From Candidatus Omnitrophota bacterium (lineage in GTDB: Bacteria > Omnitrophota > Gorgyraeia > Zapsychrales > Zapsychraceae), in NCBI GenBank assembly GCA_015233115.1, contig JADFYJ010000003.1:104536-168535 (forward strand): a DNA stretch of 64,000 nucleotides, written 5' to 3'. The notes under the pieces are model-generated. The model had not been told where the DNA came from. It saw only the letters and a program-made list of their open reading frames with translations, and searched no databases. Below are positions 1-64,000 of the stretch, piece by piece. The position numbers and the translations under genes were made by a program. Each line of letters opens with the position of its first letter. Within the stretch, counting starts at the first letter, position 1.

Positions 1-120
1 CTTGGTAAGGCGACGGTATGAGGAGCTGGATGCCGGAGCTCCTGCGACGGCCGAAGCGCCAAGGAAACTCGCTCGGAGATTCGGTTTAAACGTAAACCTT
101 GTGTTTGGGGCACGCGGTTT
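1..120 (+). repeat. Structured ~125-bp palindromic element, copy A (long-apex variant, truncated by window edge)
   Basis: ...GCCAAGGAAACTCGCTCGGAGATTCGGTTTAAACGTAAACC...GGGGCACGCGGTTTG matches 3' arm and flank of copies B-G. Confidence 0.7.
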
Positions 121-151
121 GAAAATGAACGTTAACATTCAACTATAAAAT

Positions 152-1057
152 ATGGCAAAATTCAATTTAAAAATTTGGTTGACCGCAGTCAGACCTTTTT
201 CATTCACGGCTTCGATTATGCCGGTTATTTTGGGGGGTTGTCTGGTCTGGGGATACAAGCAGGTGTTCCATTGGGACCTGTTTTTGGCGTTTCTTTTTTC
301 TGCGCTGTTCATTCACGCGGGGACCAATTTATTCAGTGATTATTATGATTTTACGCGCGGCGTGGATAAGCCCGGGACTTTTGGGTCCAGCGGAATTTTG
401 ACGTCGGGAACATTACAGCCTGTACAAATTTTAAACGCGGCACGTTTGATGTTGGTATTGGGTTTTGTTATCGGATTGTTTTTGGTGGCCCGTTTAGGAT
501 GGCCTATTTTAGTTTTAGGATTGATAGGAATGCTCGGAGGATATTCTTATTGCGGCCGGATGTTTGGTTATAAATATCTTGGTTTAGGAGAAATTTTTGT
601 TTTTTTATTTATGGGGGTATTGTTATTTACCGGCATATATTTCGTGTTAACCGGGGCTTGGACGTGGGATGTGGTGAACGCGTCATTGCCGATTTCGTTT
701 CTAGTCGCGGCGATTTTATTTGCCAACAATATGCGGGATATCAAAACCGATAAGGCGATTGGCGTAATCACCTTAGCCGGCAGGTTAGGTTTTCGCAGGA
801 GTAAATGGCTTTATTTGTTTTTTGTCGTCGGAGCATATGCGGCGGTTTTATTTTTGATCATCAACAAAACTTTTTCATTATGGTCTTTCTTAGTTTTATT
901 GACTGCGCCTAAAGCATTAAAGAATGTAGTGACGGTTTTTGAGTGTCCTGCAAATCATGTGGATACAATCGCGTTCATGGATCAGCAAACAGCTCAATTG
1001 CATTTGAATTTTGGTTTATTTCTAAGCCTATCATTTATTTTAAGTCGAGTATTATGA
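152..1057 (+). CDS. UbiA-family polyprenyltransferase (MenA-like 1,4-dihydroxy-2-naphthoate prenyltransferase)
   Basis: 301-aa polytopic membrane protein; Asp-rich motifs NLFSDYYDFTRGVD and ANNMRDIKTD typical of UbiA/MenA; stop overlaps next start (ATGA at 1054-1057). Confidence 0.6.
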   Translation: MAKFNLKIWLTAVRPFSFTASIMPVILGGCLVWGYKQVFHWDLFLAFLFSALFIHAGTNLFSDYYDFTRGVDKPGTFGSSGILTSGTLQPVQILNAARLMLVLGFVIGLFLVARLGWPILVLGLIGMLGGYSYCGRMFGYKYLGLGEIFVFLFMGVLLFTGIYFVLTGAWTWDVVNASLPISFLVAAILFANNMRDIKTDKAIGVITLAGRLGFRRSKWLYLFFVVGAYAAVLFLIINKTFSLWSFLVLLTAPKALKNVVTVFECPANHVDTIAFMDQQTAQLHLNFGLFLSLSFILSRVL

Positions 1058-1671
1058 AGAAAATTTTCTTAAGCCTTGCCGCTGCTTTTGGTTTCTGGTT
1101 TTTGATGTTCTCCCCGTGGACCAGTCATAAAATTAATTTTTGGTTCGTGATGATGTGCGCGTCTGGCGCTTTGGCTGGCTGGGGCTGCTGGGCTCAACGA
1201 TTCGAAGTGAAAAAAATTTTTCCATTCGAAGGCAAGCATGCCTGGATAGGATTGATCTCAGCGATTGTTTTATATAGTATATTTTGGCTGGGAAAAGCTG
1301 TGATTCTGCGCCTGGTGCCATTCGGCGCGGGCGAGATCAGCCGGGTTTATTTTACAAAACTAGGCGCTGATCCAAGGTGGATCGCAGCGGCATTATTGTT
1401 TTGGATCGGGCCGGGTGAAGAAATTTTTTGGCGCGGTTATATTCAACGGAAGTTGTCGTCGATAATGGGGTCAGGAAAAGGCTATTGGGTTACGTCTTTA
1501 ATTTATGCTCTGGTGCATATTTGGTCGTTTAATCTTTCTCTTTTTTTAGCGGCTTTGATTTGCGGCTTGTTCTGGGGTTTTCTATTCCGGAAATTTAATT
1601 CCATATGGCCGTCATTGATTTCGCACAGCCTGTGGGATGTGCTGATTTTTATAATATTCCCTTTAGGATAA
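1054..1671 (+). CDS. CPBP-family intramembrane metalloprotease (CAAX protease-like)
   Basis: Motifs GPGEEIFWRGY (EExxxR), LIYALVHIW and HSLWDVL (HxxxD/N) in a multi-TM protein; start chosen at ATG 1054 (MKKIFLSLAAAF) rather than the upstream 943 ORF. Confidence 0.55.
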   Translation: MKKIFLSLAAAFGFWFLMFSPWTSHKINFWFVMMCASGALAGWGCWAQRFEVKKIFPFEGKHAWIGLISAIVLYSIFWLGKAVILRLVPFGAGEISRVYFTKLGADPRWIAAALLFWIGPGEEIFWRGYIQRKLSSIMGSGKGYWVTSLIYALVHIWSFNLSLFLAALICGLFWGFLFRKFNSIWPSLISHSLWDVLIFIIFPLG

Positions 1672-1676
1672 TCAAA

Positions 1677-1994
1677 GTAACAGAGTGACAGAGTAACAAA
1701 GTGACAGAGAAAAGGCGAATGTTGAAAAAGGCGATTGATGCTGGAAAAATATCAGACAAAAAATATAAAACACAAAGTTACAAGAAAGATTGGCTATAAA
1801 AAAATATAATAAATATCTAAATTTTTGGCTATTACATTTTAGTTGTTAATTTTTTTGTTTTTTGCTTTGATACTTAGTTGCTCGGTTACCTTGTCACTTA
1901 ACATGCATTATTAGTTTTATGTTATTTGTTTTTAGGTTTTTTTGTTTGGTGTTTTTTTACTTTGTTACTCTGTCACTCTGTTACTCGGTTACTT
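1677..1994 (+). repeat. Intergenic inverted-repeat cassette (GTRACMRA octamer family)
   Basis: L array 1677-1709 AGTAACAGAGTGACAGAGTAACAAAGTGACAGAG + AAAAGGCGAATG; R array 1960-1994 CTTTGTTACTCTGTCACTCTGTTACTCGGTTACTT (reverse complement); AT-rich spacer. Confidence 0.8.
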
Positions 1995-2003
1995 TAAAAA
2001 GTA

Positions 2004-3262
2004 TGTTACAGAACATTAAAGAAATAATTAAAGCCTTGCCCCTGACCAGCGGCGTTTATTTAATGAAGAATGCCGCGGGTGAAATTATTTATATCGGGAA
2101 AGCTGTTTCCCTGCGTAAGCGTGTTCAATCATATTTTCGTCCAGCTTCAGCTGTTTTGAGCAAAACCGACCTTTTGGTCGCGGATATCCGCGACATTGAT
2201 TATATTCCTACGCTGAGTGAGGCCGAAGCCCTTATCCTTGAGGCCGGACTAATAAAAAAACATCAGCCTCGTTACAATATTGATTTGCGGGATGATAAAT
2301 CTTATCCTTTTATTGAAATTACCAAAGAAACTTTTCCGAGGATTATGGTTACCCGTCCGAAGGAAAAGCGGAAAGACGCGGTTTATTATGGGCCGTATGT
2401 CAACGCGGGTTTGGTGAGGGAAGCATTAGGTTTGTTGCGGAAAATTTTTCCGTATTGTAATAAAAAGACCTGCGGGCCGAAAGAATGTTTGGATTTCCAT
2501 TTAGGATTGTGTCCGGGGCCATGCGCGGGCAAGATCTGCGCGAAAGACTATCAAGATAATATTAAGAACATTTGTTTTGTGTTAGACGGAGAAAAGGATC
2601 AGTTATACCGCGGGTTGCAGGGAAAAATGGCAGAGCTGGGCAGCCGCAAAGAATATGAAGAAGCGGCAAAAGTGCGGGACCAGCTGCGCGCGGTGTCAGC
2701 ATTATATTCTGGATCAGCCAATGTTAATTTTTATAAAGAGGCTGAACAATTGCAAAGATTATTGGAATTGCCGAGAATCCCGGAGCGCATCGAGGCTTTT
2801 GATATTTCCAATATTATGGGTGAACAGGCGGTTGGGTCTATGGTGTCATTTTTAAATGGGAGGCCGGACAAGAAAAATTACCGGAGATTTAAAATTAAAA
2901 CAGTGGAAGGGATTGATGATTTTCAGATGATGGCCGAAGTGGTGCACCGCAGGTATAAACGTTTGAAAGAGGAGAAAACTGTTTTTCCGGATTTGATTTT
3001 GGTTGACGGGGGAAAGGGGCAATTGTCAGCGGCTGTGGGGCAATTAAAGATTTTGAACGTGGATGTTCCGATTGCTTCGCTGGCCAAGAAAGCAGAAGAA
3101 ATATTTTTGCCGCGGAAACGAAATCCTGTCAAGTTATCGCCGGAATCATTGGCCTTACAATTATTGCAAAGGATCAGGGATGAGGCCCATAGGTTTGCCG
3201 TAACCTATCATCGTCTAAGGAGAACAAAAAATGCGTTTCGAAATCGCGATGAAAAAACATAA
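2004..3262 (+). CDS. uvrC: UvrC-like excinuclease subunit (GIY-YIG + UVR + endonuclease domains, no C-terminal HhH)
   Basis: GIY-YIG motif SGVYLMKNAAGEIIYIGKA, UVR motif EYEEAAKVRDQLRAV, DISNIMG...LILVDGGKGQL endonuclease region; ends at ...HRFAVTYHRL without the (HhH)2 domain; start 2004 (MLQNIKE) chosen because 1919-2003 is a repeat array. Confidence 0.6.
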
Positions 3263-3536
3263 ATTAACAAAATTTCAATGGCGAGTTTTAGAGGCCGCCC
3301 TTACAATACCGTTAGGCGAGACAAGGACGTATCAATGGGTAGCGGATCAATTGGGAAAACCAAAAGCTGTGCGCGCGGTAGGGCAAGCGTTGCGGCGCAA
3401 TCCATATCCGCTTATCATCCCGTGTCATCGCGTGATTAAAAGCGACGGCCAGCTCGGTGGATACGAAGGTGGCCCGTGCGATAGGAAAGCAGAATTGTTG
3501 GAGATTGAGAAGTATATCGTTAAAGAAATGGAGTAG
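3231..3536 (+). CDS. Methylated-DNA-protein-cysteine methyltransferase C-terminal (DNA-binding) domain protein
   Basis: PCHRVI active-site motif, Ogt/MGMT C-domain-like 101 aa; RBS AAGGAG 8 nt upstream; overlaps uvrC 3' end. Confidence 0.55.
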   Translation: MRFEIAMKKHKLTKFQWRVLEAALTIPLGETRTYQWVADQLGKPKAVRAVGQALRRNPYPLIIPCHRVIKSDGQLGGYEGGPCDRKAELLEIEKYIVKEME

Positions 3537-3539
3537 GGC

Positions 3540-4616
3540 ATGAACATCAGGGAAATGTTTGTAAAAATGGTGAATTTAAAAGCCTCGGATATTTATTTGA
3601 GAATTAAAGCCTATCCGCGGGCAAGAATTAACGGGACGATTGAGGTGATAGGTGATTCGCTGATTACAAGTGAAGAAATGATGAGTTTAACGCATGTGCT
3701 GCTGGGAAATGATGAGCGGCGTAAAATGTTTCAGGAAAAATGGAGTGTGGATTTTATTCATTTTGAGCCGGATATCGGCCGTTTTCGGGTTAATGTATTT
3801 ATGCAGCGGAATACCCCTTCCATTGTGGCCCGGCATGTCTTCGCGGCAGTAGATACTTTTTTTGATTTACATCTGCCGGAAATTGTTTGCAAAAAATTTG
3901 CGGATTTAACCCAAGGGCTATGTTTGGTTTGCGGCCCGGCTGGGAATGGTAAATCCACGACTGTCGCGAGTATCATTGAGCATATTAACCGGAATAAGTC
4001 AAAACATATCATAACGCTGGAAGATCCGATCGAGTTTTTATTCGAAGATAAAAAAGCTTTTATCAATCAGCGGGAGATTGGAAAGGATGTGGCCACATAT
4101 CCGGACGCGCTACGGTCTGTGACTTTGCAGAGCCCGGATATTATTTATATCGGAAATATCCGGGATTATTCGACCATGAAAGCGGCCATTACCGCGACGG
4201 AATTAGGCGCCGGCGTATTTACTACGTTTCATACGGTTAATGCGGTTCAAACAATTATACGGATTATTAATTTTTTTCCGCCGCACTTGCATGATGAAGT
4301 GAGGATGCAATTATCGTTGATTTTAAAAGGTTCCATATCTTTGAGGCTGATACCGCGTAAAGACGGGAAAGGTCGTATCCCGGCGTGTGAAACCTTGGTC
4401 ATCACTCCAACGATTGCTAGGTTAATTCATGAAAATAAAATTAAAGAAATTCAAAATTTTATTGATGAAGGCGCTATGTTTGGTATGTGTTCTTTTCAGC
4501 AGTCTTTAGTGGCTTTGGTAAAAGAGGGATTGGTGGATGTGGATGTAGCCCGGACTTATGCTGACAGCGCGGATGATTTTGATTTGGAAATCAGGGGAAT
4601 CAAAAGAGTTAGATAG
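3540..4616 (+). CDS. pilT: Type IV pilus retraction ATPase PilT family
   Basis: Walker A GPAGNGKSTT, ITLEDPIEF, PilT-type N-terminus ASDIYLRIKAYPRARINGTI; no other pilus genes adjacent. Confidence 0.75.
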   Translation: MNIREMFVKMVNLKASDIYLRIKAYPRARINGTIEVIGDSLITSEEMMSLTHVLLGNDERRKMFQEKWSVDFIHFEPDIGRFRVNVFMQRNTPSIVARHVFAAVDTFFDLHLPEIVCKKFADLTQGLCLVCGPAGNGKSTTVASIIEHINRNKSKHIITLEDPIEFLFEDKKAFINQREIGKDVATYPDALRSVTLQSPDIIYIGNIRDYSTMKAAITATELGAGVFTTFHTVNAVQTIIRIINFFPPHLHDEVRMQLSLILKGSISLRLIPRKDGKGRIPACETLVITPTIARLIHENKIKEIQNFIDEGAMFGMCSFQQSLVALVKEGLVDVDVARTYADSADDFDLEIRGIKRVR

Positions 4617-4617
4617 A

Positions 4618-4668
4618 AGATGTCAGAAGGTCAGAAGTCAGATGTCAGATGTCAGAAGAAAAAGCTTA
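4618..4668 (+). repeat. Unpaired left-type array (GTCAGAAG family) after pilT
   Basis: GTCAGAAGGTCAGAAGTCAGATGTCAGATGTCAGAAG + AAAAAGCTTAGGG. Confidence 0.7.
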
Positions 4669-4693
4669 GGGCGGTTTACGAACCGCCTTTATA
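4669..4693 (+). terminator. Candidate intrinsic terminator after pilT
   Basis: GGCGGTT-TACG-AACCGCC hairpin followed by TTTATAAT; lies just 3' of the GTCAGAAG repeat array. Confidence 0.35.
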
Positions 4694-4900
4694 ATAAAAA
4701 ATGTCGTTGGTTTTTTGCGAAGGTCTTGTTTATATATATATATGTAATTTTTATTTGTAATTAAATTATCATATAAACTATATAATTTGTAAATCAATCC
4801 AACGCCCTGCGTTTCTTTTGTTTTTCATTAATTATAATAATTTAATTGGATCGTAAGTTATTGATAATAAATAATTTATGGTTTTGAGGCGAAATTTTAT

Positions 4901-4929
4901 TTGACCTTAAAAAATGATTTTGATATAGT
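4901..4929 (+). promoter_or_regulatory. Candidate sigma-70/sigma-A promoter for purB
   Basis: TTGACC (4901-4906), 17-nt spacer, TATAGT (4924-4929); GAGGGAAA RBS precedes ATG 4980. Confidence 0.45.
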
Positions 4930-4979
4930 AGTGCGTTCAATAAACTTACCATCCAACCCACAAACCAGAGAGGGAAATT

Positions 4980-6275
4980 ATGTTAGATAGATATACACTA
5001 TCGAAAATGGGGAATATATGGACGGAAAAAAGGAAGTGCGAAATTTTCCTTGAAATTGAAGTGCTGGCTTGTGAGGCAAATTGCAAATTAGGGCATATCC
5101 CCAAAAAATCCTTTGAAAAAATAAAAAAGAACGCGAGTTTTGACATTGAAGAGATCAAACGTTTGGAAGAAAAAACCAAGCACGATGTGGTCGCGTTTAT
5201 CAATAATGTCGGGCAATCATTAGGGACGGATGCTCAATATCTTCATGTGGGTTTAACCTCATCTGATCTATTGGATACAACTTTATCTGTACAGTGCGTG
5301 GAAGCCAGTGAACTGTTGATTGGCAACGTGAAAAAATTACTTTTCGCTTTGAAACAAAAAGCTAAGAAGTATAAAGATACTCCCTGCGTCGCGCGGACTC
5401 ATGGTGTGCACGCTGAACCAACGACCTTTGGTTTAAAGATCGCGGTTTGGTACGATGAAATGAGACGGAATTTAGACCGTTTGGAACAAGCCAAAGAAAT
5501 GATGCGGATCGGAAAATTATCCGGCGCAGTTGGAACTTACGCGAATATTGACCCGTCAGTGGAAGAATTTGTTTGCGAAAAATTAGGCTTGAAACCCGCG
5601 AATATCGCGACGCAAATTATTCAACGCGATCATCATTGTCAATTTATCTCTACGATCGCATTGGTTGGATCAACTTTAAATAAAATTGTCACCGAGATTC
5701 GTTTACTTCAGAAAACCGAAGTGCTGGAGGTGGAAGAGCCATTCTTTAAAGGGCAGGTTGGTTCATCAGCGATGCCTCACAAACGTAACCCGGTCACTTG
5801 TGAACGTATTTCCGGTTTGTCCCGCATTTTACGTTCTAATGCCCAGGCGGCATTTGAAAACATTTGTTTGTGGCATGAACGCGATATCAGCCATTCATCG
5901 GTGGAACGGATTATTATTCCGGATAGCACGATCGCTTTGGATTATATGCTGCAAAAATTGATTCCTTTGATTGAAGGATTATTGGTTTATCCGAAAAATA
6001 TGATCAAGAGTTTAGGGATTACACGCGGACTGATTTATTCTCAGCGTGTTCTGCTTGAATTGATGAAAAAGGGATTAACTCGCGAAGCGGCGTATGATGT
6101 GATTCAACGCTGTGCCATGCAGGTATGGCAGGAAACTTCAGATTTTAAAGAAGTTCTTATGCGCGATCGTCACGTTCGAAAATATCTCAAAGAGTCTGAG
6201 ATCGAATATTGTTTTGATATTAAATATTATACTCGTCATACCGATAAAATTTTTAAACGCGTGGGGTTAAGATAA
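4980..6275 (+). CDS. purB: Adenylosuccinate lyase
   Basis: N-terminus MLDRYTLSKMGNIW and fumarate-lyase signature GSSAMPHKRNP. Confidence 0.85.
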   Translation: MLDRYTLSKMGNIWTEKRKCEIFLEIEVLACEANCKLGHIPKKSFEKIKKNASFDIEEIKRLEEKTKHDVVAFINNVGQSLGTDAQYLHVGLTSSDLLDTTLSVQCVEASELLIGNVKKLLFALKQKAKKYKDTPCVARTHGVHAEPTTFGLKIAVWYDEMRRNLDRLEQAKEMMRIGKLSGAVGTYANIDPSVEEFVCEKLGLKPANIATQIIQRDHHCQFISTIALVGSTLNKIVTEIRLLQKTEVLEVEEPFFKGQVGSSAMPHKRNPVTCERISGLSRILRSNAQAAFENICLWHERDISHSSVERIIIPDSTIALDYMLQKLIPLIEGLLVYPKNMIKSLGITRGLIYSQRVLLELMKKGLTREAAYDVIQRCAMQVWQETSDFKEVLMRDRHVRKYLKESEIEYCFDIKYYTRHTDKIFKRVGLR

Positions 6276-6979
6276 TGGAAAAGCGAAATCGTATTTATGA
6301 AGGCAAAGCCAAGATTGTTTATTTAACTGATGATCCGGATTTGGTTATTCAGTACTTCAAAGACGATGCCACAGCATTCAACGCGGCTAAACGGGGTACT
6401 GTCGCTGAAAAAGGGATTGCGAATAACCGCATTTCTTCCAAAATGTTTGAATACCTTGAATCGAACGGTATTCATACGCATTTTGTGAAACGGTTAAGTG
6501 ACCGGGAAATGCTGATCAAGAAAGTGCAGATAGTGCCGTTGGAAGTAATTATCCGCAATAAAGCGGCAGGAACATTTTGCCGCCGTTATGGCGCGGAAGA
6601 AGGCTTGAAATTAGAGACGACAGTTTTTGAATTGTCATATAAACGTGATGATCTCGGCGATCCCTTGATCAATGAATACCATGCTTTAGCTTTAAAATTA
6701 GCGACTGAAGAAGAGATTAAAAAAATTAAGGACATGACGTTTAAGATCAATGAATTGATGAAAAAATTCTTTGATAATTTGGGTTTGGAATTGATTGATT
6801 TCAAGTTAGAGTTCGGACGATTTAAGGGCGACATTATTTTGGCGGATGAAATATCGCCGGACACTTGCCGCATTTGGGAAAAAGGTACTGGCCGCAAACT
6901 CGACAAAGACCGTTTCCGTCATGATTTAGGCGACATTGAACAGGCGTATCAGGAAGTTTTGAGTAGAATTGAGAAGTAA
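6275..6979 (+). CDS. purC: Phosphoribosylaminoimidazole-succinocarboxamide synthase
   Basis: SAICAR synthetase N-terminus IYEGKAKIVY; start overlaps purB stop (TAATG). Confidence 0.85.
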   Translation: MEKRNRIYEGKAKIVYLTDDPDLVIQYFKDDATAFNAAKRGTVAEKGIANNRISSKMFEYLESNGIHTHFVKRLSDREMLIKKVQIVPLEVIIRNKAAGTFCRRYGAEEGLKLETTVFELSYKRDDLGDPLINEYHALALKLATEEEIKKIKDMTFKINELMKKFFDNLGLELIDFKLEFGRFKGDIILADEISPDTCRIWEKGTGRKLDKDRFRHDLGDIEQAYQEVLSRIEK

Positions 6980-6989
6980 AGTTTAAAAC

Positions 6990-7040
6990 GTGACAATGTA
7001 ATAGTGTAACAATGTGACAATGAAAAAGAGAAAAACGAAG
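6990..7040 (+). repeat. Left-type array (GTGACAATG family) after purC
   Basis: GTGACAATGTAATAGTGTAACAATGTGACAATG + AAAAAGAGAAAAACGAAG; partial inverse copies TTCATTGTCACG (7091-7102) and GCATTGTCACATT (7277-7289) flank structured-element copy B. Confidence 0.7.
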
Positions 7041-7140
7041 AGCAAAATAGAAATATAAATTTTATCTTTTTCACAATCATGTTTTCCTATTTCATTGTCA
7101 CGTTTTAATTCGTTTTGTTAAATTTTTGCGTTTTTAATAA

Positions 7141-7262
7141 AGCGCGCGGCAGGGCGGTTTGCATTTAAACCGAATCCTTCGCTCAAACAGCAGCTCCGAA
7201 GCGGAGCTGAACTCGCTCTGGGATTCGGTTGCAACGCCAACCTTGAGTTTAAGCAAGCGGTT
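7141..7262 (+). repeat. Structured palindromic element, copy B
   Basis: AGCGCGCGGCAGGGCGGTTTGCATTTAAACCGAATCCTTCGCTCAAACAGCAGCTCC-GAAG-CGGAGCTGAACTCGCTCTGGGATTCGGTTGCAACGCCAACC; upstream of purL. Confidence 0.8.
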
Positions 7263-7309
7263 AAAGTGTTTTTTTTGCATTGTCACATTTAACATAAGGA
7301 TTTTAAATT

Positions 7310-10207
7310 ATGCTTTGGCGTATAGAAATATCTCACAAAGAAGGCGTATTTGACGCGGCGGGGGAAGGCGTCACCAAGTCAGCTATTGATTTGGGAATTG
7401 CGTCTATCCGTAAAGTCGAAGTGACCCAGGTGTATACTCTCGATTGTTCCTTGATTCATGATCAGATCGAAACTGTTTGCCGTGAATTATTGTCAGACCC
7501 GGTTACCCAAAAATTTTCGTTTATTCCTCAAAAAGATTTTGTGCCACCCGTCCAAGGGGATGATTTTCAAGTCATAGAGATAGCGTATAATCCTGGCGTT
7601 ATGGATCCGGTGGAATATTCTGTGATCAAAGGAATTCGGGATCTTGGTCTGGGCGAGGTTAAGAGTGTTAAAACCGCGAAGCAATATCAGGTTTGCGGTC
7701 CGGCTCAGCAAGTGCCGATGTTGGTGACAAAAGTGCTGGCTAATAAATTGATACAGCATCAGGTGAATTATGCTGTTTTGCGTCAGGAACATCCTCCTAC
7801 CATGGGCAACGCGGAGCATGAAGTGATTTTAGTTGATTTGATTAAGGCCAATGACAAACAATTGATGAAATTAAGCCAAGACGGCCAATTGTTTCTTAAT
7901 ATCGACGAAATGAAAGCGATTCAGGCGTATTTTAAAAATATCGGCCGCAATCCTACGGATTGTGAGCTGGAAACTGTGGCGCAGACCTGGAGCGAACATT
8001 GTTTTCATAAAACCTTCCGTGGAAATATCGAATTTGAATATACGGACAAAGGGAAAACGAAAAAACGCATTATAAAAAATTTATTAAAATCAACGATCGT
8101 AAAAGCTACGACGGAATTAGATAAAAAATGGTGTGTGTCCGTATTTCACGACAACGCGGGCGTGATTGAATTTGATAAAGATTCGCATGTGTGTTTTAAA
8201 GTGGAAACGCATAATCATCCTTCGGCATTGGAACCGTTTGGCGGCGCTAACACGGGAATCGGCGGAGTGATCCGGGATATTTTAGGAACCGGATTAGGCG
8301 CGAAACCGATTTGTTCAACAGATGTGTTTTGTTTTGCTCCGCCGGATACGGAATGGAAAGATGTGCCGGCTGGCACCCTGCATCCGAAACGGGTGATGAA
8401 AGGTGTGGTCAGCGGAGTGCGGGATTACGGTAATAAAATGGGAATTCCGACAGTGAACGGCGCTATAGTGTTTGATCCATTGTATATCGGCAATCCGTTG
8501 GTTTATTGCGGGAATGTCGGGATCATGCCGAAAAATAAAGTATTAAAAAAGGTTTATAAGGGCGATTGCATTGTTGTCGTAGGCGGGCGAACTGGCCGCG
8601 ATGGGATTCATGGCGCCACTTTTTCATCTGGCGAATTAACCACGCAATCCGAAGTTGTATCGTCCGGAGCAGTGCAGATCGGCGATCCGATTCAGGAGAA
8701 AAAAGTTTTAGACGCGATGTTGATCGCGCGGGATCGCGGCCTTTATTCAGCTGTGACAGATTGCGGCGCAGGCGGTTTATCGAGCGCAGTCGGTGAGATG
8801 GGACAGGAACTGGGCGCGTGGGTTGATCTGGATAAAGTGCCTTTAAAATATACCGGGCTCAATTATGATGAGATTTGGATTTCCGAGTCGCAAGAACGTA
8901 TGGTTTTCAGCGTGCCGGAAAAAAATGTGGATGAGATGCTGAAAGTGTTCGCGTCGGAAAATGTGGAAGCTGTGGTGATCGGATATTTTACCGGCAAAAA
9001 AAAGCTGGAATTATTTTACAAGGAAACACAAGTTTGTGAATTGGACATGGCTTTTTTACATGACGGAAATCCGCGTATTACCAAGAAGGCACAATGGACC
9101 GCGCCGAAATTAAAAATTAAAAAAAGGCCGGCTAAAATTGATTTAAATGAAAAATTGCTGGAAGTCATGGGGCATTATAATATTTGTTCCAAAGAATGGG
9201 TGATCCGGCAGTATGACCATGAAGTGCAGGGCGGCAGTATTATCAAGCCGTTGGTCGGGCCGCAGTGTGACGGGCCGTCGGACGCGAGTGTGATTACGCC
9301 GAAACTGGGGTCGAAAAAAGGGCTTGCGATTTCTAACGGGATTAATCCGCGTTACAGCATGGTTGATCCATACTGGATGGCGGGCGCGTGCATTGATGAA
9401 GCAGTCCGGCAGATTGTCTGCGTGGGCGGGGCGGTTGACCGCATCGCGATTTTGGATAATTTTTGCTGGGGCAATCCGGATAAGCCGGATCGGTTAGGCT
9501 CTTTGGTCCGCGCCGCTGAAGGGTGTTATAAATTCGCGGTAGCTTATGGTGTGCCGTTTATTTCCGGTAAAGATAGTTTGTACAACGAATACGCGCAAAA
9601 TAAAAAGACTATCGCGATCCCCGGGACGCTTTTGATTTCCGCCATCGGTATTGTTGAGGATGTGACCAAAACTGTGACCATGAATTTTAAAAAACCCGGC
9701 AGTTTGATTTATGCTGTGGGCCTCACTCAGGATGAATTGGGCGGTTCAGTTTATTTGGACACGTTGGGAGACCTTGGTGTTGATGTGCCAAAGGTTAATC
9801 CAAAGCAAGCCATGAAAACATTTAAAGCTTTAAACCAGGCCGTATCAAAAGGGTTAGTGAATGCCATGCATGATTGTTCAGACGGCGGTTTGGCGGTTAC
9901 GCTCGCGGAAATGGCGTTTGGTGGAAAATTAGGGGTGACCGCGCGCTTGGATTACGTGCCGTATCGCGGTACAGACAAACGGGATGACACCATTTTGTTT
10001 TCCGAGACAGCATCAAGATTTGTGGCAGAAGTATTGCCTGAAAATAAAAAGGCATTTGAAGCAGCGTTAAAAGGGGTGCCATGCAAAGTGATTGGCAAGG
10101 TCGAGAGCACTCCGGAATTTGTGATTTATGGGCTTAAACATAATGTGGTGGTTAACCTTTTTATCCAAGACCTTTGTGAGGCTTGGAAACAACCCTTAAG
10201 GTGGTAA
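7310..10207 (+). CDS. purL: Phosphoribosylformylglycinamidine synthase, PurS-PurL fusion
   Basis: 965 aa; N-terminal ~80 aa PurS-like, then FGAM synthase II core (AIR-synthase-like repeated domains, GDPIQEKK). Confidence 0.85.
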   Translation: MLWRIEISHKEGVFDAAGEGVTKSAIDLGIASIRKVEVTQVYTLDCSLIHDQIETVCRELLSDPVTQKFSFIPQKDFVPPVQGDDFQVIEIAYNPGVMDPVEYSVIKGIRDLGLGEVKSVKTAKQYQVCGPAQQVPMLVTKVLANKLIQHQVNYAVLRQEHPPTMGNAEHEVILVDLIKANDKQLMKLSQDGQLFLNIDEMKAIQAYFKNIGRNPTDCELETVAQTWSEHCFHKTFRGNIEFEYTDKGKTKKRIIKNLLKSTIVKATTELDKKWCVSVFHDNAGVIEFDKDSHVCFKVETHNHPSALEPFGGANTGIGGVIRDILGTGLGAKPICSTDVFCFAPPDTEWKDVPAGTLHPKRVMKGVVSGVRDYGNKMGIPTVNGAIVFDPLYIGNPLVYCGNVGIMPKNKVLKKVYKGDCIVVVGGRTGRDGIHGATFSSGELTTQSEVVSSGAVQIGDPIQEKKVLDAMLIARDRGLYSAVTDCGAGGLSSAVGEMGQELGAWVDLDKVPLKYTGLNYDEIWISESQERMVFSVPEKNVDEMLKVFASENVEAVVIGYFTGKKKLELFYKETQVCELDMAFLHDGNPRITKKAQWTAPKLKIKKRPAKIDLNEKLLEVMGHYNICSKEWVIRQYDHEVQGGSIIKPLVGPQCDGPSDASVITPKLGSKKGLAISNGINPRYSMVDPYWMAGACIDEAVRQIVCVGGAVDRIAILDNFCWGNPDKPDRLGSLVRAAEGCYKFAVAYGVPFISGKDSLYNEYAQNKKTIAIPGTLLISAIGIVEDVTKTVTMNFKKPGSLIYAVGLTQDELGGSVYLDTLGDLGVDVPKVNPKQAMKTFKALNQAVSKGLVNAMHDCSDGGLAVTLAEMAFGGKLGVTARLDYVPYRGTDKRDDTILFSETASRFVAEVLPENKKAFEAALKGVPCKVIGKVESTPEFVIYGLKHNVVVNLFIQDLCEAWKQPLRW

Positions 10208-10211
10208 AATT

Positions 10212-10916
10212 ATGGTCGAGTCTAAGTTGGCTAAGAAAGTACCTGATTTTCAGATGGAAGATCCCTGGCGTGTATTTCGTATTATGTCAGAATTTGTTTA
10301 TGGATTTGAGCATTTGTCCATGCTGGGGCCGGCTGTCACGGTATTTGGTTCGGCGAGGACAAAAAGCGAAGATAAAATGTATAAATTAGCGGAAAAGGTA
10401 TCCAAGCAATTAGCGGAAAAAGGTTATACGATAATTACCGGCGGAGGCCCGGGCATTATGGAAGCCGGAAATAAAGGCGCTTGCGAGGGCGGCGGCATTT
10501 CTGTGGGCTTAAATATTGAACTTCCGTTTGAACAAAAACCAAATCCTTATATCAACCACTTGGTCAATTTTCATTACTTCTTTTGCCGAAAAGTGATGTT
10601 TTTAAAATACGCGTGGGCCGTTATTATTTTCCCCGGCGGTTATGGGACTATGGATGAGCTGTTTGAATGTTTGACTTTGGTGCAGACGGAGCGTATTGAG
10701 ACTGTGCCGGTTATTTTTATGGGTCGGGATTTTTGGACCGGACTTATTAGCTGGATGGATGAACAACTGGTGGGGAATCAGAAGATCGAAGCCAAGGATC
10801 TGAAAGTGTTTAACGTGGTCGACACGGCTGAAGAAGCTGTTCTTATAGTCGATAAATTTTGTAAGCAAGAAGCAAAACGCAGAAAAATCAAAAAAAGCAC
10901 ATGGAAAAACATATAA
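10212..10916 (+). CDS. LOG-family protein (TIGR00730 Rossmann fold; nucleotide 5'-monophosphate nucleosidase-like)
   Basis: Motifs GGGPGIMEAGNKGA and PGGYGTMDELFE; embedded between purL and purQ. Confidence 0.7.
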   Translation: MVESKLAKKVPDFQMEDPWRVFRIMSEFVYGFEHLSMLGPAVTVFGSARTKSEDKMYKLAEKVSKQLAEKGYTIITGGGPGIMEAGNKGACEGGGISVGLNIELPFEQKPNPYINHLVNFHYFFCRKVMFLKYAWAVIIFPGGYGTMDELFECLTLVQTERIETVPVIFMGRDFWTGLISWMDEQLVGNQKIEAKDLKVFNVVDTAEEAVLIVDKFCKQEAKRRKIKKSTWKNI

Positions 10917-11734
10917 AAGTTTTAGTCCTGCGCACAGCAGGCACAAATTGCAACGGTGAAATGGCCAATGCTTTTGAGCATTTTGGCGCTCAAGTGGACC
11001 AGGTTCATATCAAGCGCTTGCGTCAGCATGAAATTTTGCTGAAGGATTATCATATTTTAGCTATTCCCGGCGGATTTACTTACGGCGATGATATTGAATC
11101 AGGCCGGATTTTGGCTAATGAATTGCGCTTGCATCTGGGAAAAGATTTGGCTCAATTTATTCAGGATAAAAAATTGATTATCGGCATATGCAACGGATTT
11201 CAGATTTTAGTTAAAGCGGGAATATTGCCCGGAAATTTGGATAAAGGACAATCTTCCATGGAAGAAGGATTTAAGCAGTCTTCGACTTTGACGAATAATG
11301 ATTCCGGAAAATTTGAAGATCGTTGGACTTATTTGAAGGTTGCCGGCGAAAGTGTATGGACGAAAAATTTATCGCCTGTCGTATATTTTCCGGTCGCGCA
11401 CGCGGAAGGCAAATTTATTCCCATGAGTGAGGACGTATTACAGGGATTAAAGCATAATCAGCAGATCGCGTTTACTTATTGTTCGGCTCAGGGAGGAGAG
11501 CCTGTTTATCCGGAAAACCCCAATGGATCGACTCTGCATATCGCGGGCATTACAGATGTGACTGGGAGGATCTTAGGCTTGATGCCGCATCCGGAACGCC
11601 ATTTTTATTTTGAAAACAGTCCTAATTGGAATGGACAGGCTAAAAAAAATAAATTAGGCGATGGCGCGCAGATTTTTAAAAATGGCGTGGAGTACGTGCG
11701 CAATACTTTATTAAGTAACCGAGTAACCGAGTGA
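10901..11734 (+). CDS. purQ: Phosphoribosylformylglycinamidine synthase glutaminase subunit
   Basis: KVLVLRTAGTNCNGE, catalytic GICNGFQIL, HPER; last codons (LSNRVTE-TGA) lie inside the GTAACCGA repeat array. Confidence 0.8.
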   Translation: MEKHIKVLVLRTAGTNCNGEMANAFEHFGAQVDQVHIKRLRQHEILLKDYHILAIPGGFTYGDDIESGRILANELRLHLGKDLAQFIQDKKLIIGICNGFQILVKAGILPGNLDKGQSSMEEGFKQSSTLTNNDSGKFEDRWTYLKVAGESVWTKNLSPVVYFPVAHAEGKFIPMSEDVLQGLKHNQQIAFTYCSAQGGEPVYPENPNGSTLHIAGITDVTGRILGLMPHPERHFYFENSPNWNGQAKKNKLGDGAQIFKNGVEYVRNTLLSNRVTE

Positions 11735-12037
11735 CAGAGAAAAAGCGTTTGGTGTAAAAAAAGCCGATGCGAGATAACAATAAAAAACGACTGCAAAAAG
11801 TAATAATCAATACTTAAGAGCAGAGACTAGTAATTTTTTCTGAAAAGTGTTTTAATGACATCCATTTTTATAATTTAGTTTATATTGTTATAAATTTATC
11901 GAATTTTTTTGTTATTGTTTTTTTTCGTCTATTTGTTTTAACTTTTTATTTTTAAATTTTATGTTTTTAAATAGCATTTTATTTTTTTGTTTTTACTCTG
12001 TTACTTGGTTACTCGGTTACTCGGTTACTCTGTCACT
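11714..12037 (+). repeat. Intergenic inverted-repeat cassette (GTRACMRA family), purQ-purM
   Basis: L 11714-11739 AGTAACCGAGTAACCGAGTGACAGAG + AAAAAGCGTTTGG; R 11993-12037 TACTCTGTTACTTGGTTACTCGGTTACTCGGTTACTCTGTCACTT. Confidence 0.8.
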
Positions 12038-12063
12038 TAACTGTAATGATTAAAGGAATTTCT

Positions 12064-13068
12064 ATGACTACCAGTATTACATATAAAACCAGCGGTGTAG
12101 ATATTGATAAGGCCAATCAATTTGTCGATAATATTGGGACGCATGTGAAAAGTACGTTTGTGAAAGGCGTGATGACCCGAAAGGGGTCATTCGGCGCTTT
12201 GTTTGGGCTGGATACTAAAAAATATAAAGAGCCGGTTATGGTGTCCTCGACAGATGGGGTTGGAACGAAACTACTGATTGCCAAAGCATTGAACAAGCAT
12301 GATACTGTCGGCATTGATCTCGTGGCTATGAATGTGAATGATATTTTGTGTGTCGGCGCAAAGCCCTTGTTCTTTTTGGATTATATCGCGTGCGGTAAAG
12401 TTGATGTTAAGATTTTGACGGATGTGGTTAAGGGAATTGCGGATGGCTGCCGTCAATCAGGGTGCGCTTTAATCGGTGGAGAAACCGCGGAAATGCCGGG
12501 GATGTACGCGGCGGATGATTATGATTTGGCTGGATTTACCGTGGGCGTGGTTGAGAAAGCTAAGATTGTGGATGGTTCGAAAATTAAAGCCGGAGATGTT
12601 TTATTCGGATTGCCTTCTACCGGCGCGCATTCGAACGGATATTCTATGGTGCGAAAAGTTTTGTCTTTGTCTGACATGAAAAAGATGAGGGACGCGGTTT
12701 TGGCGCCCACAAAAATATATGCCAAGGAAGTGGAAGCGGCGTGTGCGAAGTTTAATGTGAAGGGGATGGCGCATATTACCGGCGGCGCGTATTATGAAAA
12801 ATTGCCTCGAATATTGCCTAAGGGTTTGTGCGCGAAGGTGAATACGTCCAGTTGGGATGTGCCAGAGCTATTTAAAATGATTCAGAAAAAAGGCAATGTG
12901 GCCAAGAGTGAGATGTATCGCACATTTAATATGGGTATTGGGTATGTGTTTGTGATCGCTAAAAAAGACGCGGAGCAATTTGGCAAATTTTTGAAAGCGA
13001 AAAAAATTGTGTATCATATTATTGGTGAAGTTATTAAAGATAGTAAACAAAGGGTTATTTTAGAGTAA
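12064..13068 (+). CDS. purM: Phosphoribosylformylglycinamidine cyclo-ligase (AIR synthase)
   Basis: SGVDIDKANQFV..., AIR synthase fold; start 12064 chosen (AAAGGA RBS 6 nt upstream) over ORF-track 12046. Confidence 0.85.
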   Translation: MTTSITYKTSGVDIDKANQFVDNIGTHVKSTFVKGVMTRKGSFGALFGLDTKKYKEPVMVSSTDGVGTKLLIAKALNKHDTVGIDLVAMNVNDILCVGAKPLFFLDYIACGKVDVKILTDVVKGIADGCRQSGCALIGGETAEMPGMYAADDYDLAGFTVGVVEKAKIVDGSKIKAGDVLFGLPSTGAHSNGYSMVRKVLSLSDMKKMRDAVLAPTKIYAKEVEAACAKFNVKGMAHITGGAYYEKLPRILPKGLCAKVNTSSWDVPELFKMIQKKGNVAKSEMYRTFNMGIGYVFVIAKKDAEQFGKFLKAKKIVYHIIGEVIKDSKQRVILE

Positions 13069-13329
13069 CCAAGTAACCAAGTAACCGAGTAACCGAGTGA
13101 CAGAGAAAAAGCGGTTGGATTGAGAAATTAATAAATAAAAACTACGGGAAAAATAAAAAATTTAGAACAAGAGAAGCAGATAAAAAATGTGTGATTTTGT
13201 TGGTTTATTGGCATTAAATTTTATGCTTTATCGTTGTTAATGTGTTGTGCTGTTACGGTTTTTTTATTTTTTTAGCATTCGTTTTTTGTTTTTACTTTGT
13301 TACTCGGTTACTTGGTTACTCTGTCACTT
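13064..13329 (+). repeat. Intergenic inverted-repeat cassette (GTRACMRA family), purM-purD
   Basis: L 13064-13105 (GTAACCAA x2, GTAACCGA x2, GTGACAGA) + AAAAAGCGGTTGG; R 13295-13329 CTTTGTTACTCGGTTACTTGGTTACTCTGTCACTT; right side also has CATTCGTTTTTT (reverse complement of box variant). Confidence 0.8.
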
Positions 13330-13347
13330 AATGATTAAAGGATTTAT

Positions 13348-14634
13348 ATGAAGATAATGGTAATTGGCTCTGGCGGTCGGGAGCATACGATAGTTTGGAA
13401 ATTGAAGCAAAGCCTTAAGGTGGAGCAGATTTTTTGCGCGCCGGGAAATGGCGGCATTGCGCAGTTAGCTACTTGCGTTGATATTAAGGTGGAGGATATT
13501 AACGGGCTTTTAAATTTTGCTCAGAAAGAAAAGATTGATCTAACCGTCGTGGGTCCGGAAACGCCTTTGGTGGCTGGGATTGTTGATGCGTTTGAGAAAA
13601 AGGGGTTTAAAATTTTTGGGCCTTCGAAGTCGGCGGCGCAGTTGGAGGGGAGTAAGATTTTCGCGAAGATGTTTATGGCGGAAGAGGATATTCCGACAGC
13701 TATATTTGCGACATTTGATCAGATCAAAGACGCAAAGATATATTTGAAAAAAAATAAATTTCCGGTAGTGTTAAAGGCGGATGGGTTGGCGGCAGGCAAA
13801 GGTGTAGTGATTTGTCAGAATGAGCAGGAGGCTTTTGCGGCGTTAGATCAGATCATGGGAGAAAAAATTTTCAAAGATGCCGGGTCTAAAGTTGTCATTG
13901 AGGAATTTTTGCAAGGCGAAGAAGTTTCGGTTTTAGCGATCTGTGATGGTGATCATTTCGTTATGCTGGAATCTTCCCAGGATCATAAAAGGGCATTTGA
14001 TCAGGATCAGGGCCCGAATACCGGAGGGATGGGCGCGTATTCGCCGGCACCGGTTTTGAAAGAAGGCTCGAATGAAAAAGAAGCCTATGCTATTATTGAA
14101 CAAACGATCAAGGGGATGAAAAAAAGCGGCAGGCCGTTTAAAGGTGTGTTGTACGCGGGTTTAATGATTACAGCCAAGGGCGTAAAAGTTTTGGAATATA
14201 ATGTGCGGTTTGGTGATCCGGAGACTCAGGTGATTTTGCCGCGCTTGAAAAATGATTTTGTGGATTTGATGCTGGCTTCGTGTGAAGGACATTTGGACCA
14301 AATAAAATTGGAATGGGATCCTCGTTCTGCGGTGTGTGTGGTGATGGCCGCGAAAGGATACCCCGGCGATTACGCGAAAGGTTTGAAGATTAGCGGGTTG
14401 GATCAGGCGGCCTTAGTGAATGATGCTATGGTATTTCACGCTGGGACAGTGAAAAAGGGCGATGATATTTTAACGGCAGGCGGACGGGTTTTGGGTGTGA
14501 CGGCATTGGGTGATGGCATTAAAAAAGCGATAGATAGCGCTTACGAAGCGGTGCAGATGATTCAATGGGATGGGTGTTTTTATCGTCGAGATATAGGATA
14601 TCGCGCATTGGAACGTCTGAAAAATGGTATGTAG
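13348..14634 (+). CDS. purD: Phosphoribosylamine-glycine ligase
   Basis: MKIMVIGSGGREHTIVWKL, ATP-grasp; AAAGGA RBS. Confidence 0.85.
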   Translation: MKIMVIGSGGREHTIVWKLKQSLKVEQIFCAPGNGGIAQLATCVDIKVEDINGLLNFAQKEKIDLTVVGPETPLVAGIVDAFEKKGFKIFGPSKSAAQLEGSKIFAKMFMAEEDIPTAIFATFDQIKDAKIYLKKNKFPVVLKADGLAAGKGVVICQNEQEAFAALDQIMGEKIFKDAGSKVVIEEFLQGEEVSVLAICDGDHFVMLESSQDHKRAFDQDQGPNTGGMGAYSPAPVLKEGSNEKEAYAIIEQTIKGMKKSGRPFKGVLYAGLMITAKGVKVLEYNVRFGDPETQVILPRLKNDFVDLMLASCEGHLDQIKLEWDPRSAVCVVMAAKGYPGDYAKGLKISGLDQAALVNDAMVFHAGTVKKGDDILTAGGRVLGVTALGDGIKKAIDSAYEAVQMIQWDGCFYRRDIGYRALERLKNGM

Positions 14635-14655
14635 TATGTGTGATTCATTCTGTAA

Positions 14656-14782
14656 GGCGCGCGGTAGGGCGGTTTGCATTTAAACCAAATCATTCGCTCA
14701 AACAGCAGCTCCTAAGCGGAGCTGAACTCGCTCGGTGATTCGGTTTAAACACAAACCTTGTGTATGGGGCACGCGGTTTGGA
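14656..14782 (+). repeat. Structured palindromic element, copy C
   Basis: Same family; apex CAGCTCC-TAAGC-GGAGCTG; upstream of purE. Confidence 0.8.
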
Positions 14783-14836
14783 GATGTACGCGAAGATTAA
14801 TGATTACAGGAAATATTTGAAGATAGAGGAGGGCGT

Positions 14837-15325
14837 ATGGGCGACATCAAAGTGGCTGTACTTATGGGAAGTAAGAATGACCTGACTATTATGGAGGACA
14901 CGATTAAAACTTTGAAGGAGTTTGGGGTCGGGTATGAAGCCAAAGTTCTGTCCGCGCACCGCACTCCTAAGGAAACAGTGGATTACGCGGAAAAATTAAA
15001 AAACCGCGGAGTTAAGGTGGTTATTTGCGGGGCAGGCGCTTCAGCGGCTTTGGCTGGTACAGTGGCTGCGCATACTGATCTTCCCGTATTTGGAGTGCCA
15101 ATTGACGCGACTTGTTTTCATGGCTGGGACGCGTTATTATCAACTGTTCAAATGCCGCCAGGAGTTCCGGTCGCGGCTTTAGGGGTCGGAAAAATGGGAG
15201 CTAAAAATGCGGCTTTGATGGCGTTACGAATTTTAGCTTTACAGGATGTTAAGATAGCTGATAAGTTAGGAGTATTTAAAGAAGAACAGCGTAAGAGTAT
15301 TCTGGATACTCAGATTGATCTGTGA
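14837..15325 (+). CDS. purE: N5-CAIR mutase / AIR carboxylase catalytic subunit
   Basis: VAVLMGSKNDL...LSAHRTP PurE signature; GAGGAGGG RBS. Confidence 0.85.
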   Translation: MGDIKVAVLMGSKNDLTIMEDTIKTLKEFGVGYEAKVLSAHRTPKETVDYAEKLKNRGVKVVICGAGASAALAGTVAAHTDLPVFGVPIDATCFHGWDALLSTVQMPPGVPVAALGVGKMGAKNAALMALRILALQDVKIADKLGVFKEEQRKSILDTQIDL

Positions 15326-16380
15326 AAACTAAAGTATTAAAAATCCATTCAGATTTTCCGGAAAAAGCTGCGATCGCAGAGGCGGCGCAGGCGTTACGCG
15401 CGGGAAAAGTGGTCATTTTTCCGACGGAAACTGTATACGGCGTTGGAGTGGATTGCCGCAATCCGCAAGCTGTGAGGCGGTTAAGAACGATCAAGCGCAG
15501 GGCCGATGATAAACCGTTCGCCCTCTTGCTTCCGTATGTGGAAAGCGCGGGACGGCATACAGCGGAATCAGCTGGTTTGTATAAGCTATTGTCAAAATAT
15601 TGGCCGGGACCATTGACTGTGGTTGTGCCGGATAAGCATGGTGGAACAATAGGGCTGAGGATGCCGAGGCACGCGGTCGCTTTGAGTTTAATCCGTGAAG
15701 CCGGGTGTGATATTGCGGCTCCGTCCGCTAATTTTGAAGGGCATCCTCCGCCGGTCAATTGTAGTCAAGCCTTACGGGACCTGGACGGGTTGGTAGATTT
15801 GGCGATTGATGGCGGAGAAGCAGAAGAGGGGCAAAGTTCTACTGTAGTGGATCTGACTTTATCAGCACCAAAGATTTTACGGACAGGCGGCATAACGCTA
15901 GAGGACATTCAGCTGACCATGAAAACGAAAATTATTTTGTTTGTCTGCACCGGAAACAGTTGCCGATCGGTGATGGCGGAATATTTGCTTAAGGATGCTT
16001 TGAAAAAAGCCGGCCGTAAGGATGTGGAGGTTTTATCAGCCGGGACCAGCGTTTTTTTGCGGGCACCGGCTACACAGCATACGTTAGATGTACTCAATAC
16101 GCAGGGAATCGATGCCAGCGAACATATTTCTCAGCCAGTGGATAGTTTACTTTTGAAGAAAGCGGATCTTATTTTGACTATGACGAATAGTCATCGCCAG
16201 CAAATTATTGAAAAAATTCCGGAAGTAGCGGCCAGAGTTTATTTGTTAAGGGAATTTTCAGAGCGGGTTCAGGGCGGGCCGTTGGATGTCGAAGATCCTA
16301 TGGGCGGAACTGTTCAAGACTACGCGATGTGTATGAGCATGATTAAGGACGCGGTAAATAAGATTGTGGGACTAATTTAG
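15322..16380 (+). CDS. Fusion of L-threonylcarbamoyladenylate synthase (TsaC/YrdC) and LMW protein phosphatase (YwlE-like)
   Basis: N-terminal YrdC motif VIFPTETVYGVGVD; C-terminal LMW-PTP P-loop FVCTGNSCRSVMAEYL with downstream DVEDPMGG (DP motif); followed by rpiB and glyA as in Firmicute ywlC-ywlE-ywlF-glyA. Confidence 0.7.
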   Translation: MKTKVLKIHSDFPEKAAIAEAAQALRAGKVVIFPTETVYGVGVDCRNPQAVRRLRTIKRRADDKPFALLLPYVESAGRHTAESAGLYKLLSKYWPGPLTVVVPDKHGGTIGLRMPRHAVALSLIREAGCDIAAPSANFEGHPPPVNCSQALRDLDGLVDLAIDGGEAEEGQSSTVVDLTLSAPKILRTGGITLEDIQLTMKTKIILFVCTGNSCRSVMAEYLLKDALKKAGRKDVEVLSAGTSVFLRAPATQHTLDVLNTQGIDASEHISQPVDSLLLKKADLILTMTNSHRQQIIEKIPEVAARVYLLREFSERVQGGPLDVEDPMGGTVQDYAMCMSMIKDAVNKIVGLI

Positions 16381-16381
16381 G

Positions 16382-16569
16382 GTATGTAGTATGTGGTATG
16401 TGGTGGAAAAAAGAGTATAAAAAAGAGAAACGCATAAAAGGAGTTATTGATGAGAAGGGAATTGGCTAAAAATTTTAAATAAGATGTAAATAAAGTATAT
16501 CTAATAACTTTTTTTGTGTTTATAAATAAATTTTGTTTACTACATACGACATACTACGAACTACATACT
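16382..16569 (+). repeat. Intergenic inverted-repeat cassette (GTATGTN heptamer family), tsaC-fusion to rpiB
   Basis: L 16382-16407 GTATGTAGTATGTGGTATGTGGTGG; R 16538-16569 TACTACATACGACATACTACGAACTACATACT. Confidence 0.8.
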
Positions 16570-16585
16570 TGTCGAAAGGAATATT

Positions 16586-17038
16586 ATGAAGGTTTATATT
16601 GGCGCGGATCACCGCGGGTTTGATTATAAAGAAAAAATTAAAAAAATTCTCGAGAATTTGGGGAATGAGGTATTTGATGTTGGCACGAATGACCCGGAAT
16701 GTAGTTGTGATTATCCGCGGTTTGCGTATGAAGTCGCGTCTAAGGTGGCGAAATTCAAGAATTCCCGTGGCGTGTTGATTTGCATGTCTGGCATTGGCCA
16801 GTCTATCGCGGCGAACAAAGTTAAAGGCGCGTACGCGGCTTTGGTTTATAGTATTGAATCGGCTCGATTATCACGGATGCATAACAATGCTAATATTTTG
16901 GTGATCGGAGTAAATTCGATTAAAGCGAAAGATTTAAAAACAGTGGTCGAAGTATGGATGAACGAAAAATTTGAAGGTGGCCGCCATCTGCGCCGTTTTA
17001 ATTTGGTTAAGAAAATTGAAGCAGGAAAAATAATTTAG
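16586..17038 (+). CDS. rpiB: Ribose-5-phosphate isomerase B
   Basis: MKVYIGADHRGFDYKE, RpiB/LacAB fold; AAAGGA RBS. Confidence 0.85.
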   Translation: MKVYIGADHRGFDYKEKIKKILENLGNEVFDVGTNDPECSCDYPRFAYEVASKVAKFKNSRGVLICMSGIGQSIAANKVKGAYAALVYSIESARLSRMHNNANILVIGVNSIKAKDLKTVVEVWMNEKFEGGRHLRRFNLVKKIEAGKII

Positions 17039-17041
17039 TTA

Positions 17042-17292
17042 AGTAACAGAGTAACCGAGTAACCGAGTTAAAAGAAAAAAGTGATTGGTTTAAAAGGCGA
17101 TATACACGATTGACGGGAAAACGGTAATGGCGGCTTAAAATAATTGATTACGTAGACGATTAAAGAAAATTTTAACGATATAATACAAATTACTTTTTGT
17201 TCGTCTTTTGTCTTTTTAAAATTATATTTGTGATTTGTGTTTTATTTATTTTGTTACTCTGTCACTCGGTTACTCGGTCACTTTGTTACTTT
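17042..17292 (+). repeat. Intergenic inverted-repeat cassette (GTRACMRA family), rpiB-glyA
   Basis: L 17042-17068 + AAAAGAAAAAAGTGATTGG; R 17251-17292 TTGTTACTCTGTCACTCGGTTACTCGGTCACTTTGTTACTT. Confidence 0.8.
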
Positions 17293-17320
17293 ATAAAGTT
17301 AATTTAAAACGGAGAATTAT

Positions 17321-18571
17321 ATGTCATTGAAAAATGTTGATCCCGAGGTGTTTCAGGCGATCAGTCAAGAACTCGACCGCCAGAAAAATAATTTGGAATT
17401 GATCGCTTCCGAGAATATCGTGTCTGAAGCGGTTTTGGCGGCGCAAGGTTCAGTCTTGACGAACAAATACGCGGAAGGGTATCCGGCGGCGCGCTGGTAT
17501 GGTGGATGTGAATATGTAGATATCGTCGAGCAACTGGCCATTGACCGGGCTAAAGAATTATTTGGCGCGGAGCATGTGAATGTTCAGCCGCATTCTGGTT
17601 CTCAGGCGAACACGGCGGTATATTTAGCCGCTTTAGAATATGGGGATACTGTGCTGGCTATGGATTTAGCTTGCGGCGGTCATTTAACGCATGGGTTAAA
17701 TATTAATTTTTCCGGCAAATCATATAAGTTCATCGGATATAAAGTTAATCATGCTACTGAACAATTGGACTATGATGAGATTGAGGCTTTAGCTAAACAG
17801 CATAAACCTAAGATGATTGTCGCTGGAGCATCGGCTTATTCCCGGACCATTGACTTTAAAAAATTCCGCGCGATTTGTGATTCTGTCGGCGCCATGTTGT
17901 TTGTGGATATGGCTCATATTGCCGGACTGGTCGCGGCGGGTTTACATCCTTCGCCTGTTCCTTACGCGGAATTTGTGACCACGACCACGCATAAGACTTT
18001 ACGCGGTCCGCGCGGCGGCATGATTCTCTGTAAAGAAGCATTCGCAAAAAAAATCAATTCCCGTATTTTTCCAGGGATTCAAGGCGGGCCTTTAATGCAT
18101 GTGATCGCGGCTAAAGCCGTCGCGTTTAAAGAAGCGCTGGAGCCGTCGTTTAAAGTGTATCAAGCCCAGATCATAGCTAACGCTAAAATTTTTGCGCAAG
18201 AATTAGAAAAATTAGGGTATCGTATAGTCGCTGGCGGGACAGATAATCATTTGTTTATGGTTGATCTCCGTCCTAAAAATATTACCGGGAAAGAAGCCGC
18301 GCATGTGCTGGATTTGGTGCGGATTACGGTTAATAAAAATTTGATTCCCTTTGATCCCCAGCCGCCGACAGTAACCAGCGGCATCCGAATAGGAACACCG
18401 GCTGTGACCACCCGCGGCATGAAAGAAAAAGAAATGCTGCAAATCGCGCATCTTATGGATCAAGCGATTATAAATCGTAATGATCAAAAAGTGTTGGCGA
18501 GCGTCAAAACAGAAGTAGAAAAATTAACGAAACAGTTTCCGATTTATGAAAATCTTAAAAGCGGTATGTAG
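17321..18571 (+). CDS. glyA: Serine hydroxymethyltransferase
   Basis: SHMT motifs, PLP region [15 protein letters not shown]; stop TAG sits inside the GTATGTAG repeat. Confidence 0.9.
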
Positions 18572-18668
18572 TATGTGGCATGTCGTATGTAGTGAAAAAT
18601 AAAAAATCAAATAAAACCTTGCTGGTTTATAGTTTTGCTACATACGACATACTACGAACCACATACTT
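18564..18668 (+). repeat. Intergenic inverted-repeat cassette (GTATGTN family), glyA-nrdR
   Basis: L 18564-18593 GTATGTAGTATGTGGCATGTCGTATGTAGTG (contains glyA stop); R 18637-18668 GCTACATACGACATACTACGAACCACATACTT; spacer only ~45 bp. Confidence 0.8.
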
Positions 18669-18683
18669 TACATAATTTAATCT

Positions 18684-19148
18684 ATGAAATGTCCTTCTTG
18701 TCATTACAGCGATACAAAAGTCGTGGACTCCCGTTTAGGCGGAGACGGGAACTCAATCCGACGGAGGCGAGAGTGTTTAAAATGCCAGCATCGTTTTACG
18801 ACTTATGAATATGTGGAACATGTTCCTTTGTTGGTTGTCAAACGGGACGGCCGGCGTCAGCCGTTTGACCGTGAAAAAATTATTTCTGGTTTGATTAAGG
18901 CATGTGAAAAGCGGCCGGTGAGTATTGAAAAAATTGAATCCATCACCAATGAAATTGAGCGGTCGATCCAGAAAAGTTATGATCAGGAAGTAAATTCTAA
19001 AGATATCGGCGAAATGGTCATGGAACAGTTGATGCTGACCGATGAAGTGGCATATGTCCGTTTCGCGTCCGTGTACCGGCAGTTTAGAGACGTGAATCAA
19101 TTTATGAAAGAATTAAAAGGCATGATGGACAAAGGAAAAAATGATTAG
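18684..19148 (+). CDS. nrdR: Transcriptional repressor NrdR
   Basis: Zn-ribbon [17 protein letters not shown]...[12 protein letters not shown] plus ATP-cone. Confidence 0.9.
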
Positions 19149-19551
19149 GGTTGAGCTAAGTAAAATTATTATTGATGAAAAAAGACAGGATCAGGTGATC
19201 GTTTTGAAAGAAAAAGACGGCGATCGTCAGTTTCCGATCATCATTGGGTTGATGGAGGCGTCTAGTATTAAGATGGAGCTCGCTAAAGTTAAGTCGCCCC
19301 GTCCTTTGGCTCATGATCTATTATACAGTGTGACAGTCGCGTTAGACGCTAAAGTTGAGTCATTAGCTATTGATAAAATGGTGAAAGGTACGTTTTACGC
19401 CAAATTAATCTTGATCGCTAAAGATGGTACCCGTAAAGTTATTGATTGCCGACCGTCGGACGGAATTGCTCTCGCGGGCCGTGCCAGCGCGCCGATTTTT
19501 GTTTCCGAAGAAGTCATGAAAAACGCGGATATTTATAGAATAGAAGAGTAA
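19141..19551 (+). CDS. Bifunctional nuclease (BFN, DUF151) family protein
   Basis: 136 aa, DUF151-like core [18 protein letters not shown]...HDLL. Confidence 0.55.
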
Positions 19552-19558
19552 TAAAACA

Positions 19559-19748
19559 GTATGTCGTATGTGGTATGTAGAATGTAGTAAAGAAAAGGCG
19601 AATGGTAAAAAACAAAAAATAAGTAAATTGGAGAGAATGGCTTCTGACTTGCCTAAATCTAAAACATTTCGTTTTACTGACGTCTGCTTTTCGAGTCTTT
19701 ATTAATTATTTCTCAACCACATGCGACATGCAACATACTACATACGAT
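19559..19748 (+). repeat. Intergenic inverted-repeat cassette (GTATGTN family), BFN gene-cca
   Basis: L 19559-19587 + AAAGAAAAGGCGAATGG; R 19717-19748 CCACATGCGACATGCAACATACTACATACGAT. Confidence 0.75.
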
Positions 19749-19764
19749 TAAATTAGGACAACAA

Positions 19765-21195
19765 ATGTCTCGTCTTACCGATTTCCCATATTTAGTTTCT
19801 CTTCGAGAATTATCCATCCAAAAAGGCTGTAAAATTTATTTAGTCGGCGGTTTTGTTCGCGACTTATTTCTAAATCGGTTCAATAATGATTTTGACTTTG
19901 CCGTTGAGAAGAATGCTCTTAAGCTAGCTGAAGCGTTTGCCCAAAAAATTAAAGGGGCATACGTGTTGCTTGACGCAGAAAATGTGTGCGGCCGGGTGGT
20001 TAAAAAACAAAAAGGGCAGATTTATACTTTTGACTTCGCGCAGTTTCGCGCGCCTACGCTCAAACAAGATATCAGCCACCGGGATTTCGCGATCAATACG
20101 CTTTTGATCAACCTGAATGAGTCTGATTTAGAAAAAAATTTTAAAGACTCAGTTGAAGATTATAAAAAAGGGCGAGATGACCTGAAAGCAAAAAAAATCC
20201 GGATGGTTTCTTCCAAAGTTTTCCAGGAAGATCCTTTGCGGATCATGCGGGCTTACAGCATTCGGGCCGTTTTAAATTTCAAAATTGATCCGCAAACTTT
20301 AAAACAAATTCAAAAAGATCTTAAGCTTCTGCACAGCGTTTCCGCGGAACGTATCCGGGAAGAATTATTCAAAATTCTGGAATCTCCCCGGTCCGCTATC
20401 GTGTTGAAGGAAATGGACCGCATGGGATTGTTGAGAGAAGTGATCCCGCAAATACAGGTCATGAGCGGCTGCCGGCAGGGTGGATATCATCATTTGGATG
20501 TTTGGAAGCATTCTCTGGAAACTCTTCGCCAATATGAAAAAAATCTAAACAATTTTGCTGGTTTTCCGCTGGAAATATATTTGAAAGAATCAGTCAGCGG
20601 GATACATACTAAAAATGGCTTGATCAAGCTGGCATGTTTGTTGCATGATATTGGAAAACCGGATACGCGAAAAAAAGAGGGTGACAGATTTGTGTTTCAT
20701 GGACATGAACATGTTGGCAAAGGCATTAGCCGGCATGTGGCAAAAATGTTAAAATTATCGACGGAAGAACGGCATTGGCTGGAAGATTTAGTCCTGTTGC
20801 ATTTGCGTCCTGGATATTTAGCGAATTTTAAAGTTCCCAGTTCTAGAGCGGTATTTCGTTTTATGCGGGACGCGGGTGAAAAAGCTCCGGCAGTAGCGGT
20901 TCTGGCTATGGCAGATCAATTAGCGACCGGCGGACCCATGACTACGAAAGAAGCCACAGAGCATCACGCCCAGATCTGCCGGCGTTTGATCAACGGATAC
21001 TTTAAAAAATTGTCTGAAAAGCCGGTGGTGAAATTAGTTAACGGGAATGATGTCATGAAAGCCTTGAAAATTAAGCCTTCGCCGTTAGTCGGGAAAATTT
21101 TGCGGGAAATTGACGAGGCGCAGGCATTGGGAAAAATTACAGATAAAAAAATGGCCTTGGAATTAGCCGTGAAAATATTAAACAAAACTTCTTGA
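19765..21195 (+). CDS. cca: CCA-adding tRNA nucleotidyltransferase with HD domain
   Basis: PolyA-polymerase head motif IYLVGGFVRDLFL...NDFDFAV; HD region HLLHDIGK. Confidence 0.75.
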   Translation: MSRLTDFPYLVSLRELSIQKGCKIYLVGGFVRDLFLNRFNNDFDFAVEKNALKLAEAFAQKIKGAYVLLDAENVCGRVVKKQKGQIYTFDFAQFRAPTLKQDISHRDFAINTLLINLNESDLEKNFKDSVEDYKKGRDDLKAKKIRMVSSKVFQEDPLRIMRAYSIRAVLNFKIDPQTLKQIQKDLKLLHSVSAERIREELFKILESPRSAIVLKEMDRMGLLREVIPQIQVMSGCRQGGYHHLDVWKHSLETLRQYEKNLNNFAGFPLEIYLKESVSGIHTKNGLIKLACLLHDIGKPDTRKKEGDRFVFHGHEHVGKGISRHVAKMLKLSTEERHWLEDLVLLHLRPGYLANFKVPSSRAVFRFMRDAGEKAPAVAVLAMADQLATGGPMTTKEATEHHAQICRRLINGYFKKLSEKPVVKLVNGNDVMKALKIKPSPLVGKILREIDEAQALGKITDKKMALELAVKILNKTS

Positions 21196-21210
21196 AATGA
21201 ATTGTCAAAC

Positions 21211-21370
21211 TGCGCGCGGGCTGGGACGGTTTGCATTCAAACCAAATCCCTCGCTCAAACAACCTTGGCGAAGCGAGAGCATGACGAAGCTGGGATCACG
21301 ACCGAACCGCCAAGGAAACTCGCTCTGGGATTCGGTTTAAACGCAAACCTATTTATTGGGCACGCGATTT
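21211..21370 (+). repeat. Structured palindromic element, copy D (long-apex variant)
   Basis: Arms GGTTTGCATTCAAACCAAATCC / GGATTCGGTTTAAACGCAAACC; apex CCTTGGCG...GCCAAGG with 40-nt insertion; between cca and macro-nudix gene. Confidence 0.8.
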
Positions 21371-21410
21371 TTTAATTTTTTGTGTTTTGAATTGAAGAGG
21401 ATTAAGGGAT

Positions 21411-22199
21411 ATGAAAATAAAAAATTGCGAACTTGAAATCATTAAAGGGGATATCACGAAATTGTTGGTTGACGTGATCGTTAATCCGGCGGCAATGGGG
21501 ATGGATTGTAATCCCGATGAGCATAAGATTCGCTTGGCTTGCGCGAGCGCATTAACTTCGGCAGATCAATTGAAAGTTTCAACGATTGCCTTTCCCGCTC
21601 TCGGCTGCGGTGAAGGTGGCTTTCCTTTGATTGGCGCGGCTAAAATCATGGCTCAGGAGGTATTGAAATTTTTGAAGTTAAATCAGAAAACTTCACTTAC
21701 TAAAATTCAATTTTGTCTGTATGATGAAGAGGCATATAAAATATTTTTTAACACAGTCACAGGCTATGTGACACATTTTCAGGATACGTTAGGCGATGGG
21801 CCGTATGTGACGACAGATATTATTATTGAGATGGACGGCGGGATTGTTTTGATTGAGCGTTCTAATCCACCGTTTGGTTTCGCGCTGCCTGGCGGTTTTG
21901 TGGATTATGGTGAAGAATTGGAAACGGCAGCTCGGCGGGAAGCAAAAGAAGAAACGAATTTAGATCTGGAAGACTTGCGTCAATTTCATGTGTACTCAGC
22001 GCCGGAACGCGATCCGAGATTCCACACTGTCACTTTAGTTTTTTCCGCGAAAGGCCTTGGTCAGCTTCGAGCGGGTGATGACGCGGCGGCTGCAAAGATA
22101 GTAAAATTTGCGGATCTAATGAAATACGAATACGCGTTCGACCATAAAAAGGTGATTAAAGATTATTTGAATTATAGGCAAAGAGGCGACAAATTATAG
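21411..22199 (+). CDS. Macro-domain / NUDIX hydrolase fusion protein
   Basis: N-terminal macro-like LLVDVIVNPAAMGMD...ALGCGEGGFP; C-terminal Nudix box GGFVDYGEELETAARREAKEETNL. Confidence 0.55.
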   Translation: MKIKNCELEIIKGDITKLLVDVIVNPAAMGMDCNPDEHKIRLACASALTSADQLKVSTIAFPALGCGEGGFPLIGAAKIMAQEVLKFLKLNQKTSLTKIQFCLYDEEAYKIFFNTVTGYVTHFQDTLGDGPYVTTDIIIEMDGGIVLIERSNPPFGFALPGGFVDYGEELETAARREAKEETNLDLEDLRQFHVYSAPERDPRFHTVTLVFSAKGLGQLRAGDDAAAAKIVKFADLMKYEYAFDHKKVIKDYLNYRQRGDKL

Positions 22200-22261
22200 G
22201 TTATAGTTGATGTCATTCCCGCGGAGGCGGGAATCCAGTTTAAAATATTATGAAGAATATT

Positions 22262-22291
22262 TATGGATCCCCGATAAAGGCTCTCGGGGAT
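22262..22291 (+). repeat. GGATCCCCGA hairpin repeat, copy 1
   Basis: GGATCCCCGATAAAGGCTCTCGGGGATGAC; second copy at 37613-37642; adjacent separate hairpin TTCCCGC-GGA-GCGGGAA at ~22213-22234. Confidence 0.55.
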
Positions 22292-22345
22292 GACAATTTT
22301 TATTTTTTGACATACTACGGGCCACATATTTGTAGAAACAAATTT

Positions 22346-23233
22346 ATGAATAAAACCACCAATAACGAAAAACAACAGGCTGCCGGGAGTTCCGTCATTG
22401 CGGCGTTCGGGTTGACTGCTTTTAAAATTATAGTCGGCTTTATGACCGGAAGTTTAGGGATTATTGCCGAAGCCGCGCATTCGGGGTTAGATTTGGTGTC
22501 AGCGGTGATTACAGCTTTCGCCGTAAAAAAATCTGCTGAACCGGCAGATCGGGAACATCCTTATGGTCATGGAAAATTTGAAAATCTCTCCGCGTTCACG
22601 GAAACCATTTTACTGTTGTTTACGGCCGGATGGATTATTATCACGGCCATGAAACATATTCTTACGGGGAAAGTTGAAATAGAGGTCACGATATGGTCTT
22701 TTTTAGTTATGATCACGTCGATTATAGTTGACGTTAACCGTTCCCGCATGCTTTATCGGGTAGCAAAAAAATATAACAGCCAGGCGTTAGAAGCAGATGC
22801 CCTGCATTTTAGTACGGACATTTGGAGCTCGGCAGTGGTTATTTTTGGTTTGTTTTGTGTGTTATTGAGTCAATGGATTAAAGGATGTGAGTTTTTGTAT
22901 TATGCGGATTCTGTGGCCGCGATCATTATCGGGCTTATTGTCATTCGGATCAGTATGAAATTAGGAAAACAAACCATTGATTCTTTATTGGATGCCGCGC
23001 CCAAAGGGCTGGATATCAAGATTAAATCCGTCGTAGAAGTTTTGCCATACGTTAAAAATTGTCATCATATCCGCATCCGTTCTCTTGGGCATCAGTATTT
23101 TATAGATTTGCATGTGGTTATGGATGGAAGTATTACTTTGCGTGAAGCCCACTCGTTAACAGAAGGGATTGAGCTGGCCATCCAGGCAATAATCCCTCAA
23201 GCCGATGTTACGGTTCATCCTGAACCAAAATAA
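22346..23233 (+). CDS. Cation diffusion facilitator family transporter
   Basis: CDF motifs AAHSGLDLVS, HPYGHGKFE, six TM; start 22346 preferred over in-frame 22250 because 22250-22345 is hairpin-rich. Confidence 0.75.
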   Translation: MNKTTNNEKQQAAGSSVIAAFGLTAFKIIVGFMTGSLGIIAEAAHSGLDLVSAVITAFAVKKSAEPADREHPYGHGKFENLSAFTETILLLFTAGWIIITAMKHILTGKVEIEVTIWSFLVMITSIIVDVNRSRMLYRVAKKYNSQALEADALHFSTDIWSSAVVIFGLFCVLLSQWIKGCEFLYYADSVAAIIIGLIVIRISMKLGKQTIDSLLDAAPKGLDIKIKSVVEVLPYVKNCHHIRIRSLGHQYFIDLHVVMDGSITLREAHSLTEGIELAIQAIIPQADVTVHPEPK

Positions 23234-23356
23234 AATAGCCTCTTCGATTGGCAAAGCCGCCTATATATATGGCATACTTGTCATACTTCTTAAAAAAGTA
23301 AAAAGTAAAAATTCAAAGTAAAAGTAAAGCAAATCAGAAATAACATAAACAAAGTT

Positions 23357-26300
23357 ATGTTTAAGAAAAGTATTGTCTATTTTTTAATTTGTATATTTGT
23401 ATTACAAAATATTGTGATACCGGTGAGGGCTCATGCCCAGGTTTCGTCTGTGTCTGCGAGTGCAAATGTCCCGTTTGTCCCCCCATTGTTAAGCGGCATC
23501 ATAGTTGATTCGCAGAAACCATTTAAGTTCGATTTCCTGCTTGATACAGGCAATCGAAAATTAAATCAAGAAGAAATGAAGAGCATATCAAATCAACTTA
23601 TTAAATATTTTCTCGCCGCCTTAACCATTCCTGAAAATAAATTATGGGTCAATTTATCGCCGGCCGAACCAAAAAGAATCGTTGACACTCAATTAGGCCA
23701 GACCGCCATGGGCCAGGAAATGCTCGCAGAAGATTTTCTTTTGAAAAAATTAACTGCGTCAGTCCTGTCCCCAGAGAATGAGGCAGGAAGAAAGTTTTGG
23801 GATGCTGTTTATGAAAAAATATATGAAAATAGAAGAGAGAAAACAGAAGAAAGACAAGCCACAAAAAATAAAGCAACACCATCAATCGTTTCTAATCTAT
23901 CAGCTCTCGTCTATCCTCTATCGTCTGATAATTTTGATATTCCCGTCGACATTCTCTCCCGCGTCTGGATCGTTCCATCCGAAGCAGAAATATATCAAAA
24001 TGGCAATAAGGCCTATGTCGTTAAAGCAAGATTGAAGGTTATGACGGAGAGGGATTATTTAAGGACACAAAGGGACGAAAAAAATAAATTGATTCAAGAA
24101 AATATCATTCCTGTCCTCGAAAAAGAAGTCAACGAAGGCGAGCAATTCGCGCCTTTGCGTCAAATTTATTACTCTTACATTCTGGCCATGTGGTACAAAA
24201 AAACTTTGCATAACAGCATTGTAGCTAATTACGCGGATAAACAAAAAATTTCAGGAATAGAGAATGGCTCTCCTGCTAACATTCAAAAAATCTACGATCA
24301 ATATTTAACCGCTTTCCGCAAAGGCACCCAAGGCATTATAAAAGAGGAGTACGACCTCAATTCCCAGCAAATCGTCCCGCGGAAATATCTGACCGGTGGG
24401 GTCATATTACAAGGTAAATACAAAGTTAATCCAGACGGTGCCATGTTGCTTAAACCGTATGGTCAAATTTTTCAGGTTGCGGGAAATTTTGAGAATTCTA
24501 ATCTGACTGATCACGCGATGATTAATAATCTTACCGCGACGAACGATGTTCCCGCTATGTCATTGGATTATTGGAAATTGAAGCAAATGGGATTAAGACA
24601 AATTGGCGGCGGTGAGCAGACCCAAGTTGAATCAATGGAGGGCTGGCCCTTTGTGGTGAAATCTTTCTGGCCTTATTTGACGGATCGAGAAAAAAACGTT
24701 GCGATTTATGGTTATGATGTCACAGGGAAATCTGCTGGAGGATTAGTGGCTGAATTCGTTTATGTTAAAAATTATTTGAATGAGGTAGAAAAAATTATCA
24801 TGCGAAAAGCGGAAAGGACTGTTGATGGTGAACTGACTCGTTTAATAAAAGAAAAACATATAAAAGAATCCAAAAAAATATTGGATGAATATTTTGATTT
24901 GTTAAGCAATTTAATAAGACGAGGGCTTTTTCCTTGGGACGCAGGGTTCCAACATATAGGTATAATTGAGGGAAAACAAGTGGTAATTGATCCTGGGGTA
25001 TTTGTAAAAATTAATGATCCCCTGCGGTGGAATAGTCTGGCATTGCAGCTTGAGTCAAGAAAAGAAACATTGGAAGATCAATTTCATAGTCCTGAACTGG
25101 CAGATTATTTTCAAACCTTGATTGATGCGAAGGGGTTTACTTTAAATAAAATTGCAGAATCAGTTGGAAAAATATATGGGTTAGACTCCCCGCAAAGCAT
25201 GCCGGATATCAGTCAGGACATAGCAGAATCGATAACGGCAGCAGATTTGGAAAATGACCGGGCGATGATGGTCAAAAAATCTGTTGAAGCGGCATCCGCT
25301 GCCCAGGGCCGTTCTATTCAGGAAATACCACTTATATCGCAAGTCCAGAAGCGTAAGCCGATTCCAGATGACGTTAAAATTTTTGTGTTTGACTGGGATG
25401 ACACCATCTCGAAAGCTGTCTCTGAAGCTGCCTCTTACATTCAAGCGCCGGTTTTAGCTATGCTGATGACAGGAAAAGAAAATTCCGCGGATTTGACCGC
25501 TGAAGAAATCGAACATGGCCGGCAATTTTTTATGAATACTTTAGGCCGCACGGATGAGCAGCGTTATCAAGACGCCATAGCTTTTTCGAGCGGCAAGTCG
25601 GAACATTTTCAAATTAAAGAGCTTTTAAAACAATATTATAAAAATCAAGCAGACTTTATTGCTTCGCATTTGGCAGATTGGCGTCGGGAAATGAACAAGC
25701 ATTTGGTTCCTGGCGTATTGGACTTCATTTTAACTTTACGAGAATATGGTTATAAAATGTATATTTTATCCGCAAACGCTTATTTGAACGAACTCAAAGT
25801 CGTTGATGCTTTGGGTATGGGTAGTTATTTTTTTGAACTCAAAAATGTTACTAACGCGGGTGAGAATAATGCGGATTTTTCTAAAGGTGCAGAGCTGGAA
25901 AAATTGGCGCTGCGTGAGGAAGTGCGGCCGGACCAAATTGTGATGATTGGCGATGGTTCAAGTGATATGCGGGGCGCGCGGGAAGCCGGAACAATCTCCT
26001 TAGCTGTGGCGGAAGAATTCAATAAACAACTATCCATGGCAGAAAAATTTGATCCCCATATCATAATTCCGGATTTTCGTGATGTAGGCACATTAGTAAA
26101 AATTTTACAGCTGAAAGCCCAACAACCTCTGGTGGCTGGGGATGAAAAAATAATTTCTTCTTCTGTGGTACTGCCGGAAACAAGAGAGTTGTTTCATTGG
26201 CTAAATATTTCTATGGAAAGGACAGACGTTTCCCTGCCTTATCAATTGGTGTTGAGGCCATTTTTTCTTAATAAAAGAAAAACAGATTTTGAAGATGTCA

Positions 26301-29300
26301 TGGCGCCTAAACCAGCAGGGGTTAAAGAAAGATATCTTGCGGCATTGCCAGTCCCGGTACCGCAGCGAATTTCAATAGAAAAATTTTCGACACAAATCAA
26401 AGATCCCCAAACCGCAAAAACTGGTATTGAATTGGTTTTACGCCGGGTAAGACAGTTAATCAACGCTGGCCAATGGATTGGCCCGTTTGGCGGTTATGCG
26501 AAAATTAAAGAATATGCGGTAAATGTTATTAATGATTCCGCAATGATAGGTGATAATTCAAAGGCCCGGTCATATCTTAAAGCGGCAAGAGGACGGGTTT
26601 TGGAATATGATCCGTTTTTGGCGGCATTGATTATCGGTCATGGTGGACCATTGGATTTTGAACGCGATTTGTCAAAGTATTTTAAGTCATTTATAAAAAT
26701 CAAAGATCATTATAATTTACAGTCTTTTAACTTTGGTGAAGAAGTAGCTATAAAAGAATTTGATCGCTACCAGACTATGTCTATTGATGAATTGGGGAGT
26801 GTCGTGAGCGCATCTTTGGGTGCTATAACGCGGTTACAGAATGTTTTAGAATCGGAAGCAAAAAATTTGTCATTGAAAACTTTGAATAAAAACCTTAATG
26901 ATGATGCTGTAAGAAGGGAAAGATATTTCAAAGAATTACAACGGCGCTATACTTCTTTGTTTGCTAATAAAAATTTTTATGAGGATAATAAAGCCGAGAT
27001 TGCGGACTATATAAAACAATATTACGTTAATACAACGATTATGATGCGGGCTTTCTGGTCTAAAATAGAAGCAAAGGGTTGGTTAAATGATGATGACCCG
27101 GAAGTTAAAGAAGCCTGGCGTGACATCAAAGGTTTCTTTGATAAATGGATTCCAAATTTCGAACATTTGGCTATGTTTCTTGACGAAAATTTTGTCAACA
27201 CCTGGAAAAAAGAGGGCGTGACTATTGATAACTTAAATAATTGGTTAGATCCCAAAGATCAAATTTGGGATTCCAAAGGGAATAAATATCAGGTAACTTT
27301 TCATGGAACGCAGAATAAGCTAGAGGCGTTTTGGCCGGACAAATTAGTCCATTTAGCGATCGAACGGTTGATTTCAAATGGATATCATGCCATTGAAAAA
27401 AATGCCGCGGAATTAGATGATCAACTTGAGCATGTTGATTTATATTTAGAACAAAATGAGGAATTGGCACAAAAAGGACAAGTAAAGATTAGTATTGAAA
27501 ATCCCGGACGCATTTCCTATAAAGTTGTCACCAAAGATCAGATTAGTCCGATTATGGATTGGGAGCTGTTTTGTAAATATGTAATTATGAGCGGGTGGGG
27601 ATGGCAAATTAATGAAAATGAAGTGCGTTTAGGGCAATGGGATCAAGAACATTTGAAAGCATATTTTGAAAGTAAGGCTGAACAGCTTTTGCCTATTTTG
27701 GAACATGCCCAAGAACGAAGCGGGTTAGAACTTGATCCTGAAAAGGGTTTGCCGCAGATTTTGTTGTTAGATCACACCAGATTTAATTATTCCCATGGTA
27801 TAGGTTTGCCGTTCGCGGTGCGGGTATTTCAACGCATGGGGGGAAAGGTGGAGATAAAAAATACCGAACACGGAAAAATTCCTTACACCCGTTTTGAAAT
27901 TACCCTGCCTTTATCGCCGGAAAATGTTTTTAATGATCATGCCATGATGGGTAGAGGGCATGATGCGTCATTGGAAGAGATGTATCGTCCAACTCTATGG
28001 TCGGAAAAAGAAAGTCAGTTAATCGGCGCGGAAATCGCGGAAGAAACAGGCTGGGTTGAAAGCACCCCTAAAAACGTCTTTATCCCTCCGGATCTAAAAA
28101 AGCAATTTTCATGGATGGGTGACAATCCTATTACGGTTTATTCGTCTGCTTTCGCGCGTAACATTAAATGCATGGTAAAAATCGGGTATTTATTTTTTAT
28201 GGCTGAGGCGGATTATGACGATTTACCTGCTGACATCCAAACTCAGATTAAACACAATGTCATTTGGACTCAAGAATATTTGCCTAAAACATTATTAGAT
28301 CATCCGCAAGCGTGGGCGACGATTTTAAGTATGATGATGGCTGACTTATCAGCATTTCATACTATCGTTGAAGATCAAGGGGAAGGAATATTATCCGCCG
28401 TAGCCTTGAAATTGGGCGTAGCCAAAGCGTTAATTGTGTCCTCACAGGGTGACCAAAAGGCGACAATTAATAAAAATTTGTACGTCAATGGAATAAACGA
28501 AGAACAGGTTGAAATAGCGGCCGGAACAATGGCGCGGCCTGAATTTTTAGGGGAATATTTAGATGATAGTTTAGGAAAAGTCATTGTTGTATCCAATGGT
28601 GAGGCGCATGGCTCAGAAAAAAGGCAGCAAATTTTTAATTTTATTGAACGGTTTAAGGATGATTTAAATACTAAAGCCGTTATTTTGGGAAGCTATGCTG
28701 TTGATGATGAAGGTGCTCAAGCCATGCGTTTTGATCTGAATTTTGCTTTAAGAAAGGGGCTGGTTACAGACAATATTTTTTTCAAAAGTCCGCTGGTGCA
28801 GGTTGATAATATGGCCGCTCTTTTTATTCCAGTTCATACGTTAGAAATGCCGGCTGGTCTAGAGTCGAAAAATTTTCCCTATGAACAAGATAAAGCCATG
28901 ATTTCAGACGGGCAAACGTTGAGTCAAATAAGCGCTTCTTTGGATAAATTAAATTATGTTTATCAGGCCATGATCCAGCGCAAGGCAGATATGTCTAGAG
29001 TAAAAGCGGCGGATATTCTGGCTGAGGACATATTGCGGCATGATATTCATAAGGTCGTAGTCGTGGGGACGGGATTGACTTATTTACCGGTTTTGTTATC
29101 TTTATCCGGGTTGGAGGTTATTTTTATTGATAATGACGAGGCAAAGAAAGAAGCCATAGATATTTATGTTCATTACTGGGCAGAACAATTTCATGTTAAC
29201 GTAAATTACCGATCTTACAAAGTGGCATTTGGTAGTTCTGAAGCTGCGGCAGCCTTGAAAGAGGATTTAAATAGATTTGATTTGGTTACTATGGTTGATT

Positions 29301-30376
29301 TTTCGGGCGAATATCCGGAAAATTGGGCGGGACAAGTTAAAGCGTTGCTGGAAGGCGGCCAAGGTTATGTGGTTTTAGATGCGGCGGATCAAGACTCGAA
29401 AATAAGTTCTCGGTTTAACCGGGCTTTTAAAAGAGTTGAAGATATAAATGCGCGGTCTTTTTCCGGTGAATTTTCCGTTTACCCCGGAAGCTTGAATAAA
29501 CTTTTTTATGTCAGAGATGAGGCGATGATTTCAGATGAGGGAGACAGAAGTCAGGGATTGAATTCGTTCAGCGCTCCTGAGGAAAAATTGGAATTTGTTT
29601 ATAAAAAAATGATGGCGGAAAACGCTGGTCCAGTCAAAATGAAAGACAAAGCCTATCAACTGTCCAAAGAAATACTACAGCATCATATTCAGAAGGTCGC
29701 GGTAGTGGGAAAAGGATTATATTATCTGCCAATTTTTTTAGCTTTATCCGGATTGGAAGTTGTTTTTATAGACATGGATGCTTCGGTTAAAAATAATATG
29801 GATGCTTATATCAAATATTGCGAGGAAATATTTGGAGTTAGCGCGTTGAACTATCGGTCATATCAATTGGAATTTGGGAGCAGGGAAGGCGGGGTGGCAT
29901 TGCGCGGTGAAATGAATAAATTTGATTTGGTTACTATGGTTGATTTAGTCGGCGGCATCCCTCACGGCGTTGCTGGTTGGGCGGAACAAACCAAGGCATT
30001 ATTAAAAAATGGGAAGGGTTACGCGGTTTTAGATGTCGCGGAATTTTCGAATGAAAAAGCTCAATTAGAGTCTCGCTTTGCGGAGGTTTTTCCAAAATTG
30101 GCAAAAATATCCGGCGCTTATCAGGGAGAATATCTGACATTTCCCAGAAGTACAAATGTCCTTTTTTCCACCGGAGATGAAGAAGTAAACCCGGCTCAGG
30201 AGCGGGCTCCCGGCGGGATTGATTTTAATTCACAGTATTTAAATTTAAAAACCCGCGGCCAATCCGTGGATTTGAGTGTTGACCCCGCTCAACTGCAGCA
30301 AATTAATATTGAAGGTTTAATACCGGTCATCACTTCTATTGCCCTGGTCCCAAATCTTTCAGAAGTCCTTCGTTAG
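23357..30376 (+). CDS. Giant secreted multidomain protein (HAD-like hydrolase domain, His-kinase-type ATPase-like segment, two tandem ~190-aa Rossmann-like repeats)
   Basis: 2339-aa uninterrupted ORF; signal peptide MFKKSIVYFLICIFVLQNIVIPVRAHA; HAD motifs FVFDWDDT and IGDGSSDMRGAREAG; HATPase_c-like HGIGLPFAVRVFQRMGGKVEI; internal duplication with identical 26-mer tttgatttggttactatggttgattt at ~29275 and ~29921. Confidence 0.6.
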   Translation: MFKKSIVYFLICIFVLQNIVIPVRAHAQVSSVSASANVPFVPPLLSGIIVDSQKPFKFDFLLDTGNRKLNQEEMKSISNQLIKYFLAALTIPENKLWVNLSPAEPKRIVDTQLGQTAMGQEMLAEDFLLKKLTASVLSPENEAGRKFWDAVYEKIYENRREKTEERQATKNKATPSIVSNLSALVYPLSSDNFDIPVDILSRVWIVPSEAEIYQNGNKAYVVKARLKVMTERDYLRTQRDEKNKLIQENIIPVLEKEVNEGEQFAPLRQIYYSYILAMWYKKTLHNSIVANYADKQKISGIENGSPANIQKIYDQYLTAFRKGTQGIIKEEYDLNSQQIVPRKYLTGGVILQGKYKVNPDGAMLLKPYGQIFQVAGNFENSNLTDHAMINNLTATNDVPAMSLDYWKLKQMGLRQIGGGEQTQVESMEGWPFVVKSFWPYLTDREKNVAIYGYDVTGKSAGGLVAEFVYVKNYLNEVEKIIMRKAERTVDGELTRLIKEKHIKESKKILDEYFDLLSNLIRRGLFPWDAGFQHIGIIEGKQVVIDPGVFVKINDPLRWNSLALQLESRKETLEDQFHSPELADYFQTLIDAKGFTLNKIAESVGKIYGLDSPQSMPDISQDIAESITAADLENDRAMMVKKSVEAASAAQGRSIQEIPLISQVQKRKPIPDDVKIFVFDWDDTISKAVSEAASYIQAPVLAMLMTGKENSADLTAEEIEHGRQFFMNTLGRTDEQRYQDAIAFSSGKSEHFQIKELLKQYYKNQADFIASHLADWRREMNKHLVPGVLDFILTLREYGYKMYILSANAYLNELKVVDALGMGSYFFELKNVTNAGENNADFSKGAELEKLALREEVRPDQIVMIGDGSSDMRGAREAGTISLAVAEEFNKQLSMAEKFDPHIIIPDFRDVGTLVKILQLKAQQPLVAGDEKIISSSVVLPETRELFHWLNISMERTDVSLPYQLVLRPFFLNKRKTDFEDVMAPKPAGVKERYLAALPVPVPQRISIEKFSTQIKDPQTAKTGIELVLRRVRQLINAGQWIGPFGGYAKIKEYAVNVINDSAMIGDNSKARSYLKAARGRVLEYDPFLAALIIGHGGPLDFERDLSKYFKSFIKIKDHYNLQSFNFGEEVAIKEFDRYQTMSIDELGSVVSASLGAITRLQNVLESEAKNLSLKTLNKNLNDDAVRRERYFKELQRRYTSLFANKNFYEDNKAEIADYIKQYYVNTTIMMRAFWSKIEAKGWLNDDDPEVKEAWRDIKGFFDKWIPNFEHLAMFLDENFVNTWKKEGVTIDNLNNWLDPKDQIWDSKGNKYQVTFHGTQNKLEAFWPDKLVHLAIERLISNGYHAIEKNAAELDDQLEHVDLYLEQNEELAQKGQVKISIENPGRISYKVVTKDQISPIMDWELFCKYVIMSGWGWQINENEVRLGQWDQEHLKAYFESKAEQLLPILEHAQERSGLELDPEKGLPQILLLDHTRFNYSHGIGLPFAVRVFQRMGGKVEIKNTEHGKIPYTRFEITLPLSPENVFNDHAMMGRGHDASLEEMYRPTLWSEKESQLIGAEIAEETGWVESTPKNVFIPPDLKKQFSWMGDNPITVYSSAFARNIKCMVKIGYLFFMAEADYDDLPADIQTQIKHNVIWTQEYLPKTLLDHPQAWATILSMMMADLSAFHTIVEDQGEGILSAVALKLGVAKALIVSSQGDQKATINKNLYVNGINEEQVEIAAGTMARPEFLGEYLDDSLGKVIVVSNGEAHGSEKRQQIFNFIERFKDDLNTKAVILGSYAVDDEGAQAMRFDLNFALRKGLVTDNIFFKSPLVQVDNMAALFIPVHTLEMPAGLESKNFPYEQDKAMISDGQTLSQISASLDKLNYVYQAMIQRKADMSRVKAADILAEDILRHDIHKVVVVGTGLTYLPVLLSLSGLEVIFIDNDEAKKEAIDIYVHYWAEQFHVNVNYRSYKVAFGSSEAAAALKEDLNRFDLVTMVDFSGEYPENWAGQVKALLEGGQGYVVLDAADQDSKISSRFNRAFKRVEDINARSFSGEFSVYPGSLNKLFYVRDEAMISDEGDRSQGLNSFSAPEEKLEFVYKKMMAENAGPVKMKDKAYQLSKEILQHHIQKVAVVGKGLYYLPIFLALSGLEVVFIDMDASVKNNMDAYIKYCEEIFGVSALNYRSYQLEFGSREGGVALRGEMNKFDLVTMVDLVGGIPHGVAGWAEQTKALLKNGKGYAVLDVAEFSNEKAQLESRFAEVFPKLAKISGAYQGEYLTFPRSTNVLFSTGDEEVNPAQERAPGGIDFNSQYLNLKTRGQSVDLSVDPAQLQQINIEGLIPVITSIALVPNLSEVLR

Positions 30377-30492
30377 TTAAATAATGGCTAAAATCTTTAA
30401 TTGCGCTAATTGATTGGCTTAATTATGGCTAATTAAGTTGACAGGTTGGCTTAATTATGGCAAAATTATCCTGGATTATATGAAAGGAAATT

Positions 30493-31632
30493 ATGTTTAT
30501 TCAACGTGCCATAGCTGATTCTATTGAAAAACGGATTTTCCAAGATAATAAAATTATTATTCTTTATGGGCCCCGTCAATCAGGAAAAACAACGCTGGTT
30601 AAAAAAATTCTTGAGAATTTTTCTCATTTGAAAATTTTATCAATCAGCGGTGATGAATTAAAATATACAAATATTTTGTCTTCCCAGGATTTCGATAAAC
30701 TAAAATTATTGGTAACCGGTTATGACCTTCTTTTCCTCGATGAAGCTCAGCGGATACCCAACATCGGCATTAACCTAAAAATTCTTCACGATAATTTGCC
30801 TGATTTAAAAATTATTGCCACTGGCTCGTCTTCGTTTGATTTGGCTAATAAAATTAAAGAGCCGTTAACCGGTAGGACTTGGACGTACACGTTATTTCCG
30901 ATTTCAGTTCAAGAGCTGGCAGTTAAAAACAATTCTTTTGAAATTGACCAACTTAAAGAACAACTTTTGGTTTTTGGATCCTATCCCAATATTTTTTCTA
31001 TTGAAAATATTAACAATAAAAAGCAATATTTGATAGAACTCGCGACTTCATATCTTTATAAAGATGTCTTAGAATTCGCGGCGATTAAACACGCTAGTAA
31101 AATTCACGATCTTTTAAAACTGCTGGCTTTTCAAATAGGATCAGAAGTGTCTATCACTGAACTCGCCCTGAATTTAGGCATCAATAAAGATACCGTTAAT
31201 ACATATATTGATTTACTTGAGAAAGCTTTTGTGGTGTTTCGTTTATCCGGATTCAGCCGCAACTTGCGTAAAGAAATTACTAAAATGGATAAAATTTATT
31301 TTTATGATCTTGGCGTGCGAAATATTATCATTGAAAATCTAAATTTTTTAGACAGCCGCGACGATGTCGGTAAATTATGGGAAAATTTTTTGATGATTGA
31401 ACGGAAAAAACATTCCATTTACAATCAAATATTTTCTGGCCAGTATTTTTGGCGTACCTATTCGGGAAGTGAGTTAGACTATATTGAAGAACGGGATGGT
31501 AAATTATTCGGATATGAATTTAAATATTCGTTTAAAAAACATTCGAAAGCCCCTGCGGCTTGGATCAAAACTTATCCGGAAAGTTCGTTTGAGTGTGTTG
31601 ATCAAAATAATTGGCAAAAATTTGTGATTTAA
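30493..31632 (+). CDS. AAA+ ATPase with DUF4143 domain
   Basis: Walker A IIILYGPRQSGKTTL, Walker B LLFLDEAQRIPN, DUF4143-like C-terminus. Confidence 0.65.
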   Translation: MFIQRAIADSIEKRIFQDNKIIILYGPRQSGKTTLVKKILENFSHLKILSISGDELKYTNILSSQDFDKLKLLVTGYDLLFLDEAQRIPNIGINLKILHDNLPDLKIIATGSSSFDLANKIKEPLTGRTWTYTLFPISVQELAVKNNSFEIDQLKEQLLVFGSYPNIFSIENINNKKQYLIELATSYLYKDVLEFAAIKHASKIHDLLKLLAFQIGSEVSITELALNLGINKDTVNTYIDLLEKAFVVFRLSGFSRNLRKEITKMDKIYFYDLGVRNIIIENLNFLDSRDDVGKLWENFLMIERKKHSIYNQIFSGQYFWRTYSGSELDYIEERDGKLFGYEFKYSFKKHSKAPAAWIKTYPESSFECVDQNNWQKFVI

Positions 31633-31734
31633 TTCAAAGTATTATTTAAAATTAAAGTTAATTTATTATATTGCGGTCAGTTTACTTTTCGATACCATGT
31701 TACCCGGTATCCATTTAAAATAAGAGGAGAGAGC

Positions 31735-32046
31735 ATGCCACAAGATTTAGGAAAAACTTCTTTGGGGCTGGACCCCAAAATGGTTGCGGTCATGGGATAC
31801 AGCGTCGGATGGGTGACGGGTATAGTTTTTTATCTTTTGGAATCAGAGAACAAATACGTCAGATTTCACGCGGCGCAATCGATGGTCGTGTTCGGGGTTT
31901 TTAATATTCTGATATATTTGCCTTTTGTGGGTTTGTTGGTGGGAGCGGCTGGAGTTGTGGTGTGGATTTTGCTTATGGTGAAAGCTTACCAAGGGGTGTA
32001 CTATAAACTGCCGTTTGCGGGGGATATGGCAGAGAAATATAAATAA
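31735..32046 (+). CDS. Small membrane protein, DUF4870-like
   Basis: 103 aa, 2-3 TM, conserved-looking RFHAAQSMVVFGVF; AAGAGGAGAGAG RBS. Confidence 0.4.
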   Translation: MPQDLGKTSLGLDPKMVAVMGYSVGWVTGIVFYLLESENKYVRFHAAQSMVVFGVFNILIYLPFVGLLVGAAGVVVWILLMVKAYQGVYYKLPFAGDMAEKYK

Positions 32047-32055
32047 TAGATAAGC

Positions 32056-32183
32056 GTCGTAGGGGCGATCTCCCGATCGCCCGTTAATAAATTTTTTATT
32101 TTTGGCTTTTGTTTTTAAAATTAATTTATTGAAAAAAGCGATAATTTTGTGACGGGCGATCGGGCGATCTCCCCTACGAACGA
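32056..32183 (+). repeat. GC-rich hairpin element pair in TIR arrangement (GGGCGATC-TCCC-GATCGCCC family)
   Basis: 32056-32087 GTCGTAGGGGCGATCTCCCGATCGCCCGTTAA and inverted copy 32150-32183 flank a 62-bp AT-rich core containing GAAAAAAGCGATAA. Confidence 0.75.
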
Positions 32184-32207
32184 AAAAAAATATATAAGGA
32201 CCAGTTT

Positions 32208-33716
32208 ATGTATTTTAAATTTTTAATTTTTTTTTGTGCCGGCTTATTGAATGTCGGACATACGTTCGCTTCGGATGAAAGCCGTTTATATAATCCGGTG
32301 TCCGTGCCGTATTTTCGGGTATTGGCTCAAGTCCGGGAATCCGAAAGGAAATTGGTTTTTTCTCCTTCCGCGGATTCTTTATTTGATGTTTTAACTCAAG
32401 TGGATGGGTTGCAAAAAGAATTTTTAAAAATTCATTCTAAAGCGGAAGAAGTGGTTGATCCTTCCTTGTTGGAAAAATTAAATCAGGGAATTATTCGGTT
32501 TCAGCAGGATTTAACCAATAACAAAAATATTATTGAGCAAAATAGTGAGCTGGCCCAGGCCCAGGCTAACGCGTTCGCGAGAATATTGGTAGAGTTGAAA
32601 CAATGGCGCAAAGATGTTAAAGGCCGTGCGGAGCAAGTGATCGCTTCATCAAGGAAATCCGGCGGGGATATGGATCCGGTGGCGTTATGGGTTAACCGGA
32701 CAAATGTTTTAAATCTTTTGGTTGAATCTGTACAGGAAATTCAGATCGGAGCGGGTAAAGCATTTTCGAGTGAACAGAAAAAAAATTCGGAAGTTAAAGT
32801 CCATTTGGACCAGGTGGTTGAAACTATTAAAGTATTAAGCGTTAACTTTGATCAACCTGAAGACTTGAAACGTGTTGAAAAAATTAAGTACGCGTTTAAT
32901 GAATTTGACCGGGCGACTGTTCAATATTTAGCTTCATCTCAAAAATTTCAGGAAAAACTCAGCGGCACCTGGGATAGTCTCAATGATTTGGAACGGTTGA
33001 GCGCTGTCGTATTTTCGTCGAAAAAGATCAATGCCTCAGCCGTTGGACCCAACAGTTCCGGCCTTTTGATGACATTATTTATTCCGCTAGCCGTTGGCAT
33101 CGCGATTATTTTGATTGTCATGGCCATTGTCATTAAACCCATGCGTAAAATAGAGCAAATGATAAAAAACACATCTATTTCTCCTGCTGTGAAAGTAGAA
33201 TCGTTGGAGAGATCATCCCCTGCGGTTTTGGCAGCGGAAGGACATTTTCCGACGCCAGAACAGATTAAGATGGTTGAACAGCCTAAATTCGCGCCTATCC
33301 GTGGTTTGCCGCCAGCGGCTAAAAATCAGATTAAGGCCCTTAAAGAAATTGTTTTTCAGGCGAATTTGTTTCCGTTAAGCAAAGTGGTTGATAACGCGCG
33401 ATTAGGAATATATGGAACTGCTTTGGAGAAAGAAGCTCAGGGATTATGCCTGTCAGCGAAAAAATTAACTCAATTAGAACATCAGGCAGAACAAGGGATC
33501 TATGCTGAAACGGAATATTTGAAAAAAGGCGAAGATTATTCTGTTCAGACCCGTGAAGTTTTTGAAGGAATAGTTATTTTAGCCCAAGCGATAAGGGAAA
33601 GTTTTGACCGTTTAGTCAAAGGGGTTAAAGAACAAAGTCATGGCGGGGAGGAAAAATTTCCCTCATCAGAAAATTTAGAGAGAGCCATCGGACAATTCTA
33701 TGAACAGAGGCGATGA
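32208..33716 (+). CDS. Hypothetical bitopic membrane protein (signal peptide, ~270-aa coiled-coil periplasmic part, TM, ~200-aa cytoplasmic part)
   Basis: Signal peptide MYFKFLIFFCAGLLNVGHTFA; central TM LLMTLFIPLAVGIAIILIVMAIVI; overlaps ptsP start by 17 nt. Confidence 0.5.
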   Translation: MYFKFLIFFCAGLLNVGHTFASDESRLYNPVSVPYFRVLAQVRESERKLVFSPSADSLFDVLTQVDGLQKEFLKIHSKAEEVVDPSLLEKLNQGIIRFQQDLTNNKNIIEQNSELAQAQANAFARILVELKQWRKDVKGRAEQVIASSRKSGGDMDPVALWVNRTNVLNLLVESVQEIQIGAGKAFSSEQKKNSEVKVHLDQVVETIKVLSVNFDQPEDLKRVEKIKYAFNEFDRATVQYLASSQKFQEKLSGTWDSLNDLERLSAVVFSSKKINASAVGPNSSGLLMTLFIPLAVGIAIILIVMAIVIKPMRKIEQMIKNTSISPAVKVESLERSSPAVLAAEGHFPTPEQIKMVEQPKFAPIRGLPPAAKNQIKALKEIVFQANLFPLSKVVDNARLGIYGTALEKEAQGLCLSAKKLTQLEHQAEQGIYAETEYLKKGEDYSVQTREVFEGIVILAQAIRESFDRLVKGVKEQSHGGEEKFPSSENLERAIGQFYEQRR

Positions 33717-35964
33717 CGCAAAATTGATTTGTGATATAGCCGAACTTACTGCCTTATTTTCCGACGCGCAGAGTTTAGAAACATTGTTTGAACGGACAGT
33801 CAAGATGATCGCGCAGCATATGCATTCGGAAGTCTGTTCGATTTATTTGTTCTCTGACGCGGAGCAGGAATTAATTTTAAAAGCGAATACGGGGTTAAAC
33901 CCGGATTTGATCGGCAAGGTGCGCATGAAGCTGGGGGAAGGATTAACCGGTTTGGCGTTGAAAGATTTTACTCCCGTCTGCGAACGTCAGGCCAGCAAGA
34001 ACCCCAATTTTAAATTTTTTGTCGGCCTGGGAGAAGAGTTGTTTGAATCGTTTTTAGCTGTACCTATCGCCCGCGGCCGCGTGCGGATTGGCGTATTGGT
34101 GGTTCAAAATAAACAAAGTCATTATTTTACTGAGCGGGATATTACGGTTTTAAAAGCGATCAGTTCTCAATTAGGGAATACCATTGAGATGGTACGGCTG
34201 ATTATGGCTGTAGATGAGCCGGAGGCCCAGTCTCAGGCTTTGGAACAAAAACCAGAATTAAAATTTGTAAAAGGGAAAGTCGGGTCTAAAGGTTTTGGGT
34301 ATGCACCAGTTTTTGTTTTAGATGTAAAGCAAAGTTTATGGGACCGGTATCGGACTTATTTTGATAAGGTGTATACACGGGAAGATGTTTTGACTGCGGT
34401 GAAGACGACTGAGGATCAGTTGCGGCACATGCAAAAACAGGTTGAAGTGGCGCTGTTCGATGTGGCGTCTTTGATTTTTTCCGCGCAGATTTTAATGCTT
34501 AAAGATCAGGTATTTATTAACGCGATCACGGAGCGGGTTAAGCAGGGCGCTCCAGCGGTCCGCGCGATTATTGATGTTCTCAATGATTATGTTAAAAAAT
34601 TCGAGGCTGTTCCGAACGCGTATTTACGGGAAAAAAGCCGGGATGTGATTGATATTGGCCGGCGCTTTTTGAATAATTTAGTAGGGGTTGATAAAAAAGA
34701 AAATGATTTTCATGATCGGATTGTGGTCGCGGATGAGCTTTATCCGTCGGATATTCTAAAGCTGTATTCGCAAAAAGTTCAGGGCGTTGTGGTTTTACAT
34801 GGCGGGGAAACCGCGCATGTTTCGATTCTCGCACAGTCCCTGCAGATTCCTCTGATTATCGCGGATGTCAGAGATTTATTGAGATTAAACAGGGATGACC
34901 GGATTTTGCTTGACGCGGAACAAGGAAATATTTACGTTAATCCTTCTGAAGAAGTTGTGGGGAATTTTAAGGCCAAGATGCGGCTGGAAGATGAGCTTAA
35001 AACTGTAAAAAATTTATTAGTGGATCAGGTGAGCACGTCTGACGGAATACAGATTCATTTGATGGCGAATATTAATTTGTTGGGAGAAGTTCCCCGTGCC
35101 TTAGAATTTAAAGCGGAAGGCGTGGGATTGTACCGTACCGAATTTCCGTTTATCGTTAGAAGTGATTTTCCGTCGGAAGAAGAACAATATGTGATCTACC
35201 GTAAACTCGTTGAACAGATGCAGGGTAAAGAAATTACGTTCCGTACTCTGGACATAGGGGGAGATAAAGTATTGTCGTATTTTGATGATCATCAGAAGGA
35301 AAAAAATCCTTATCTGGGTTTGCGGTCAATCCGTTTTTCTTTACGCCATAAAGATATTTTTAATCAGCAGATCCGGGCTATTTTACGGGCTGGAGTTAAC
35401 GGAAATGTCCGGATCATGTTTCCTATGGTGGGATCTTTGGATGAATTCATGGATGCGAAACAGCTTGTTTTAGACGGTATTCATTCGTTTAAAGCGGCCC
35501 ATATTCCGCATAATGCGGCGCCGCGGATTGGGATGATGGTAGAAATACCGTCGGTGATCAGCATTATAGATGATTTCGTGAAAGTCGCGGATTTTTTAAG
35601 TATTGGCACGAATGATTTTATTCAGTACATGCTCGCGGTAGACCGTTCAAATGAAAAAGTCGCGGATCTATATATTCCTTATCATCCGGCAGTGTTGCGT
35701 GGGTTCCAAACTATTGTCGTAGCGGCACAGAAACAGCATAAGGATGTTTCGGTGTGCGGGGATATGGCACATGATCCGCGGTTCGTCCCATTTTTTATCG
35801 GCATAGGAGTAAGAAAATTAAGTATTAATCCCAACAACATGTACAAAATTCAACAAGCGGTTAAAAATGTTTCGTTAAAAGGCGCGGAACTTTTTGCGCA
35901 GGAAGTTTTAGCATTAAGCCGTATTGATGATTTGGCTAAAAAATTTGGAGAAAGGATCGCATGA
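33700..35964 (+). CDS. ptsP: GAF-domain phosphoenolpyruvate-protein phosphotransferase (EI-Ntr type)
   Basis: N-terminal GAF, then PEP-utilising enzyme I with LGLRSIRF and PEP-binding domain. Confidence 0.8.
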   Translation: MNRGDDAKLICDIAELTALFSDAQSLETLFERTVKMIAQHMHSEVCSIYLFSDAEQELILKANTGLNPDLIGKVRMKLGEGLTGLALKDFTPVCERQASKNPNFKFFVGLGEELFESFLAVPIARGRVRIGVLVVQNKQSHYFTERDITVLKAISSQLGNTIEMVRLIMAVDEPEAQSQALEQKPELKFVKGKVGSKGFGYAPVFVLDVKQSLWDRYRTYFDKVYTREDVLTAVKTTEDQLRHMQKQVEVALFDVASLIFSAQILMLKDQVFINAITERVKQGAPAVRAIIDVLNDYVKKFEAVPNAYLREKSRDVIDIGRRFLNNLVGVDKKENDFHDRIVVADELYPSDILKLYSQKVQGVVVLHGGETAHVSILAQSLQIPLIIADVRDLLRLNRDDRILLDAEQGNIYVNPSEEVVGNFKAKMRLEDELKTVKNLLVDQVSTSDGIQIHLMANINLLGEVPRALEFKAEGVGLYRTEFPFIVRSDFPSEEEQYVIYRKLVEQMQGKEITFRTLDIGGDKVLSYFDDHQKEKNPYLGLRSIRFSLRHKDIFNQQIRAILRAGVNGNVRIMFPMVGSLDEFMDAKQLVLDGIHSFKAAHIPHNAAPRIGMMVEIPSVISIIDDFVKVADFLSIGTNDFIQYMLAVDRSNEKVADLYIPYHPAVLRGFQTIVVAAQKQHKDVSVCGDMAHDPRFVPFFIGIGVRKLSINPNNMYKIQQAVKNVSLKGAELFAQEVLALSRIDDLAKKFGERIA

Positions 35965-36581
35965 TCATGCAACACCTGGAGTACATTGTCATGGATGTGG
36001 AGACGACCGGACTTTATCCGGATAAGGGAGATCGGATTCTGGAGATAGCGGCAATCAAATGGACGAATGGCAAGATTAAGGGTGAATTTCATTCGATGAT
36101 CAATCCGCAGCGGCCATTGTCTTTTGAAGCCCAGCGGATTAATCATATTACCGACGACATGATTAAAGGCGCGCCCGTATCGAGTGAAATTTTACCGCAA
36201 TTAATTGAATTTGTGGGCGGGGGATGTGTGGTCGGGCATAATATTAAATTTGATCTTAATTTTATTTGTTACGAATTATCAAAGTGTTCACGGAAACTTA
36301 GGGATGAGACGCCGTCACTGGATACTTTAAAAATGGCGAGATATCTGATGCCGCATTTAAAAACATTTAAGCTTTCTGTATTGGCACAATATTTTGGAAT
36401 TCCTCTCGGAGAAACCCACCGGGCTTTGGCGGACGTAAAATTAACCGCGGATTTGTTTGGCCGGCTGGCAGAGATCGCGGGGGAGCAAAATATTTCAACG
36501 GCGAGCGAATTTGTAAAATTATTTGGCGTGGATAAACCTAAATTCGCTATGCAGTGTGTGGAACAGGGGAGCTTGTTTTAA
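35961..36581 (+). CDS. DnaQ-like 3'-5' exonuclease (DEDDh)
   Basis: Exo I VMDVETTGL, Exo II VVGHNIKFDLNF, Exo III HRALADVKLTADLF. Confidence 0.7.
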   Translation: MIMQHLEYIVMDVETTGLYPDKGDRILEIAAIKWTNGKIKGEFHSMINPQRPLSFEAQRINHITDDMIKGAPVSSEILPQLIEFVGGGCVVGHNIKFDLNFICYELSKCSRKLRDETPSLDTLKMARYLMPHLKTFKLSVLAQYFGIPLGETHRALADVKLTADLFGRLAEIAGEQNISTASEFVKLFGVDKPKFAMQCVEQGSLF

Positions 36582-36582
36582 A

Positions 36583-36625
36583 AGAGGTAAACGGGGTAAA
36601 GGTGATAAAGGTAGTAAAGGAACAA
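36583..36625 (+). repeat. Unpaired left-type array (GGTAAAG family) after exonuclease gene
   Basis: GTAAACGGGGTAAAGGTGATAAAGGTAGTAAAGG + AACAAGCGATTGG. Confidence 0.6.
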
Positions 36626-36694
36626 GCGATTGGTTAAAAAATTGTTGACCAAAAACCAACAACTAAAAACCATCAACCAATAAACAATTTATTT

Positions 36695-37423
36695 ATGAAT
36701 TTAATTCTGTTATTTGATGATGATTTTATTTCTGACCGGCGAGTCAGGTTGACGGGTAGACGACATCGGCATATTTATGAAATCCATAAGCCAGTTTTGG
36801 GTGAGACCTTAAAAGTCGGATTGTTGAATGGGAAAATGGGACAGGGTGTTGTAACCGGTATTTCTGATGAGACTGTGGACATGGCGGTTGTGTTAGACTA
36901 TGATCCTCCCCAGCCATTGGAGGCCACTCTTATGATCGCCATGCATCGGCCGATTGTACTGAAAAGAGTTTTGTACACAGCGGCGATGATGGGTGTGAAA
37001 AAAATCATTGTGTTTCATTCATACCGGGTGGAAAAAAGTTTTTGGAATAGTTCATTGTTGAAAAATGAAGAATGGAAAGACCAGCTGATTTTGGGATTAG
37101 AACAAGCGTGCGATACCGTGATGCCGGAAGTGATTTTTCAAAGAAAATTCAAGCCATTTTTTGAAGATGAGGTTCCCTCCTTAATCCGCGGCACAACAGC
37201 TTTAGTCGCGCATCCGGGCGGAAAATTATTTTGTCCTTCGACGTTATCCGTTCCTTTGACCATAGCTGTGGGACCGGAAGGTGGTTTTATTGACTATGAA
37301 GTTGACCTGTTAAAAAAAATTGGTTTTATGCCGATAGGACTGGGGCCGAGGATTTTGCGGGTTGAAACAGCTGTACCGGTGCTACTAGGAGGAATTTTAT
37401 GTGGGAATTTTATTGGTCATTAG
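36695..37423 (+). CDS. rsmE: 16S rRNA (uracil1498-N3)-methyltransferase
   Basis: RsmE/SPOUT fold; AVGPEGGF motif. Confidence 0.75.
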   Translation: MNLILLFDDDFISDRRVRLTGRRHRHIYEIHKPVLGETLKVGLLNGKMGQGVVTGISDETVDMAVVLDYDPPQPLEATLMIAMHRPIVLKRVLYTAAMMGVKKIIVFHSYRVEKSFWNSSLLKNEEWKDQLILGLEQACDTVMPEVIFQRKFKPFFEDEVPSLIRGTTALVAHPGGKLFCPSTLSVPLTIAVGPEGGFIDYEVDLLKKIGFMPIGLGPRILRVETAVPVLLGGILCGNFIGH

Positions 37424-37612
37424 CGTATATCGCGGTATTTGTGGTTTGTATTACATCCAGGATGGAACGCGGCCTAAAATTGTTTTCATTGTTGGTCATA
37501 TCATTAACTTTGCTGTGGATCCAGCACCCGGTGTGGCTGGCACGGGCAATTTATCATGTTAAAATGTTTTTCTGTTCTAAAGGGCTCTGTCATTAAAATA
37601 AATATTGGTATT

Positions 37613-37642
37613 CATGGATCCCCGATTTAAGCGTTCGGGGAT
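37613..37642 (+). repeat. GGATCCCCGA hairpin repeat, copy 2
   Basis: GGATCCCCGATTTAAGCGTTCGGGGATGACAC. Confidence 0.55.
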
Positions 37643-37655
37643 GACACGTTTAATT

Positions 37656-37685
37656 TATTTTTACATTGTCACACTGTTACGTTGT
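37656..37685 (+). repeat. Unpaired right-type array (GTGACAATG family, reverse-complement orientation)
   Basis: TTACATTGTCACACTGTTACGTTGTTACAG just upstream of small ORF. Confidence 0.6.
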
Positions 37686-37707
37686 TACAGTTAAAAAGGA
37701 TAAAAGA

Positions 37708-37920
37708 ATGCCAAAGAAAAGTGATAGTGGTTCTGGTTTTAAATTGTTTATAATGGGGGTGGTTTTGTTTGTTGGGGGGTATTATTTGGGCGTTTACCGG
37801 CAACCGGTATTTACTAAATTTAAAGAAGTTGTACCGCCGTTAGTGAAAAAAGCGGAGATCAAAGTGCGGGGAATGTTTGGAATAGAAAAAGATAAAGAGG
37901 CGAAAGGCAATAGGCAATAG
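37708..37920 (+). CDS. Small hypothetical membrane protein
   Basis: MPKKSDSGSGFKLFIMGVVLFVGGYYLGV single TM; AAAAAGGATAAAAGA RBS-like upstream; ORF-track 37666 start runs through a repeat array. Confidence 0.35.
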   Translation: MPKKSDSGSGFKLFIMGVVLFVGGYYLGVYRQPVFTKFKEVVPPLVKKAEIKVRGMFGIEKDKEAKGNRQ

Positions 37921-37945
37921 CCGTCATTGATGAAAGGATTTTTTA

Positions 37946-38707
37946 ATGAGAAAATTTTTAATTTTGATCACTTTGGTTTTCACGGGTTTTGTGCTGAGTG
38001 CTGCGGCTAATGAGCTTTCGGATATTGAGATGGCCGTGTTGGCAAAAGATTGGAAGCGGGTGGTGCAACTAACGGATAATGTCAGATCTTGCCCTACGGA
38101 CGCTTCCCGCCAGGCACGGTTATTGTATTGGCAGGCTTTAAGCGCGATGGAAAACCGTAGTTTTACTAAAGCCCGTTCAATTATTGATGAAAACATTAAA
38201 AATCAAAAAGTCGATCAACGCTGGCGCGAACGGTTTTATCTTCTACGCATTGACGCGTATTATTTAGATGAGAAATACGATCAGGCTCTTGTGTCTGCGC
38301 AGGATTTTTTAAAGGTGAACCCTAAATCGGATTTTTTGTCTTTGGGATATTTAAAATTGGCGCGCGCCCATTTAAAATTAGCGCATTGGGTTGAAGCTCG
38401 GCAATATTTGAATAAAACAATTTCGGAGTTTCCTGGCAGTATGGACAGTCAAACGGCTCGACAATTATTGGAAGAAAAAGATTATTTTTCTGTGCAGATA
38501 GGTTCATTCGGAGAAAGAGACAAGGCTTCGCAATTGGTTTCTGCCATGAAAGAAGAAGGCGAGTATGCTTATATAATTGAGAAAGCGGATAAAATTGGGA
38601 AAAAATTGTACCGAGTGCGAGTGGGTCGGCTGGGGTCTATCATTGAGGCGCAGGCTTTGAAGGATAAATTATCAAAAAAGGGTTATCCAACTAATATTTT
38701 TCCGTAA
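37946..38707 (+). CDS. SPOR-domain (peptidoglycan-binding) lipoprotein/secreted protein with TPR-like region
   Basis: Signal peptide; C-terminal SPOR-like FSVQIGSFGERDKASQLV...YRVRVGRLG. Confidence 0.6.
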   Translation: MRKFLILITLVFTGFVLSAAANELSDIEMAVLAKDWKRVVQLTDNVRSCPTDASRQARLLYWQALSAMENRSFTKARSIIDENIKNQKVDQRWRERFYLLRIDAYYLDEKYDQALVSAQDFLKVNPKSDFLSLGYLKLARAHLKLAHWVEARQYLNKTISEFPGSMDSQTARQLLEEKDYFSVQIGSFGERDKASQLVSAMKEEGEYAYIIEKADKIGKKLYRVRVGRLGSIIEAQALKDKLSKKGYPTNIFP

Positions 38708-38710
38708 AAA

Positions 38711-38740
38711 TAGGTGATAGGTGATAGCTGATAGGGAAAA
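38711..38740 (+). repeat. Compact left-type array (GGTGATAG family) in 13-bp SPOR gene to miaA junction
   Basis: TAGGTGATAGGTGATAGCTGATAGG + GAAAAGCGAATTG overlapping the inferred miaA start. Confidence 0.55.
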
Positions 38741-39659
38741 GCGAATTGTTTTTATAGTCGGTCCGACAGGCGTGGGGAAATCGGCTGTGGCTATTGATTT
38801 GGCACAACAGATCAATGGCTCAATTATTTCCTGCGATGCCATGCAAGTTTATGATCATATCCGGATTGCGAGTAACCGTCCCAGTCCGATTGAGGAACAA
38901 AGCATTAAGCACCATTTAACTGGGTGTGTCCCCATTGAAGCGGATTTTGATGTGTCGCGCTTCTACAAGTTAGCTCTAGGCGCGATCGAAGAAATTAGGG
39001 AAGCAAAAAAAATCCCTGTTGTGTGCGGAGGCAGCGGCATGTACGCGCAGATTTTATTGGATGGCATTTTTGAAGAATCTGGCAAAGATGACGTCTTGCG
39101 TCAGGAACTTTTTGGCCTGGCGCAGGAAAAAGGACTGGATGCGTTATATCAAATGCTGGTTGAAAAAGATCCAGATGCGGCTAAAAAAATTCATCCGCAT
39201 GATCTGAAGCGCATTGTCCGAGGCCTGGAAGTGGGTATTAAAGAAAAAAAACCGATTTCTCAGCTTCAGAAACAGCGTTCAGGATTGTGGGATCAATATG
39301 CGATAAAAATTTTTGGTTTAAGAATGGAGAGGGAAGCTTTGTATGACCGGATTAATAGGCGGGTTGATCAAATGCTGAAGGACGGTTTGGTAGAAGAAAT
39401 TTCCGCGCTAAAAAATATTTCGTTAAGTTCGACGGCTGAAAAAATTATTGGAGTTCAAGAAATTCGGAAATATTTATCCGGGCAATGTTCTTTAGAACAG
39501 GCAGCTGAGGAAATGAAGCAAAATACCCGGCGTTACGCTAAACGACAAATGACGTGGTTTAGAAAAGAAAAACGCATCGAATGGATTGACTTAGAAAATA
39601 ATTATAATGTGGAAAAAGTTGGCGAAAAAATATACGCAGCATGGGAACTAGTCCTTTGA
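38721..39659 (+). CDS. miaA: tRNA dimethylallyltransferase
   Basis: P-loop IVFIVGPTGVGKSAVAIDLA..., MiaA fold; GTG start at 38721 is inferred and uncertain. Confidence 0.75.
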   Translation: MIADREKRIVFIVGPTGVGKSAVAIDLAQQINGSIISCDAMQVYDHIRIASNRPSPIEEQSIKHHLTGCVPIEADFDVSRFYKLALGAIEEIREAKKIPVVCGGSGMYAQILLDGIFEESGKDDVLRQELFGLAQEKGLDALYQMLVEKDPDAAKKIHPHDLKRIVRGLEVGIKEKKPISQLQKQRSGLWDQYAIKIFGLRMEREALYDRINRRVDQMLKDGLVEEISALKNISLSSTAEKIIGVQEIRKYLSGQCSLEQAAEEMKQNTRRYAKRQMTWFRKEKRIEWIDLENNYNVEKVGEKIYAAWELVL

Positions 39660-39675
39660 TGTTTTAATTTAGTTA

Positions 39676-39930
39676 AGTAACCGAGTAACAGAGTAACCGA
39701 GTGACAGAGCAAAACGATTTATGAGAATAAAAATGGTGATTTACTTATAAAAAATGATTGAGTGAAAAAGCGAAAAAGATAAATTAAACGAGAATGAAAA
39801 GATGTAATAAATTTAAAGGTGTTTAAGTTTTGGGATAATATTTTTGTTTATTAGTATTTGGATAATAGTTTACCGACATTTATTTTTACGTTTTTCTTTT
39901 TCGCTCTGTTACTCGGTTACTCGGTTACTT
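39676..39930 (+). repeat. Intergenic inverted-repeat cassette (GTRACMRA family), miaA-hflX
   Basis: L 39676-39709 AGTAACCGAGTAACAGAGTAACCGAGTGACAGAG + CAAAACGATTTATG; R 39904-39930 CTCTGTTACTCGGTTACTCGGTTACTT; inner flanks GAAAAAGCGAAAAAG / CTTTTTCGCTC also mirror. Confidence 0.8.
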
Positions 39931-39945
39931 AAAAGGGGAGCACCT

Positions 39946-41259
39946 ATGGATGATTTGTTGAATTTGAAAGGTTCGAAACAGCGGGTTATTGTTGTTGCCA
40001 TAGATTTTAAGCGGGAGAAAAGGATATGGCAGCCGCAGGAAATTTTGGAAGAAATGAAAGCTTTGGTTGAGGCTTGTGAGTGTGAGGTGGTGGGTGAATT
40101 TATTTGTAAGGTGGACAAGCCTTCTTCTAATAATTTAATTGGTAAAGGTAAAGCGGAAGAAATAAAATTTTTGTGTGATTCGACTGATGGCGTGGATATC
40201 ATTATTTTTAGTGAAGATATAAAAGGAAGTCAACAGCGGAATCTGGAAGAGTTTATCGGTAAATCTGTCATTGACCGCACGCGGCTGATCCTGGATATTT
40301 TCGCGCGCCGAGCGACGACGCGGGAAGGAAAAACTCAAGTGGAGCTGGCTCAGCTTCAATATTTGATGCCGCGTTTAGTCGGCCATGGTGTGGAAATGTC
40401 CCGCTTAGGCGGAGGAATCGGCACCTTGGGGCCAGGCGAAACGAAATTGGAAATTGACCGCCGCAGGATCAGTCAGCGCATTGATAAATTGAAGCGCGAA
40501 TTGAAGGAATTGGTCGCGAACCGCAGTATCACTCGTATTCGCCGGAAAGATAATAAAGTTCCGCTGATCGCTTTAGTCGGTTATACCAACGCGGGTAAGT
40601 CAACATTGATGAATCGTTTGACGGGCGCAGGACAAAGCACTCAAGACGGGTTATTTACGACGCTCGCGTCAGTATCCCGCCAATGGTTGTTACCCAACAA
40701 TCAAAAAACTATTCTTTCAGACACCATCGGTTTTATGCACGACTTGCCTCACCATTTGATTGAATCATTTAAGGCGACTTTAGAAGAAGTGCAACAGGCT
40801 GATCTTTTACTGCATATGGTTGATTTAAGTAATCCCAATTTTAAACATATGTACGAGGCAGTAATTGAGGTGCTGGTTCAATTAAATGCTAATGATAAAT
40901 CCACTATTGTGGTCTTTAATAAAATTGATCAATTACCTGAGCGGTTTAATTTGAAGGACTTAGGAACGAGTTTTGAAAAAGCAATAATGATCTCAGCCAA
41001 GACCGGGGAAAATGTGGACAGTTTAATCAACATGGTCTCACAAATTTTAGCCAAAACCCGCATCGAAGTAAGCGCTTTAATCCCTTTAAATCGTGCTGAT
41101 CTGATAGGCTGGCTTCATGAGAATTCCGACGTGATCACTAAAGAATATAGGGAAGATGGCTGCCATGTCGTATGCCGGATTCCTGAACCAAAAATCGGCC
41201 ATGTAAAGGAATATATTATTGATAATCCATTATTAGACAAGGATTTGGAATCGTATTAA
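39946..41259 (+). CDS. hflX: GTPase HflX
   Basis: G1 LVGYTNAGKSTLMN, G3 DTIGFM, HflX N-domain; start 39946 with AAGGGGAG RBS, upstream ORF-track extension runs through repeat. Confidence 0.8.
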   Translation: MDDLLNLKGSKQRVIVVAIDFKREKRIWQPQEILEEMKALVEACECEVVGEFICKVDKPSSNNLIGKGKAEEIKFLCDSTDGVDIIIFSEDIKGSQQRNLEEFIGKSVIDRTRLILDIFARRATTREGKTQVELAQLQYLMPRLVGHGVEMSRLGGGIGTLGPGETKLEIDRRRISQRIDKLKRELKELVANRSITRIRRKDNKVPLIALVGYTNAGKSTLMNRLTGAGQSTQDGLFTTLASVSRQWLLPNNQKTILSDTIGFMHDLPHHLIESFKATLEEVQQADLLLHMVDLSNPNFKHMYEAVIEVLVQLNANDKSTIVVFNKIDQLPERFNLKDLGTSFEKAIMISAKTGENVDSLINMVSQILAKTRIEVSALIPLNRADLIGWLHENSDVITKEYREDGCHVVCRIPEPKIGHVKEYIIDNPLLDKDLESY

Positions 41260-41365
41260 GTGTGTTGTAAGCGGTTTCTCAAAAATGGAAAAATCTATTG
41301 TCTTTTACCCTGTTTATGGGGGATACTTTAATTAGGATAAGGTTGTCTTTTAATAAGGAGGAGCT

Positions 41366-43498
41366 ATGAAAAAAGGTATGATGAGGGCGATGTTCATTCT
41401 AGGGTTAGGAGTTGCTTTTTTATATTCGGCCTCTTTCGCGTATGCTGATGGAGGGTCATTCACACTATTTTCAACCGTACCATCGGCCATGGCGTCATAC
41501 GATCAAATTAAAATAGTGCCAGCTGTTCATCCGATAGGAACAGACTGTACTAGTGATGGTGTAGGGACTATTTATACAGATTCTAATGGAAATTTATTAA
41601 AATGCGGATCAGCAAAAAAAATTGAGGATATTGATAATGTCTGGACATTTGATTCCGCAAGTCAATTAGTGAATTTGAAATCAGGAGTTCTCAATTATAA
41701 GCTGGGGATTGGGACATCTTCTCCTGGAGCCATACTCGATATTTATAAAAACTCTGCCGGATATTCTGCGCCGATGTTGTTAGTCAATAATCCTGCAGTG
41801 GGAGCAGTTCCGCGTTTACGCTTACAGAGTGCGGATGGCACCGGAGTTAATAAATATGCGGATATTTTTTGGTCAGCAGGTGATTATTCTTTAAATTTGT
41901 CCAACCATGATACTTTTGGTAATTCTGGCATCAATTTTTTAACCTCTGCTGGGCAAAAGATGGTTATTCATAATGACGGCAATGTTGGAATTGGAACGAC
42001 CGCGCCAACTCAAACTTTAAATGTGTTAAATGCTAGTTTTATTCAAGGAGAATTTTCAAGTTCAACAAGTTCTGGTGGGATAAAATTAACTCCATACGCA
42101 GGAGGGCACAGCTGGGAATTTCAAGCTATTGCCAGTGATAGTTCGCCTGCGAATTCACTCATTGTTTATGACCGAGGTGCAGCGGCGTATAGAATGATGA
42201 TTAATAGTTCGGGGAATGTTGGTATCGGGACAACTGCTCCAAGGGGGGGGTTTGATTTGGCAGGAACAGGGGATGTTTATCTGGCTAATAATACAGTAGC
42301 TGGACCTGCAGCCGTACAAAGTATTTATCTTCCTGGTCATATTTATATAGCTCCCTTAAATAATTCGTCAAATGTTTCTTATTTGCAGGCCAGACGGTCA
42401 GATAATAGTGGAAGTACAGAATTACAGGTACGGACATATAATGCGGGTACTTTAGTTGATGCTATGAGAATTAGTAGTTTAGGTAATGTCGGCATTGGAA
42501 CGACTATGCCTCAGAATCAATTACATATCCATAATCCTAATTCGGCAGGCTTGCGTCTGAGCGGTCTTAATAATAATAGCGGTTCTAATTATAACGGAAT
42601 AATATTCGCTAATAGTGAGACAAGCATTAATAATGCTTGGCTTTTAAATCAAATTTCTTGTGTAGGCGGTAATGCGGTGGATAAACAACATATAGATGGC
42701 GGGTTTGTTTTTCAAAAGTGGGCGAATGCCTCGGGCAACCCTGTTGCCAACACATTATTGTTGGATAATTTAGGTAATATAGGAATGAGGATGGGAGAAG
42801 GTGGGCCTAATTATCCTGATACAAATTTTCATATTAACATGATAAGAGATTATACAGGTATTACTTTATCTAACGCTAATAACCCATATGGTGTGGCTGG
42901 GGCTTCAAATTTTCAATCTGGTATACGTTTTAAAGCGTACGAACCGGCTACCTTTGGGTACTGGATGGGAAGAACTGGTTATGATTTTCAGTTTGGATAT
43001 GAATCAACCAATCAACTGACGACTCCCAATATTGCCGCAGCACCGATTATGTCGTTTAAGCATAACAATGGTAGCGGAGTTTGGGATGTGGTGGGGATAG
43101 GAACGCTTGCGCCTTTTGGTCCTTATAAATTGTACGTGCAGGGGAACATAAACGCGCAAGGGGCTTTTTATTCGTGGGGAGGTTGGGTTGCATCGGATAT
43201 GCGTTTGAAAAAGGATGTTCAAACTGTTCCTAATGCGTTACAACGGGTGACACAATTGCGCGGGGTGAATTATAAATGGATTGATGAAGCCCGGGGTAAA
43301 GAAACACAAATGGGCGTGATCGCTCAGGAAGTGGAAAAAGTTTTTCCTGAAGTGGTGCAGACCGATGCCCAAGGGTTTAAATCTGTAGCTTATCAGAATA
43401 TGGTTGGTGCATTGATTGAAGCCGTCAAAGAATTAAATGTTAAAGTGGATAAATTGAGCAAAGAAAACGAGGAGCTCAAAAAGAAAATGGTTAAGTAG
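41366..43498 (+). CDS. Secreted tail-fibre-domain protein with C-terminal S74-type intramolecular chaperone domain
   Basis: Signal peptide MKKGMMRAMFILGLGVAFLYSASFAYA; repeated GNVGIGTTAP motifs; C-terminal SDMRLKKDVQTV...LRGVNYKWID...GVIAQEVEKVFPEVV like endosialidase/tailspike chaperone domains; strong RBS AAGGAGGAG. Confidence 0.65.
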   Translation: MKKGMMRAMFILGLGVAFLYSASFAYADGGSFTLFSTVPSAMASYDQIKIVPAVHPIGTDCTSDGVGTIYTDSNGNLLKCGSAKKIEDIDNVWTFDSASQLVNLKSGVLNYKLGIGTSSPGAILDIYKNSAGYSAPMLLVNNPAVGAVPRLRLQSADGTGVNKYADIFWSAGDYSLNLSNHDTFGNSGINFLTSAGQKMVIHNDGNVGIGTTAPTQTLNVLNASFIQGEFSSSTSSGGIKLTPYAGGHSWEFQAIASDSSPANSLIVYDRGAAAYRMMINSSGNVGIGTTAPRGGFDLAGTGDVYLANNTVAGPAAVQSIYLPGHIYIAPLNNSSNVSYLQARRSDNSGSTELQVRTYNAGTLVDAMRISSLGNVGIGTTMPQNQLHIHNPNSAGLRLSGLNNNSGSNYNGIIFANSETSINNAWLLNQISCVGGNAVDKQHIDGGFVFQKWANASGNPVANTLLLDNLGNIGMRMGEGGPNYPDTNFHINMIRDYTGITLSNANNPYGVAGASNFQSGIRFKAYEPATFGYWMGRTGYDFQFGYESTNQLTTPNIAAAPIMSFKHNNGSGVWDVVGIGTLAPFGPYKLYVQGNINAQGAFYSWGGWVASDMRLKKDVQTVPNALQRVTQLRGVNYKWIDEARGKETQMGVIAQEVEKVFPEVVQTDAQGFKSVAYQNMVGALIEAVKELNVKVDKLSKENEELKKKMVK

Positions 43499-43511
43499 TT
43501 TTTAATATGGG

Positions 43512-43560
43512 CCGCCTTCTTGTGTTCGGAGTATACCAGAGCAGGAAGGCGGTTCTGTTT
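43512..43560 (+). terminator. Candidate intrinsic terminator after tail-fibre-like gene
   Basis: CCGCCTTCTTG ... CAGGAAGGCGG 11-bp stem (one G.U) followed by TTCTGTTTTA. Confidence 0.4.
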
Positions 43561-43567
43561 TATGGAA

Positions 43568-43612
43568 TATAATGTGACAATTTAACAATGTGACAGTGTG
43601 ACAATGTGACAA
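43568..43612 (+). repeat. Unpaired left-type array (GTGACAATG family) after tail-fibre-like gene
   Basis: AATGTGACAATTTAACAATGTGACAGTGTGACAATGTGACAACG + AAAAAACTAAGG. Confidence 0.65.
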
Positions 43613-43696
43613 CGAAAAAACTAAGGCTTGAAAAACAACCGAAACCAAACTAAAAATTGATAACTAAAATTTTAAATTCATGGTAAAATTTTTTTA

Positions 43697-44608
43697 ATGA
43701 AACGAACAGTTTTAATTTCAGTTTTATTCTTATCCTTATCCTTGAGCTCCTCAGTCTTTGCTATTGAAGACGGGATTTATAAAAAATTATATCCTACCGG
43801 CGAAGTGCAAGCCAGATATCATTACAGCCAGGGAGTATTGCACGGACATTTTAATACATATTATAAAAGCGGGCGGTTAGAGAGCGAGGGGACTTTCCAA
43901 AGCGGGGTTATGCAGGCAAGAGCTCGGATCTATTATCCCAGCGGGTACTTGAAATTTGACGGATATTATAAAGATGGTTTACTTGACGGGAAAGCATTGT
44001 TATATTATCCGGCCAAGACCGTTAAAATGGAAATGGTTTACGTTAAGGGCCGGTTGAATGGCAAAGCCCTTGAATATCGGGAAGATGGTTCTTTGGAGTA
44101 TGAGCGGCATTATGTTGATGGGCAGGAACAAGGGGTTGTAAAGTATTTTTCTTCAGAAGGGCATTTGATTCGCCAAGCTCAATTTGTTAATGGAGTTCAA
44201 AAAGGCATTGTGCGTGAATATAATTTGGATGGCCGATTGAAACGGGCTTATGAAGCCATGGATGGAGTGCCGCGCGGAGCAGTAAAAGAATATAGTTTTG
44301 ATGGGGTGACGAAAAGCGCGAATATGAATCAGGGCAAATTGATTGATGGCCCAGTCAAAGAATATTATGAAAACGGCGCGGTGTCGCGGGCGGCACAGAT
44401 TAAAGATGGAGAGCGCAACGGGTCATATGAAGAATTTTATCGTTCTGGGCATTTGATGGTAAAGGGATTTTTAAAACAAGATAAACGGGACGGGATTTTC
44501 ACGTCTTATTATGAAGATGGAAAAGTAAAAAATAAAACGCAATTTGAAATGGGGAAGAAAATTATCAGTAAGAATTATGATGAATCAGGAAAGTTGATAT
44601 TTAAATAA
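43697..44608 (+). CDS. Secreted MORN-variant repeat protein (YwqK-like)
   Basis: Signal peptide; tandem YYxSGxLxxEGxYxxG repeats throughout. Confidence 0.55.
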   Translation: MKRTVLISVLFLSLSLSSSVFAIEDGIYKKLYPTGEVQARYHYSQGVLHGHFNTYYKSGRLESEGTFQSGVMQARARIYYPSGYLKFDGYYKDGLLDGKALLYYPAKTVKMEMVYVKGRLNGKALEYREDGSLEYERHYVDGQEQGVVKYFSSEGHLIRQAQFVNGVQKGIVREYNLDGRLKRAYEAMDGVPRGAVKEYSFDGVTKSANMNQGKLIDGPVKEYYENGAVSRAAQIKDGERNGSYEEFYRSGHLMVKGFLKQDKRDGIFTSYYEDGKVKNKTQFEMGKKIISKNYDESGKLIFK

Positions 44609-45300
44609 TGTTGATTGTTATTTTAGTCATAATAGCGGTGATATCCATTGTCGGATTGCTCGTGGTCAGCGTACCAAGCCTGGGTGACAAAAAAAACCGT
44701 ATGGTTTTTTTGAATGAAATGGCTGAGCTTTTGGATGGCCAGCTGAAGCCGTGGGAAGAGAGGGAAGGAGCGTTTCGGATTTTTTTTAAGTTTCAGGATC
44801 GGGATTTTATTTTGGAAGATATTTTAGAGCATGGGTTGAAAATAGATGTGAATCGTGCTTATGTTCGTTTGGCTGTCGAGGGTAGCTTTTTGATGACTTT
44901 CGCGGAAATGGAAAAAGCCAGAATTATCCGTCAGGAAAAACCGGAATCTGTTCCAGCTCTTCATGCCATGTTAAGAAAAATCGAAGTGGTAGCGACTTTG
45001 CCTGGGGAGCTGGCAGGTTTGGAAATTCACACAAATGATCATTTTATCGTTAATCAATTATTAAAAGAAAAAAAATTTCTTAAAATTCTATCCCAATTAA
45101 AAAATAAAGATACCCGCGGTATCGTTTCTATGCCGGTCAGGTTTTACGAAGGATTTTTATCTTTGGATATTTATGCCAAAGGCCCCCGCCAGCCGAATTT
45201 ATTAACTTTTTATACCCGCCCTCATGAGATCAACAAGTATTTTGCCATCATGATTGAGTTGGCCAATATTGCTCAAGTAATTTCCAAAAAGTATGAATAG
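44608..45300 (+). CDS. Hypothetical protein with N-terminal TM anchor
   Basis: 230 aa, start overlaps previous stop (TAATG); no recognisable motifs. Confidence 0.45.
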   Translation: MLIVILVIIAVISIVGLLVVSVPSLGDKKNRMVFLNEMAELLDGQLKPWEEREGAFRIFFKFQDRDFILEDILEHGLKIDVNRAYVRLAVEGSFLMTFAEMEKARIIRQEKPESVPALHAMLRKIEVVATLPGELAGLEIHTNDHFIVNQLLKEKKFLKILSQLKNKDTRGIVSMPVRFYEGFLSLDIYAKGPRQPNLLTFYTRPHEINKYFAIMIELANIAQVISKKYE

Positions 45301-45308
45301 AAATTTTA

Positions 45309-45336
45309 TTGACAAGACGGATTTTCTTATTATAAT
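45309..45336 (+). promoter_or_regulatory. Consensus sigma-A promoter of hrcA operon
   Basis: TTGACA (45309-45314), 16-nt spacer, TATAAT (45331-45336). Confidence 0.6.
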
Positions 45337-45342
45337 TCTTTT

Positions 45343-45369
45343 TTAGCAAACTAGTGTAAGGAGTGCTAA
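45343..45369 (+). promoter_or_regulatory. CIRCE operator (HrcA binding site)
   Basis: TTAGCAAAC-N9-GAGTGCTAA vs consensus TTAGCACTC-N9-GAGTGCTAA (7/9 + 9/9), placed just downstream of the -10. Confidence 0.7.
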
Positions 45370-45420
45370 TATGCCCTAATTCCGGATTAGAAGTATGAAT
45401 TAGGGCAGTAGGTCGGGCGT

Positions 45421-45577
45421 GGTATGTAGTATGTAGAAAAAACGAATGATTTAAAAAAATAACAATCAAAAATTCTCAATACTAATATAAGATTTTCATT
45501 TACGTTTTTTGATTTTGCATTTATTTAATTTTTACGATTTTTTTGCCACATGTTATATGCTACATACTACATGTTAT
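45421..45577 (+). repeat. Intergenic inverted-repeat cassette (GTATGTN family) between CIRCE and hrcA
   Basis: L 45421-45436 GGTATGTAGTATGTAG + AAAAAACGAATGA; R 45545-45577 GCCACATGTTATATGCTACATACTACATGTTAT. Confidence 0.7.
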
Positions 45578-45590
45578 AAAGGATTATATT

Positions 45591-46328
45591 GTGGTTACGA
45601 AAAAAGAAGAAATACAAGTAAGAAAAGACCGGGTGCTGGGCGTTACTGTGGAAGAATATATCCATAGTGTGACACCGGTGAGTTCATCTTATATTACGGA
45701 ACATCACTTCTTTGATTTGAGCTCTGCTACGATCCGTAATATTTTGGCGGAATTGGAAGAGGATGGCTTTTTAACCCATCCCCACACTTCAGCCGGCCGT
45801 GTTCCAACGCAAAAAGGTTATCGCTATTACGTGGATTATTTAATGGATCAAATCCAGATTTTGGAGAATGAAAAAGCGGAAATTAAAGCTCAATATGAAG
45901 CGCAAACCCAAGAACTGGAAGATCTTTTAGACCAGACCTCAAAAATTTTATCGGATTCAACGCATTATACCAGTATTGTTTCTGTGGATGGCTGGGATCG
46001 AAAGTTGTACTGCTGCGGAACGAATTTTGTGGTACAGTATCCGGAATATCAAGACCTGAAAAAGATCCAGGATATCCTTTATGCTTTAGATGAAAAAGAA
46101 AAATTATTGAAGGTTATTAACCGTGAATTGTTGAAACGGATTAATGTTTTTATCGGTTCGGAAATTAAATTAAAAGAAGTTGAGTCGTGTTCTATGGTGG
46201 TTACGCAATATAAAACCCATCATGGAACCAGCGGCCGTATTGCCGTGCTGGGGCCGACGCGCATGGATTATGAGCGGGTGGTGTCGACGCTAAATTATGT
46301 GACTAATTTGCTTGAAGAATGTTATTAA
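45591..46328 (+). CDS. hrcA: Heat-inducible transcription repressor HrcA (short form)
   Basis: Winged-helix LSSATIRNILAELEEDGFLTHPHTSAGRVPTQKGYRYYVDYL; GTG start 45591 with AAAGGA RBS inferred. Confidence 0.65.
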   Translation: MVTKKEEIQVRKDRVLGVTVEEYIHSVTPVSSSYITEHHFFDLSSATIRNILAELEEDGFLTHPHTSAGRVPTQKGYRYYVDYLMDQIQILENEKAEIKAQYEAQTQELEDLLDQTSKILSDSTHYTSIVSVDGWDRKLYCCGTNFVVQYPEYQDLKKIQDILYALDEKEKLLKVINRELLKRINVFIGSEIKLKEVESCSMVVTQYKTHHGTSGRIAVLGPTRMDYERVVSTLNYVTNLLEECY

Positions 46329-46376
46329 ACCCTGAACCACGTTGGGTTCAGGGCCATAAACCCCACGTGGTTTATG
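46329..46376 (+). repeat. Twin hairpins between hrcA and grpE
   Basis: CCCTGAACC-ACGT-TGGGTTCAGGG then CCATAAACC-CCACGTG-GTTTATGG. Confidence 0.5.
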
Positions 46377-46400
46377 GGAAAAAAAGATCGATGCAAAAGT

Positions 46401-46934
46401 ATGCAAGAAAAAGAGAATAGTCCGGAAGAGAAGCCGGAAGCTGTAGAGGCTATGGTGACGATTAAGCAGGCAGAGCTGGAGGCTTTAAAGGCTCAGTTGG
46501 CTGAGTGTCAAAACGGGACTTTGCGTTTATACGCTGATTTTGAGAATACTCGTAAACGCATGGAGCGGGATAAGCAGGAATTTGTTAAATACGCGAATGA
46601 AAAAGTGATTGTGGAATTTTTGAATATTCTTGACGATTTGGAACGCTCTGTTTTGGTGGCGAGGTCGAAACACCAGGATTATGAAAATTTTTTAAAGGGC
46701 GTGGAAATGATCATGTCCCGGATTTTAGATATGTTAAAAAAACACGGGGTCAAATCTATGGAAGTCGTCCCAGGTTTATCTTTTGATCCGCATTGTCACG
46801 AGGTTTTGATGCAGGAAGCGACCAATGAGATGCCGGATGGATCCGTGATGGAAGAATTGCAAAAAGGATATTATTTAGGCGATAGAGTAGTAAGAACAGC
46901 GAAAGTTAAAGTTGCAAAAGAAAAAACGGAATAA
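46401..46934 (+). CDS. grpE: Nucleotide exchange factor GrpE
   Basis: GrpE coiled-coil and C-terminal domain; start 46401 preferred over 46374, which overlaps a hairpin. Confidence 0.8.
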   Translation: MQEKENSPEEKPEAVEAMVTIKQAELEALKAQLAECQNGTLRLYADFENTRKRMERDKQEFVKYANEKVIVEFLNILDDLERSVLVARSKHQDYENFLKGVEMIMSRILDMLKKHGVKSMEVVPGLSFDPHCHEVLMQEATNEMPDGSVMEELQKGYYLGDRVVRTAKVKVAKEKTE

Positions 46935-46936
46935 TA

Positions 46937-47062
46937 AAGCGCGCGGTAGGGCGGTTAGCATTTAAACCAAATCATTCGCTCAAACAGCAGCTCCTAAGCG
47001 GAGCTGAACTCGCTCGGTGATTTGGTTTCAACGCAAACCTTCTGTAGGGGGCACGCGGGTTG
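46937..47062 (+). repeat. Structured palindromic element, copy E
   Basis: Same family; between grpE and dnaK. Confidence 0.8.
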
Positions 47063-47109
47063 AAGATGTGTATGAAAATTTAGGGTTTTTGTTTTTTGTT
47101 TAGTTTTTT

Positions 47110-47382
47110 ACTTTGTTACTCTGTTACTCGGTTACTTTGTTACTTAATGATTACAGGAAATATATGAAGATAGAGTAGGGGGCACGCGGGTTGAGGATGT
47201 ACGCGATAAAAAATATAGATAATATGTTAAAGAAGATGATGGCTTTTGTAGAAAAATTGACTTAGTTTTTTTGTTTAATAATCTTAGCTTTAAATTTTTA
47301 GTTTTTGATTTTTTGTATTTGATTTTGTATAGCTTTTTTACGTTTTTACTCTGTCACTCGGTTACTTGGTTACTCTGTTACT
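47110..47382 (+). repeat. Two right-type GTRACMRA arrays in the mosaic grpE-dnaK spacer
   Basis: 47110-47145 CTTTGTTACTCTGTTACTCGGTTACTTTGTTACTT and 47346-47382 TTTACTCTGTCACTCGGTTACTTGGTTACTCTGTTACT; between them 47146-47205 copies the purE leader (TTAATGATTACAGGAAATAT.TGAAGATAGAG...GGGGCACGCGG.TTG.GGATGTACGCG, cf. 14766-14835). Confidence 0.7.
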
Positions 47383-47410
47383 AATAATTTAATAACAAGA
47401 AGGAGAATAT

Positions 47411-49336
47411 ATGGCTAGAGCAATTGGAATTGATTTAGGGACTTCGAATTCAGCGGCTGCGGTGATGGAAGGCGGCCGGCCGGTGATTATTCCGTCTGCG
47501 GAAGGCGCGGGTGTGGCTTCGGGAAAGGCATTTCCGTCTTTTGTTTCATTTACGAAGGATGGTCAGCGTTTGGTGGGTGAACCTGCCCGGCGTCAAGCTC
47601 CGGTGAATTCAGAAGGAACGGTTTACGCGGCGAAACGTAAAATGGGAACAGATCATAAATTTAAAGTATATGGGAAAGAATACACTCCTCAGCAGATCAG
47701 CGCGTTTATTTTGCAGAAGATCAAGGCTGACGCGGAAAAATATTTAGGCGAGACTGTGGACGAAGCTGTGATTACAGTCCCGGCTTATTTTAATGACAAT
47801 CAGCGTCAAGCCACTAAAGATGCCGGCGAAATTGCTGGTTTAAAAGTGCTTCGTATTATCAATGAACCGACTGCCGCGTGTTTGGCGTATGGTTTGGACA
47901 AAGCGGGTAAAGAGCAGAAGATTATGGTCTTTGATCTCGGCGGCGGCACTTTGGACGTCACGATTTTGGACATGGGCTGGGATGAAGAACATAAAGCCGC
48001 TACCTTTGAAGTTTTGTCGACCAGTGGAGATAATTTGCTCGGTGGTACGGATATGGACAATGTGCTCATTGATTATATTATCGGTGAGTTCAAAAAAGAA
48101 TCAGGTATTGATCTTAAGAACGATAAAATGGCTTTTCAACGTTTGCGTGAAGCGGCCGAGAAAGCTAAAGTGGAATTATCCAGCACTGTTTCGACGGAAA
48201 TTAATTTGCCTTTTATTACGGCGGACGCGTCTGGTCCAAAGCATTTGACCATGACTTTGGAGAGATCGAAACTGGAAGATTTAGTGTCCAGTATCATTGA
48301 CCGTTGTTCTTCGCCGATTCGTAATGCCATGAAAGACGCTGGCGCAAAATATGGCGAGCAGGTTAAGATTGACCGTGTGATTATGGTCGGCGGACCGACC
48401 CGTATGCCGATTGTCCAGCGCTTCGTGGAAAAAGAAGTGGGACAAAAGATTGAAGGCGGCATTGATCCGATGGAATGCGTGGCTTTAGGCGCAGCTGTCC
48501 AGGCGGGAATTGTGCGCGGCGAAGCGAAAGAAGTTTTATTGCTCGACGTAACGCCTTTGGCCTTAGGGATTGAAACCTTAGGCGGAGTGTTCACTAAATT
48601 GATTGAACGCAATACCACCATCCCAACAAGAAAAAGTCAGGTATTTTCAACCGCTGAAGACAGTCAGTCCGCGGTGACCATCCGGGTTTTGCAAGGTGAA
48701 CGTCAAATGGCGAATGATAACACGGAACTAGGCCGTTTTGATTTGGTTGGCATTCCTCCAGCGCCACGAGGGATTCCGCAAGTTGAAGTCACGTTTGATA
48801 TTGATCAAAACGGGATTGTCCATGTTTCCGCCAAGGATAAGGGAACAGGAAAAGAACAATCGATCAAAATTACAGCTCCGACTAAATTGTCCAAAGAAGA
48901 GATTGAAAAGATGGTCAAGCAAGCGGAACAATTTGCGGAGACAGATAAAAAAATCCGTGAAGAAGCTGAGCTCTTGAATCAGGCTAACTCACTGGTGTAT
49001 ACAACTGAAAAATCATTAAAAGAATACGGTGATAAAGTTTCTGTAGAAGATAAAACCACGATCGAAAAAGCCATCGCGAGTTTGAAAGATTCCATTAAGG
49101 CTAAAGCGGCTGATAAGATCAAGTCTGACATGGAAGCTTTGCAAAAAGCCAGTTATAAATTAGCGGAAGAACTTTATAAAGCAACTAATGCCCAGCAACA
49201 GCCAGGAGCTGCTCCAGGAGCAGAGCCGGGTGCAGAACATACGCAGGAACAAAAATCTGAAGAACCGCAAAAGCCGTCAGAAGGAAAAAAAGATGATGTC
49301 ATAGACGCGGATTTTAAAGCGGAAAATGATAAATGA
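47411..49336 (+). CDS. dnaK: Molecular chaperone DnaK
   Basis: [23 protein letters not shown], full Hsp70; AGGAGA RBS. Confidence 0.95.
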
Positions 49337-50496
49337 AAAAAGATTATTACGAAATTTTAGGCGTGGAAAGAGGAACGGAGCAGGCGGATATCAAGAAAAA
49401 ATACCGTTCCCTTGCCTTGAAGCATCATCCTGACCGCGTGCCGGAAAATGAAAAAAAAGCAGCTGAGGAAAAGTTTAAAGAGATTTCCGAAGCTTACGCT
49501 GTTTTAAGTGATCCGAAAAAGCGGGAAATGTATGACAAGTTTGGTCATTCAGGCATTGACCAGCAATATACGTCGGAAGACATATTTCGTGGCGCTGATT
49601 TTAGCAGTGTCTTTGGCGGAGACATGGGTTTGGAAGATGTGTTCAGCCAATTTTTTGGCGGCGGTGGCGGCGGATTTGAAAATATTTTTGGTTCTTCGTC
49701 CAGGCGCGGCGGTAGTCAACGCGGGGGGCCGAAGCGGGGAAGAGATATTCAGTATCAATTGGATGTTTCATTAGAGGAAGCATATAAAGGGGTGAAAAGA
49801 GAAGTTAAAGTACCCCGGTATGAATATTGTAAAACTTGCGACGGATCTGGAGCGAAATCCTCCAGCCACATCAAAACATGTACCACGTGTAATGGAGCCG
49901 GAGCAGTTATGACTTCAGCTGGTTTTTTCCGGATGCAGCAAACTTGTCCGGCGTGTCATGGTCAGGGAAAAGTTATCACGGAAGCCTGCAATCAATGCAA
50001 TGGCCAAGGTATGACTAAAGTGACCCGCAAGATTGATGTTAATGTTCCGGCAGGGGTTGATGATTCATCCCAGTTGCGGATTAAAAATGAAGGTGAGATT
50101 GGCAAAGGCGGCTCTGGTGATTTATACTTATTTATCCATGTGATGAATCATGATAAATTTGAACGCCAGGGAAGCGATCTATATATGAACCTGGGTCTGA
50201 GTTTTACCAGGGCAGCTTTGGGCGGTGAGGTAAAAATTTCAGCATTAAGCGGCCATGTAGATTTAAAAATTCCAGCAGGCATTCAAAGCGGTAAAGTGTT
50301 ACGCTTAAGAGGTGAAGGGATGCCGGATGTGCATAGTGGGTCTAAGGGAGACTTGTATGTACGTGTGATGATTGAAGTTCCAACTCGCTTAACGGAAGAA
50401 CAGCGCAAATTGTTAGAAGATTTCGCGCGTTTAAGCGGTGAAGAAGTTAAAAAAGAAGAGAAGTTTACAGATAAAATAAAAAAAGTGTTTAAATAA
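49333..50496 (+). CDS. dnaJ: Molecular chaperone DnaJ
   Basis: J domain with HPD, G/F region, four CxxCxGxG zinc-finger repeats. Confidence 0.9.
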
Positions 50497-50504
50497 TGGA
50501 AAGA

Positions 50505-50606
50505 GTCGTAGGGGCGATCTCCTGATCGCCCGTTAAAAAATTAGCGCTTTTGTTTTTTGGTTTTGCTTTTGCTTTGTTACTCTGTTACTTGGTTACTCTG
50601 TTACTA
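50505..50606 (+). repeat. Solo GC-rich hairpin element plus right-type GTRACMRA array upstream of FmdB-family gene
   Basis: 50505-50536 GTCGTAGGGGCGATCTCCTGATCGCCCGTTAA; 50571-50606 CTTTGTTACTCTGTTACTTGGTTACTCTGTTACT. Confidence 0.7.
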
Positions 50607-50631
50607 TCAAAATTAATTAAAAGGAATTATT

Positions 50632-50913
50632 ATGCCAACGTATCAATATCAATGTGATGGTTGTGGATATTCTTTTGAGAAATATCAGTCTATAATGGAT
50701 GATAAGCTTAAAAAATGCCCCCATTGTCATAAAAGTAAGCTATGTCGCCTGGTGGGAAGCGGCGGCGCGATTACTTTTAAAGGCTCTGGTTTCTATCAAA
50801 CGGATTATAAAGGAACCAGTTGTCCGGCTGCAGATAATTCTTCCAGTAAAGATACGTCAAAGCCTGCTGATTGTCCGGTCGCTAAGAGTGGAGCCTGTCA
50901 TTGCTGCAAATAA
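50632..50913 (+). CDS. FmdB-family zinc-ribbon protein
   Basis: YQCDGCGYSFE...CPHC pattern; AAAGGA RBS. Confidence 0.55.
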   Translation: MPTYQYQCDGCGYSFEKYQSIMDDKLKKCPHCHKSKLCRLVGSGGAITFKGSGFYQTDYKGTSCPAADNSSSKDTSKPADCPVAKSGACHCCK

Positions 50914-51269
50914 GAAAATTTCTCAGTTTTTGGTTCCCTGTCCTGCTTTATTCTGCTATTATCTTTGCTGCTTCATCAATACAGAATGTCGCACTGCCTG
51001 GGAGCGTTCCTAATTTTGATAAAGTATTGCATATTGGGGAATATGTTGTTTTGGGCTTATTGTTAGCTAGGGCGTTGAATAGCATAGAGTTTAAGCTTTC
51101 CTTAAAACAGATTTGGCTATTGGCAGCAGTGCTTTGTTTTATTTACGGCTTAACCGATGAATGGCATCAATCATTTGTTCCTGGGAGAACAGCAGATATA
51201 TGGGATGCCATAGCTGATTTCATTGGCGGTGGTTTGGGGGGGTGGATATGGCTTTTTATCAAGAGGTAA
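50901..51269 (+). CDS. VanZ-family membrane protein
   Basis: FPVLLYSAIIFAASS, DEWHQSFVPGRTADIWD; probable TTG start overlapping the FmdB-family gene. Confidence 0.5.
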   Translation: MLQIRKFLSFWFPVLLYSAIIFAASSIQNVALPGSVPNFDKVLHIGEYVVLGLLLARALNSIEFKLSLKQIWLLAAVLCFIYGLTDEWHQSFVPGRTADIWDAIADFIGGGLGGWIWLFIKR

Positions 51270-51273
51270 TCGT

Positions 51274-51300
51274 GGTAAAGGTTGTAAAAGAACCTGCGAT
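51274..51300 (+). repeat. Unpaired left-type array (GGTAAAG family) after VanZ gene
   Basis: GTGGTAAAGGTTGTAAAAG + AACCTGCGATTGATAGAAAAACGATCGG. Confidence 0.5.
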
Positions 51301-51351
51301 TGATAGAAAAACGATCGGTGAAAAAAAATTAAAAGTTAGGTAAAAATTTAT

Positions 51352-52617
51352 ATGCAAAACACGATTAAACCATTTAAAGCATATTATTATAATCCGGAGA
51401 AAGTAGATTTCGCTAAGGTGGTTTGTCCGCCTTATGATGTGATATCTGCTGATGATCAAGTAAAACTACATGAACGCAGCCCCTATAATTTTACCCATAT
51501 TGATCTGGGAAAAGATAAACCTTCCGATAGCAAAGACAATAATAAGTATACCCGTGCGAAGACTATTTTTGATACTTGGGTTGAAAAAAATATCATTATG
51601 CAGGATGAAATGCCCAGTATTTATTTTTACAAGCAGGAATATAAAATCGTTGGACAGAAACACTGCCGCGTAGGATTTATTTCTTTAATGCATCTTAAAA
51701 ACGATCAGGAGTCCAAAGTTTTTCCGCATGAAAATACTCATGCCCATGCTGTGGATGACCGGTTACAATTGACCAAAGCTTTAGACGCGAATTTGAGCTG
51801 TATTTTTGTGTGTTATGCTGACCAGCAGAAAAAAGTGGAAAATATTTTTAACCACAAAGTGGCAGCGTCGATGCCTATGGTGGACGTGAAAGATGATGAT
51901 GGCGTGCGGCATATTTTATGGAGGTTGTCTGATCCGGTATTAATTAAACAAGTTCAGCAGACATTGGAAGGCCAGCAATTATTTATTGCTGATGGTCACC
52001 ACAGATTTAAGGTGGCTAACGAATATCGTCAGTTCCGCAGTGGGAGTAAAAAAAGTATATCTGGCGAAGAACCGTTTAATTATGTCATGACTTATTTTAC
52101 AAATATTGATTCAAAAGACCTTAAGATTTTTCCCATGCATCGGATTGTGAAAAAATTTAAAGCAGATCTTACTTCTTTAGAAGAGTTTTTTAGAATAGAC
52201 CGCATCAAAAATAAAGCAGAATTGCCAATTCTTTTAGCTCAAGCCGGCCGCAATGAACACACCTTTGTTTTATATACTAAAGAGGGGAGCCGCCTGCTTC
52301 GGCTGAAAAACCGTTTGCTTATTGATGAAGTGGTGAAAGATGGTTCCAGCGAATACAAACGGTTGGATGCCGTCATCCTGAAAAATTTTATGTTTGATAA
52401 ATTAGGCATCAAATCTGAAGATATTATTTATACTAAAGATATGAATGAGGTCATGAGTGCTGTGGATAATGGACAGGCTGAAGCGGGTTTTATTTTAAAT
52501 CCGGTCAGAATTGAACAATTGAAAGCTATCGCTCTTAACGGCGAAAAAATGCCGCCTAAGACGACTTATTTTTATCCAAAAGTTTTATCTGGTTTGACTG
52601 TTTATAAAATGGAATAG
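51352..52617 (+). CDS. DUF1015 domain protein
   Basis: YYYNPEKVDFAKVVCPPYDVIS N-terminus typical of DUF1015. Confidence 0.55.
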   Translation: MQNTIKPFKAYYYNPEKVDFAKVVCPPYDVISADDQVKLHERSPYNFTHIDLGKDKPSDSKDNNKYTRAKTIFDTWVEKNIIMQDEMPSIYFYKQEYKIVGQKHCRVGFISLMHLKNDQESKVFPHENTHAHAVDDRLQLTKALDANLSCIFVCYADQQKKVENIFNHKVAASMPMVDVKDDDGVRHILWRLSDPVLIKQVQQTLEGQQLFIADGHHRFKVANEYRQFRSGSKKSISGEEPFNYVMTYFTNIDSKDLKIFPMHRIVKKFKADLTSLEEFFRIDRIKNKAELPILLAQAGRNEHTFVLYTKEGSRLLRLKNRLLIDEVVKDGSSEYKRLDAVILKNFMFDKLGIKSEDIIYTKDMNEVMSAVDNGQAEAGFILNPVRIEQLKAIALNGEKMPPKTTYFYPKVLSGLTVYKME

Positions 52618-52622
52618 GAGAA

Positions 52623-52750
52623 CTGCGCGCGGGTTGGGACGGTTTGCATTCAAACCAAATCCTTCGCTCAAACAACCTTGGCGAAGCGCCAAGGAAACTC
52701 GCTCGGGGATTCGGTTTAAACGCAAACCTATATTTTGAGCGCGCGATTAA
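52623..52750 (+). repeat. Structured palindromic element, copy F
   Basis: Apex CCTTGGCG-AAG-CGCCAAGG; upstream of accD. Confidence 0.8.
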
Positions 52751-52775
52751 TGAATTTTTTAGGAGACAGTACCTC

Positions 52776-53621
52776 ATGGTCTTATTCGGAAGAAAAGAAT
52801 ATACTTTGGTGAATGTAAAAAAACGCGGGATCCCTGCGGGTTTGTGGGAAAAATGTCCGGAGTGTGACGCGCCTATTTACAAAAAAGAGCTGGATAATAA
52901 TTGGAATGTTTGTTTAAAATGCGGCTATCATATGACGCTGTCTGCCAGGCAAAGGATTCAGCTTTTGGTTGATCAAGGCACTTTTGAAGAACATGACGCG
53001 GAAATGTTATCTAAAGATCCATTGCATTTTAAGGGGCCTAAGACTTATCAAGCAAAATTAGAAGCAGATCAAAGGGCAACGGGTTTGTTAGACGCAGCCA
53101 TAACTGGTAAAGGAAATATCGATGGCCGTCCCTGCGCGATTGCGGTTACGGATTCGCAGTTTATTATGGGGTCGATGGGTTCGGTGGTGGGTGAAAAGAT
53201 TACGCGTGCGATTGAATATGCGACGAAAAACAGTTTGCCGGTGCTTATTGTGTCCGGTTCCGGCGGAGGCGCGCGGATGTATGAAGGTGCTATTTCGTTG
53301 ATGCAGATGGCCAAGACTTGTGCCGCTTTGGCCAAACATGCGGAAGCTAAACTCTTATATATTTCGCTTTTAACCAACCCGACCATGGGCGGTATCATGG
53401 CTTCATTTGCCGGCGTGGGGGATATCATTATGGCAGAACCGCGCGCGTTAATTGGTTTTGCCGGGCCGCGGGTTATTGAACAGACCATACGCCAAAAATT
53501 ACCGGACGGATTTCAAAGCTCCGAATTTATGCTGGCGCATGGGCTTTTGGATCTCATCACGCACCGGTCAGAACTTAAAAAACAAATCAGCCTCTTGATC
53601 AGTTATGCCACAAAGAGGTAA
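52776..53621 (+). CDS. accD: Acetyl-CoA carboxylase carboxyltransferase beta subunit
   Basis: Zn ribbon CPECDAPIY...CLKCGYH, CT-beta domain; start 52776 with AGGAGA RBS, because ORF-track 52644 start lies inside the structured repeat. Confidence 0.8.
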   Translation: MVLFGRKEYTLVNVKKRGIPAGLWEKCPECDAPIYKKELDNNWNVCLKCGYHMTLSARQRIQLLVDQGTFEEHDAEMLSKDPLHFKGPKTYQAKLEADQRATGLLDAAITGKGNIDGRPCAIAVTDSQFIMGSMGSVVGEKITRAIEYATKNSLPVLIVSGSGGGARMYEGAISLMQMAKTCAALAKHAEAKLLYISLLTNPTMGGIMASFAGVGDIIMAEPRALIGFAGPRVIEQTIRQKLPDGFQSSEFMLAHGLLDLITHRSELKKQISLLISYATKR

Positions 53622-53702
53622 TGGTTGCTTTTGATCAGTGTTGTGTATAAATTATAGATTGTAATTATATTAATCGTTTTTGCATTGTTACGTTTTTAAT
53701 AA

Positions 53703-53826
53703 AGCGCGTGGGTAGGGCGGTTGGCATTTAAACCAAATCCTTCGCTCAAACAGCAGCGACTCGGCGTCGCTGAACTCGCTCGGGGATTCGGTTTTAACGC
53801 CAACCTTGAGTATGGGCACGCGGTTA
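53703..53826 (+). repeat. Structured palindromic element, copy G
   Basis: Apex CAGCGAC-TCGGC-GTCGCTG; arms GGTTGGCATTT... / ...AACGCCAACC co-vary; upstream of ABC ATPase gene. Confidence 0.8.
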
Positions 53827-53848
53827 CCAGATTTGCTTTGCAGTTTTT

Positions 53849-53879
53849 TTGCACTGTCACACTGTTACATTGTTACTTA
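53849..53879 (+). repeat. Unpaired right-type array (GTGACAATG family) upstream of ABC ATPase gene
   Basis: TGCACTGTCACACTGTTACATTGTTACTT. Confidence 0.6.
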
Positions 53880-53895
53880 ATAAGGCGAAAGACCT

Positions 53896-54999
53896 ATGGC
53901 ACAAATTAGTTTAGAAAATGTTTCAAAAACATATAAAACCGGCTTTGAGGCAGTTAAACACTTTAAGCTGGGTGTCGAAAACAGGGAATTTATGGTTATG
54001 GTCGGCCCGTCGGGCTGCGGGAAGTCTACGACTTTGCGTATGATTGCCGGGTTGGAAGAAATTTCAGAAGGCAAAATTTGGATCGGTAACCGGCTGGTGA
54101 ATGATGTTCCGGCTAAAGACCGCAATATTGCTATGGTGTTTCAAAATTATTCTTTGTATCCTCACATGACGGTTTATGAAAACATGTCGTTTGGTTTACG
54201 TCTGAGAAAATATCCTAAAATCGAAATTGACCGCCGGGTGTATGAAGCAGCTGAAATTTTGGGAATTCGGAGCATGATCGAACGCCGGCCGCGTCAGCTT
54301 TCCGGCGGGGAACGTCAGCGTGTGGCGTTAGGACGGGCCATTGTCCGCAAACCGGAAGTTTTTTTATTTGATGAGCCTTTGAGCAATTTAGACGCGAAAA
54401 TGCGCGTACAGATGCGGACCGAAATTCATAAATTGCGGACCCGCTTGCAGACGACGTTTGTTTATGTCACCCATGATCAGACGGAAGCGTTAACTTTAGG
54501 GGATCGTATCTGTGTTATGAAAGGCGGTGTTATCCAGCAGTGTGCTGATCCGATAACGATTTATGACCGTCCAGTCAATTTATTTGTAGCGGGTTTTATC
54601 GGTACTCCACCTATCAGTACCATGGTCGGGCGGATCATTAAAAAAGAACGCAGATATTATTTTGATGAAGGTAAATTTAAGGTTAAACTTGTTGAAGACA
54701 TGTTTAAAGCCCTATCCGCGTATGAAGATAAAGATGTCGTGCTGGGGATACGAGCGGAAGATATTTATGATAAATTGTTTGTTTCAGAAGCGCCTCCAGA
54801 TAATATTGTCCGCGCTACTTGTGAAGTGGTAGAACCGATGGGCTCGGATGTTTATCTCCACTTAAATACCGGGAAAAGTCATTTTATAGCGCGCGTTGGT
54901 TCACACAATCGTCCGGAAGTCAATCGTGACATGGACGTGGTGTTTGACATGAACAAGGTGCATTTTTTTGACACGAGCAGCGAACTCACAATTATTTAG
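53896..54999 (+). CDS. ABC transporter ATP-binding protein, MalK/UgpC type (no permease nearby)
   Basis: Walker A GPSGCGKSTT, LSGGERQRVALGRA, Walker B FLFDEPLSNLD, C-terminal TOBE-like domain. Confidence 0.8.
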   Translation: MAQISLENVSKTYKTGFEAVKHFKLGVENREFMVMVGPSGCGKSTTLRMIAGLEEISEGKIWIGNRLVNDVPAKDRNIAMVFQNYSLYPHMTVYENMSFGLRLRKYPKIEIDRRVYEAAEILGIRSMIERRPRQLSGGERQRVALGRAIVRKPEVFLFDEPLSNLDAKMRVQMRTEIHKLRTRLQTTFVYVTHDQTEALTLGDRICVMKGGVIQQCADPITIYDRPVNLFVAGFIGTPPISTMVGRIIKKERRYYFDEGKFKVKLVEDMFKALSAYEDKDVVLGIRAEDIYDKLFVSEAPPDNIVRATCEVVEPMGSDVYLHLNTGKSHFIARVGSHNRPEVNRDMDVVFDMNKVHFFDTSSELTII

Positions 55000-56266
55000 C
55001 CGTGACACGTTAACCGCGTGGAGCCTACTGGGTTTTTTAGCAGTATTTTTTCTTTACGCGGCAGTCTTTGAATTGCGTTTTTTTGGCGTGCTTGCTTTCG
55101 GTGCGTTGGCAATCTTCGCATTTATTTTTCCTTTCCATTTCTATATTCAAAAAAAACAATCATCCTCATCGCTTCATTTGGAACAAAAACAAGAAGAAGT
55201 CAATCTGGCCCAGGCTGAAATTAATAAATTGGAACTGGCCTCTCAATCTTACCGTACAAAAATTATTAATTATTCTCAACTTAAAGGCTTAACTGAAAAA
55301 TTAAGCATGTGTTTATATGTTGAAGACACTTCGCGGGTTTTGTCGTCAGAGGCTAATCGGCTATTCGGCGGTCAGGACACGACCATCATTCTGTATTTAT
55401 TCCACTCGAGAACGGGTGATTTGGGAATATCTGCGTCCCATAAAGGACAGATGAAAGTCAATTTGAAATCAAAAAAAGGCGATATTTATGATCAATGGGT
55501 GATCAAGGCTATGCAGCCTCTTTTGGTGGAAGATACTAAAGCGGATTACCGGTTTGACGTTGATAAGTTTGAAAAGGAAGATTCTCGGCCAATCCGTTCT
55601 CTGGTCAGCGTGCCCTTGATGGGGGGACAAAAGGCGCTGGGTATTTTGCGAATTGATAGTCCGAAAGAAAATTATTTTGACACGGAAGATCTTCGGTTCT
55701 TAAAAACGATTGGTGATTTGGGCGCGATTGGTATTGAGAATGCCCAGCTTTATGAGCGGGTGGAACAATTAGCTATTCGTGACGGATTAACCGGGCTTTA
55801 TTTGCGCAAATATTTGTATGACCGTATACCAGAAGAATTTAGCCGTCATTTGCGCACGAAAGCTTCCGTGTCTTTGTTGATGGCCGATTTGGATAACTTC
55901 AAGCAGTATAATGATAAATTCGGGCACATGGCTGGAGATATTGTCCTCAGGACTTTCGCGATGTTTATGACTGAATTGTTCAAAGATTTACCCGGTTCTG
56001 TAGTTTGTCGGTATGGAGGAGAAGAATTCTGCGTTCTTGTGCCATATTGTGATAAGGCTCAGGCGGGAGATCTAGCCGAAAAATTACGGAAAAAAATTGA
56101 AGGTCAGCCGATCTTACTCCGCCGCGAAAAAACGCAAATCACCATATCTATCGGGATTGCGACTTTTCCGGATGATGCGGTGCTTAAAGAAGAATTGATC
56201 TTAAAGGCGGATCAGGCTTTGTATTCAGCAAAAGCAAAGGGGCGGAATCGGGTGGGGTTTGCTTGA
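54968..56266 (+). CDS. Membrane-anchored GAF-like/GGDEF diguanylate cyclase
   Basis: N-terminal TM helices; RYGGEEFCV active-site motif with no RxxD I-site in front; TTG start overlapping ABC gene is uncertain. Confidence 0.7.
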   Translation: MTRAANSQLFSRDTLTAWSLLGFLAVFFLYAAVFELRFFGVLAFGALAIFAFIFPFHFYIQKKQSSSSLHLEQKQEEVNLAQAEINKLELASQSYRTKIINYSQLKGLTEKLSMCLYVEDTSRVLSSEANRLFGGQDTTIILYLFHSRTGDLGISASHKGQMKVNLKSKKGDIYDQWVIKAMQPLLVEDTKADYRFDVDKFEKEDSRPIRSLVSVPLMGGQKALGILRIDSPKENYFDTEDLRFLKTIGDLGAIGIENAQLYERVEQLAIRDGLTGLYLRKYLYDRIPEEFSRHLRTKASVSLLMADLDNFKQYNDKFGHMAGDIVLRTFAMFMTELFKDLPGSVVCRYGGEEFCVLVPYCDKAQAGDLAEKLRKKIEGQPILLRREKTQITISIGIATFPDDAVLKEELILKADQALYSAKAKGRNRVGFA

Positions 56267-56269
56267 TAA

Positions 56270-56470
56270 GCATGTAGTATGTGGTATGTCGTATGTGGTG
56301 AAAAAGCCGTTGTTGAAAATCGATAGGTGTAGTGAAGGATGTGACAGTAGGCAGTAAAAAAATATAAAATAAAGATAAAATTTTTTTAAGAATTTTGGGC
56401 TAGAATTATTTGTGAATGTTTTTTATTTTTCGGTTTTTCTACATGCCACATACTACATACGACATACTAG
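56270..56470 (+). repeat. Intergenic inverted-repeat cassette (GTATGTN family) between the two GGDEF genes
   Basis: L 56270-56300 GCATGTAGTATGTGGTATGTCGTATGTGGTG + AAAAAGCCGTTG; R 56439-56470 CTACATGCCACATACTACATACGACATACTAG. Confidence 0.8.
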
Positions 56471-56487
56471 TTGATTAGGAGTTATTA

Positions 56488-57519
56488 ATGGTATTCACAA
56501 TTTTTACGATTTTATTTGTTATATTTCTCATTATCTCTGGGTGGCTAGCCCGCCGGATCGTCCGCTTGGTTGATGATGAGTTAACACGTAAGTTAGCCGT
56601 GGAAGATGAGAGCTATCGTAAATATCTTGACCAAAAAATTGTCGCGGTTAAGAAACGAAAAGAATTGGAATCTGAATCAGCGGAGATTTTCACTTTATAT
56701 GAAATGACCAAAGATATTGTGGTGGCGTTTAATGAGGCAGAAGCGTTACAGATTTTCAAGAATAAAATAGCTCAGCATGTACGGGTTGAACAATGTGAAT
56801 TTTTTGAAATGGAAACAACCGCAGAAATGCGGTCATCCAAAAAAGACGCGGAGCATTGTGTTTTTACTCTGCAGGGGAAAAATAGTAAGCTGGGTTATTT
56901 GGATTTTATCGGTATTCATCCGGATGATAAAGAAAAAGCCGCTATTCTTGTCCAACAATTTGCGCTAGCGTTAAGACGGGTACGGTTACGGGAAGAAATT
57001 GAACGTTTGGCCATCACGGACAGTTTGACGGAGGTATATACACGGCGTTACGTTTTAGAACGGTTCAATGAAGATATCAAACGGTCTAAACATCGCAATA
57101 TGCAGACATCATTGTTAATGATAGATGTGGATTTTTTTAAGAAATATAATGATGATTTTGGGCATCTGGTCGGAGACCGGATCTTGCGCGAAATAGGGCA
57201 GATTATCAAAACGCATATCCGTGAAATTGATATTGCGGGGCGTTATGGCGGAGAAGAATTTTGTGTCGTCCTGCCGGATACAGATAAAGACGGTGCCGCG
57301 TTTGTCGCAGAACGTATTCGTGCTGCTGCGGAACAGGCAGAGATTGATGCCTATGATGCCAGAATCAATGTGACGTTGAGTATAGGAACTTCGTCTTTTC
57401 CAAAAGATGGCAAAACTATTGATGAGTTGGTAGATAAGGCAGATTGGGCATTGTATCGGGCAAAAAAAATTGGCCGGAATAAAGTCTGCGCCTTTGGAGT
57501 ATACGAAGACTCCGTTTAG
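56488..57519 (+). CDS. Membrane-anchored GGDEF diguanylate cyclase with I-site
   Basis: N-terminal TM; REIDIAGRYGGEEF (RxxD I-site + GGEEF); TAGGAG RBS. Confidence 0.8.
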   Translation: MVFTIFTILFVIFLIISGWLARRIVRLVDDELTRKLAVEDESYRKYLDQKIVAVKKRKELESESAEIFTLYEMTKDIVVAFNEAEALQIFKNKIAQHVRVEQCEFFEMETTAEMRSSKKDAEHCVFTLQGKNSKLGYLDFIGIHPDDKEKAAILVQQFALALRRVRLREEIERLAITDSLTEVYTRRYVLERFNEDIKRSKHRNMQTSLLMIDVDFFKKYNDDFGHLVGDRILREIGQIIKTHIREIDIAGRYGGEEFCVVLPDTDKDGAAFVAERIRAAAEQAEIDAYDARINVTLSIGTSSFPKDGKTIDELVDKADWALYRAKKIGRNKVCAFGVYEDSV

Positions 57520-57642
57520 GAACTGTTTGAAAACGCCCATCTGCGGCGTTATTCTCTCGTTCGCTTGTGCGGCGTACTTACTGCTGTACGCCTCCGCGTT
57601 CACTCGGGAATGCCTTGCATCTGGGCATTTTGAAACAGTTCC
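57520..57642 (+). ncRNA. Candidate structured RNA element (closed ~123-nt domain) between GGDEF gene and glucokinase
   Basis: GAACTGTTTGAAAACGCCCA (57520-57539) pairs 18/20 with TGGGCATTTTGAAACAGTTC (57623-57642); internal GGCGTAC-TTACTGCT-GTACGCC hairpin; visibly more GC-rich than flanks. Confidence 0.35.
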
Positions 57643-57681
57643 ACTATAATCTTACCTTTTATATAATTAATAAAACAATTA

Positions 57682-57710
57682 TTGAATGACGAGTACATAT
57701 CATGTAAAAT
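57682..57710 (+). promoter_or_regulatory. Candidate promoter for glucokinase gene
   Basis: TTGAAT (57682-57687), 17-nt spacer, TAAAAT (57705-57710) with TG immediately upstream. Confidence 0.35.
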
Positions 57711-57748
57711 GCTCAAAATATAAAAAAGTGATTATTATTATGAATAAG

Positions 57749-58699
57749 TATTATATTGGTATTGATGTGGGCGGGACAAATATTAAGTTTGGACTGCTTA
57801 ACGAATCCGGAACGATTATCGCTAGAAATCGTTTATCAACAGTGAGTTGCGCTTCTTCTAAAAAAAAGCTTATCAATGCTCTTACCGGTATTATCCATCA
57901 GTTAATGAATGAAAATAATTTAAAAAACAATCAAATGGCAGGAATAGGATTTGGTTTACCGGGACTCATTGATGCTGAAGCTGGTGAGGTCAAGATATTA
58001 ACGAATATTTTTGGCTGGAAAAATGTTCCGCTCAAGAAAATGATGGAGGATGCCACAGGTATTCCTACTTTCATAGATAATGATGTTAATGTGATTACTT
58101 TGGGAGAATGGAAATACGGGGCAGGACGGGGTTATGACAATTTGGTGTGTATTACAGTTGGTACAGGTGTGGGCGGAGGGTTAATTTTAAACGGGGAGAT
58201 CTATCGCGGTCCCGGCTTTACTGCTGGAGAAATTGGACATATTCCATTAAATGAAAAAGGGCCGGCTTGCAATTGCGGAGGTTCTGGATGTCTAGAAGCG
58301 TATGTGGGGAATCGTCATTTGATTGCCAAAGCTGCTAAGCTTTTTAAAAATAAAAATATTCGATTGGAAGATGTATCAGAATTGGCGAAAAAAGAAAATT
58401 CCCGGGCTATTGAATTTTGGGAAGAAGCTGGCTTTCATATAGGTATGGGTTTAGTGAGCGTGATTAATGTTTTAAATCCCCAGTTAATTGTGATCGGCGG
58501 TGGAGTTTCGAATGGCCTGCCATTTATGAAAAAATCATTAGAAAAAACGATTCAAAGCAGGGCTATGAAGATTCCGGCTGGTATGGTCAAAATTGTAAAA
58601 GCCAAGCTGGGCGATGACGCGGGATTAATTGGGGCAATGGTACTTGTTAAAAGTCAGAAGGTCAGAAGTCAGAAGTCAGAAGAAAAAACGATTGGTTAG
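57749..58699 (+). CDS. ROK-family glucokinase
   Basis: YYIGIDVGGTNIKFGLL, CNCGGSGCLEAYV zinc motif; C-terminal 15 aa (SQKVRSQKSEEKTIG) encoded by the GTCAGAAG repeat array. Confidence 0.75.
   Translation, partial: YYIGIDVGGTNIKFGLLNESGTIIARNRLSTVSCASSKKKLINALTGIIHQLMNENNLKNNQMAGIGFGLPGLIDAEAGEVKILTNIFGWKNVPLKKMMEDATGIPTFIDNDVNVITLGEWKYGAGRGYDNLVCITVGTGVGGGLILNGEIYRGPGFTAGEIGHIPLNEKGPACNCGGSGCLEAYVGNRHLIAKAAKLFKNKNIRLEDVSELAKKENSRAIEFWEEAGFHIGMGLVSVINVLNPQLIVIGGGVSNGLPFMKKSLEKTIQSRAMKIPAGMVKIVKAKLGDDAGLIGAMVLVKSQKVRSQKSEEKTIG
58651..58693 (+). repeat. Left-type array (GTCAGAAG family) + conserved box, inside glucokinase 3' coding end
   Basis: GTCAGAAGGTCAGAAGTCAGAAGTCAGAAG + AAAAAACGATTGG, all translated in frame. 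Confidence 0.7.
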
Positions 58700-58743
58700 A
58701 AAAACAAATAAACCAAATTATCAACTATTTATTAAGCGATCTG

Positions 58744-60849
58744 ATGAAATTTTTATTCAATAAAAAAATATTTTTGGCCTCGATTGTTGCCCTTTTTGGT
58801 TTAGGTCTTTCTTCCGCCTTTGCCCAAGAAACTGTGGAATTAAATGGCGATACGCTTGAATATTCTATGAGCGGAAACATCGCTACCGCTAAAGGGCATG
58901 TGGTGGTTAAATACCGCGGCGCGGTTTTGATGTGCGACGAGGCAGAGATGGATCGCAATACCAAGATTGCTAAAGCAAAAGGACATGTTCATTTACATGG
59001 CGGGTCAAGCGACATTTATGGGGATAACATTATTTTTAATTTTGACACTATGACGGGTGAGTTCATGAATGCGAATATTTTTGCTGATCCGTATTATGGC
59101 AAAGCAAAAAAAATTATTAAGGCCGGCCCGGATAAAATTATCATGGAAGACGGATATATGACGACGTCGGATTACGATAAACCGGGTTATCGTTTACGCT
59201 CATCAAAAATCGAGGTTTATCCTGGAAAAAAACTTGTGGCGCATGATATGACAACCGTGATCGGACAGGTGCCATTGATGTATGTCCCCCGTTTTGCTAA
59301 ACGTTTAGATCAGCGGCGTCCTTTCATAACCATTGTTCCCGGCTATAAAAACGCCTGGGGCCCAACTTTATTGACCAGAATACGTGTGCCGCTTAATGAT
59401 TATTTACAAACCACCTTACATTTAGATTATCGTGAACGGCGCGGTATGTCAGAAGGGTTTGATTCTCAGTATCAAATCCCCGGCTTTGGAAAAGGGATGC
59501 TTCGTGGATATTATATGGATGAGTATACACTGGCTCAAAATCATATTTGGGATCCTAAAATCGGTCATACCACATGGCGGGAACGGTATAAATTGTCCTG
59601 GCGTCATAGCTGGAATATTAATTCAAAAACTAACGCGATTTGGCAATATTATAAAATTAGCGATGCCAATTATCTTAAAGACTATTTCCAAAAAGAGAAT
59701 GATGTTGATTCCGCTCCTAAAAGTTATTTTGTAATGACCCGATCTTTGCCGGTGGGCATGATGACGCTCCGTGCCGATGGACATGTGAACCGCTGGATGG
59801 ATGAGGTCACCCGGCTGCCGGAAGTCACGTATGATTTAGCAGAGAAAAAATTAGGCGACACTAATTTTTATTTTAAAGATACGACCGCGTACGTGAATTT
59901 AGCACATGAACATGCCGCTCCTTCTTCGACTAAAGAAAAGACTATCCGGCTGGATACGGAAAATGAGTTCTCCTATTTGACCAAAGTAGGTATTTTTGAA
60001 GTTAAACCTTTTGTGGGCGGCGAATGGACGTATTATAGCCGGACGATTGATCCGGAGAATACGGACGCTATCCGGGGTATTTTTAAGACGGGGACCAGTA
60101 TCAGTACGAAATTTTATAAATTGTATGACGCGCATTGGGATGCTCTGGGCATCAAAATTAATCAAATACGACATGTCATCACGCCGACTATTACTTATGA
60201 TTATGAGCACCGTCCAACATTATTGGCTGATCGTTTGAATCAATTTGATGGGATTGACAATCGGCAGGCTATTCATGATATTAATTTTGGTACTGAACAA
60301 AAATGGCAGACCAAGCGTAATGGAAAAACCGTGGATCTGGTGCGGTTATTGGTGTCCACGGATTATCGCTTAAAGACCGATGCTATTGGCGAAGGATTAG
60401 ATGGTATTAATTGGAGCAGTGATGTGAAACCTGCGAATTGGCTGACACTATACACGGATGGACGCTATAATACCCGCGAGGATAATTTGAGTACGGCTAA
60501 TTTTGACGCGTATATTAACGGCAAAGATGATAAATGGAGATTTGGTTTAGGAAAAAGATACAACCGTGCTGTTGATGATTTAATTACGACGGATTTTACT
60601 TATAAAGTAAACCGGAAATGGAGCGTCGGACTATATGAGCGTTTTGATGCTAAGACCGGTAAAATGAAAGAACAAGAATATCGTTTGACTCGAGATCTGC
60701 ATTCTTGGCAAGTGGACACCACATTAAATTATAAGAGCGATGGGTCTAGTGAGGTTATGTTTGTTTTCAAATTAAAAGCTTTTCCGCAGATTGGTTTTGA
60801 TTTTAATTCCGGATTAAGCAGAAGTCAGCCGGGAGCGAATCCGCAGTAA
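58744..60849 (+). CDS. lptD: LPS-assembly outer-membrane protein LptD (OstA family)
   Basis: Signal peptide; N-terminal OstA/LptA-like beta-jellyroll; ~600-aa beta-rich C-terminal region. Confidence 0.6.
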   Translation: MKFLFNKKIFLASIVALFGLGLSSAFAQETVELNGDTLEYSMSGNIATAKGHVVVKYRGAVLMCDEAEMDRNTKIAKAKGHVHLHGGSSDIYGDNIIFNFDTMTGEFMNANIFADPYYGKAKKIIKAGPDKIIMEDGYMTTSDYDKPGYRLRSSKIEVYPGKKLVAHDMTTVIGQVPLMYVPRFAKRLDQRRPFITIVPGYKNAWGPTLLTRIRVPLNDYLQTTLHLDYRERRGMSEGFDSQYQIPGFGKGMLRGYYMDEYTLAQNHIWDPKIGHTTWRERYKLSWRHSWNINSKTNAIWQYYKISDANYLKDYFQKENDVDSAPKSYFVMTRSLPVGMMTLRADGHVNRWMDEVTRLPEVTYDLAEKKLGDTNFYFKDTTAYVNLAHEHAAPSSTKEKTIRLDTENEFSYLTKVGIFEVKPFVGGEWTYYSRTIDPENTDAIRGIFKTGTSISTKFYKLYDAHWDALGIKINQIRHVITPTITYDYEHRPTLLADRLNQFDGIDNRQAIHDINFGTEQKWQTKRNGKTVDLVRLLVSTDYRLKTDAIGEGLDGINWSSDVKPANWLTLYTDGRYNTREDNLSTANFDAYINGKDDKWRFGLGKRYNRAVDDLITTDFTYKVNRKWSVGLYERFDAKTGKMKEQEYRLTRDLHSWQVDTTLNYKSDGSSEVMFVFKLKAFPQIGFDFNSGLSRSQPGANPQ

Positions 60850-60885
60850 AAATTTTTTAAAATATTTTAGAACAGGATAAACAAC

Positions 60886-62223
60886 ATGGAAATTGCCGTT
60901 GTAGGTTCGGGATATGTCGGGTTGGTGACCGGAGTTTGTTTAGCGCATTTGGGCCATCGGGTGACCTGCATTGATATCAATCTGGAAAAAATTAATAAAT
61001 TAAGAAAAGGCGTCCCTCCCATTTATGAACCTGGTTTGGACGTTATGCTTAAAGATTTGATCCGAAAAAAACGGATTACATTTTCAACCTCTATTAAGAC
61101 GGGGACAAAAAAAGCGGTGGTGATTTTTATCGCTGTGGGGACGCCGTCGAAACCCAATGGGGAAGCTGATTTGACTTATGTGGAGAATGTGGCGCGGGAA
61201 GTCGCGGAAAATATGCATTCGTATAAATTGTTAGTTGAGAAATCGACTGTCCCGGCTGAGACCGGACTTCGGATCCGCAGGACTGTACAGATGAATTTGC
61301 CGAAAAAATATCGGAATAAAAATAACGGCGGTTTGGAATTTGACGTGGCGTCTAACCCTGAATTTTTACGGGAAGGTTCAGCGATTGAAGATTTTATGAA
61401 TCCTGACCGGGTGGTTGTCGGGGTTGAGTCCAAGAGAGCGGAAGAAATTTTCCGGGAGATATACAAACCGTTAAAACCGCGGATGATTGTGACTGATTTG
61501 AAATCAGCAGAATTGATTAAACACGCGTCTAATTCTTTTTTAGCGACAAAAATCTCATTCATCAATTCTATTGCTCAGGTCTGTGACCGGGTGGGTGCTG
61601 ATGTTTTAAAGGTTTCGGAAGGAATGGGTTTTGATAAACGGATTGGCCGCCATTTTCTTGATGCAGGAATTGGTTATGGAGGGAGCTGTTTCCCGAAAGA
61701 TGTGGAAGCGTTTATTCATTTGAGTGAAAAAAGTGGATATAATTTTATTTTGTTAGACGCGGTACGCAAGGTGAATGAATCTCAGCGGCGGTATTTTATC
61801 CGGCTGATTGAAGATAAACTCTGGATTGTAAAAAATAAAGTGATTGCCGTGTTGGGATTGTCGTTTAAGCCCAATACAGATGATATGCGGTCTGCGCCTT
61901 CGGTAGATATTATTCAGGCATTGCAAAAAGAAGGGGCAACGGTTCGGGCGTATGATCCTCAAGCGATGGAAAATGCTCAAAGCCTTTTACCTGGGGTTAC
62001 TTTGACCAAAGATGTTTTCTCAGCGGTTAAAGGAGCGCATTGCCTTTTGTTGTTAACCGAATGGCCGGAATTTAAAAAAATTGATTTTAAACGGATCCAT
62101 AATTTGATGCAACAGCCATTAGTGTTTGACGGCCGTAATATGTTCGCCGATGAAAATCTGGAGCAATATGGTTTTGAATATTATGGGATCGGCAGGGGGA
62201 TTTATAAAGGAGAAAGAGGATAA
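60886..62223 (+). CDS. UDP-glucose 6-dehydrogenase
   Basis: MEIAVVGSGYVGLVTG, catalytic GGSCFPKD. Confidence 0.8.
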   Translation: MEIAVVGSGYVGLVTGVCLAHLGHRVTCIDINLEKINKLRKGVPPIYEPGLDVMLKDLIRKKRITFSTSIKTGTKKAVVIFIAVGTPSKPNGEADLTYVENVAREVAENMHSYKLLVEKSTVPAETGLRIRRTVQMNLPKKYRNKNNGGLEFDVASNPEFLREGSAIEDFMNPDRVVVGVESKRAEEIFREIYKPLKPRMIVTDLKSAELIKHASNSFLATKISFINSIAQVCDRVGADVLKVSEGMGFDKRIGRHFLDAGIGYGGSCFPKDVEAFIHLSEKSGYNFILLDAVRKVNESQRRYFIRLIEDKLWIVKNKVIAVLGLSFKPNTDDMRSAPSVDIIQALQKEGATVRAYDPQAMENAQSLLPGVTLTKDVFSAVKGAHCLLLLTEWPEFKKIDFKRIHNLMQQPLVFDGRNMFADENLEQYGFEYYGIGRGIYKGERG

Positions 62224-62226
62224 AAT

Positions 62227-63528
62227 ATGTCGATGATACTGAAAAAAAAGATCGCGGATAAGTCCGCTAAAATTGCTGTGATCGGTTTGGGATATGTCGG
62301 TCTGCCGTTAGCCGTGAATTTTGCCAAGGCTGGATATCGGGTTTTTGGTTTGGATACGGATCAGGACCGGGTCAAAAAATTAATGGCTAAGCAAAGTTAT
62401 ATTTTGGATATATCTTCGCAGGAAATCAGTAAAGTTGTAACCAGCGGTAAGCTGGATGGACGCTGCGACTTTTCCGCTCTCAAAGAGGCTGATGTGGTGA
62501 TCATTTGTGTGCCTACGCCATTGAAACGGAAATATACGCCAGATATCAGTTATATCACGGGAGCCGTTCGGACGATTCGTAAATATTTGCATAAAAATAT
62601 GCTGATTGTTTTGGAAAGCACGACTTATCCCGGCACCACAGATGAATTGATCAAGCCTGAATTGGAAAAAAGCGGCATGAAATCCGGTAAAGATTTTTAT
62701 TTAGCGTTTTCGCCGGAAAGAATTGATCCGGGCAATCCTAAATATGATGTCACCACGATTACCAAAGTTGTCGGCGGGTTAACTCTGGCGGCCGGAGAAT
62801 TGACTAAGGCCTTGTACGAAAAAATTATTTCCAAGATTCATATGGTATCGTCGGCACGAGCGGCAGAGATGACCAAATTGCTGGAAAACACGTTCCGCAT
62901 CGTTAATATTGGCTGGGCTAATGAAGCCGCTATCATGTGCGAGAAATTGGGGATTGATATCTGGGAGGTTATTGAGGCGGCAAAGACGAAACCTTTTGGG
63001 TTTATGCCATTTTATCCAGGGTTAGGCGTGGGCGGCCATTGTATTCCTGACGATCCTTTATATTTATATTGGAAAGCCAAACAATATGGTTTTAGTTCGA
63101 AATTCATTAAATTGTCGGCGGATATTAATTTGGCCATGCCTCAGCACGCGGTGAATCGCTTAGCGGACATTCTGACCAAACGGAAAAAAAGTTTGAAAAA
63201 AGCCAAAGTGTTGATCATGGGCGTGACCTATAAAAAAGACGTGAAAGATTTGCGTAAAGCTCCGCCGTTAAAATTAATTGAACTTTTACGGGAACAGTCC
63301 GCGGGTGTGGATTATTATGATCCATTTATTCCTTTTCTTAAAATTGGGAACATCAATCAGGACTCCATTGAATTTAAACCGGCTGTGCTGGCAAAATACG
63401 ACGCGGTCATGATCGCGACGGATCATACGGATGTGGATTACGGGGCATTATTAAAATCAGCCAAATTGATTTTTGATGTCAAAAATGTATATGGGAAAAT
63501 TGTAAATCCGAAAGTGGTCAGATTCTAA
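62227..63528 (+). CDS. UDP-N-acetyl-D-mannosamine/glucosamine dehydrogenase (WecC/WbpA-like)
   Basis: [25 protein letters not shown]. Confidence 0.7.
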
Positions 63529-63529
63529 G

Positions 63530-64000
63530 ATGAAAAAAGAACATGTGGTCATTACCGGCGGTGCGGGGTTTTTAGGAAGTCATTTGTGCGATCGTTTTAT
63601 TGAGGATGGTTACAAGGTGACGTGTGTGGATAATTTGATCACAGGCAACAGCGAGAATATCGCGCATCTTCATAACAATAAGGATTTTAATTTTTTAAAA
63701 CACGACGTGTCAAAACCGTTTGAAATCGCGGGAAAAGTTGATCACATTTTACATTTTGCTTCTCCAGCTAGTCCCATAGATTATTTAAAATTTCCGATCC
63801 AAACGTTAAAGGTTGGCTCATTAGGAACGCATAATGCTTTGGGTTTAGCGAAATTGAAAAAAGCGCGGTTTTTGCTGGCTTCTACGTCAGAAGTTTACGG
63901 GGATCCGGAAGTCCATCCTCAAAAAGAAACGTATTGGGGACATGTTAATCCGATCGGCCCGCGCGGAGTTTACGATGAGGCCAAACGGTTTGGAGAAGCC
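63530..64000 (+). CDS. UDP-glucuronate decarboxylase (UDP-xylose synthase), 5' partial in window
   Basis: [51 protein letters not shown]; runs off window end. Confidence 0.75.

Follow-up and report, generated by a model that had tools for sequence, protein, structure and literature searches.

A hairpin-forming interspersed repeat, probably REPIN/MITE-like, in the intergenic spacers of a Candidatus Omnitrophota genome

The window analysed here, 64,000 nucleotides of Candidatus Omnitrophota bacterium (GCA_015233115.1 JADFYJ010000003.1:104536-168535), contains exactly seven copies of an imperfect palindrome of ~120 nt; nhmmer and a covariance model detected no others. With a probability of roughly 0.6 we interpret this element as a new, lineage-restricted, non-coding and non-autonomous interspersed repeat of REPIN/MITE-like nature, whose fold in the single strand is recognised in mobilisation. 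Among the known kinds it most resembles REPINs, which consist of two inverted REP-like units and a spacer, and MITEs of the ERIC type. A first-pass annotation of the DNA had already reported seven copies, and each is found at its place, and the gene context given there is correct, in full purC/B/purSL, purD/C/purE, cca/D/macro-Nudix, grpE/E/dnaK and DUF1015/F/accD/G/ABC ATPase. The orientation of all seven copies is identical and the same as that of the genes (p ~0.016 under random orientation), and a 21-nt pattern of the arm has 13 matches versus 0 expected. The copies and their associated features are the following:

1..117, + strand: copy A; 5' half cut off by the window start, 3' tail to ~141; type-II apex (..CTTGG / GCCAAGG) with an apical insertion of ~46 nt, 3' arm and base stem of subfamily I
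7142..7260, + strand: copy B, subfamily I; shared leader CGTTTTTAATAAA at 7129-7141; arm and base stem with four mismatches of non-wobble type; 3'-arm mini-palindrome GGTTG..CAACC
14657..14776, + strand: copy C, subfamily I, in the purD-purE spacer; 3' tail to ~14800; mismatches of arm and base stem all A.C on the + strand
21212..21367, + strand: copy D, subfamily II, in the cca / macro-Nudix spacer; apical insertion of 34 nt; 21209-21381 including the leader ACT and the tail ATTTTTTAATTTTTT
46939..47058, + strand: copy E, subfamily I; starts 4 nt past the grpE stop codon, 3' tail to ~47084; two transversion mismatches in the arm
47175..47215, + strand: solo fragment, 3' base stem and tail of a C-like copy (GTAGGGGGCACGCGGGTTGAGGATGTACGCGA; repeat families D13 and D14)
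52615..52621, no strand: possible target-site duplication, left, TAGGAGA; includes the DUF1015 stop codon
52622..52759, + strand: copy F, subfamily II, in the DUF1015-accD spacer, including the leader ACT and the tail ATTAATGAATTTTT; hairpin core 52625-52746; best-preserved copy, its site empty in three relatives
52760..52766, no strand: possible target-site duplication, right, TAGGAGA; includes the accD ribosome-binding site
53704..53823, + strand: copy G, subfamily I, in the accD / ABC ATPase spacer; leader 53691-53703; own apical stem and compensated changes in arm (GGTTGG/CCAACC) and base stem (CGCGTG/CACGCG)

In these 64 kb the family comprises two subfamilies, the mosaic copy A and the solo 3' fragment, the latter fused to a duplicated 5'-UTR/start-codon segment. 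In the full copies an internal loop separates the 6-bp (CG)n base stem from the 22-bp arm; beyond the arm come an asymmetric loop (TCGCTCAAACA / AACTCGCTC), which is invariant, and an apical hairpin, which is replaceable and accepts insertions. Both arm halves are small palindromes in themselves, GGTTT-N6-AAACC. The arm units are AT-rich, and GTAG occurs near the base in subfamily I only (GGTAGGG), with GGGYTGGG in its stead in D and F. Termini of the form 5'-AA(N2)GCGCG ... CGCG(N2)TT-3' constitute inverted repeats together with the 22-bp arms, yet the most conserved part of the element is the internal loop and not the termini; the asymmetric internal loop contains a direct repeat, TCGCTC. 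No reading frame is conserved between the copies, and a protein-coding reading is rejected since their stop codons differ.

The stem fold is maintained through double-sided changes. These occur at seven pairs, five of them apical, which supports the compensatory conservation of structure proposed in the first pass, whose quoted arm sequences are also correct. All three versions of the apical stem are paired: CAGCTCC/GGAGCTG in B, C and E, CCTTGGC(G)/(C)GCCAAGG in A, D and F, and CAGCGAC/GTCGCTG in G. The paired changes described for the arms of G and for the 3'-arm of B are likewise present, and so are the apical insertions of A and D, their size having been given as 40-50 nt, against the lengths measured above. 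In a table of 36 helix pairs in the six full copies, read on the + strand, 189 cells are Watson-Crick pairs, 17 (at five positions) are A.C, none is G.T and 10 are other mismatches, located in B, C, E and G. Paired cells amount to 95.7%, versus 90.1% in shuffles, and none of 500 shuffles reaches the observed value; with partners slid against each other only 29-40% of the cells pair. After a shared A->C change, copy B restores the mini-hairpin within the arm and copy G the pair between the arms. In B, E and G the arm and base stem contain one to four mismatches per copy that are neither wobble-type nor compensated; the first-pass annotation had already noted non-wobble mismatches in these three, and we regard the copies as decaying on account of their uncompensated transversions.

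Comparison with related genomes reveals filled and empty sites. The closest relative (L020) has the same gene order and a DUF1015 protein 83% identical, with spacers of 20 nt at the F site and 4 nt at the G site versus 158 nt and 274 nt in the window. In two more distant relatives the spacer at the F site measures 16 nt (L015) and 7 nt (L018), and the element is absent from the syntenic loci of four related genomes. Since the closest relative lacks the element at both sites, copies F and G are lineage-specific and recent. At least these two are insertions into once-compact junctions of housekeeping genes, directly behind the stop codon. The length of shared flanking sequence differs between copies, with a leader in B and G and a tail in A, C and E, so that an imprecise or recombinational spread would fit as well as precise transposition.

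The element does not correspond to any family searched. Rfam at gathering thresholds yielded no match in the whole window, so that the comparison suggested by the first-pass annotation places the element in no Rfam family; with E<=10 over F and G, two weak partial matches appeared on copy F (13.5 and 12.5 bits versus gathering scores of 117 and 101) and a further one inside accD. Neither ERIC, REP/BIME nor any other E. coli repeat was matched by blastn with 11-nt words among 5,426 complete E. coli genomes, nor was any match obtained in plasmids and phages (blastn) or in the viral contigs scanned. When GTDB species genomes and JGI metagenomes were scanned for exact patterns, only chance matches came back, in gcvH and other coding sequences, and concatenated six-frame peptides, aimed at spurious ORFs called across further copies, had no match among 5.8 billion proteins. 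The window encodes no transposase, RAYT, Y1/HUH protein, TnpA/TnpB or IS. It also contains no tRNA or tmRNA, hence no link to insertion sites of that type. Literature searches on repeats of Omnitrophica/Omnitrophota, an uncultured phylum, yielded nothing relevant and no repeat of this kind.

REPINs are REP doublets that form hairpins and owe their mobility to tyrosine transposases of the RAYT type (Bertels & Rainey 2011, PMC3116915). The element shares with them its nature as an extragenic imperfect palindrome of ~100-130 nt with two conserved inverted units, each a small palindrome, and a less conserved spacer in between (loop and apical hairpin) which keeps its pairing through compensatory changes. 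REPINs have two alternative folds, a long hairpin or each unit on itself (PMC3116915), and the different restorations in B and G match these two. Further likenesses are the non-coding and multi-copy state and the presence of decaying copies, of fragments and of copies that have themselves received insertions; target duplication is not seen consistently. In contrast, no REP of the E. coli genomes resembles the element in sequence, and its arm palindromes are AT-rich with GTAG confined to subfamily I, while a REP is a GC-rich unit of 20-40 nt with a conserved 5' GTAG. It also differs in its best-conserved block, the asymmetric internal loop with its TCGCTC repeat, in the single orientation of all copies, in its host phylum Omnitrophota and in the absence of a RAYT within 64 kb. 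The REP/BIME-like alternative mentioned in the first pass comes closer than its antisense RNA. No known REP-type family is matched.

ERIC/IRU sequences of Enterobacteriaceae, MITE-like imperfect palindromes of 127 bp, are nearly equal in length and are likewise palindromic over the whole element; they are intergenic within transcription units, have size variants due to internal insertions and form a long RNA hairpin (PMC3184786). They show no sequence similarity to the element, however, and possess TA flanks, target duplications and both orientations, whereas the present copies are uniformly oriented with inconsistent duplication. The attC sites of integrons are also imperfect palindromes of similar length, in which the bottom strand is the folded and recognised form, the copies are co-oriented just past a stop codon, and the apex is conserved more in structure than in sequence. 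Unlike these, the element is flanked by core housekeeping genes in conserved order instead of cassettes, the copies are highly conserved in sequence, R/L box motifs were not identified and no integrase is encoded in the window.

HUH/Y1 enzymes (RAYT, TnpA of IS200/IS605) recognise folded single strands. The REPIN/MITE-like interpretation supposes a copying enzyme that would be encoded elsewhere in the genome and would recognise, in HUH/Y1 fashion, a folded single strand, probably the - strand, together with the invariant loop motifs. Such recognition would explain the single orientation, the inconsistent target duplication, the compensation in the stems and the wobble pattern of one strand. 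Selection for the fold would act on the lineages that are still copying and not on every resident copy, and resident copies are probably carried passively within + strand operon transcripts. IS200/IS605 ends and their miniature 'peel and paste' derivatives make no target duplication, as the element makes no consistent one, and presumably resemble it in the folded single strand that is recognised; they have separate subterminal hairpins at two ends instead of one long palindrome, and no TnpA or TnpB occurs in the window. The active strand of IS200/IS605 is the one on the lagging-strand template. In the window the GC skew suggests that the lagging-strand template is the + strand, i.e. the weaker-folding one, which counts against the REPIN/MITE-like reading, as does the absence of a transposase, RAYT or TnpA/TnpB from the 64 kb. 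A further likeness may be orientation, which in IS200/IS605 is strongly biased relative to replication (PMC5027513, PMC6006769).

The wobble-type mismatches of the stems are all A.C on the + strand, equivalent to G.U on the - strand. The first-pass annotation had stated this for every arm mismatch of C, D and F; the statement holds for the three main helices, to which it has to be limited, as two U.G pairs (TT/GG) are present just inside the arm on the + strand and become C.A on the - strand. Pairs on the - strand at arm position 17 are G.U four times, G-C once and A-U once, those of the base stem U.G five times and C-G once. The strand asymmetry itself is real: in each of the six full copies the - strand folds more stably as RNA than the + strand, with a margin of 1.3-21.7 kcal/mol, and with DNA energy parameters it does so in five of the six. 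Consensus energies are -49.0 kcal/mol (- strand) and -36.2 kcal/mol (+ strand), z-scores of the fold -8.4 and -8.6 versus -2.5 and -4.4, and the best fold accounts for 30-35% of the ensemble on the - strand versus 3-4% on the + strand. A covariance model (R1) assigns 114-139 bits to the - strand and 22-46 bits to the + strand; it was built from the - strand alignment, which these sequences match by construction, so its scores are not independent evidence.

On the + strand the element has five A.C and no G.T positions, against 7 and 21 in ten other intergenic palindromes (Fisher p=0.003), i.e. its wobble bias is opposite in direction to that of the window's other intergenic palindromes. Most wobble events were inherited from the common ancestor, and as all seven copies descend from that one ancestor, the asymmetry rests on ~five independent events. 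All genes of the window are on the + strand, so that orientation relative to replication is inseparable here from orientation relative to transcription. A replication-linked mutation bias is rejected as the cause of the A.C pairs, the other palindromes being biased oppositely, and so is selection to weaken hairpins of the + strand mRNA, as these operons frequently contain + strand hairpins that are far stronger.

The first-pass annotation took this asymmetry as the sign of a structured antisense RNA. On such a reading, all or many of the copies would be transcribed from the - strand into a hairpin RNA of ~120 nt, which would be a small RNA or would stop antisense transcription in a genome with all genes in one direction. 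The compensated structure and the better fold of the - strand stand, but we find the step to a functional RNA unlikely, and the wobble asymmetry is the only evidence for it. In its favour are the far better defined fold of the - strand by the above z-scores, the G.U pairs at invariant or covarying positions, the contrast in wobble direction with the background palindromes, and a TTTATTA directly after the - strand hairpin in B, E and G; against this, the - strand hairpins of C, D and F have no U-tract, and no promoter was recognised, the counts of a promoter and terminator consensus scan being equal to those of shuffles. The uncompensated arm transversions of B, E and G are unexpected if every copy is a selected RNA gene, copies F and G are recent insertions into unrelated operons and absent in a close relative, and with ~one copy per 9 kb the element has the density typical for selfish repeats, not for RNA genes. 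Moreover, wobble (G.T) stabilises hairpins of single-stranded DNA as well, according to the DNA energy parameters, and no Rfam family is matched. Similarly low is the probability we give to a strand-specific function of the - strand fold in which antisense hairpin RNAs, or a single-stranded DNA signal on the leading-strand template, would be the functional form; the RNAs might act as terminators or decoys against antisense, replication-opposing transcription, and the element would belong to a recent, wholesale re-engineering of the spacers in this lineage by hairpin modules which the closest relative does not have.

We consider it rather improbable that the element is a classical MITE with a DDE-type insertion sequence as its source, its hairpin being two terminal inverted repeats joined and its orientation and wobble asymmetry the outcome of founder effects and of selection on insertions inside operons. 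Size, terminal inverted repeats, non-coding nature, intergenic location and folding into a long hairpin are textbook features of such elements (PMC3184786), and the family is small and multi-copy (seven copies of 120-160 nt), with no transposase gene inside. Mobility is evident from the empty sites of F and G in L020 and of F in L015 and L018. On either side of copy F stands the 7-bp sequence TAGGAGA, a perfect direct repeat, and once F and one of the two repeats are taken out, stop codon and RBS form a compact junction again, as in the relatives; for copy D the sequences at these offsets agree in 4/7 positions. These two repeats would favour a cut-and-paste MITE over the REPIN/MITE-like reading, but the flanks of C and E contain no repeat of at least 6 nt, and repeats of at least 7 nt arise by chance in 4-57% (0.04-0.57) of shuffled flanks. 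The single orientation in seven of seven copies, the better conservation of the internal loop than of the termini and the absence of an IS from the window also disagree with a classical MITE, as do the compensatory changes in internal stems, which a transposase binding double-stranded DNA does not need.

A cis-acting element of the + strand mRNA, serving as processing site, 3'-end stabiliser or weak terminator in the polycistronic transcript, is very unlikely. It would be comparable to REP, ERIC and the RNase III sites of phage T7, its A.C mismatches being selected to temper the + strand helix; ERIC and REP do affect mRNA decay (PMC3184786). All copies are located between co-directional genes right after a stop codon, which makes their transcription on the + strand almost certain, they have folds of -45 to -52 kcal/mol on that strand, and a T-run follows 8-14 nt past the stem in D and F. 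These T-runs do not directly follow the stem, however, and no other copy has them; the best + strand fold of copy C is not the long hairpin, and the closest relative runs the same operons without any element. The genome further tolerates or favours very stable, G.U-rich + strand hairpins in other spacers, which leaves no obvious need to weaken those of this element. A pur riboswitch or leader is rejected, as the element also precedes dnaK, accD, the ABC gene and the macro-Nudix gene.

With this element, Omnitrophota gain a well-delimited and structurally maintained family of hairpin repeats, and its filled and empty sites provide clean material for studying the way in which repeats of this kind enter compact operons and leave them intact. 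The wobble asymmetry, reversed relative to palindromes of the same genome, provides a concrete, testable handle on which strand is recognised, a question that REPIN-like elements pose as well. If the orientation follows replication and not transcription genome-wide, this would be new evidence of single-strand mobilisation outside Proteobacteria. The expansion of spacers by hairpin modules may prove more important than this one repeat: other hairpin modules also expand the intergenic spacers of the window, and most spacers of the genome are expanded by hairpin modules absent from the nearest relative.

The palindromic element repeated between the housekeeping genes of the window is a real feature; its kind is already known, but the family is new. 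Multi-copy and non-coding, with insertion at two sites, sequence decay in some copies, fragments, mosaics and apical insertions, it fits a non-autonomous mobile repeat and not a set of RNA genes. All seven copies lie where the first-pass annotation had placed them, and its specific statements on copies and stems were verified in a hand-curated alignment of the six full copies (B-G). A profile HMM and a covariance model found exactly these seven copies in the window, no others, all in a single orientation. From the outermost part inwards the element comprises:

base stem, 6 bp, CGCGCG/CACGCG
internal loop inside the base stem, about 8 x 10 nt
arm, 22 bp, GGTTTGCATTTAAACCRAATCC / GGATTYGGTTTAAACGCAAACC
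asymmetric loop, invariant in every copy, 5' side TCGCTCAAACA, 3' side AACTCGCTC
apical hairpin, innermost, 8 bp

Two subfamilies are present. Copies B (7142-7260), C (14657-14776), E (46939-47058) and G (53704-53823) have a common 5' end and the apex CAGCTCC, except for G with an apical stem of its own. Copies D (21212-21367) and F (52625-52746) have a different common 5' end, a T-rich tail and the apex CCTTGGCG. Copy A (1-117), cut by the window start, is a mosaic, its apex being of type II and its 3' end of type I. Apical insertions occur in D (34 nt) and A (~46 nt).

Three sets of relatives were compared, of which the locus of GCA_015233195.1 (L020) is the closest, with a DUF1015 protein 83% identical and the same gene order from dnaK to the UDP-glucose dehydrogenases; among the copy sites, the close-relative comparison covers those of F and G. 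The DUF1015-accD gap measures 20 nt in L020 versus 158 nt with copy F in the window, and the gap between accD and the ABC gene 4 nt versus 274 nt with copy G. In two genomes further removed, with DnaK 83-85% identical, the gap at the F site measures 16 and 7 nt, and none of the relatives' loci compared contains the element. F and G are therefore lineage-specific insertions, placed directly after a stop codon.

A perfect TAGGAGA repeat lies on either side of copy F, and removal of F with one repeat would leave a compact stop/RBS junction. The flanks of D match at 4/7 positions at the same offsets, those of C and E carry no direct repeat of at least 6 nt, and no consistent target duplication was found across the copies; in shuffled AT-rich flanks such direct repeats arise often by chance. 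A 13-nt leader is common to B and G, a ~26-nt tail to A, C and E. A solo 3' fragment of the element lies 120 nt downstream of E, beside a duplicated 5'-UTR/start-codon segment. This segment, 37 nt long and similar to the start codon and 5' UTR of purD (TTAATGATTACAGGAAATATWTGAAGATAGAG), is found at 13328-13364, 14797-14833 and 47144-47180, with duplicates downstream of copies C and E. The duplicate in the spacer of E makes up a mini-ORF of 4 codons (MKIE*) and is fused to the solo fragment. The order of segment and element fragment is permuted between the C and E sites, which suggests recombination at element copies. Varying flank sharing, together with the solo fragment, suggests that the element spread imprecisely or with the help of recombination, or that its sub-lineages differ slightly in their ends.

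The alignment of the six full copies contains 36 helix pairs (216 cells), with 189 cells Watson-Crick on the + strand, 17 A.C, none G.T and 10 other mismatches. Double-sided, pair-preserving changes affect seven pairs:

arm position 5, T-A to G-C, in G
arm position 22, C-G to A-T, in C and E
five apical pairs

Standard pairs make up 95.7% of the cells in the - strand alignment versus 90.1 +/- 1.2% in shuffled alignments (0/500 reach the observed value), and a slid-partner control paired 29-40% of cells. Decay is visible as uncompensated transversions in B, E and G. B and G have in common a derived A->C substitution of the 3' arm, which was followed in B by a change of its same-arm partner, restoring a small palindrome as GGTTG..CAACC, and in G by a change of its other-arm partner, restoring the long hairpin as GGTTGG/CCAACC. 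Since one copy restored the within-arm and the other the between-arm partner, both the long hairpin and the self-paired arm fold seem to be maintained. Replication can correct quasi-palindromes from a template, an established mechanism that, if it acted here, could produce the same outcome in B and G without selection.

RNA folding favours the - strand in all six full copies (kcal/mol, - versus + strand):

B, -46.8 versus -45.5
C, -55.5 versus -44.7
D, -73.6 versus -51.9
E, -50.4 versus -45.8
F, -65.4 versus -50.2
G, -56.5 versus -47.5

With DNA parameters the - strand is favoured in 5/6. The consensus fold energy is -49.0 (-) versus -36.2 (+) kcal/mol, fold z-scores are -8.6 and -8.4 versus -4.4 and -2.5, and the best structure occupies 30-35% versus 3-4% of the ensemble. 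The asymmetry is due to five positions that are A.C on the + strand and hence G.U on the - strand:

arm position 8, all copies
arm position 17, four copies (G-C in B, A-T in E)
arm position 7, C
arm position 11, D and F
one base-stem pair (C-G in F, T-A in G)

Taken alone this wobble pattern is weak (one-sided p ~0.03), since it represents about five events, most of them ancestral. Ten other intergenic inverted repeats of the window, used as a control, possess 21 G.T(+) versus 7 A.C(+) mismatches and fold better on the + strand by 10-28 kcal/mol; the element differs from them in mismatch type (Fisher p = 0.003), so the asymmetry belongs to this repeat family. Its direction is opposite to that of any replication-linked mutation bias acting on the other palindromes, with the caveat that two U.G pairs are possible on the + strand beside the arm, which are C.A on the - strand. 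The asymmetry is unusual and statistically supported.

The real genes of the 64 kb lie on the + strand without exception, and GC skew is positive throughout (+0.07 to +0.34; no AT skew), so + is the leading strand. Compensated internal stems, invariant loop motifs, uniform orientation (7/7) and one-strand wobble argue that a folded single strand is recognised during copying, rather than double-stranded ends, although the better-folding - strand is the leading-strand template and not the strand most exposed at the fork. A functional RNA antisense to the flanking genes, as proposed in the first-pass annotation, is a less likely reading; its one support is the strand asymmetry, which single-stranded DNA explains equally well.

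Among described elements, the closest kind to this repeat is the REPIN, built of two inverted REP units and a pairing spacer, with two alternative folds and frequent compensatory changes, and mobilised by a RAYT acting in trans (PMC3116915). ERIC-type MITEs resemble the element in size and habit (PMC3184786). REPIN membership is not claimed, because REPINs and ERICs lack sequence similarity to the element, its units are AT-rich and without the conserved GTAG of REPs, and RAYT association, the defining feature of REPINs, is a matter beyond the 64 kb from which the element is read here. No transposase, integrase, RAYT, TnpB or tRNA is encoded within the 64 kb, and no Rfam family reaches its gathering threshold across the window. 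Pattern scans of genomes and metagenomes yielded chance matches only; no match came from viral contigs, plasmids, phages or E. coli genomes, nor from a six-frame peptide query against 5.8 billion proteins.

The surrounding genome is arguably more remarkable than the element itself. Most spacers are flanked by long inverted arms of 8-nt repeats or hold other hairpin modules, all absent from the nearest relative, and spacers are expanded relative to L020 at 7/11 comparable junctions. The octamer modules are:

spacers with octamer arms: 1672-1918, 6983-7108, 11711-12041, 13062-13332, 16382-16568, 17027-17305, 18564-18666, 19561-19747, 39673-39932, 45410-45576, 56272-56483
right arm only: 47104-47148, 47342-47386, 50555-50606

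The arms are 8-nt tandem repeats. In one version AAGTAACCGAGTAACCGAGTGACAGAG closely follows the stop codon, and its complement closely precedes the RBS of the following gene; two further octamer families are GTATGTAG/CTACATAC and GTGACAAT. On the + strand the modules fold better by 10-28 kcal/mol, with many G.U pairs. At the same junctions L020 has 9-nt gaps or overlapping genes, and a more distant relative (L015-L017) has such modules built from other octamers. The modules may serve RNase III-type processing or make up a further mobile family. GAAAAAGCGRTTGG recurs after left arms (e.g. 1707-1735, 11737-11765, 13103-13125, 17068-17100), and TAGCATT or TATAGC, in a T-rich stretch, 12-20 nt before right arms (11972-11980, 13271-13279, 47327-47333); these motifs may serve as the -10 element of a promoter or as a binding site for a protein.

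A single-copy ~122-nt palindrome (57519-57642, GGAACTGTTTGAAAACGCCCATCTGC ... GCATCTGGGCATTTTGAAACAGTTCC) begins immediately behind the second GGDEF gene's stop codon; the L020 spacer is 64 nt shorter (102 vs 166 nt) and lacks it. It is a different hairpin insertion of the same habit as the element. A GC-rich 47-nt inverted pair (TCGTAGGGGCGATCTCCCGATCGCCCG..., 32057-32179) flanks the spacer 32047-32207, and its left arm has an 80%-identical copy after dnaJ (50501-50564), another repeated hairpin module. The small hairpin GGATCCCCGA..TCGGGGATGAC occurs in two 80%-identical copies (22258-22308, 37609-37659), each followed by a T-rich stretch.

The window, part of a 169-kb contig from a MAG of Candidatus Omnitrophica/Omnitrophota, encodes a DnaK with 100% identity to MBF0478370.1, and its housekeeping content comprises menA, uvrC, pur genes, glyA, nrdR, cca, hrcA-grpE-dnaK-dnaJ and accD, besides GGDEF proteins, ROK and UDP-glucose dehydrogenases. 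The purL product (7310-10207) is a 965-aa fusion with two PurS-like segments (residues 4-71 and 89-150) ahead of the PurL body. Amid the housekeeping genes lie an ORF of 2339 aa (23357-30376), with HAD hydrolase as its only recognised domain and an internal 98-nt repeat at 29204/29849, and the gene of a 710-aa protein (41366-43498) with a C-terminal Peptidase_S74 domain, which in phage tail-spike and endosialidase proteins is the intramolecular chaperone.

Follow-up and report, generated by a model that had tools for sequence, protein, structure and literature searches.

Array-bounded, ORF-less spacers in the operons of an Omnitrophota bacterium and their likeness to rRNA intervening sequences

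Intervening sequences (IVSs) of rRNA are selfish insertions with complementary border sequences; RNase III excises them, and an S23p ORF is present in some (PMC4990558). The PF05635 protein (23S-rRNA intervening-sequence protein) is a pentameric four-helix bundle homologous to Avd of diversity-generating retroelements (DGRs) (PMC10053308). In Beggiatoaceae, TAACTGA heptamer repeats upstream of start codons have been proposed to be binding sites of a regulatory protein (PMC4679880). The elements described here, found in a 64-kb stretch of Omnitrophota DNA (the window), are near in kind to 23S rRNA IVSs, to the cyanobacterial STRR heptamers and to the TAACTGA repeats (PMC4679880). A sequence-only reading of this DNA knew of no described system of the sort; we likewise found no published description of inverted tandem arrays as element ends, but rRNA IVSs, STRR and TAACTGA repeats are akin to them. 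Classical MITE and Correia elements have fixed terminal inverted repeats, whereas the arms in the window are variable-number tandem repeats. All of the ~50 genes of the window lie on one strand, with a strong positive GC skew.

Paired and unpaired arrays at gene junctions

Using TRF, a periodicity scan and a print-out of the spacers, we identified nine junctions at which a left tandem array of 7- or 8-mers, sited at the upstream stop codon, is answered by a reverse-complement right array of the same family. Five pairs are octamers (GTRACNRA) and four are heptamers (GTATGTN):

1676..1994, + strand: octamer element 1, CAAX protease / uvrC; left arm 1676-1710 (GTAACAGAGTGACAGAGTAACAAAGTGACAGAG), AT-rich interior, reverse-complement right arm 1957-1994
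11714..12040, + strand: octamer element 2, purQ / purM; left arm 11714-11740, right arm 11993-12040
13064..13330, + strand: octamer element 3, purM / purD; left arm 13064-13106, right arm 13292-13330
16381..16569, + strand: heptamer element, tsaC/sua5 / rpiB; left arm 16381-16406 (GTATGTAGTATGTGGTATGTGG), right arm 16538-16569
17042..17292, + strand: octamer element 4, rpiB / glyA; left arm 17042-17069, right arm 17252-17292
18564..18668, + strand: heptamer element with short interior, glyA / nrdR; left arm 18564-18594, right arm 18640-18668
19559..19747, + strand: heptamer element, bifunctional nuclease / CCA/poly(A) polymerase-like gene; left arm 19559-19589, right arm 19719-19747
39676..39932, + strand: octamer element 5, miaA / hflX; left arm 39676-39710, right arm 39901-39932
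56270..56469, + strand: heptamer element between two GGDEF genes; left arm 56270-56300, right arm 56439-56469

The start of the left array ranges from -21 to +16 nt relative to the end of the upstream stop codon. The right array ends 8-28 nt before the next start codon, with the ribosome-binding site (RBS) and ATG beyond it. In octamer element 2 the left arm covers the last 21 nt of purQ and provides its stop codon; the purM stop codon lies inside the first left-arm unit of octamer element 3, and that of glyA within the left arm at 18564-18594. Downstream, the right arm 13292-13330 is followed by TTAATGATTAAAGGA and then ATG, and octamer element 5 by the hflX RBS GGGGAG and an ATG at 39946.

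The arrays were thus confirmed at the places first noticed, but paired junctions number nine and not 10 or more, since 45421 carries a left array only, and the impression that almost every spacer is bracketed was overstated (9 of ~49 junctions counted from the spacer print-out; 9 of the 26 spacers >100 nt). A further nine spacers contain unpaired arrays only. Nor are GTRACMRA and GTATGTN the only families, as had been supposed: GTCAGAW, ACAATGTG and a 9-mer, GGTAAAGNN, occur too, and the window holds at least five word flavours within 64 kb. Left and right families match at 9/9 junctions, for which random pairing of 5 + 4 arms gives 1/126 (P=0.008), and the suspicion of matching beyond chance was borne out here and in the family-specific duplex energies given below. 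The 13 unpaired arrays, and one example of a motif that comes after left arrays of every flavour, are:

4618..4658, + strand: solo left heptamer array, GTCAGAW x5.7, immediately 3' of the pilT stop codon
6990..7022, + strand: left octamer array, ACAATGTG/GTGACAAT, purC / purL
14627..14643, + strand: short solo left heptamer array, GGTATGTAGTATGTGTG, spanning the purD stop codon
36583..36620, + strand: solo left 9-mer array, GGTAAACGG GGTAAAGGT GATAAAGGT AGTAAAGG, then AACAAGCGATTGG
38708..38736, + strand: solo direct heptamer array, ATAGGTG x3.7, SPOR-domain gene / miaA; a search found no partner
43571..43612, + strand: solo left octamer array, AATGTGAC x5; a search found no partner
45421..45437, + strand: solo left heptamer array, GGTATGTAGTATGTAG, without a right array
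47099..47146, + strand: solo right octamer array (TTACTTTGTTACTCTGTTACTCGGTTACTTTGTTAC), grpE / dnaK spacer
47346..47383, + strand: second solo right octamer array in the grpE / dnaK spacer
50572..50607, + strand: solo right octamer array, dnaJ / zinc-ribbon gene
51262..51290, + strand: short solo left array of the GGTAAAGNN kind, then CTGCGATTGATAG
53851..53878, + strand: solo right octamer array of the ACAATGTG family (CACTGTCACACTGTTACATTGTTAC), 5' of an ABC ATPase gene
58651..58682, + strand: solo heptamer array, GTCAGAA, translated as the final ~15 codons of a ROK-family ORF
1709..1740, + strand: motif GAAAAAGCGATTGG(T), example

The motif GAAAAAGCGATTGG(T) is also found 3' of the arrays ending at 11738, 13104, 17068, 19589, 36620, 45437, 51290, 56300 and 58681. 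The array at 4618..4658 is followed by a terminator-like hairpin (GGGCGGTTTACGAACCGCC), has no partner array within 500 nt and is missing from the shorter spacer of the closest relative (L001); that at 43571..43612 is preceded by a terminator-like hairpin and lies 3' of a Peptidase_S74-domain gene. In the purC / purL spacer lone reverse-complement units CATTGTCAC at 7094-7102 and 7279-7287 bracket a GC-rich element, and in L001 the same junction has an array of another flavour, GGTGTARA. The GTCAGAA flavour at 58651..58682 contains no + strand stop codon. Decay or recombination is a plausible origin of the one-armed junctions.

Arrays placed exactly at stop codons and just 5' of ribosome-binding sites could be host regulatory sites, words recognised by an RNA- or DNA-binding protein through which the flanking genes are regulated at the level of termination, translation or mRNA stability, with complementarity secondary. 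The GAAAAAGCGATTGG motif after left arrays of all flavours is in keeping with this, as are the published proposal for heptamer repeats 5' of start codons (PMC4679880) and the finding that PF05635 proteins are nucleic-acid-associated pentamers (PMC10053308). We nevertheless think such a role unlikely, as the affected genes share no function, the sites are recent insertions missing in close relatives with the same genes, and several unrelated words coexist in one genome yet match left to right in 9/9 cases, which favours base pairing over a single binding specificity.

Insertion into otherwise compact junctions

The pur-operon junctions, 205-329 nt long in the window, are for the most part overlaps or gaps of a few to tens of nt in ~60 genomes of related Omnitrophota. 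In L001 (95% PurB identity, ~80% nucleotide identity) the tsaC / rpiB junction measures 9 nt versus 205 nt in the window and the rpiB / glyA junction 14 nt versus 282 nt, while purQ and purM overlap by 4 nt (ATGA) versus a spacer of 311 nt; the ends of the flanking proteins are conserved between the two. The comparison of empty with filled junctions that had been envisaged from the sequence therefore came out in favour of that reading: the orthologous junctions are empty, which reveals insertion polymorphism and shows that the spacers bounded by arrays were inserted. Hairpins built from arrays of other flavours occupy the same junctions in six relatives (L008, L019, L040, L042, L043 and L047), which suggests recurrent colonisation.

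Copies at different junctions are 87-100% identical in their arms and ~10-15 adjacent nt and have irregular units in common, such as CTACGAAC in the right arms at 18640-18668 and 16538; a 23-nt degenerate pattern at the inner end of octamer arms occurs nine times, compared with none in 100 shuffles. Copy-to-copy comparison found similarity restricted to the arms and no interior homology. No target-site duplication was found; beside the octamer elements the adjoining bases (TTA/TTA, TTA/TAA, TAG/TAA, CAA/TTA, TTA/TAA) prolong the inverted repeat and are not direct repeats. Membership of the classical MITE/Correia class, of which the arms had been considered as possible long terminal inverted repeats, was rejected on the lack of target-site duplication, the unrelated interiors and the variable-number arms.

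A descent from classical DNA transposons (MITEs), in which the words would be transposase sites served by one transposase elsewhere per flavour and the RNA stem would be incidental, would account for inverted, family-coded ends, small size, the lack of an ORF, many copies and insertion polymorphism. We rate it as improbable given the lack of target-site duplication, the unrelated interiors, arm lengths that change by slippage and the at least five flavours in 64 kb, with many others in genomes both related and unrelated, all of one design, so that each flavour would need its own transposase; no transposase lies within the window.

The repeat character of the arms raises a further alternative, an origin in place with no mobile element: slippage would expand a word near a stop codon, intrastrand template switching would copy it across, and the arrays would then be insertion hot spots for AT-rich filler, GC-rich elements and PF05635 genes. 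Hairpins of only two arms and a short loop are common in relatives, one of which (L008) resembles the hairpin of another (L019) with a nested GC-rich insertion, and GC-rich elements in the window are bordered by octamer units; these observations, like the unrelated interiors, agree with such an origin. Independent slippage is not, however, expected to give arms 87-100% identical over 30-40 nt across junctions, with irregular units and adjacent non-repeat bases (GAGAAAAAGCG and TTAATGATTAAAGGA, for example) in common, and flavours are shared with distant genomes, as GTYAGAA is between the window, L028 and L065. We consider it unlikely that the elements arose in place.

Pairing of the arms

Rather than being exact reverse complements, as originally described, the arms show 77-90% Watson-Crick complementarity. 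Duplexes between arms of one family have energies of -29 to -62 kcal/mol, those between arms of different families -3 to -15. Folding, also proposed at the outset, gave for each whole element a structure with the arms paired in a 26-39-bp stem (z -3.6 to -7.8), for example octamer element 1 (dG -87.4, z -6.9; 32 Watson-Crick and 3 GU pairs of 39), the heptamer element at 18564..18668 (dG -40.3, z -7.0) and octamer element 5 (z -7.8). Stems of 26-39 bp match RNase III substrates in length, rRNA IVSs among them (PMC4990558). An arm pairs no better with its own partner than with another arm of its family, and there is therefore no site-specific covariation; stem mismatches were G.U rather than A.C at 20:9 in the window (P=0.06, the copies not being independent) and at 30:23 overall (P=0.41). 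These counts give no significant sign of selection at the RNA level.

Octamer left arms contain stop codons in 3/3 + strand frames and none on the - strand, right arms the reverse; heptamer left arms contain them in one or two frames. The interiors are indeed A-rich on the left and T-rich on the right (AT skew +0.25 to +0.71 and -0.10 to -0.71, respectively), with GC skew positive in both halves of most elements, but this does not extend the palindrome as had been thought, the left half scoring a mean complementarity of 0.10 with its own right half and 0.18 with those of other elements. The conserved skew lies outside the reach of an IVS-like insertion model.

Long inverted arms around an AT-rich centre could also act in DNA, as cruciforms or single-strand hairpins extruded as a supercoiling or replication-related signal in a co-oriented genome; the single-strand gene orientation with its GC skew and the non-significant excess of G.U over A.C would allow this. 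Cruciform extrusion is energetically unfavourable with a long non-complementary loop, and the 45-250 nt loops here lack complementarity. Elements are, moreover, missing in close relatives with the same gene orientation, and the rRNA IVS precedent works on RNA (PMC4990558), leaving a DNA-level function very improbable.

PF05635 cassettes and a proposed course of events

Arrays stand on both sides of PF05635 genes in 17/17 unrelated contexts examined, drawn from Bacteroidota-like metagenomes and from cyanobacterial and Gemmatimonadota plasmids, and in at least 13 of the 17 the downstream array is the reverse complement of the upstream one; in two (L194 and L201) the arrays are direct. An octamer-pattern scan of metagenomes retrieved contigs with arrays around PF05635 genes (L137, E=1e-36; L133/L171; L167), six genes drawn from the protein database had arrays on both sides, and so did 8/8 plasmid-borne copies in cultured Cyanobacteria and Gemmatimonadota. 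Flavours are locus-specific, the own pair of flanks ranking top of 17 in 10/17 cases (P ~7e-9), and one locus had arrays of 4, 16 and 18 units in different samples. Some of these genes lie within operons, for example between cas6 and cas4 (PMC3936711). A search of the window and of 1.3 Mb of loci from related Omnitrophota found neither a PF05635 gene nor a remnant of one, so what ties the elements to the cassettes is their architecture and a weak leader motif, not interior homology.

Every element in the window is bounded by a single 7-8-nt word repeated in tandem a variable number of times, in one orientation at the left end and as its reverse complement at the right; because the PF05635 cassettes have the same end architecture, the elements are best read as an ORF-less form of that class, by analogy with rRNA IVSs with and without the S23p ORF. 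In housekeeping operons they have settled in the gap of a few bases that separates a stop codon from the ribosome-binding site after it. On balance, we favour the view that the spacers are ORF-less, IVS-like dispersed palindromic insertions, and that once the operon is transcribed their arms come together as a stem of the RNase III type.

As promoter and terminator signals are not enriched in the elements, operon transcription would run through them. The arms would then form an imperfect duplex of 26-39 bp, a potential computed by folding, with the AT-rich interior looped out. Since a duplex of such length is an RNase III substrate, the element may be excised, or the transcript split between cistrons, as in rRNA IVSs. 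The flanking genes are left undamaged, because the outward-facing arms carry stop codons and the downstream RBS lies outside the stem. Slippage would lengthen or shorten the arms, as seen in the related cassettes; the elements themselves are presumably mobile. The end design that they share with the PF05635 cassettes points to selfish insertions of a widespread and apparently undescribed kind, harmless inside operons.

Inverted arrays at gene junctions

The window holds about 50 genes in 64 kb, all on the + strand, at a G+C content of about 41% and with a strongly positive GC skew. These are housekeeping genes (ubiA, uvrC, pilT, purB-C-L-Q-M-D-E, tsaC, rpiB, glyA, nrdR, hflX, hrcA-grpE-dnaK-dnaJ, accD, lptD and others). 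The window has no rRNA, a tRNA/tmRNA scan of it gave no match, and the same was true of an Rfam 15 scan of the whole window at gathering scores and of an E-value scan of one spacer. Neither a transposase nor a RAYT was found in the 64 kb. The PurB protein shares 95% identity with that of the Omnitrophota MAG JADFYE010000007 (hereafter L001, the closest relative) and 74–84% with those of 79 further MAGs, most of them labelled Omnitrophota.

Arrays of tandem words were sought in three ways: with Tandem Repeats Finder, by a simple scan for periodicity and by printing out all spacers. Tandem Repeats Finder returned periods of 7, 8 and 9 nt in 2–6 copies, and all three approaches placed arrays at the same positions as an earlier, sequence-only reading of this DNA. 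Nine junctions are paired, the array on the right of the spacer being the reverse complement of the one on the left; five of them are built of the octamer GTRACNRA and four of the heptamer GTATGTN. A degenerate 23-nt pattern describing the inner end of the octamer arm occurs nine times in the window and not once in 100 shuffles. The claim that left and right arrays are matched by family beyond chance was borne out at 9/9 junctions (P=1/126 for random pairing), with arm–arm duplex energies of −29 to −62 kcal/mol within a family versus −3 to −15 kcal/mol between families. This matching applies to the two sides of a spacer and does not extend over the intervening genes: the arm before rpiB is a heptamer array and the arm after it an octamer array, and around glyA the order is the opposite. 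Pairing between arms on opposite sides of a gene was rejected as the organising rule because each of these genes is flanked by arms of different families.

The architecture is less pervasive than first described. Ten or more paired junctions, at almost every spacer, had been reported; we found nine, the array at 45421 having no right partner, which corresponds to 9 of about 49 junctions or 9 of the 26 spacers longer than 100 nt in the spacer print-out. By the same print-out count, unpaired arrays stand alone in nine further spacers. The arms are 77–90% complementary over 26–39 nt and not exact reverse complements, and the words are not confined to two families, since GTCAGAW, ACAATGTG and a 9-mer also occur in the window. 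Their placement at gene borders was as described. Relative to the end of the upstream stop codon, left arrays start anywhere from −21 to +16 nt, and in three cases they supply that codon themselves; right arrays end 8–28 nt before the next start codon, leaving the ribosome-binding site (RBS) outside.

The spacers are 112–331 nt long, their partner arms are 45–250 nt apart, and none of these elements contains an ORF. An all-against-all BLAST restricted the similarity between copies to the arms and some 10–15 adjacent bases, the interiors being unrelated. The conserved bases are GAGAAAAAGCG by the left arms and TTTTTAC before the right array, which in some copies is also followed by TTAATGATTAAAGGA. 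Left arrays of all flavours, whichever word they use, have the motif GAAAAAGCGATTGG after them. This motif often ends in ATG or TTG and is then followed by an ORF of 2–26 codons (1722–1802, 19600–19620, 39722–39751, 36631–36684 and others), very short examples being TTG-GTT-TAA and ATG-ATT-TAA. An A-rich left and T-rich right interior had been taken to extend the palindrome; the skew is real but compositional only, as complementarity between the left and right halves of one interior does not exceed that between a left half and the right halves of other elements. Most elements have a positive GC skew on both sides of the interior. Arms likewise pair with their own partner no better than with other arms of the same family, so that site-specific co-evolution of left and right arms was rejected. 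Scans for sigma-70 promoters and intrinsic terminators over 11–20 kb gave counts equal to those in shuffles and no consistent site within the elements.

Whole elements fold with their arms paired (z −3.6 to −7.8), and the paired arms have the potential to form a duplex of 26–39 bp. Mismatches in the stems, compared as a possible sign of selection on RNA, comprise G.U versus A.C at 20:9 in the window (P=0.06) and 30:23 overall, with no clear asymmetry. Action of the arms as DNA cruciforms is unlikely given loops of 45–250 nt that are non-complementary. Octamer left arms carry stop codons in 3/3 frames of the + strand and in none of the − strand, and right arms are the mirror image; translation from either side, on either strand, is therefore halted. 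Stops occur in only one or two frames of the heptamer left arms, and the GTCAGAA flavour has none on the + strand; at 58651 such an array is read as the tail of a ROK-family ORF (57686–58699), which gains about 15 codons. Because the element ends supply stop codons and spare the RBS, the flanking cistrons would stay intact.

Arrays are not the only repeats here, the spacers being mosaics of arrays, GC-rich palindromes and GC hairpins.

GC-rich repeats in the window
1–120, GC-rich palindromic element, cut by the window start
7139–7262, GC-rich palindromic element
14654–14783, GC-rich palindromic element
21213–21368, GC-rich palindromic element
46939–47068, GC-rich palindromic element
53705–53832, GC-rich palindromic element
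32056–32083, GC hairpin
32153–32181, GC hairpin, inverted copy
50505–50532, GC hairpin

The GC-rich element (GCGCGCGGTAGGGCGGTTTGCATTTAAACCAAATCC...GGATTCGGTTTAAACGCAAACC...GGGCACGCGG) is a palindrome of about 125 nt without a match in Rfam, and its variable inner hairpin is kept paired by compensatory changes. Octamer units flank it at 7094–7102/7279–7287 and at 53683/53851, as if it had been inserted into an array. In L001, the purM/purD spacer has a hairpin whose GCTCAAACAGC...GCTCAAC core is common to this element, and a different intergenic repeat of its own (CCCTCTCCAGCCTTTGGGGAGAGGGTTAGGGTGAGGGG) lies at L001 positions 12110–12160 and 17740–17790 (purC/purL and purM/purD). The GC hairpin (GTCGTAGGGGCGATCTCC(C/T)GATCGCCCG) occurs as two inverted copies around the 161-nt spacer that precedes the gene at 32208 and as a third copy after dnaJ. 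The grpE/dnaK spacer (47144–47205) and the region upstream of purE (14797–14836) each have a copy of one segment, composed of TTAATGATTACAGGAAATAT(A/T)TGAAGATAGAG and the 3′ terminus of the GC-rich element; this suggests recombination between spacers. A giant ORF of 2339 aa (23357–30376) is preceded by an AAAAAGT ×5 array (23293–23328) and followed by a 32-nt tandem duplication (30398–30461). Between the GGDEF and ROK-family genes, a long imperfect palindrome (GAACTGTTTGAAAACGCCCATCTGC ... GCATCTGGGCATTTTGAAACAGTTC, 57520–57645) is unrelated to the arrays.

Operon junctions in related genomes

About 60 fetched genomes keep the gene order pur-tsaC-rpiB-glyA, which allowed junctions to be compared. 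Those of the window measure 329, 279, 202, 205 and 282 nt, versus an overlap or a few to tens of nucleotides in most of the other genomes. At tsaC/rpiB, L001 reads TAA-AGGATAAAC-ATG (9 nt), and in the window TAG and AAAGGAATATT-ATG are separated by a heptamer element of 205 nt; the rpiB/glyA spacer is 14 nt in L001 versus 282 nt in the window. The purQ and purM genes overlap by ATGA in L001 and are 311 nt apart in the window, where purQ (10901–11734) reads six extra codons into the array. The insertion polymorphism anticipated by the sequence-only reading is thus present, orthologous junctions being empty or short in L001 and most of the genomes compared. Judged by this comparison of sequences, the array-bracketed spacers are insertions.

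Hairpins of arrays with other flavours occupy the same junctions in other Omnitrophota loci: purQ/purM in L042 (GTCAAAAG), L043 (GGACTTG) and L047, and tsaC/rpiB in L008 and L019 (AGTCACAA), L040 (TCGAAAT) and L042 (AAGTCAAA). Colonisation has therefore been recurrent and independent. The octamer pattern itself was absent from 80 Omnitrophota purB loci. Per kilobase, the window contains 0.36 arrays of period 7–9 and the 1.32 Mb of related loci 0.043, a difference of about eightfold; in those loci, too, around half of the arrays have an inverted partner (within 500 nt, with ⩽3 mismatches per 18–20 nt). An origin in place, by slippage and template switching with nested insertions later, would fit the short-loop forms and the L008/L019 pair but not the irregular units and flanking bases that copies have in common. 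One such irregular unit, CTACGAAC, is common to two heptamer right arms, which argues for copying between loci and against independent slippage.

The Correia elements of Neisseria are co-transcribed with neighbouring genes, and their transcripts are substrates of RNase III. The window elements resemble MITE or Correia elements in being small, non-coding, multi-copy and intergenic with inverted ends, and the sequence-only reading had offered this as one of two options. They differ in having arms that are variable-number tandem repeats of several unrelated flavours, and they lack a conserved interior, a fixed length and a TA or other target-site duplication. In the octamer copies and the empty sites of L001 no consistent duplication was found, the flanks being TTA/TTA, TTA/TAA, TAG/TAA, CAA/TTA and TTA/TAA. 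Mobilisation as transposase-driven MITEs is accordingly disfavoured, given also the unrelated interiors. A role as protein-binding regulatory sites is disfavoured as well, on account of the coexistence of several words, the perfect left/right matching and the recent arrival of the elements.

PF05635 genes between arrays

A scan of metagenome contigs with the octamer pattern gave 91 hits, many of which have two units only and may be chance matches. Among the hits were hairpins with short loops, some very long arrays and several contigs with a 120-aa ORF between arrays. This ORF belongs to PF05635, the 23S-rRNA intervening-sequence protein (S23p; E=1e-36), and also to TIGR02436 ('four helix bundle protein'). 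PF05635 has a relative of known structure in the pentameric XCC0516 and a distant one in Avd, a protein of diversity-generating retroelements (DGR) (PMC10053308). We then sampled PF05635 genes blind to arrays, taking six from the protein database and eight from plasmids of cultured strains (Nostoc, Geminocystis, Anabaena, Calothrix, Pseudanabaena, Leptolyngbya, Oscillatoria and Gemmatirosa), which with three distinct genes from the pattern scan made 17 contexts.

In 17/17 contexts a tandem array of 6–8-nt words lies directly upstream of the PF05635 gene, and arrays are found on both sides in 17/17. The downstream array is a reverse complement in at least 13 of the 17; L194 and L201 have direct and not inverted arrays on their two sides. 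Flavours are specific to the locus (GGTRACAA, GGAGTRAT, AGTCACAR, GTGACACA, GTAGGGA/TCCCTAC, AAGGGAA, GGGCAGGA/TCCTGCCC, GGAGAGG and GGGAGAGT), and for 10/17 genes their own upstream and downstream flanks formed the best duplex among the 17 candidates (P ~7e-9). On the sense strand of PF05635 genes (L197–L204 and L181), the upstream array is always purine-rich, often resembling repeated Shine–Dalgarno motifs (GGAG, AGGG, GAGG), and the downstream array pyrimidine-rich. Left arrays of the window are also the purine-rich strand.

Cassettes of this kind sit between operon genes in either orientation: between the genes for the ribonucleotide reductase (RNR) beta and alpha subunits, between ABC-transporter genes and, twice, within a CRISPR-Cas locus, where the cassette separates cas6 from cas4 (L199, Anabaena sp. 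90 pANA02, and L201, Pseudanabaena galeata pPg_01). PF05635 genes inside cas loci have been noted earlier (PMC3936711). At one locus recovered from different samples (L172, L174 and L176), 4, 16 or 18 GGTRACAA units precede the gene between identical flanks. The arrays flanking PF05635 genes are hypervariable and probably break assemblies; most homologues were found on very short contigs, consistent with variable-number arrays interrupting metagenome assembly. A tblastn search of the window and 171 loci detected PF05635 genes or remnants in four metagenome loci only; the window and the 80 Omnitrophota purB loci gave none.

Known systems and a proposed explanation

Intervening sequences (IVSs) of rRNA are selfish insertions, bordered by complementary sequences and sporadic among relatives, which are excised by RNase III with host RNA function unharmed, and they exist with and without the S23p (PF05635) ORF (PMC4990558). 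The window elements share their complementary borders, an extended stem-loop potential in the host transcript and a sporadic distribution among close relatives, and the two forms may have a parallel in the short ORF-less elements of the window and the longer form, with a PF05635 gene between arrays, in the 17 other contexts. Unlike rRNA IVSs, the window elements lie between protein-coding cistrons and not in a helix of 16S or 23S rRNA; their stems consist of tandem 7–8-nt words and, in contrast to some IVSs, they have no ORF. Based on the end architecture common to the PF05635 cassettes and on the rRNA precedent, we interpret the window elements as insertions of the IVS type in the mRNAs of operons. 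Transcription of the operon would read through them, their arms could pair in the transcript into the predicted 26–39-bp duplex, and RNase III would presumably cut that duplex.

Other known repeats match parts of this architecture. The REPs of enterobacteria and pseudomonads are single imperfect palindromes of 20–40 nt with a GTAG head, mobilised by RAYT transposases. Like REPs and BIMEs, the window elements are palindromic units that follow stop codons within operons, frequently in inverted pairs and in mosaic with other short motifs; unlike them, each arm is a non-palindromic tandem array, and GTAG occurs only inside the heptamer word. CRISPR arrays were rejected, as the units are 7–9 nt and contiguous (CRISPR have 23–50-nt repeats and unique spacers of similar length), and integron attC sites were rejected on unit size and sequence.

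The cyanobacterial STRR, the LSSR and the TAACTGA repeats are tandem 7–8-nt words concentrated in intergenic DNA near start codons, patchy across phyla and of unexplained function; they are described as direct arrays, with just one inverted set among 170 in the Beggiatoa genome (PMC4679880). Each window arm resembles STRR and long simple-sequence repeats as a tandem direct repeat in intergenic DNA with a unit in the 5–11-nt range, a likeness that does not cover the paired architecture, and plasmids of Nostoc, Anabaena and Calothrix have arrays of the STRR/LSSR/TAACTGA type around their PF05635 genes. Small palindromic intergenic insertions, IVSs and tandem heptamers as direct repeats are already known kinds, and the assertion that no such system has been described has to be qualified. 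In open-access papers and bioRxiv we found no description of inverted tandem-word arms as element ends, of family coding or of PF05635 bracketing across phyla, and an older account in a subscription journal is possible.

A wider proposal, which we advance tentatively and consider rather unlikely as a whole, is that inverted tandem-word arrays are the ends of phylum-spanning mobile cassettes (Omnitrophota, Bacteroidota, Cyanobacteriota and Gemmatimonadota). The autonomous form would encode a pentameric Avd-like PF05635 protein, insertion would occur between stop codon and RBS or in the loop of an rRNA hairpin, and RNase III would remove the cassette from the transcript. Recognition of the repeat-built stem, and with it copying, would fall to the PF05635 protein, perhaps together with a reverse transcriptase. 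The STRR arrays of cyanobacteria, the TAACTGA repeats of Beggiatoa and the solo arrays of the window would be footprints of such cassettes.

Elements of this kind inflate intergenic distances, so that operons would look like separate transcription units, and they extend or truncate the ends of ORFs, as in purQ and the ROK-family gene, where automatic annotation will carry array-encoded tails. If the cassette reading is true, the elements would in effect be mRNA 'intervening sequences' of operons, and they would provide a common explanation for the tandem heptamer–octamer repeats of cyanobacteria and other phyla, for PF05635 genes inside unrelated operons and for the ORF-less palindromic spacers of Omnitrophota.

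Follow-up and report, generated by a model that had tools for sequence, protein, structure and literature searches.

The window analyzed here, a 64-kb stretch of DNA from one genome, belongs to a Candidatus Omnitrophota MAG, a member of an uncultured group in which the control of gene expression is little known. All genes in the window lie on one strand, and approximately every second gene junction of their otherwise compact, conserved operons holds a hairpin-forming cassette of 100-300 nt. Cassettes occupy the purQ-purM, purM-purD, sua5-rpiB, rpiB-glyA, glyA-nrdR and BFN-cca junctions; in the syntenic relatives L001, L239 and L241 the genes at these junctions overlap or are separated by no more than 25 nt (in one relative for purM-purD). 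Since the junctions are this short in three relatives, synteny marks the cassettes as derived, lineage-specific additions within otherwise compact operons; no close relative carrying the same cassettes was found. A further relative, L240, contains a Y1_Tnp gene with different flanking repeats. C is depleted on the + strand genome-wide (GC skew ~+0.2), and a search of the whole window against Rfam gave no match at gathering score.

Each complete cassette consists of a left array, a box, an A-rich half, a T-rich half, a T-run and a right array. The left arrays are purine-rich and the right arrays pyrimidine-rich, and within a cassette both come from a single repeat family and are inverted relative to each other, forming terminal inverted repeats around a spacer that is rich first in A and then in T. 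TRF and periodicity scans resolve each arm as a direct tandem array of 7-8-nt units and not a palindrome; the arrays, though not the box, fall in the class defined by tandem 7-8-nt units in at least three copies in intergenic DNA. TAA, TAG or TGA occurs in these units of 7 or 8 nt, and three units suffice to close every reading frame. The left-array sample comprises 17 purine-rich arrays downstream of + strand genes, all of which share one orientation. The complete cassettes are as follows.

13064-13329, + strand: example cassette with left array, box, A-rich half, T-rich half, T-run and right array
1676-1993: complete cassette
11714-12037: complete cassette
16382-16569: complete cassette
17042-17292: complete cassette
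18566-18667: complete cassette
19559-19745: complete cassette
39676-39929: complete cassette
45418-45570: complete cassette
56272-56469: complete cassette

The spacer measures 100-250 nt and is C-poor on the sense strand, with C at 0.085 and 0.071 and G at 0.19 and 0.13 in its two halves, the left halves being 50% A. Because both halves are poor in C they form no compositional palindrome, and A-U/G-U zipping is possible in the sense RNA only. The interiors are neither palindromic nor homologous to each other (mean z = 0.6 over 36 cassette pairs), unlike a 135-nt hairpin element that is clearly repeated within the same window. A AATGATTA[AC]AGGA block, which includes the ribosome-binding site, recurs at four places.

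At the inner edge of the left arm, whatever the repeat type, there is usually a 13-base box with the consensus AAAAAGCGATTGG; in approximately 12 of the 17 left arrays, A4-6-(G)CG-A-W-T-G-G follows within 0-8 nt downstream. The eleven boxes and the mirror copy listed in the initial annotation all exist, with three coordinates displaced by 2-8 nt (36613 becomes 36621, 38731 becomes 38736 and 58681 becomes 58683).

1710-1738, + strand: two tandem boxes, AAAAGGCGAATGT at 1710 and AAAAGGCGATTGA at 1726 (13.5 and 14.2 bits), directly after AGTRACNR array 1676-1709
11740-11770, + strand: box AAAAAGCGTTTGG with degenerate second copy AAAAAGCCGATGC at 11758 (16.2 and 11.3 bits), after AGTRACNR array 11714-11739
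13106-13118, + strand: box AAAAAGCGGTTGG (16.0 bits), after AGTRACNR array 13064-13105
13275-13287, - strand: sole strong mirror box (GCATTCGTTTTTT on the + strand), just inside right array 13292-13329
17076-17088, + strand: box AAAAAGTGATTGG (13.9 bits), 8 nt after AGTRACNR array 17042-17068
19593-19605, + strand: box AAAAGGCGAATGG (15.8 bits), after GTATGTN array 19559-19589
36621-36633, + strand: box AACAAGCGATTGG (15.4 bits), after GGTAAAG-like array 36579-36620; half-cassette without right array
38736-38748, + strand: box-like GAAAAGCGAATTG (14.3 bits), after ATAGGTG array 38710-38734
39709-39721, + strand: weak box GCAAAACGATTTA (9.1 bits), after AGTRACNR array 39676-39709
45437-45449, + strand: box AAAAAACGAATGA (15.7 bits), after short GTATGTN array 45418-45435
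51291-51318, + strand: two box copies, AACCTGCGATTGA at 51291 and GAAAAACGATCGG at 51306 (the second 13.4 bits), after GGTAAAG-like array 51266-51290; half-cassette
56301-56327, + strand: box AAAAAGCCGTTGT with weak second copy GAAAATCGATAGG (11.1 and 8.9 bits), after GTATGTN array 56272-56299
58683-58695, + strand: best box AAAAAACGATTGG (17.1 bits), after AGAAGTC array 58651-58682; half-cassette
4659-4671, + strand: A-run only (AAAAAGCTTAGGG), after AGAWGTC array 4618-4658; a GC hairpin, GGGCGGTT..AACCGCC, stands in place of the box
16408-16420, + strand: A-run only, without CG-AWTG, after GTATGTN array 16382-16406
7030, 18599 and 43615: A-run only, likewise without CG-AWTG, after arrays 6985-7026, 18566-18598 and 43571-43614

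Some of these features overlap coding sequence. Array 11714-11739 includes the stop codon of the upstream gene, and the purM stop codon is the first TAA of array 13064-13105. A ROK-family ORF runs through array 58651-58682 and its box to a TAG at 58697-58699. The box-like sequence at 38736 lies inside the miaA ORF (GTG start at 38721), where it encodes E-K-R-I-V just before the P-loop; given this N-terminal location, it may be ordinary coding sequence and a coincidence.

The box had been said to follow every left array. This was too broad: five of the 17 (4659, 7030, 16408, 18599 and 43615) show an A-run only and 39709 is weak at 9 bits, so the box is not essential to every cassette. Its occurrence across five array families holds (AGTRACNR, GTATGTN, AGAAGTC, GGTAAAG-like and ATAGGTG), while the AATGTGAC family has no good box. 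Tandem second copies stand at +15 to +17 nt in approximately six cassettes, and the box is retained at 36621, 51291 and 58683 in half-cassettes that have no right array.

De novo motif search in the 30 nt after the 17 left arrays gave 221 bits, compared to 152 +/- 7.6 in same-flank shuffles (z = 9.2), and a leave-one-out PWM scored a median of 10.0 bits, compared to 4.1 in A-rich interior windows (Mann-Whitney p = 0.001). Within the window the motif clearly exceeds what an A-rich background would give. Allowing at most two mismatches, AAAAAGCGATTGG has 14 matches in comparison to 5.9 +/- 2.7 expected; every one of the 14 lies on the + strand, and 7 directly follow an array. At 13 bits or more on the + strand, 11 of 12 window matches are post-array and one is in coding DNA, and at 14 bits or more all eight are post-array. 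In 1.56 Mb of other loci, the 14-bit threshold yielded 26 matches, none of them after a periodic array. That the box is a chance product of A-rich composition beside arrays is therefore very improbable, even though left halves are 50% A and five flanks show the A-run alone, for neither the shuffles nor the A-rich interiors reproduce it and CG is enriched next to the left arrays (11-12 of 16, p ~1e-4) in an otherwise CG-poor context.

Next to the right arrays CG is not enriched (5-7 of 16, p = 0.15-0.27), and the sole window match at 12 bits or more on the - strand is the mirror at 13275. The reverse complement reported near the right array in some junctions accordingly reduces to that one strong copy. 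The box is essentially specific to the sense strand and the left end, with this single strong mirror.

Comparison of cassettes c11735 and c13069 locates the box within the conserved part. The two share an identical stretch of 35 nt that runs through GAGAAAAAGCG; similarity persists through TTGG and is then lost, so that their homology ends exactly at the box and only the termini are common. From the sharing of the box across families the initial annotation had argued for a common function of this cassette end, and a shared constraint there is supported: the interiors have diverged beyond recognition, and the box is kept where the homology stops.

Folding of whole cassettes is predicted to pair the left and right arrays, with z = -3.9 to -5.8. 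The predicted duplexes comprise 28-48 pairs, in the range of the at least ~20 bp of dsRNA that characterizes RNase III-processed intercistronic hairpins. In all 11 cassettes the + RNA forms the more stable duplex, with 46 G-U pairs in comparison to 14 for the - RNA; this advantage and the G-U excess could stem from strand-wide C depletion rather than from selection on the RNA. High-probability pairing joins AAAA(G)CG of the box to the U-run plus CG or UG adjoining the right array in six of eight complete cassettes, and the A-run and CG thereby extend the array helix; the box at 13106-13118 pairs with 13275-13287 in the predicted fold. AWUGG is not consistently paired in the cassette folds, which have no conserved local secondary structure around it. 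Because the box is kept in half-cassettes that lack the right arm, it is more than a helix extension.

In the scanned positions 1-20000, cassette interiors have almost no promoter or terminator matches apart from the known purB promoter, and the syntenic junctions are compact; the cassettes are therefore probably inside polycistronic RNA. We tentatively favor, as a possible reading that falls short of an even chance, that the box works in the sense transcript, as a junction or recognition motif read at the RNA level where an intercistronic processing stem has its inner end. The purine-rich left array and pyrimidine-rich right array would form a helix of 28-48 bp that loops out a C-poor spacer of 100-250 nt and places the upstream stop codon beside the downstream ribosome-binding site. 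Pairing of the box's A-run and CG with the U-run (and CG or UG) on the inner side of the right array would lengthen this helix, positioning the left-specific A-W-U-G-G at the helix/spacer junction. There, A-W-U-G-G may serve as a sequence-specific protein mark, most plausibly for an endoribonuclease or RNA-binding protein, and the mark together with RNase III-type cleavage of the long duplex would allow individual cistrons to be processed or stabilized. We infer co-transcription with the flanking genes, cleavage or binding, and the kind of partner from sequence; our preference is for a site of protein binding or RNA cleavage at the helix's inner end, which is plausible. A sequence-specific box that survives while its surroundings have diverged would, if it is a processing or binding signal, provide a 13-nt handle on post-transcriptional operon organization in this phylum.

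A weaker rival, which we consider rather unlikely, takes array and box as the left terminus of a non-autonomous MITE- or REPIN-like element, to be recognized or cut by a transposase or recombinase whose gene lies elsewhere in the genome; spread of the element into gene junctions would be tolerated because of its all-frame stop codons, low C content and intact ribosome-binding site. Insertion relative to compact syntenic operons, conserved termini around unrelated interiors, and inverted arrays are consistent with such an element, as are units that shut all frames within three copies, the recurrent AATGATTA[AC]AGGA block and the occurrence of Y1 transposases in the phylum (L240). The full mirror at 13275 would also fit, but the box is otherwise confined to left ends and the sense strand, and a symmetric transposition end is disfavored. 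No target-site duplication or consistent direct repeat was seen by eye, and TTAA or TTA adjoining some AGTRACNR arrays is equally readable as part of the inverted repeat. Of the MITE hallmarks, terminal inverted repeats are present and whole-length homologous copies are not, the interiors differing in this from the 135-nt element of the same window. A Pfam scan covering 39 window proteins, all but ~10 of the window's genes, detected no transposase, and all 17 arrays share one orientation. Transposase-specific terminal inverted repeats would lead one to expect the reverse of variable families with a constant box. Were the box nevertheless a transposition end, it would define a mobile element adapted to life inside operons.

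It is unlikely that the box is a non-functional remnant of a common ancestor, in which the array-plus-box block has been homogenized by gene conversion or template switching between arms or cassettes. The 35-nt identity at the left termini of c11735 and c13069 suggests recent conversion, and the second copies at +15 to +17 nt suggest slippage-type processes. In a variant of this explanation the box is a degenerate array unit: AGCGATTG resembles AGTGACTG, and units like AGCGATTG occur inside a Vibrio octamer array (L063). However, conversion seeded by array homology cannot transfer a box across five unrelated families, and decay does not sit well with persistence in half-cassettes, a completely diverged interior adjoining the box, or a conserved CG amid CG-poor DNA.

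Less probable again is that the cassettes are a previously undescribed, operon-embedded 'intervening sequence' whose arms, made of interchangeable short-repeat arrays, loop out the C-poor spacer. A dedicated protein would read the box on the inner side of the 5' arm and excise or mark the spacer RNA, so that long polycistronic transcripts yield individually tuned units, or, in another version, would propagate the cassette.

We regard a transcription signal as improbable, whether as an A-tract/UP-like element with a -35-like TTG driving a promoter into the spacer or as the A-tract and 5' half-stem of the upstream gene's intrinsic terminator. The A-run is indeed followed by TTGNNN, and some cassettes have TATAAT-like hexamers close to the point where A gives way to T, yet no consistent -10 element stands 16-18 nt after the box TTG, the one weak match being at 1722. 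Array 4618-4658 is followed by AAAAAGC, a GC hairpin and a T-rich tail, but complete cassettes have no GC-rich hairpin with U-tract at or after the box. Across positions 1-20000 of the window, neither promoter-like sites (51 compared to 44 +/- 6.5 expected) nor terminator-like sites (24 compared to 22 +/- 5) are enriched, and they are almost absent from the cassettes, although the same scan detected the real purB promoter, TTGACC-17-TATAGT, which is conserved in L001 and L240.

Long helices around a looped-out segment are familiar from the RNase III stems flanking rRNAs, rRNA intervening sequences and phage T7 early intercistronic sites, where cleavage separates polycistronic units. Like the cassettes, the rRNA and T7 stems are built from sequences flanking the looped-out segment; they differ in being individually evolved hairpins rather than arrays, and we know of no comparable shared sequence box in RNase III processing stems. 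Correia elements (CREE/NEMIS) of Neisseria, intergenic and bounded by inverted repeats, are transcribed together with adjacent genes, and RNase III binds and cleaves them (PMC2649163). With CREE/NEMIS and similar co-transcribed MITEs such as ERIC/IRU (reviewed in PMC2229807 and PMC10969869) the cassettes share small size, non-coding intergenic location, inverted ends and, by prediction, long hairpins; co-transcription with neighbors and binding or cleavage by RNase III would be further parallels. CREE differ in that their terminal inverted repeats are fixed 26-bp sequences, their core is conserved and carries an IHF site, and they show a TA duplication and many homologous copies, whereas the cassettes have arms made of tandem 7-8-nt arrays of several families, unrelated interiors, a one-sided box and no visible duplication. 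REP/BIME and REPIN-RAYT sequences, proposed both as mobile DNA and as mRNA stabilizers (PMC3116915, PMC3337134), are likewise abundant extragenic units inside operons with inverted pairs around a spacer. Each REP unit, however, forms a short imperfect palindrome by itself, its copies are highly similar and a RAYT gene accompanies them, in contrast to the direct tandem arrays and non-homologous interiors of the cassettes, and no RAYT was found among the scanned window proteins.

The arms themselves resemble TAACTGA heptamer arrays, cyanobacterial STRR and 'long simple sequence repeats', which are also tandem 7-8-nt intergenic units near start or stop codons; adding one base to TAACTGA gives the unit AGTAACTG. 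TAACTGA arrays occur in Beggiatoaceae, Cyanobacteria and Bacteroidetes, with function unknown and post-transcriptional roles proposed, and the accessible portion of that account mentions neither arms inverted about a spacer nor a conserved box after the array (PMC4679880). The box is also relevant to the heptamer and octamer intergenic arrays of cyanobacteria, Beggiatoaceae, Bacteroidota and Planctomycetota, which have long lacked an explanation. Inverted octamer arrays that lead with the purine arm are also present in Planctomycetota, Bacteroidota and other phyla, and one Phycisphaerales MAG has its own post-array box, so the system could be widespread.

Many intergenic regions share a common layout, in which a stop codon, often placed inside the first repeat unit of the left array, is followed by that array, an A-run with the box (a 13-base motif, A4-6-(G)CG-A-W-T-G-G), an A-rich half (A = 0.50), a T-rich half (T = 0.57), a T-run and a right array. 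Left arrays are purine-rich and comprise three to six units of 7-8 nt from the families AGTRACNR, GTATGTN, AATGTGAC, AGAWGTC, GGTAAAG-like and ATAGGTG. The right array is the reverse complement of the left array's own family and by inspection mostly lies 16-19 nt from the start codon, RBS included. Ten or 11 of the 17 left arrays sit in complete cassettes and the others in half-cassettes, where the right array is missing. The arrays also supply protein ends: purD (at 14626-14634) and glyA (at 18563-18571) both terminate in ..G-M-stop encoded by the array unit GGTATGTAG, the GATase_5 gene extends 2.5 units into an AGTRACNR array (11714-11734), and a ROK-family ORF stays open across a whole AGAAGTC array plus its box (58651-58699). 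At the other end of a gene, the ATAGGTG array at 38710-38734 overlaps the miaA start, its unit supplying both an SD-like AGGTGA and, at 38721, the GTG start codon; the box at 38736 falls within the miaA coding sequence and encodes EKRIV ahead of the P-loop.

About 49 ORFs were taken as genes, all on the + strand, a count that omits shorter minus-strand ORFs nested inside them, and GC skew is about +0.2 along the entire window. A scan of 39 products turned up no transposase; all have ordinary housekeeping roles, among them those of the pur genes, glyA, nrdR, cca, miaA and hrcA-grpE-dnaK-dnaJ. The window holds neither tRNAs nor any Rfam match. It belongs to a Candidatus Omnitrophota MAG, and its PurD (13348-14634) is 100% identical to MBF0478343.1; its next best homologue is 70% identical. 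A 2339-aa protein (23357-30376) has a HAD-hydrolase as its sole recognized domain (residues about 670-910), the remainder being unannotated.

The initial annotation had placed a near-identical box after every left array. Each box it listed is present, with small errors of coordinate, and that at 39709 is weak; the association holds and is far from random, yet it is not universal, as five of the 17 arrays carry the A-run only. The sites concerned are:

4659, 7030, 16408, 18599, 43615: left arrays with an A-run, without the rest of the box
36621, 51291, 58683: boxes kept in half-cassettes, no right arm being present
11714-12037: cassette c11735
13064-13329: cassette c13069

A motif search in the 30-nt flanks downstream of the 17 left arrays returned A-A-A-A-A-G-C-G-A-W-T-G-G with a score of 221 bits, versus 152 ± 7.6 when those flanks were shuffled (z = 9.2), and a far weaker motif came from A-rich interior windows. 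Leave-one-out scoring separates the box from A-rich background (median 10.0 bits versus 4.1 in interior controls, p = 0.001). In a position weight matrix scan of the 64 kb, 11 of the 12 + strand matches of at least 13 bits and all eight matches of at least 14 bits are post-array, while 26 matches of at least 14 bits in 1.56 Mb of other loci include none after a periodic array. Because of these results, we conclude that the box is real, positional and lineage-specific. About six cassettes carry a degenerate second copy 15-17 nt downstream. A metagenome scan with GTRACNGAGAAAARGCG, a pattern too short for that database, gave stretches of which the 120 examined all appear to be chance matches, mostly in apparently coding DNA, none of them preceded by an array.

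Gene order is kept in the syntenic loci of three relatives (L001, GCA_015233195.1; L239, GCA_042571725.1; and L241). Their purQ-purM, sua5-rpiB, rpiB-glyA, glyA-nrdR and BFN-cca junctions overlap or measure at most 25 nt, versus cassettes of 112-311 nt in the window. The purM-purD junction is compact (overlapping) in L241 only, with 166 nt in L001 and an extra gene in L239. The purD-purE junction spans 202 nt in the window versus at most 12 nt in relatives, and holds an array remnant and a copy of a separate 135-nt hairpin element, not a cassette. L001 has one array, without a box, in 21 kb, and another relative, L240, has different repeats and a Y1 transposase. We regard the cassettes as derived insertions inside operons. 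The L240 enzyme (GCA_043812495.1, 11291-12871) is a 325-aa Y1 (IS200/IS605-type) transposase encoded between purD and purE and flanked by GGGGTCAGGTCTCGACTTGACGACATG repeats.

The box is kept regardless of array family, which supports the suggestion of a common constraint on this cassette end, and it persists in half-cassettes. One explanation is that it is a DNA transposition end, which we consider unlikely though deserving of weight; a symmetric end is disfavoured. Inside right arrays a T-run is the counterpart of the A-run, whereas the CG-AWTG part is unmirrored. A CG lies within 12-16 nt of the array at 11-12 of 16 left arrays (p about 1e-4 versus interior CG density) but at only 5-7 of 16 right arrays (p = 0.15-0.27). 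The reverse-complement box that had been noted near right arrays does have a strong copy at 13275, but this is the only strong one. Spacer interiors show no palindromy beyond composition (z about 0), and cassette interiors no homology to one another (mean z = 0.6).

It is somewhat less probable, and in our view doubtful, that the box is a remnant maintained by conversion. At their left ends, c11735 and c13069 share 35 identical nt up to and including ...GAGTGACAGAGAAAAAGCG and remain alike across TTGG, beyond which the two are unrelated; at the right ends, resemblance extends from the array via the RBS to the ATG. The box is thus exactly where the conserved left-terminal sequence has its inner limit.

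Elsewhere in the window, the region upstream of purE (14760-14836) is repeated in permuted order at 47146-47205, which indicates recombination among intergenic modules. An RBS-containing block, AATGATTA[AC]AGGA, recurs at 12045, 13330, 14799 and 47146, either following right arrays or in front of purE.

A promoter or terminator element is improbable and unsupported by our scan, in which sigma-70-like promoters and intrinsic terminators were not enriched in window positions 1-20000; the same scan detected the purB promoter TTGACC-17-TATAGT, which is conserved in L001 and L240. Because operons are compact in relatives and these signals are not enriched, the simplest expectation is that the cassettes would be co-transcribed with flanking genes. 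Chance is highly improbable next to the motif and leave-one-out scores.

Several further candidates were rejected. An ECF-type promoter (GTAAC-N17-CGA) matches by eye the AGTRACNR family alone, whereas the box is family-independent. Small-ORF start codons (W-T-G read by eye as ATG or TTG) would open ORFs of 2-26 codons with no shared peptide and no proper SD spacing. For a -1 frameshift site (A-AAA-AAG), the arrays close all frames upstream, so that no in-frame ribosome is expected in the box. IHF, CsrA and Hfq (ARN)n sites are poor matches by eye, and for a Chi-like or architecture-imparting skewed oligomer the sub-word strand skew merely mirrors the general purine skew.

Whole-cassette folds of the sense strand pair both arrays (z = -3.9 to -5.8), and the predicted arm duplexes have 28-48 pairs. 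A perfect-to-wobble duplex of 28-48 bp would be an expected RNase III substrate in most bacteria. The arm duplex is more stable in + than in - RNA in all 11 cassettes (46 versus 14 G-U pairs). Both spacer halves are C-poor on the sense strand, and zipping of the A-rich against the U-rich half via G-U pairs is possible in sense RNA only. These strand asymmetries may fit an RNA-level role, although genome-wide C depletion of this strand could also cause them, and we treat them as suggestive only. Partition-function folding of eight complete cassettes places AAAA(G)CG of the box in a helix opposite U-run+CG/UG in six, with AWUGG lacking a consistent partner.

We tentatively prefer to view the box as a junction or recognition motif at the RNA level, belonging to an intercistronic hairpin for processing and stability. 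Its structural part (A-run plus CG) would extend and close the array helix, and its left-specific part (A-W-T-G-G) would lie at the helix/spacer junction. Because the latter is left-specific, family-independent and kept even without a partner arm, it suggests that one strand is read by a sequence-specific factor. Correia elements provide a documented precedent for RNase III substrate hairpins (PMC2649163).

In their manner of working the cassettes resemble co-transcribed MITEs (Correia, ERIC) or BIME/REPINs (PMC3116915, PMC3337134), yet they depart from them in defining features: their interiors are non-homologous, the box is on one side only, and each arm is an array, not a palindrome. No target duplication was seen around the cassettes by inspection. 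The arrays fall among intergenic heptamer/octamer simple-sequence arrays; the unit AGTAACTG is TAACTGA plus one base (PMC4679880). Scanning species-representative genomes placed AGTRACNR arrays at over 117 loci in many phyla, with octamer (AGTRACNR)n hosts (L002-L118) among Bacteroidota, Phycisphaerales, Calditrichota, Gastranaerophilales, Cloacimonadota and even Streptomyces and Vibrio. Paired arrays place the purine arm first in 18 cases versus 1, counting both strands. CGAWTG follows AGTRACNR arrays in other phyla six times versus 2.5 expected, a marginal excess too weak to call. In the Phycisphaerales MAG SLDM01 the arrays are nested, (GGCACGRA)n(AGTGACGR)n, and form inverted pairs; two or three of six loci there show a separate post-array motif, GAAGGGGTGGGTG. 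We found no description of this cassette architecture or box in the literature searched; the architecture around the box is a striking one that seems under-described, and the box itself gives a handle that can be tested.

The 135-nt hairpin element (an approximate length), which has no Rfam match, is structured and occurs in five copies:

7128-7262, + strand
14664-14790, + strand
21216-21370, + strand
46937-47075, + strand
53696-53830, + strand

Its layout is GCGCGCGG-TAGGGCGGTTTGCATTTAAACCAAATC..CTCAAACAGC-stem-loop-GAACTCGCTC..GATTCGGTTT..GGCACGCG, with a compensatory change in the apical stem of one copy and a 35-nt insertion in another. A CTCAAACAGC-related motif occurs in L001 (9835-10000), and GTGATTGGTTTAAA (17080) resembles the 3' arm of the element (GGTGATTCGGTTTAAAC), possibly by chance. 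Several cassettes carry TTGGCT or TGGC motifs near the A-to-T switch (for example 1797, 1827, 16466 and 56397), and a 32-nt tandem repeat in two copies (30398-30461) contains TTGGCTTAATTATGGC. At 32056-32185 a spacer, first T-rich and then A-rich, lies between inverted 30-nt arms that are GC-rich (CGTCGTAGGGGCGATCTCCCGATCGCCCGT). A single arm of this type (50509-50537) is combined with an AGTRACNR-type right array (50575-50605), forming a hybrid cassette with arms unable to pair.
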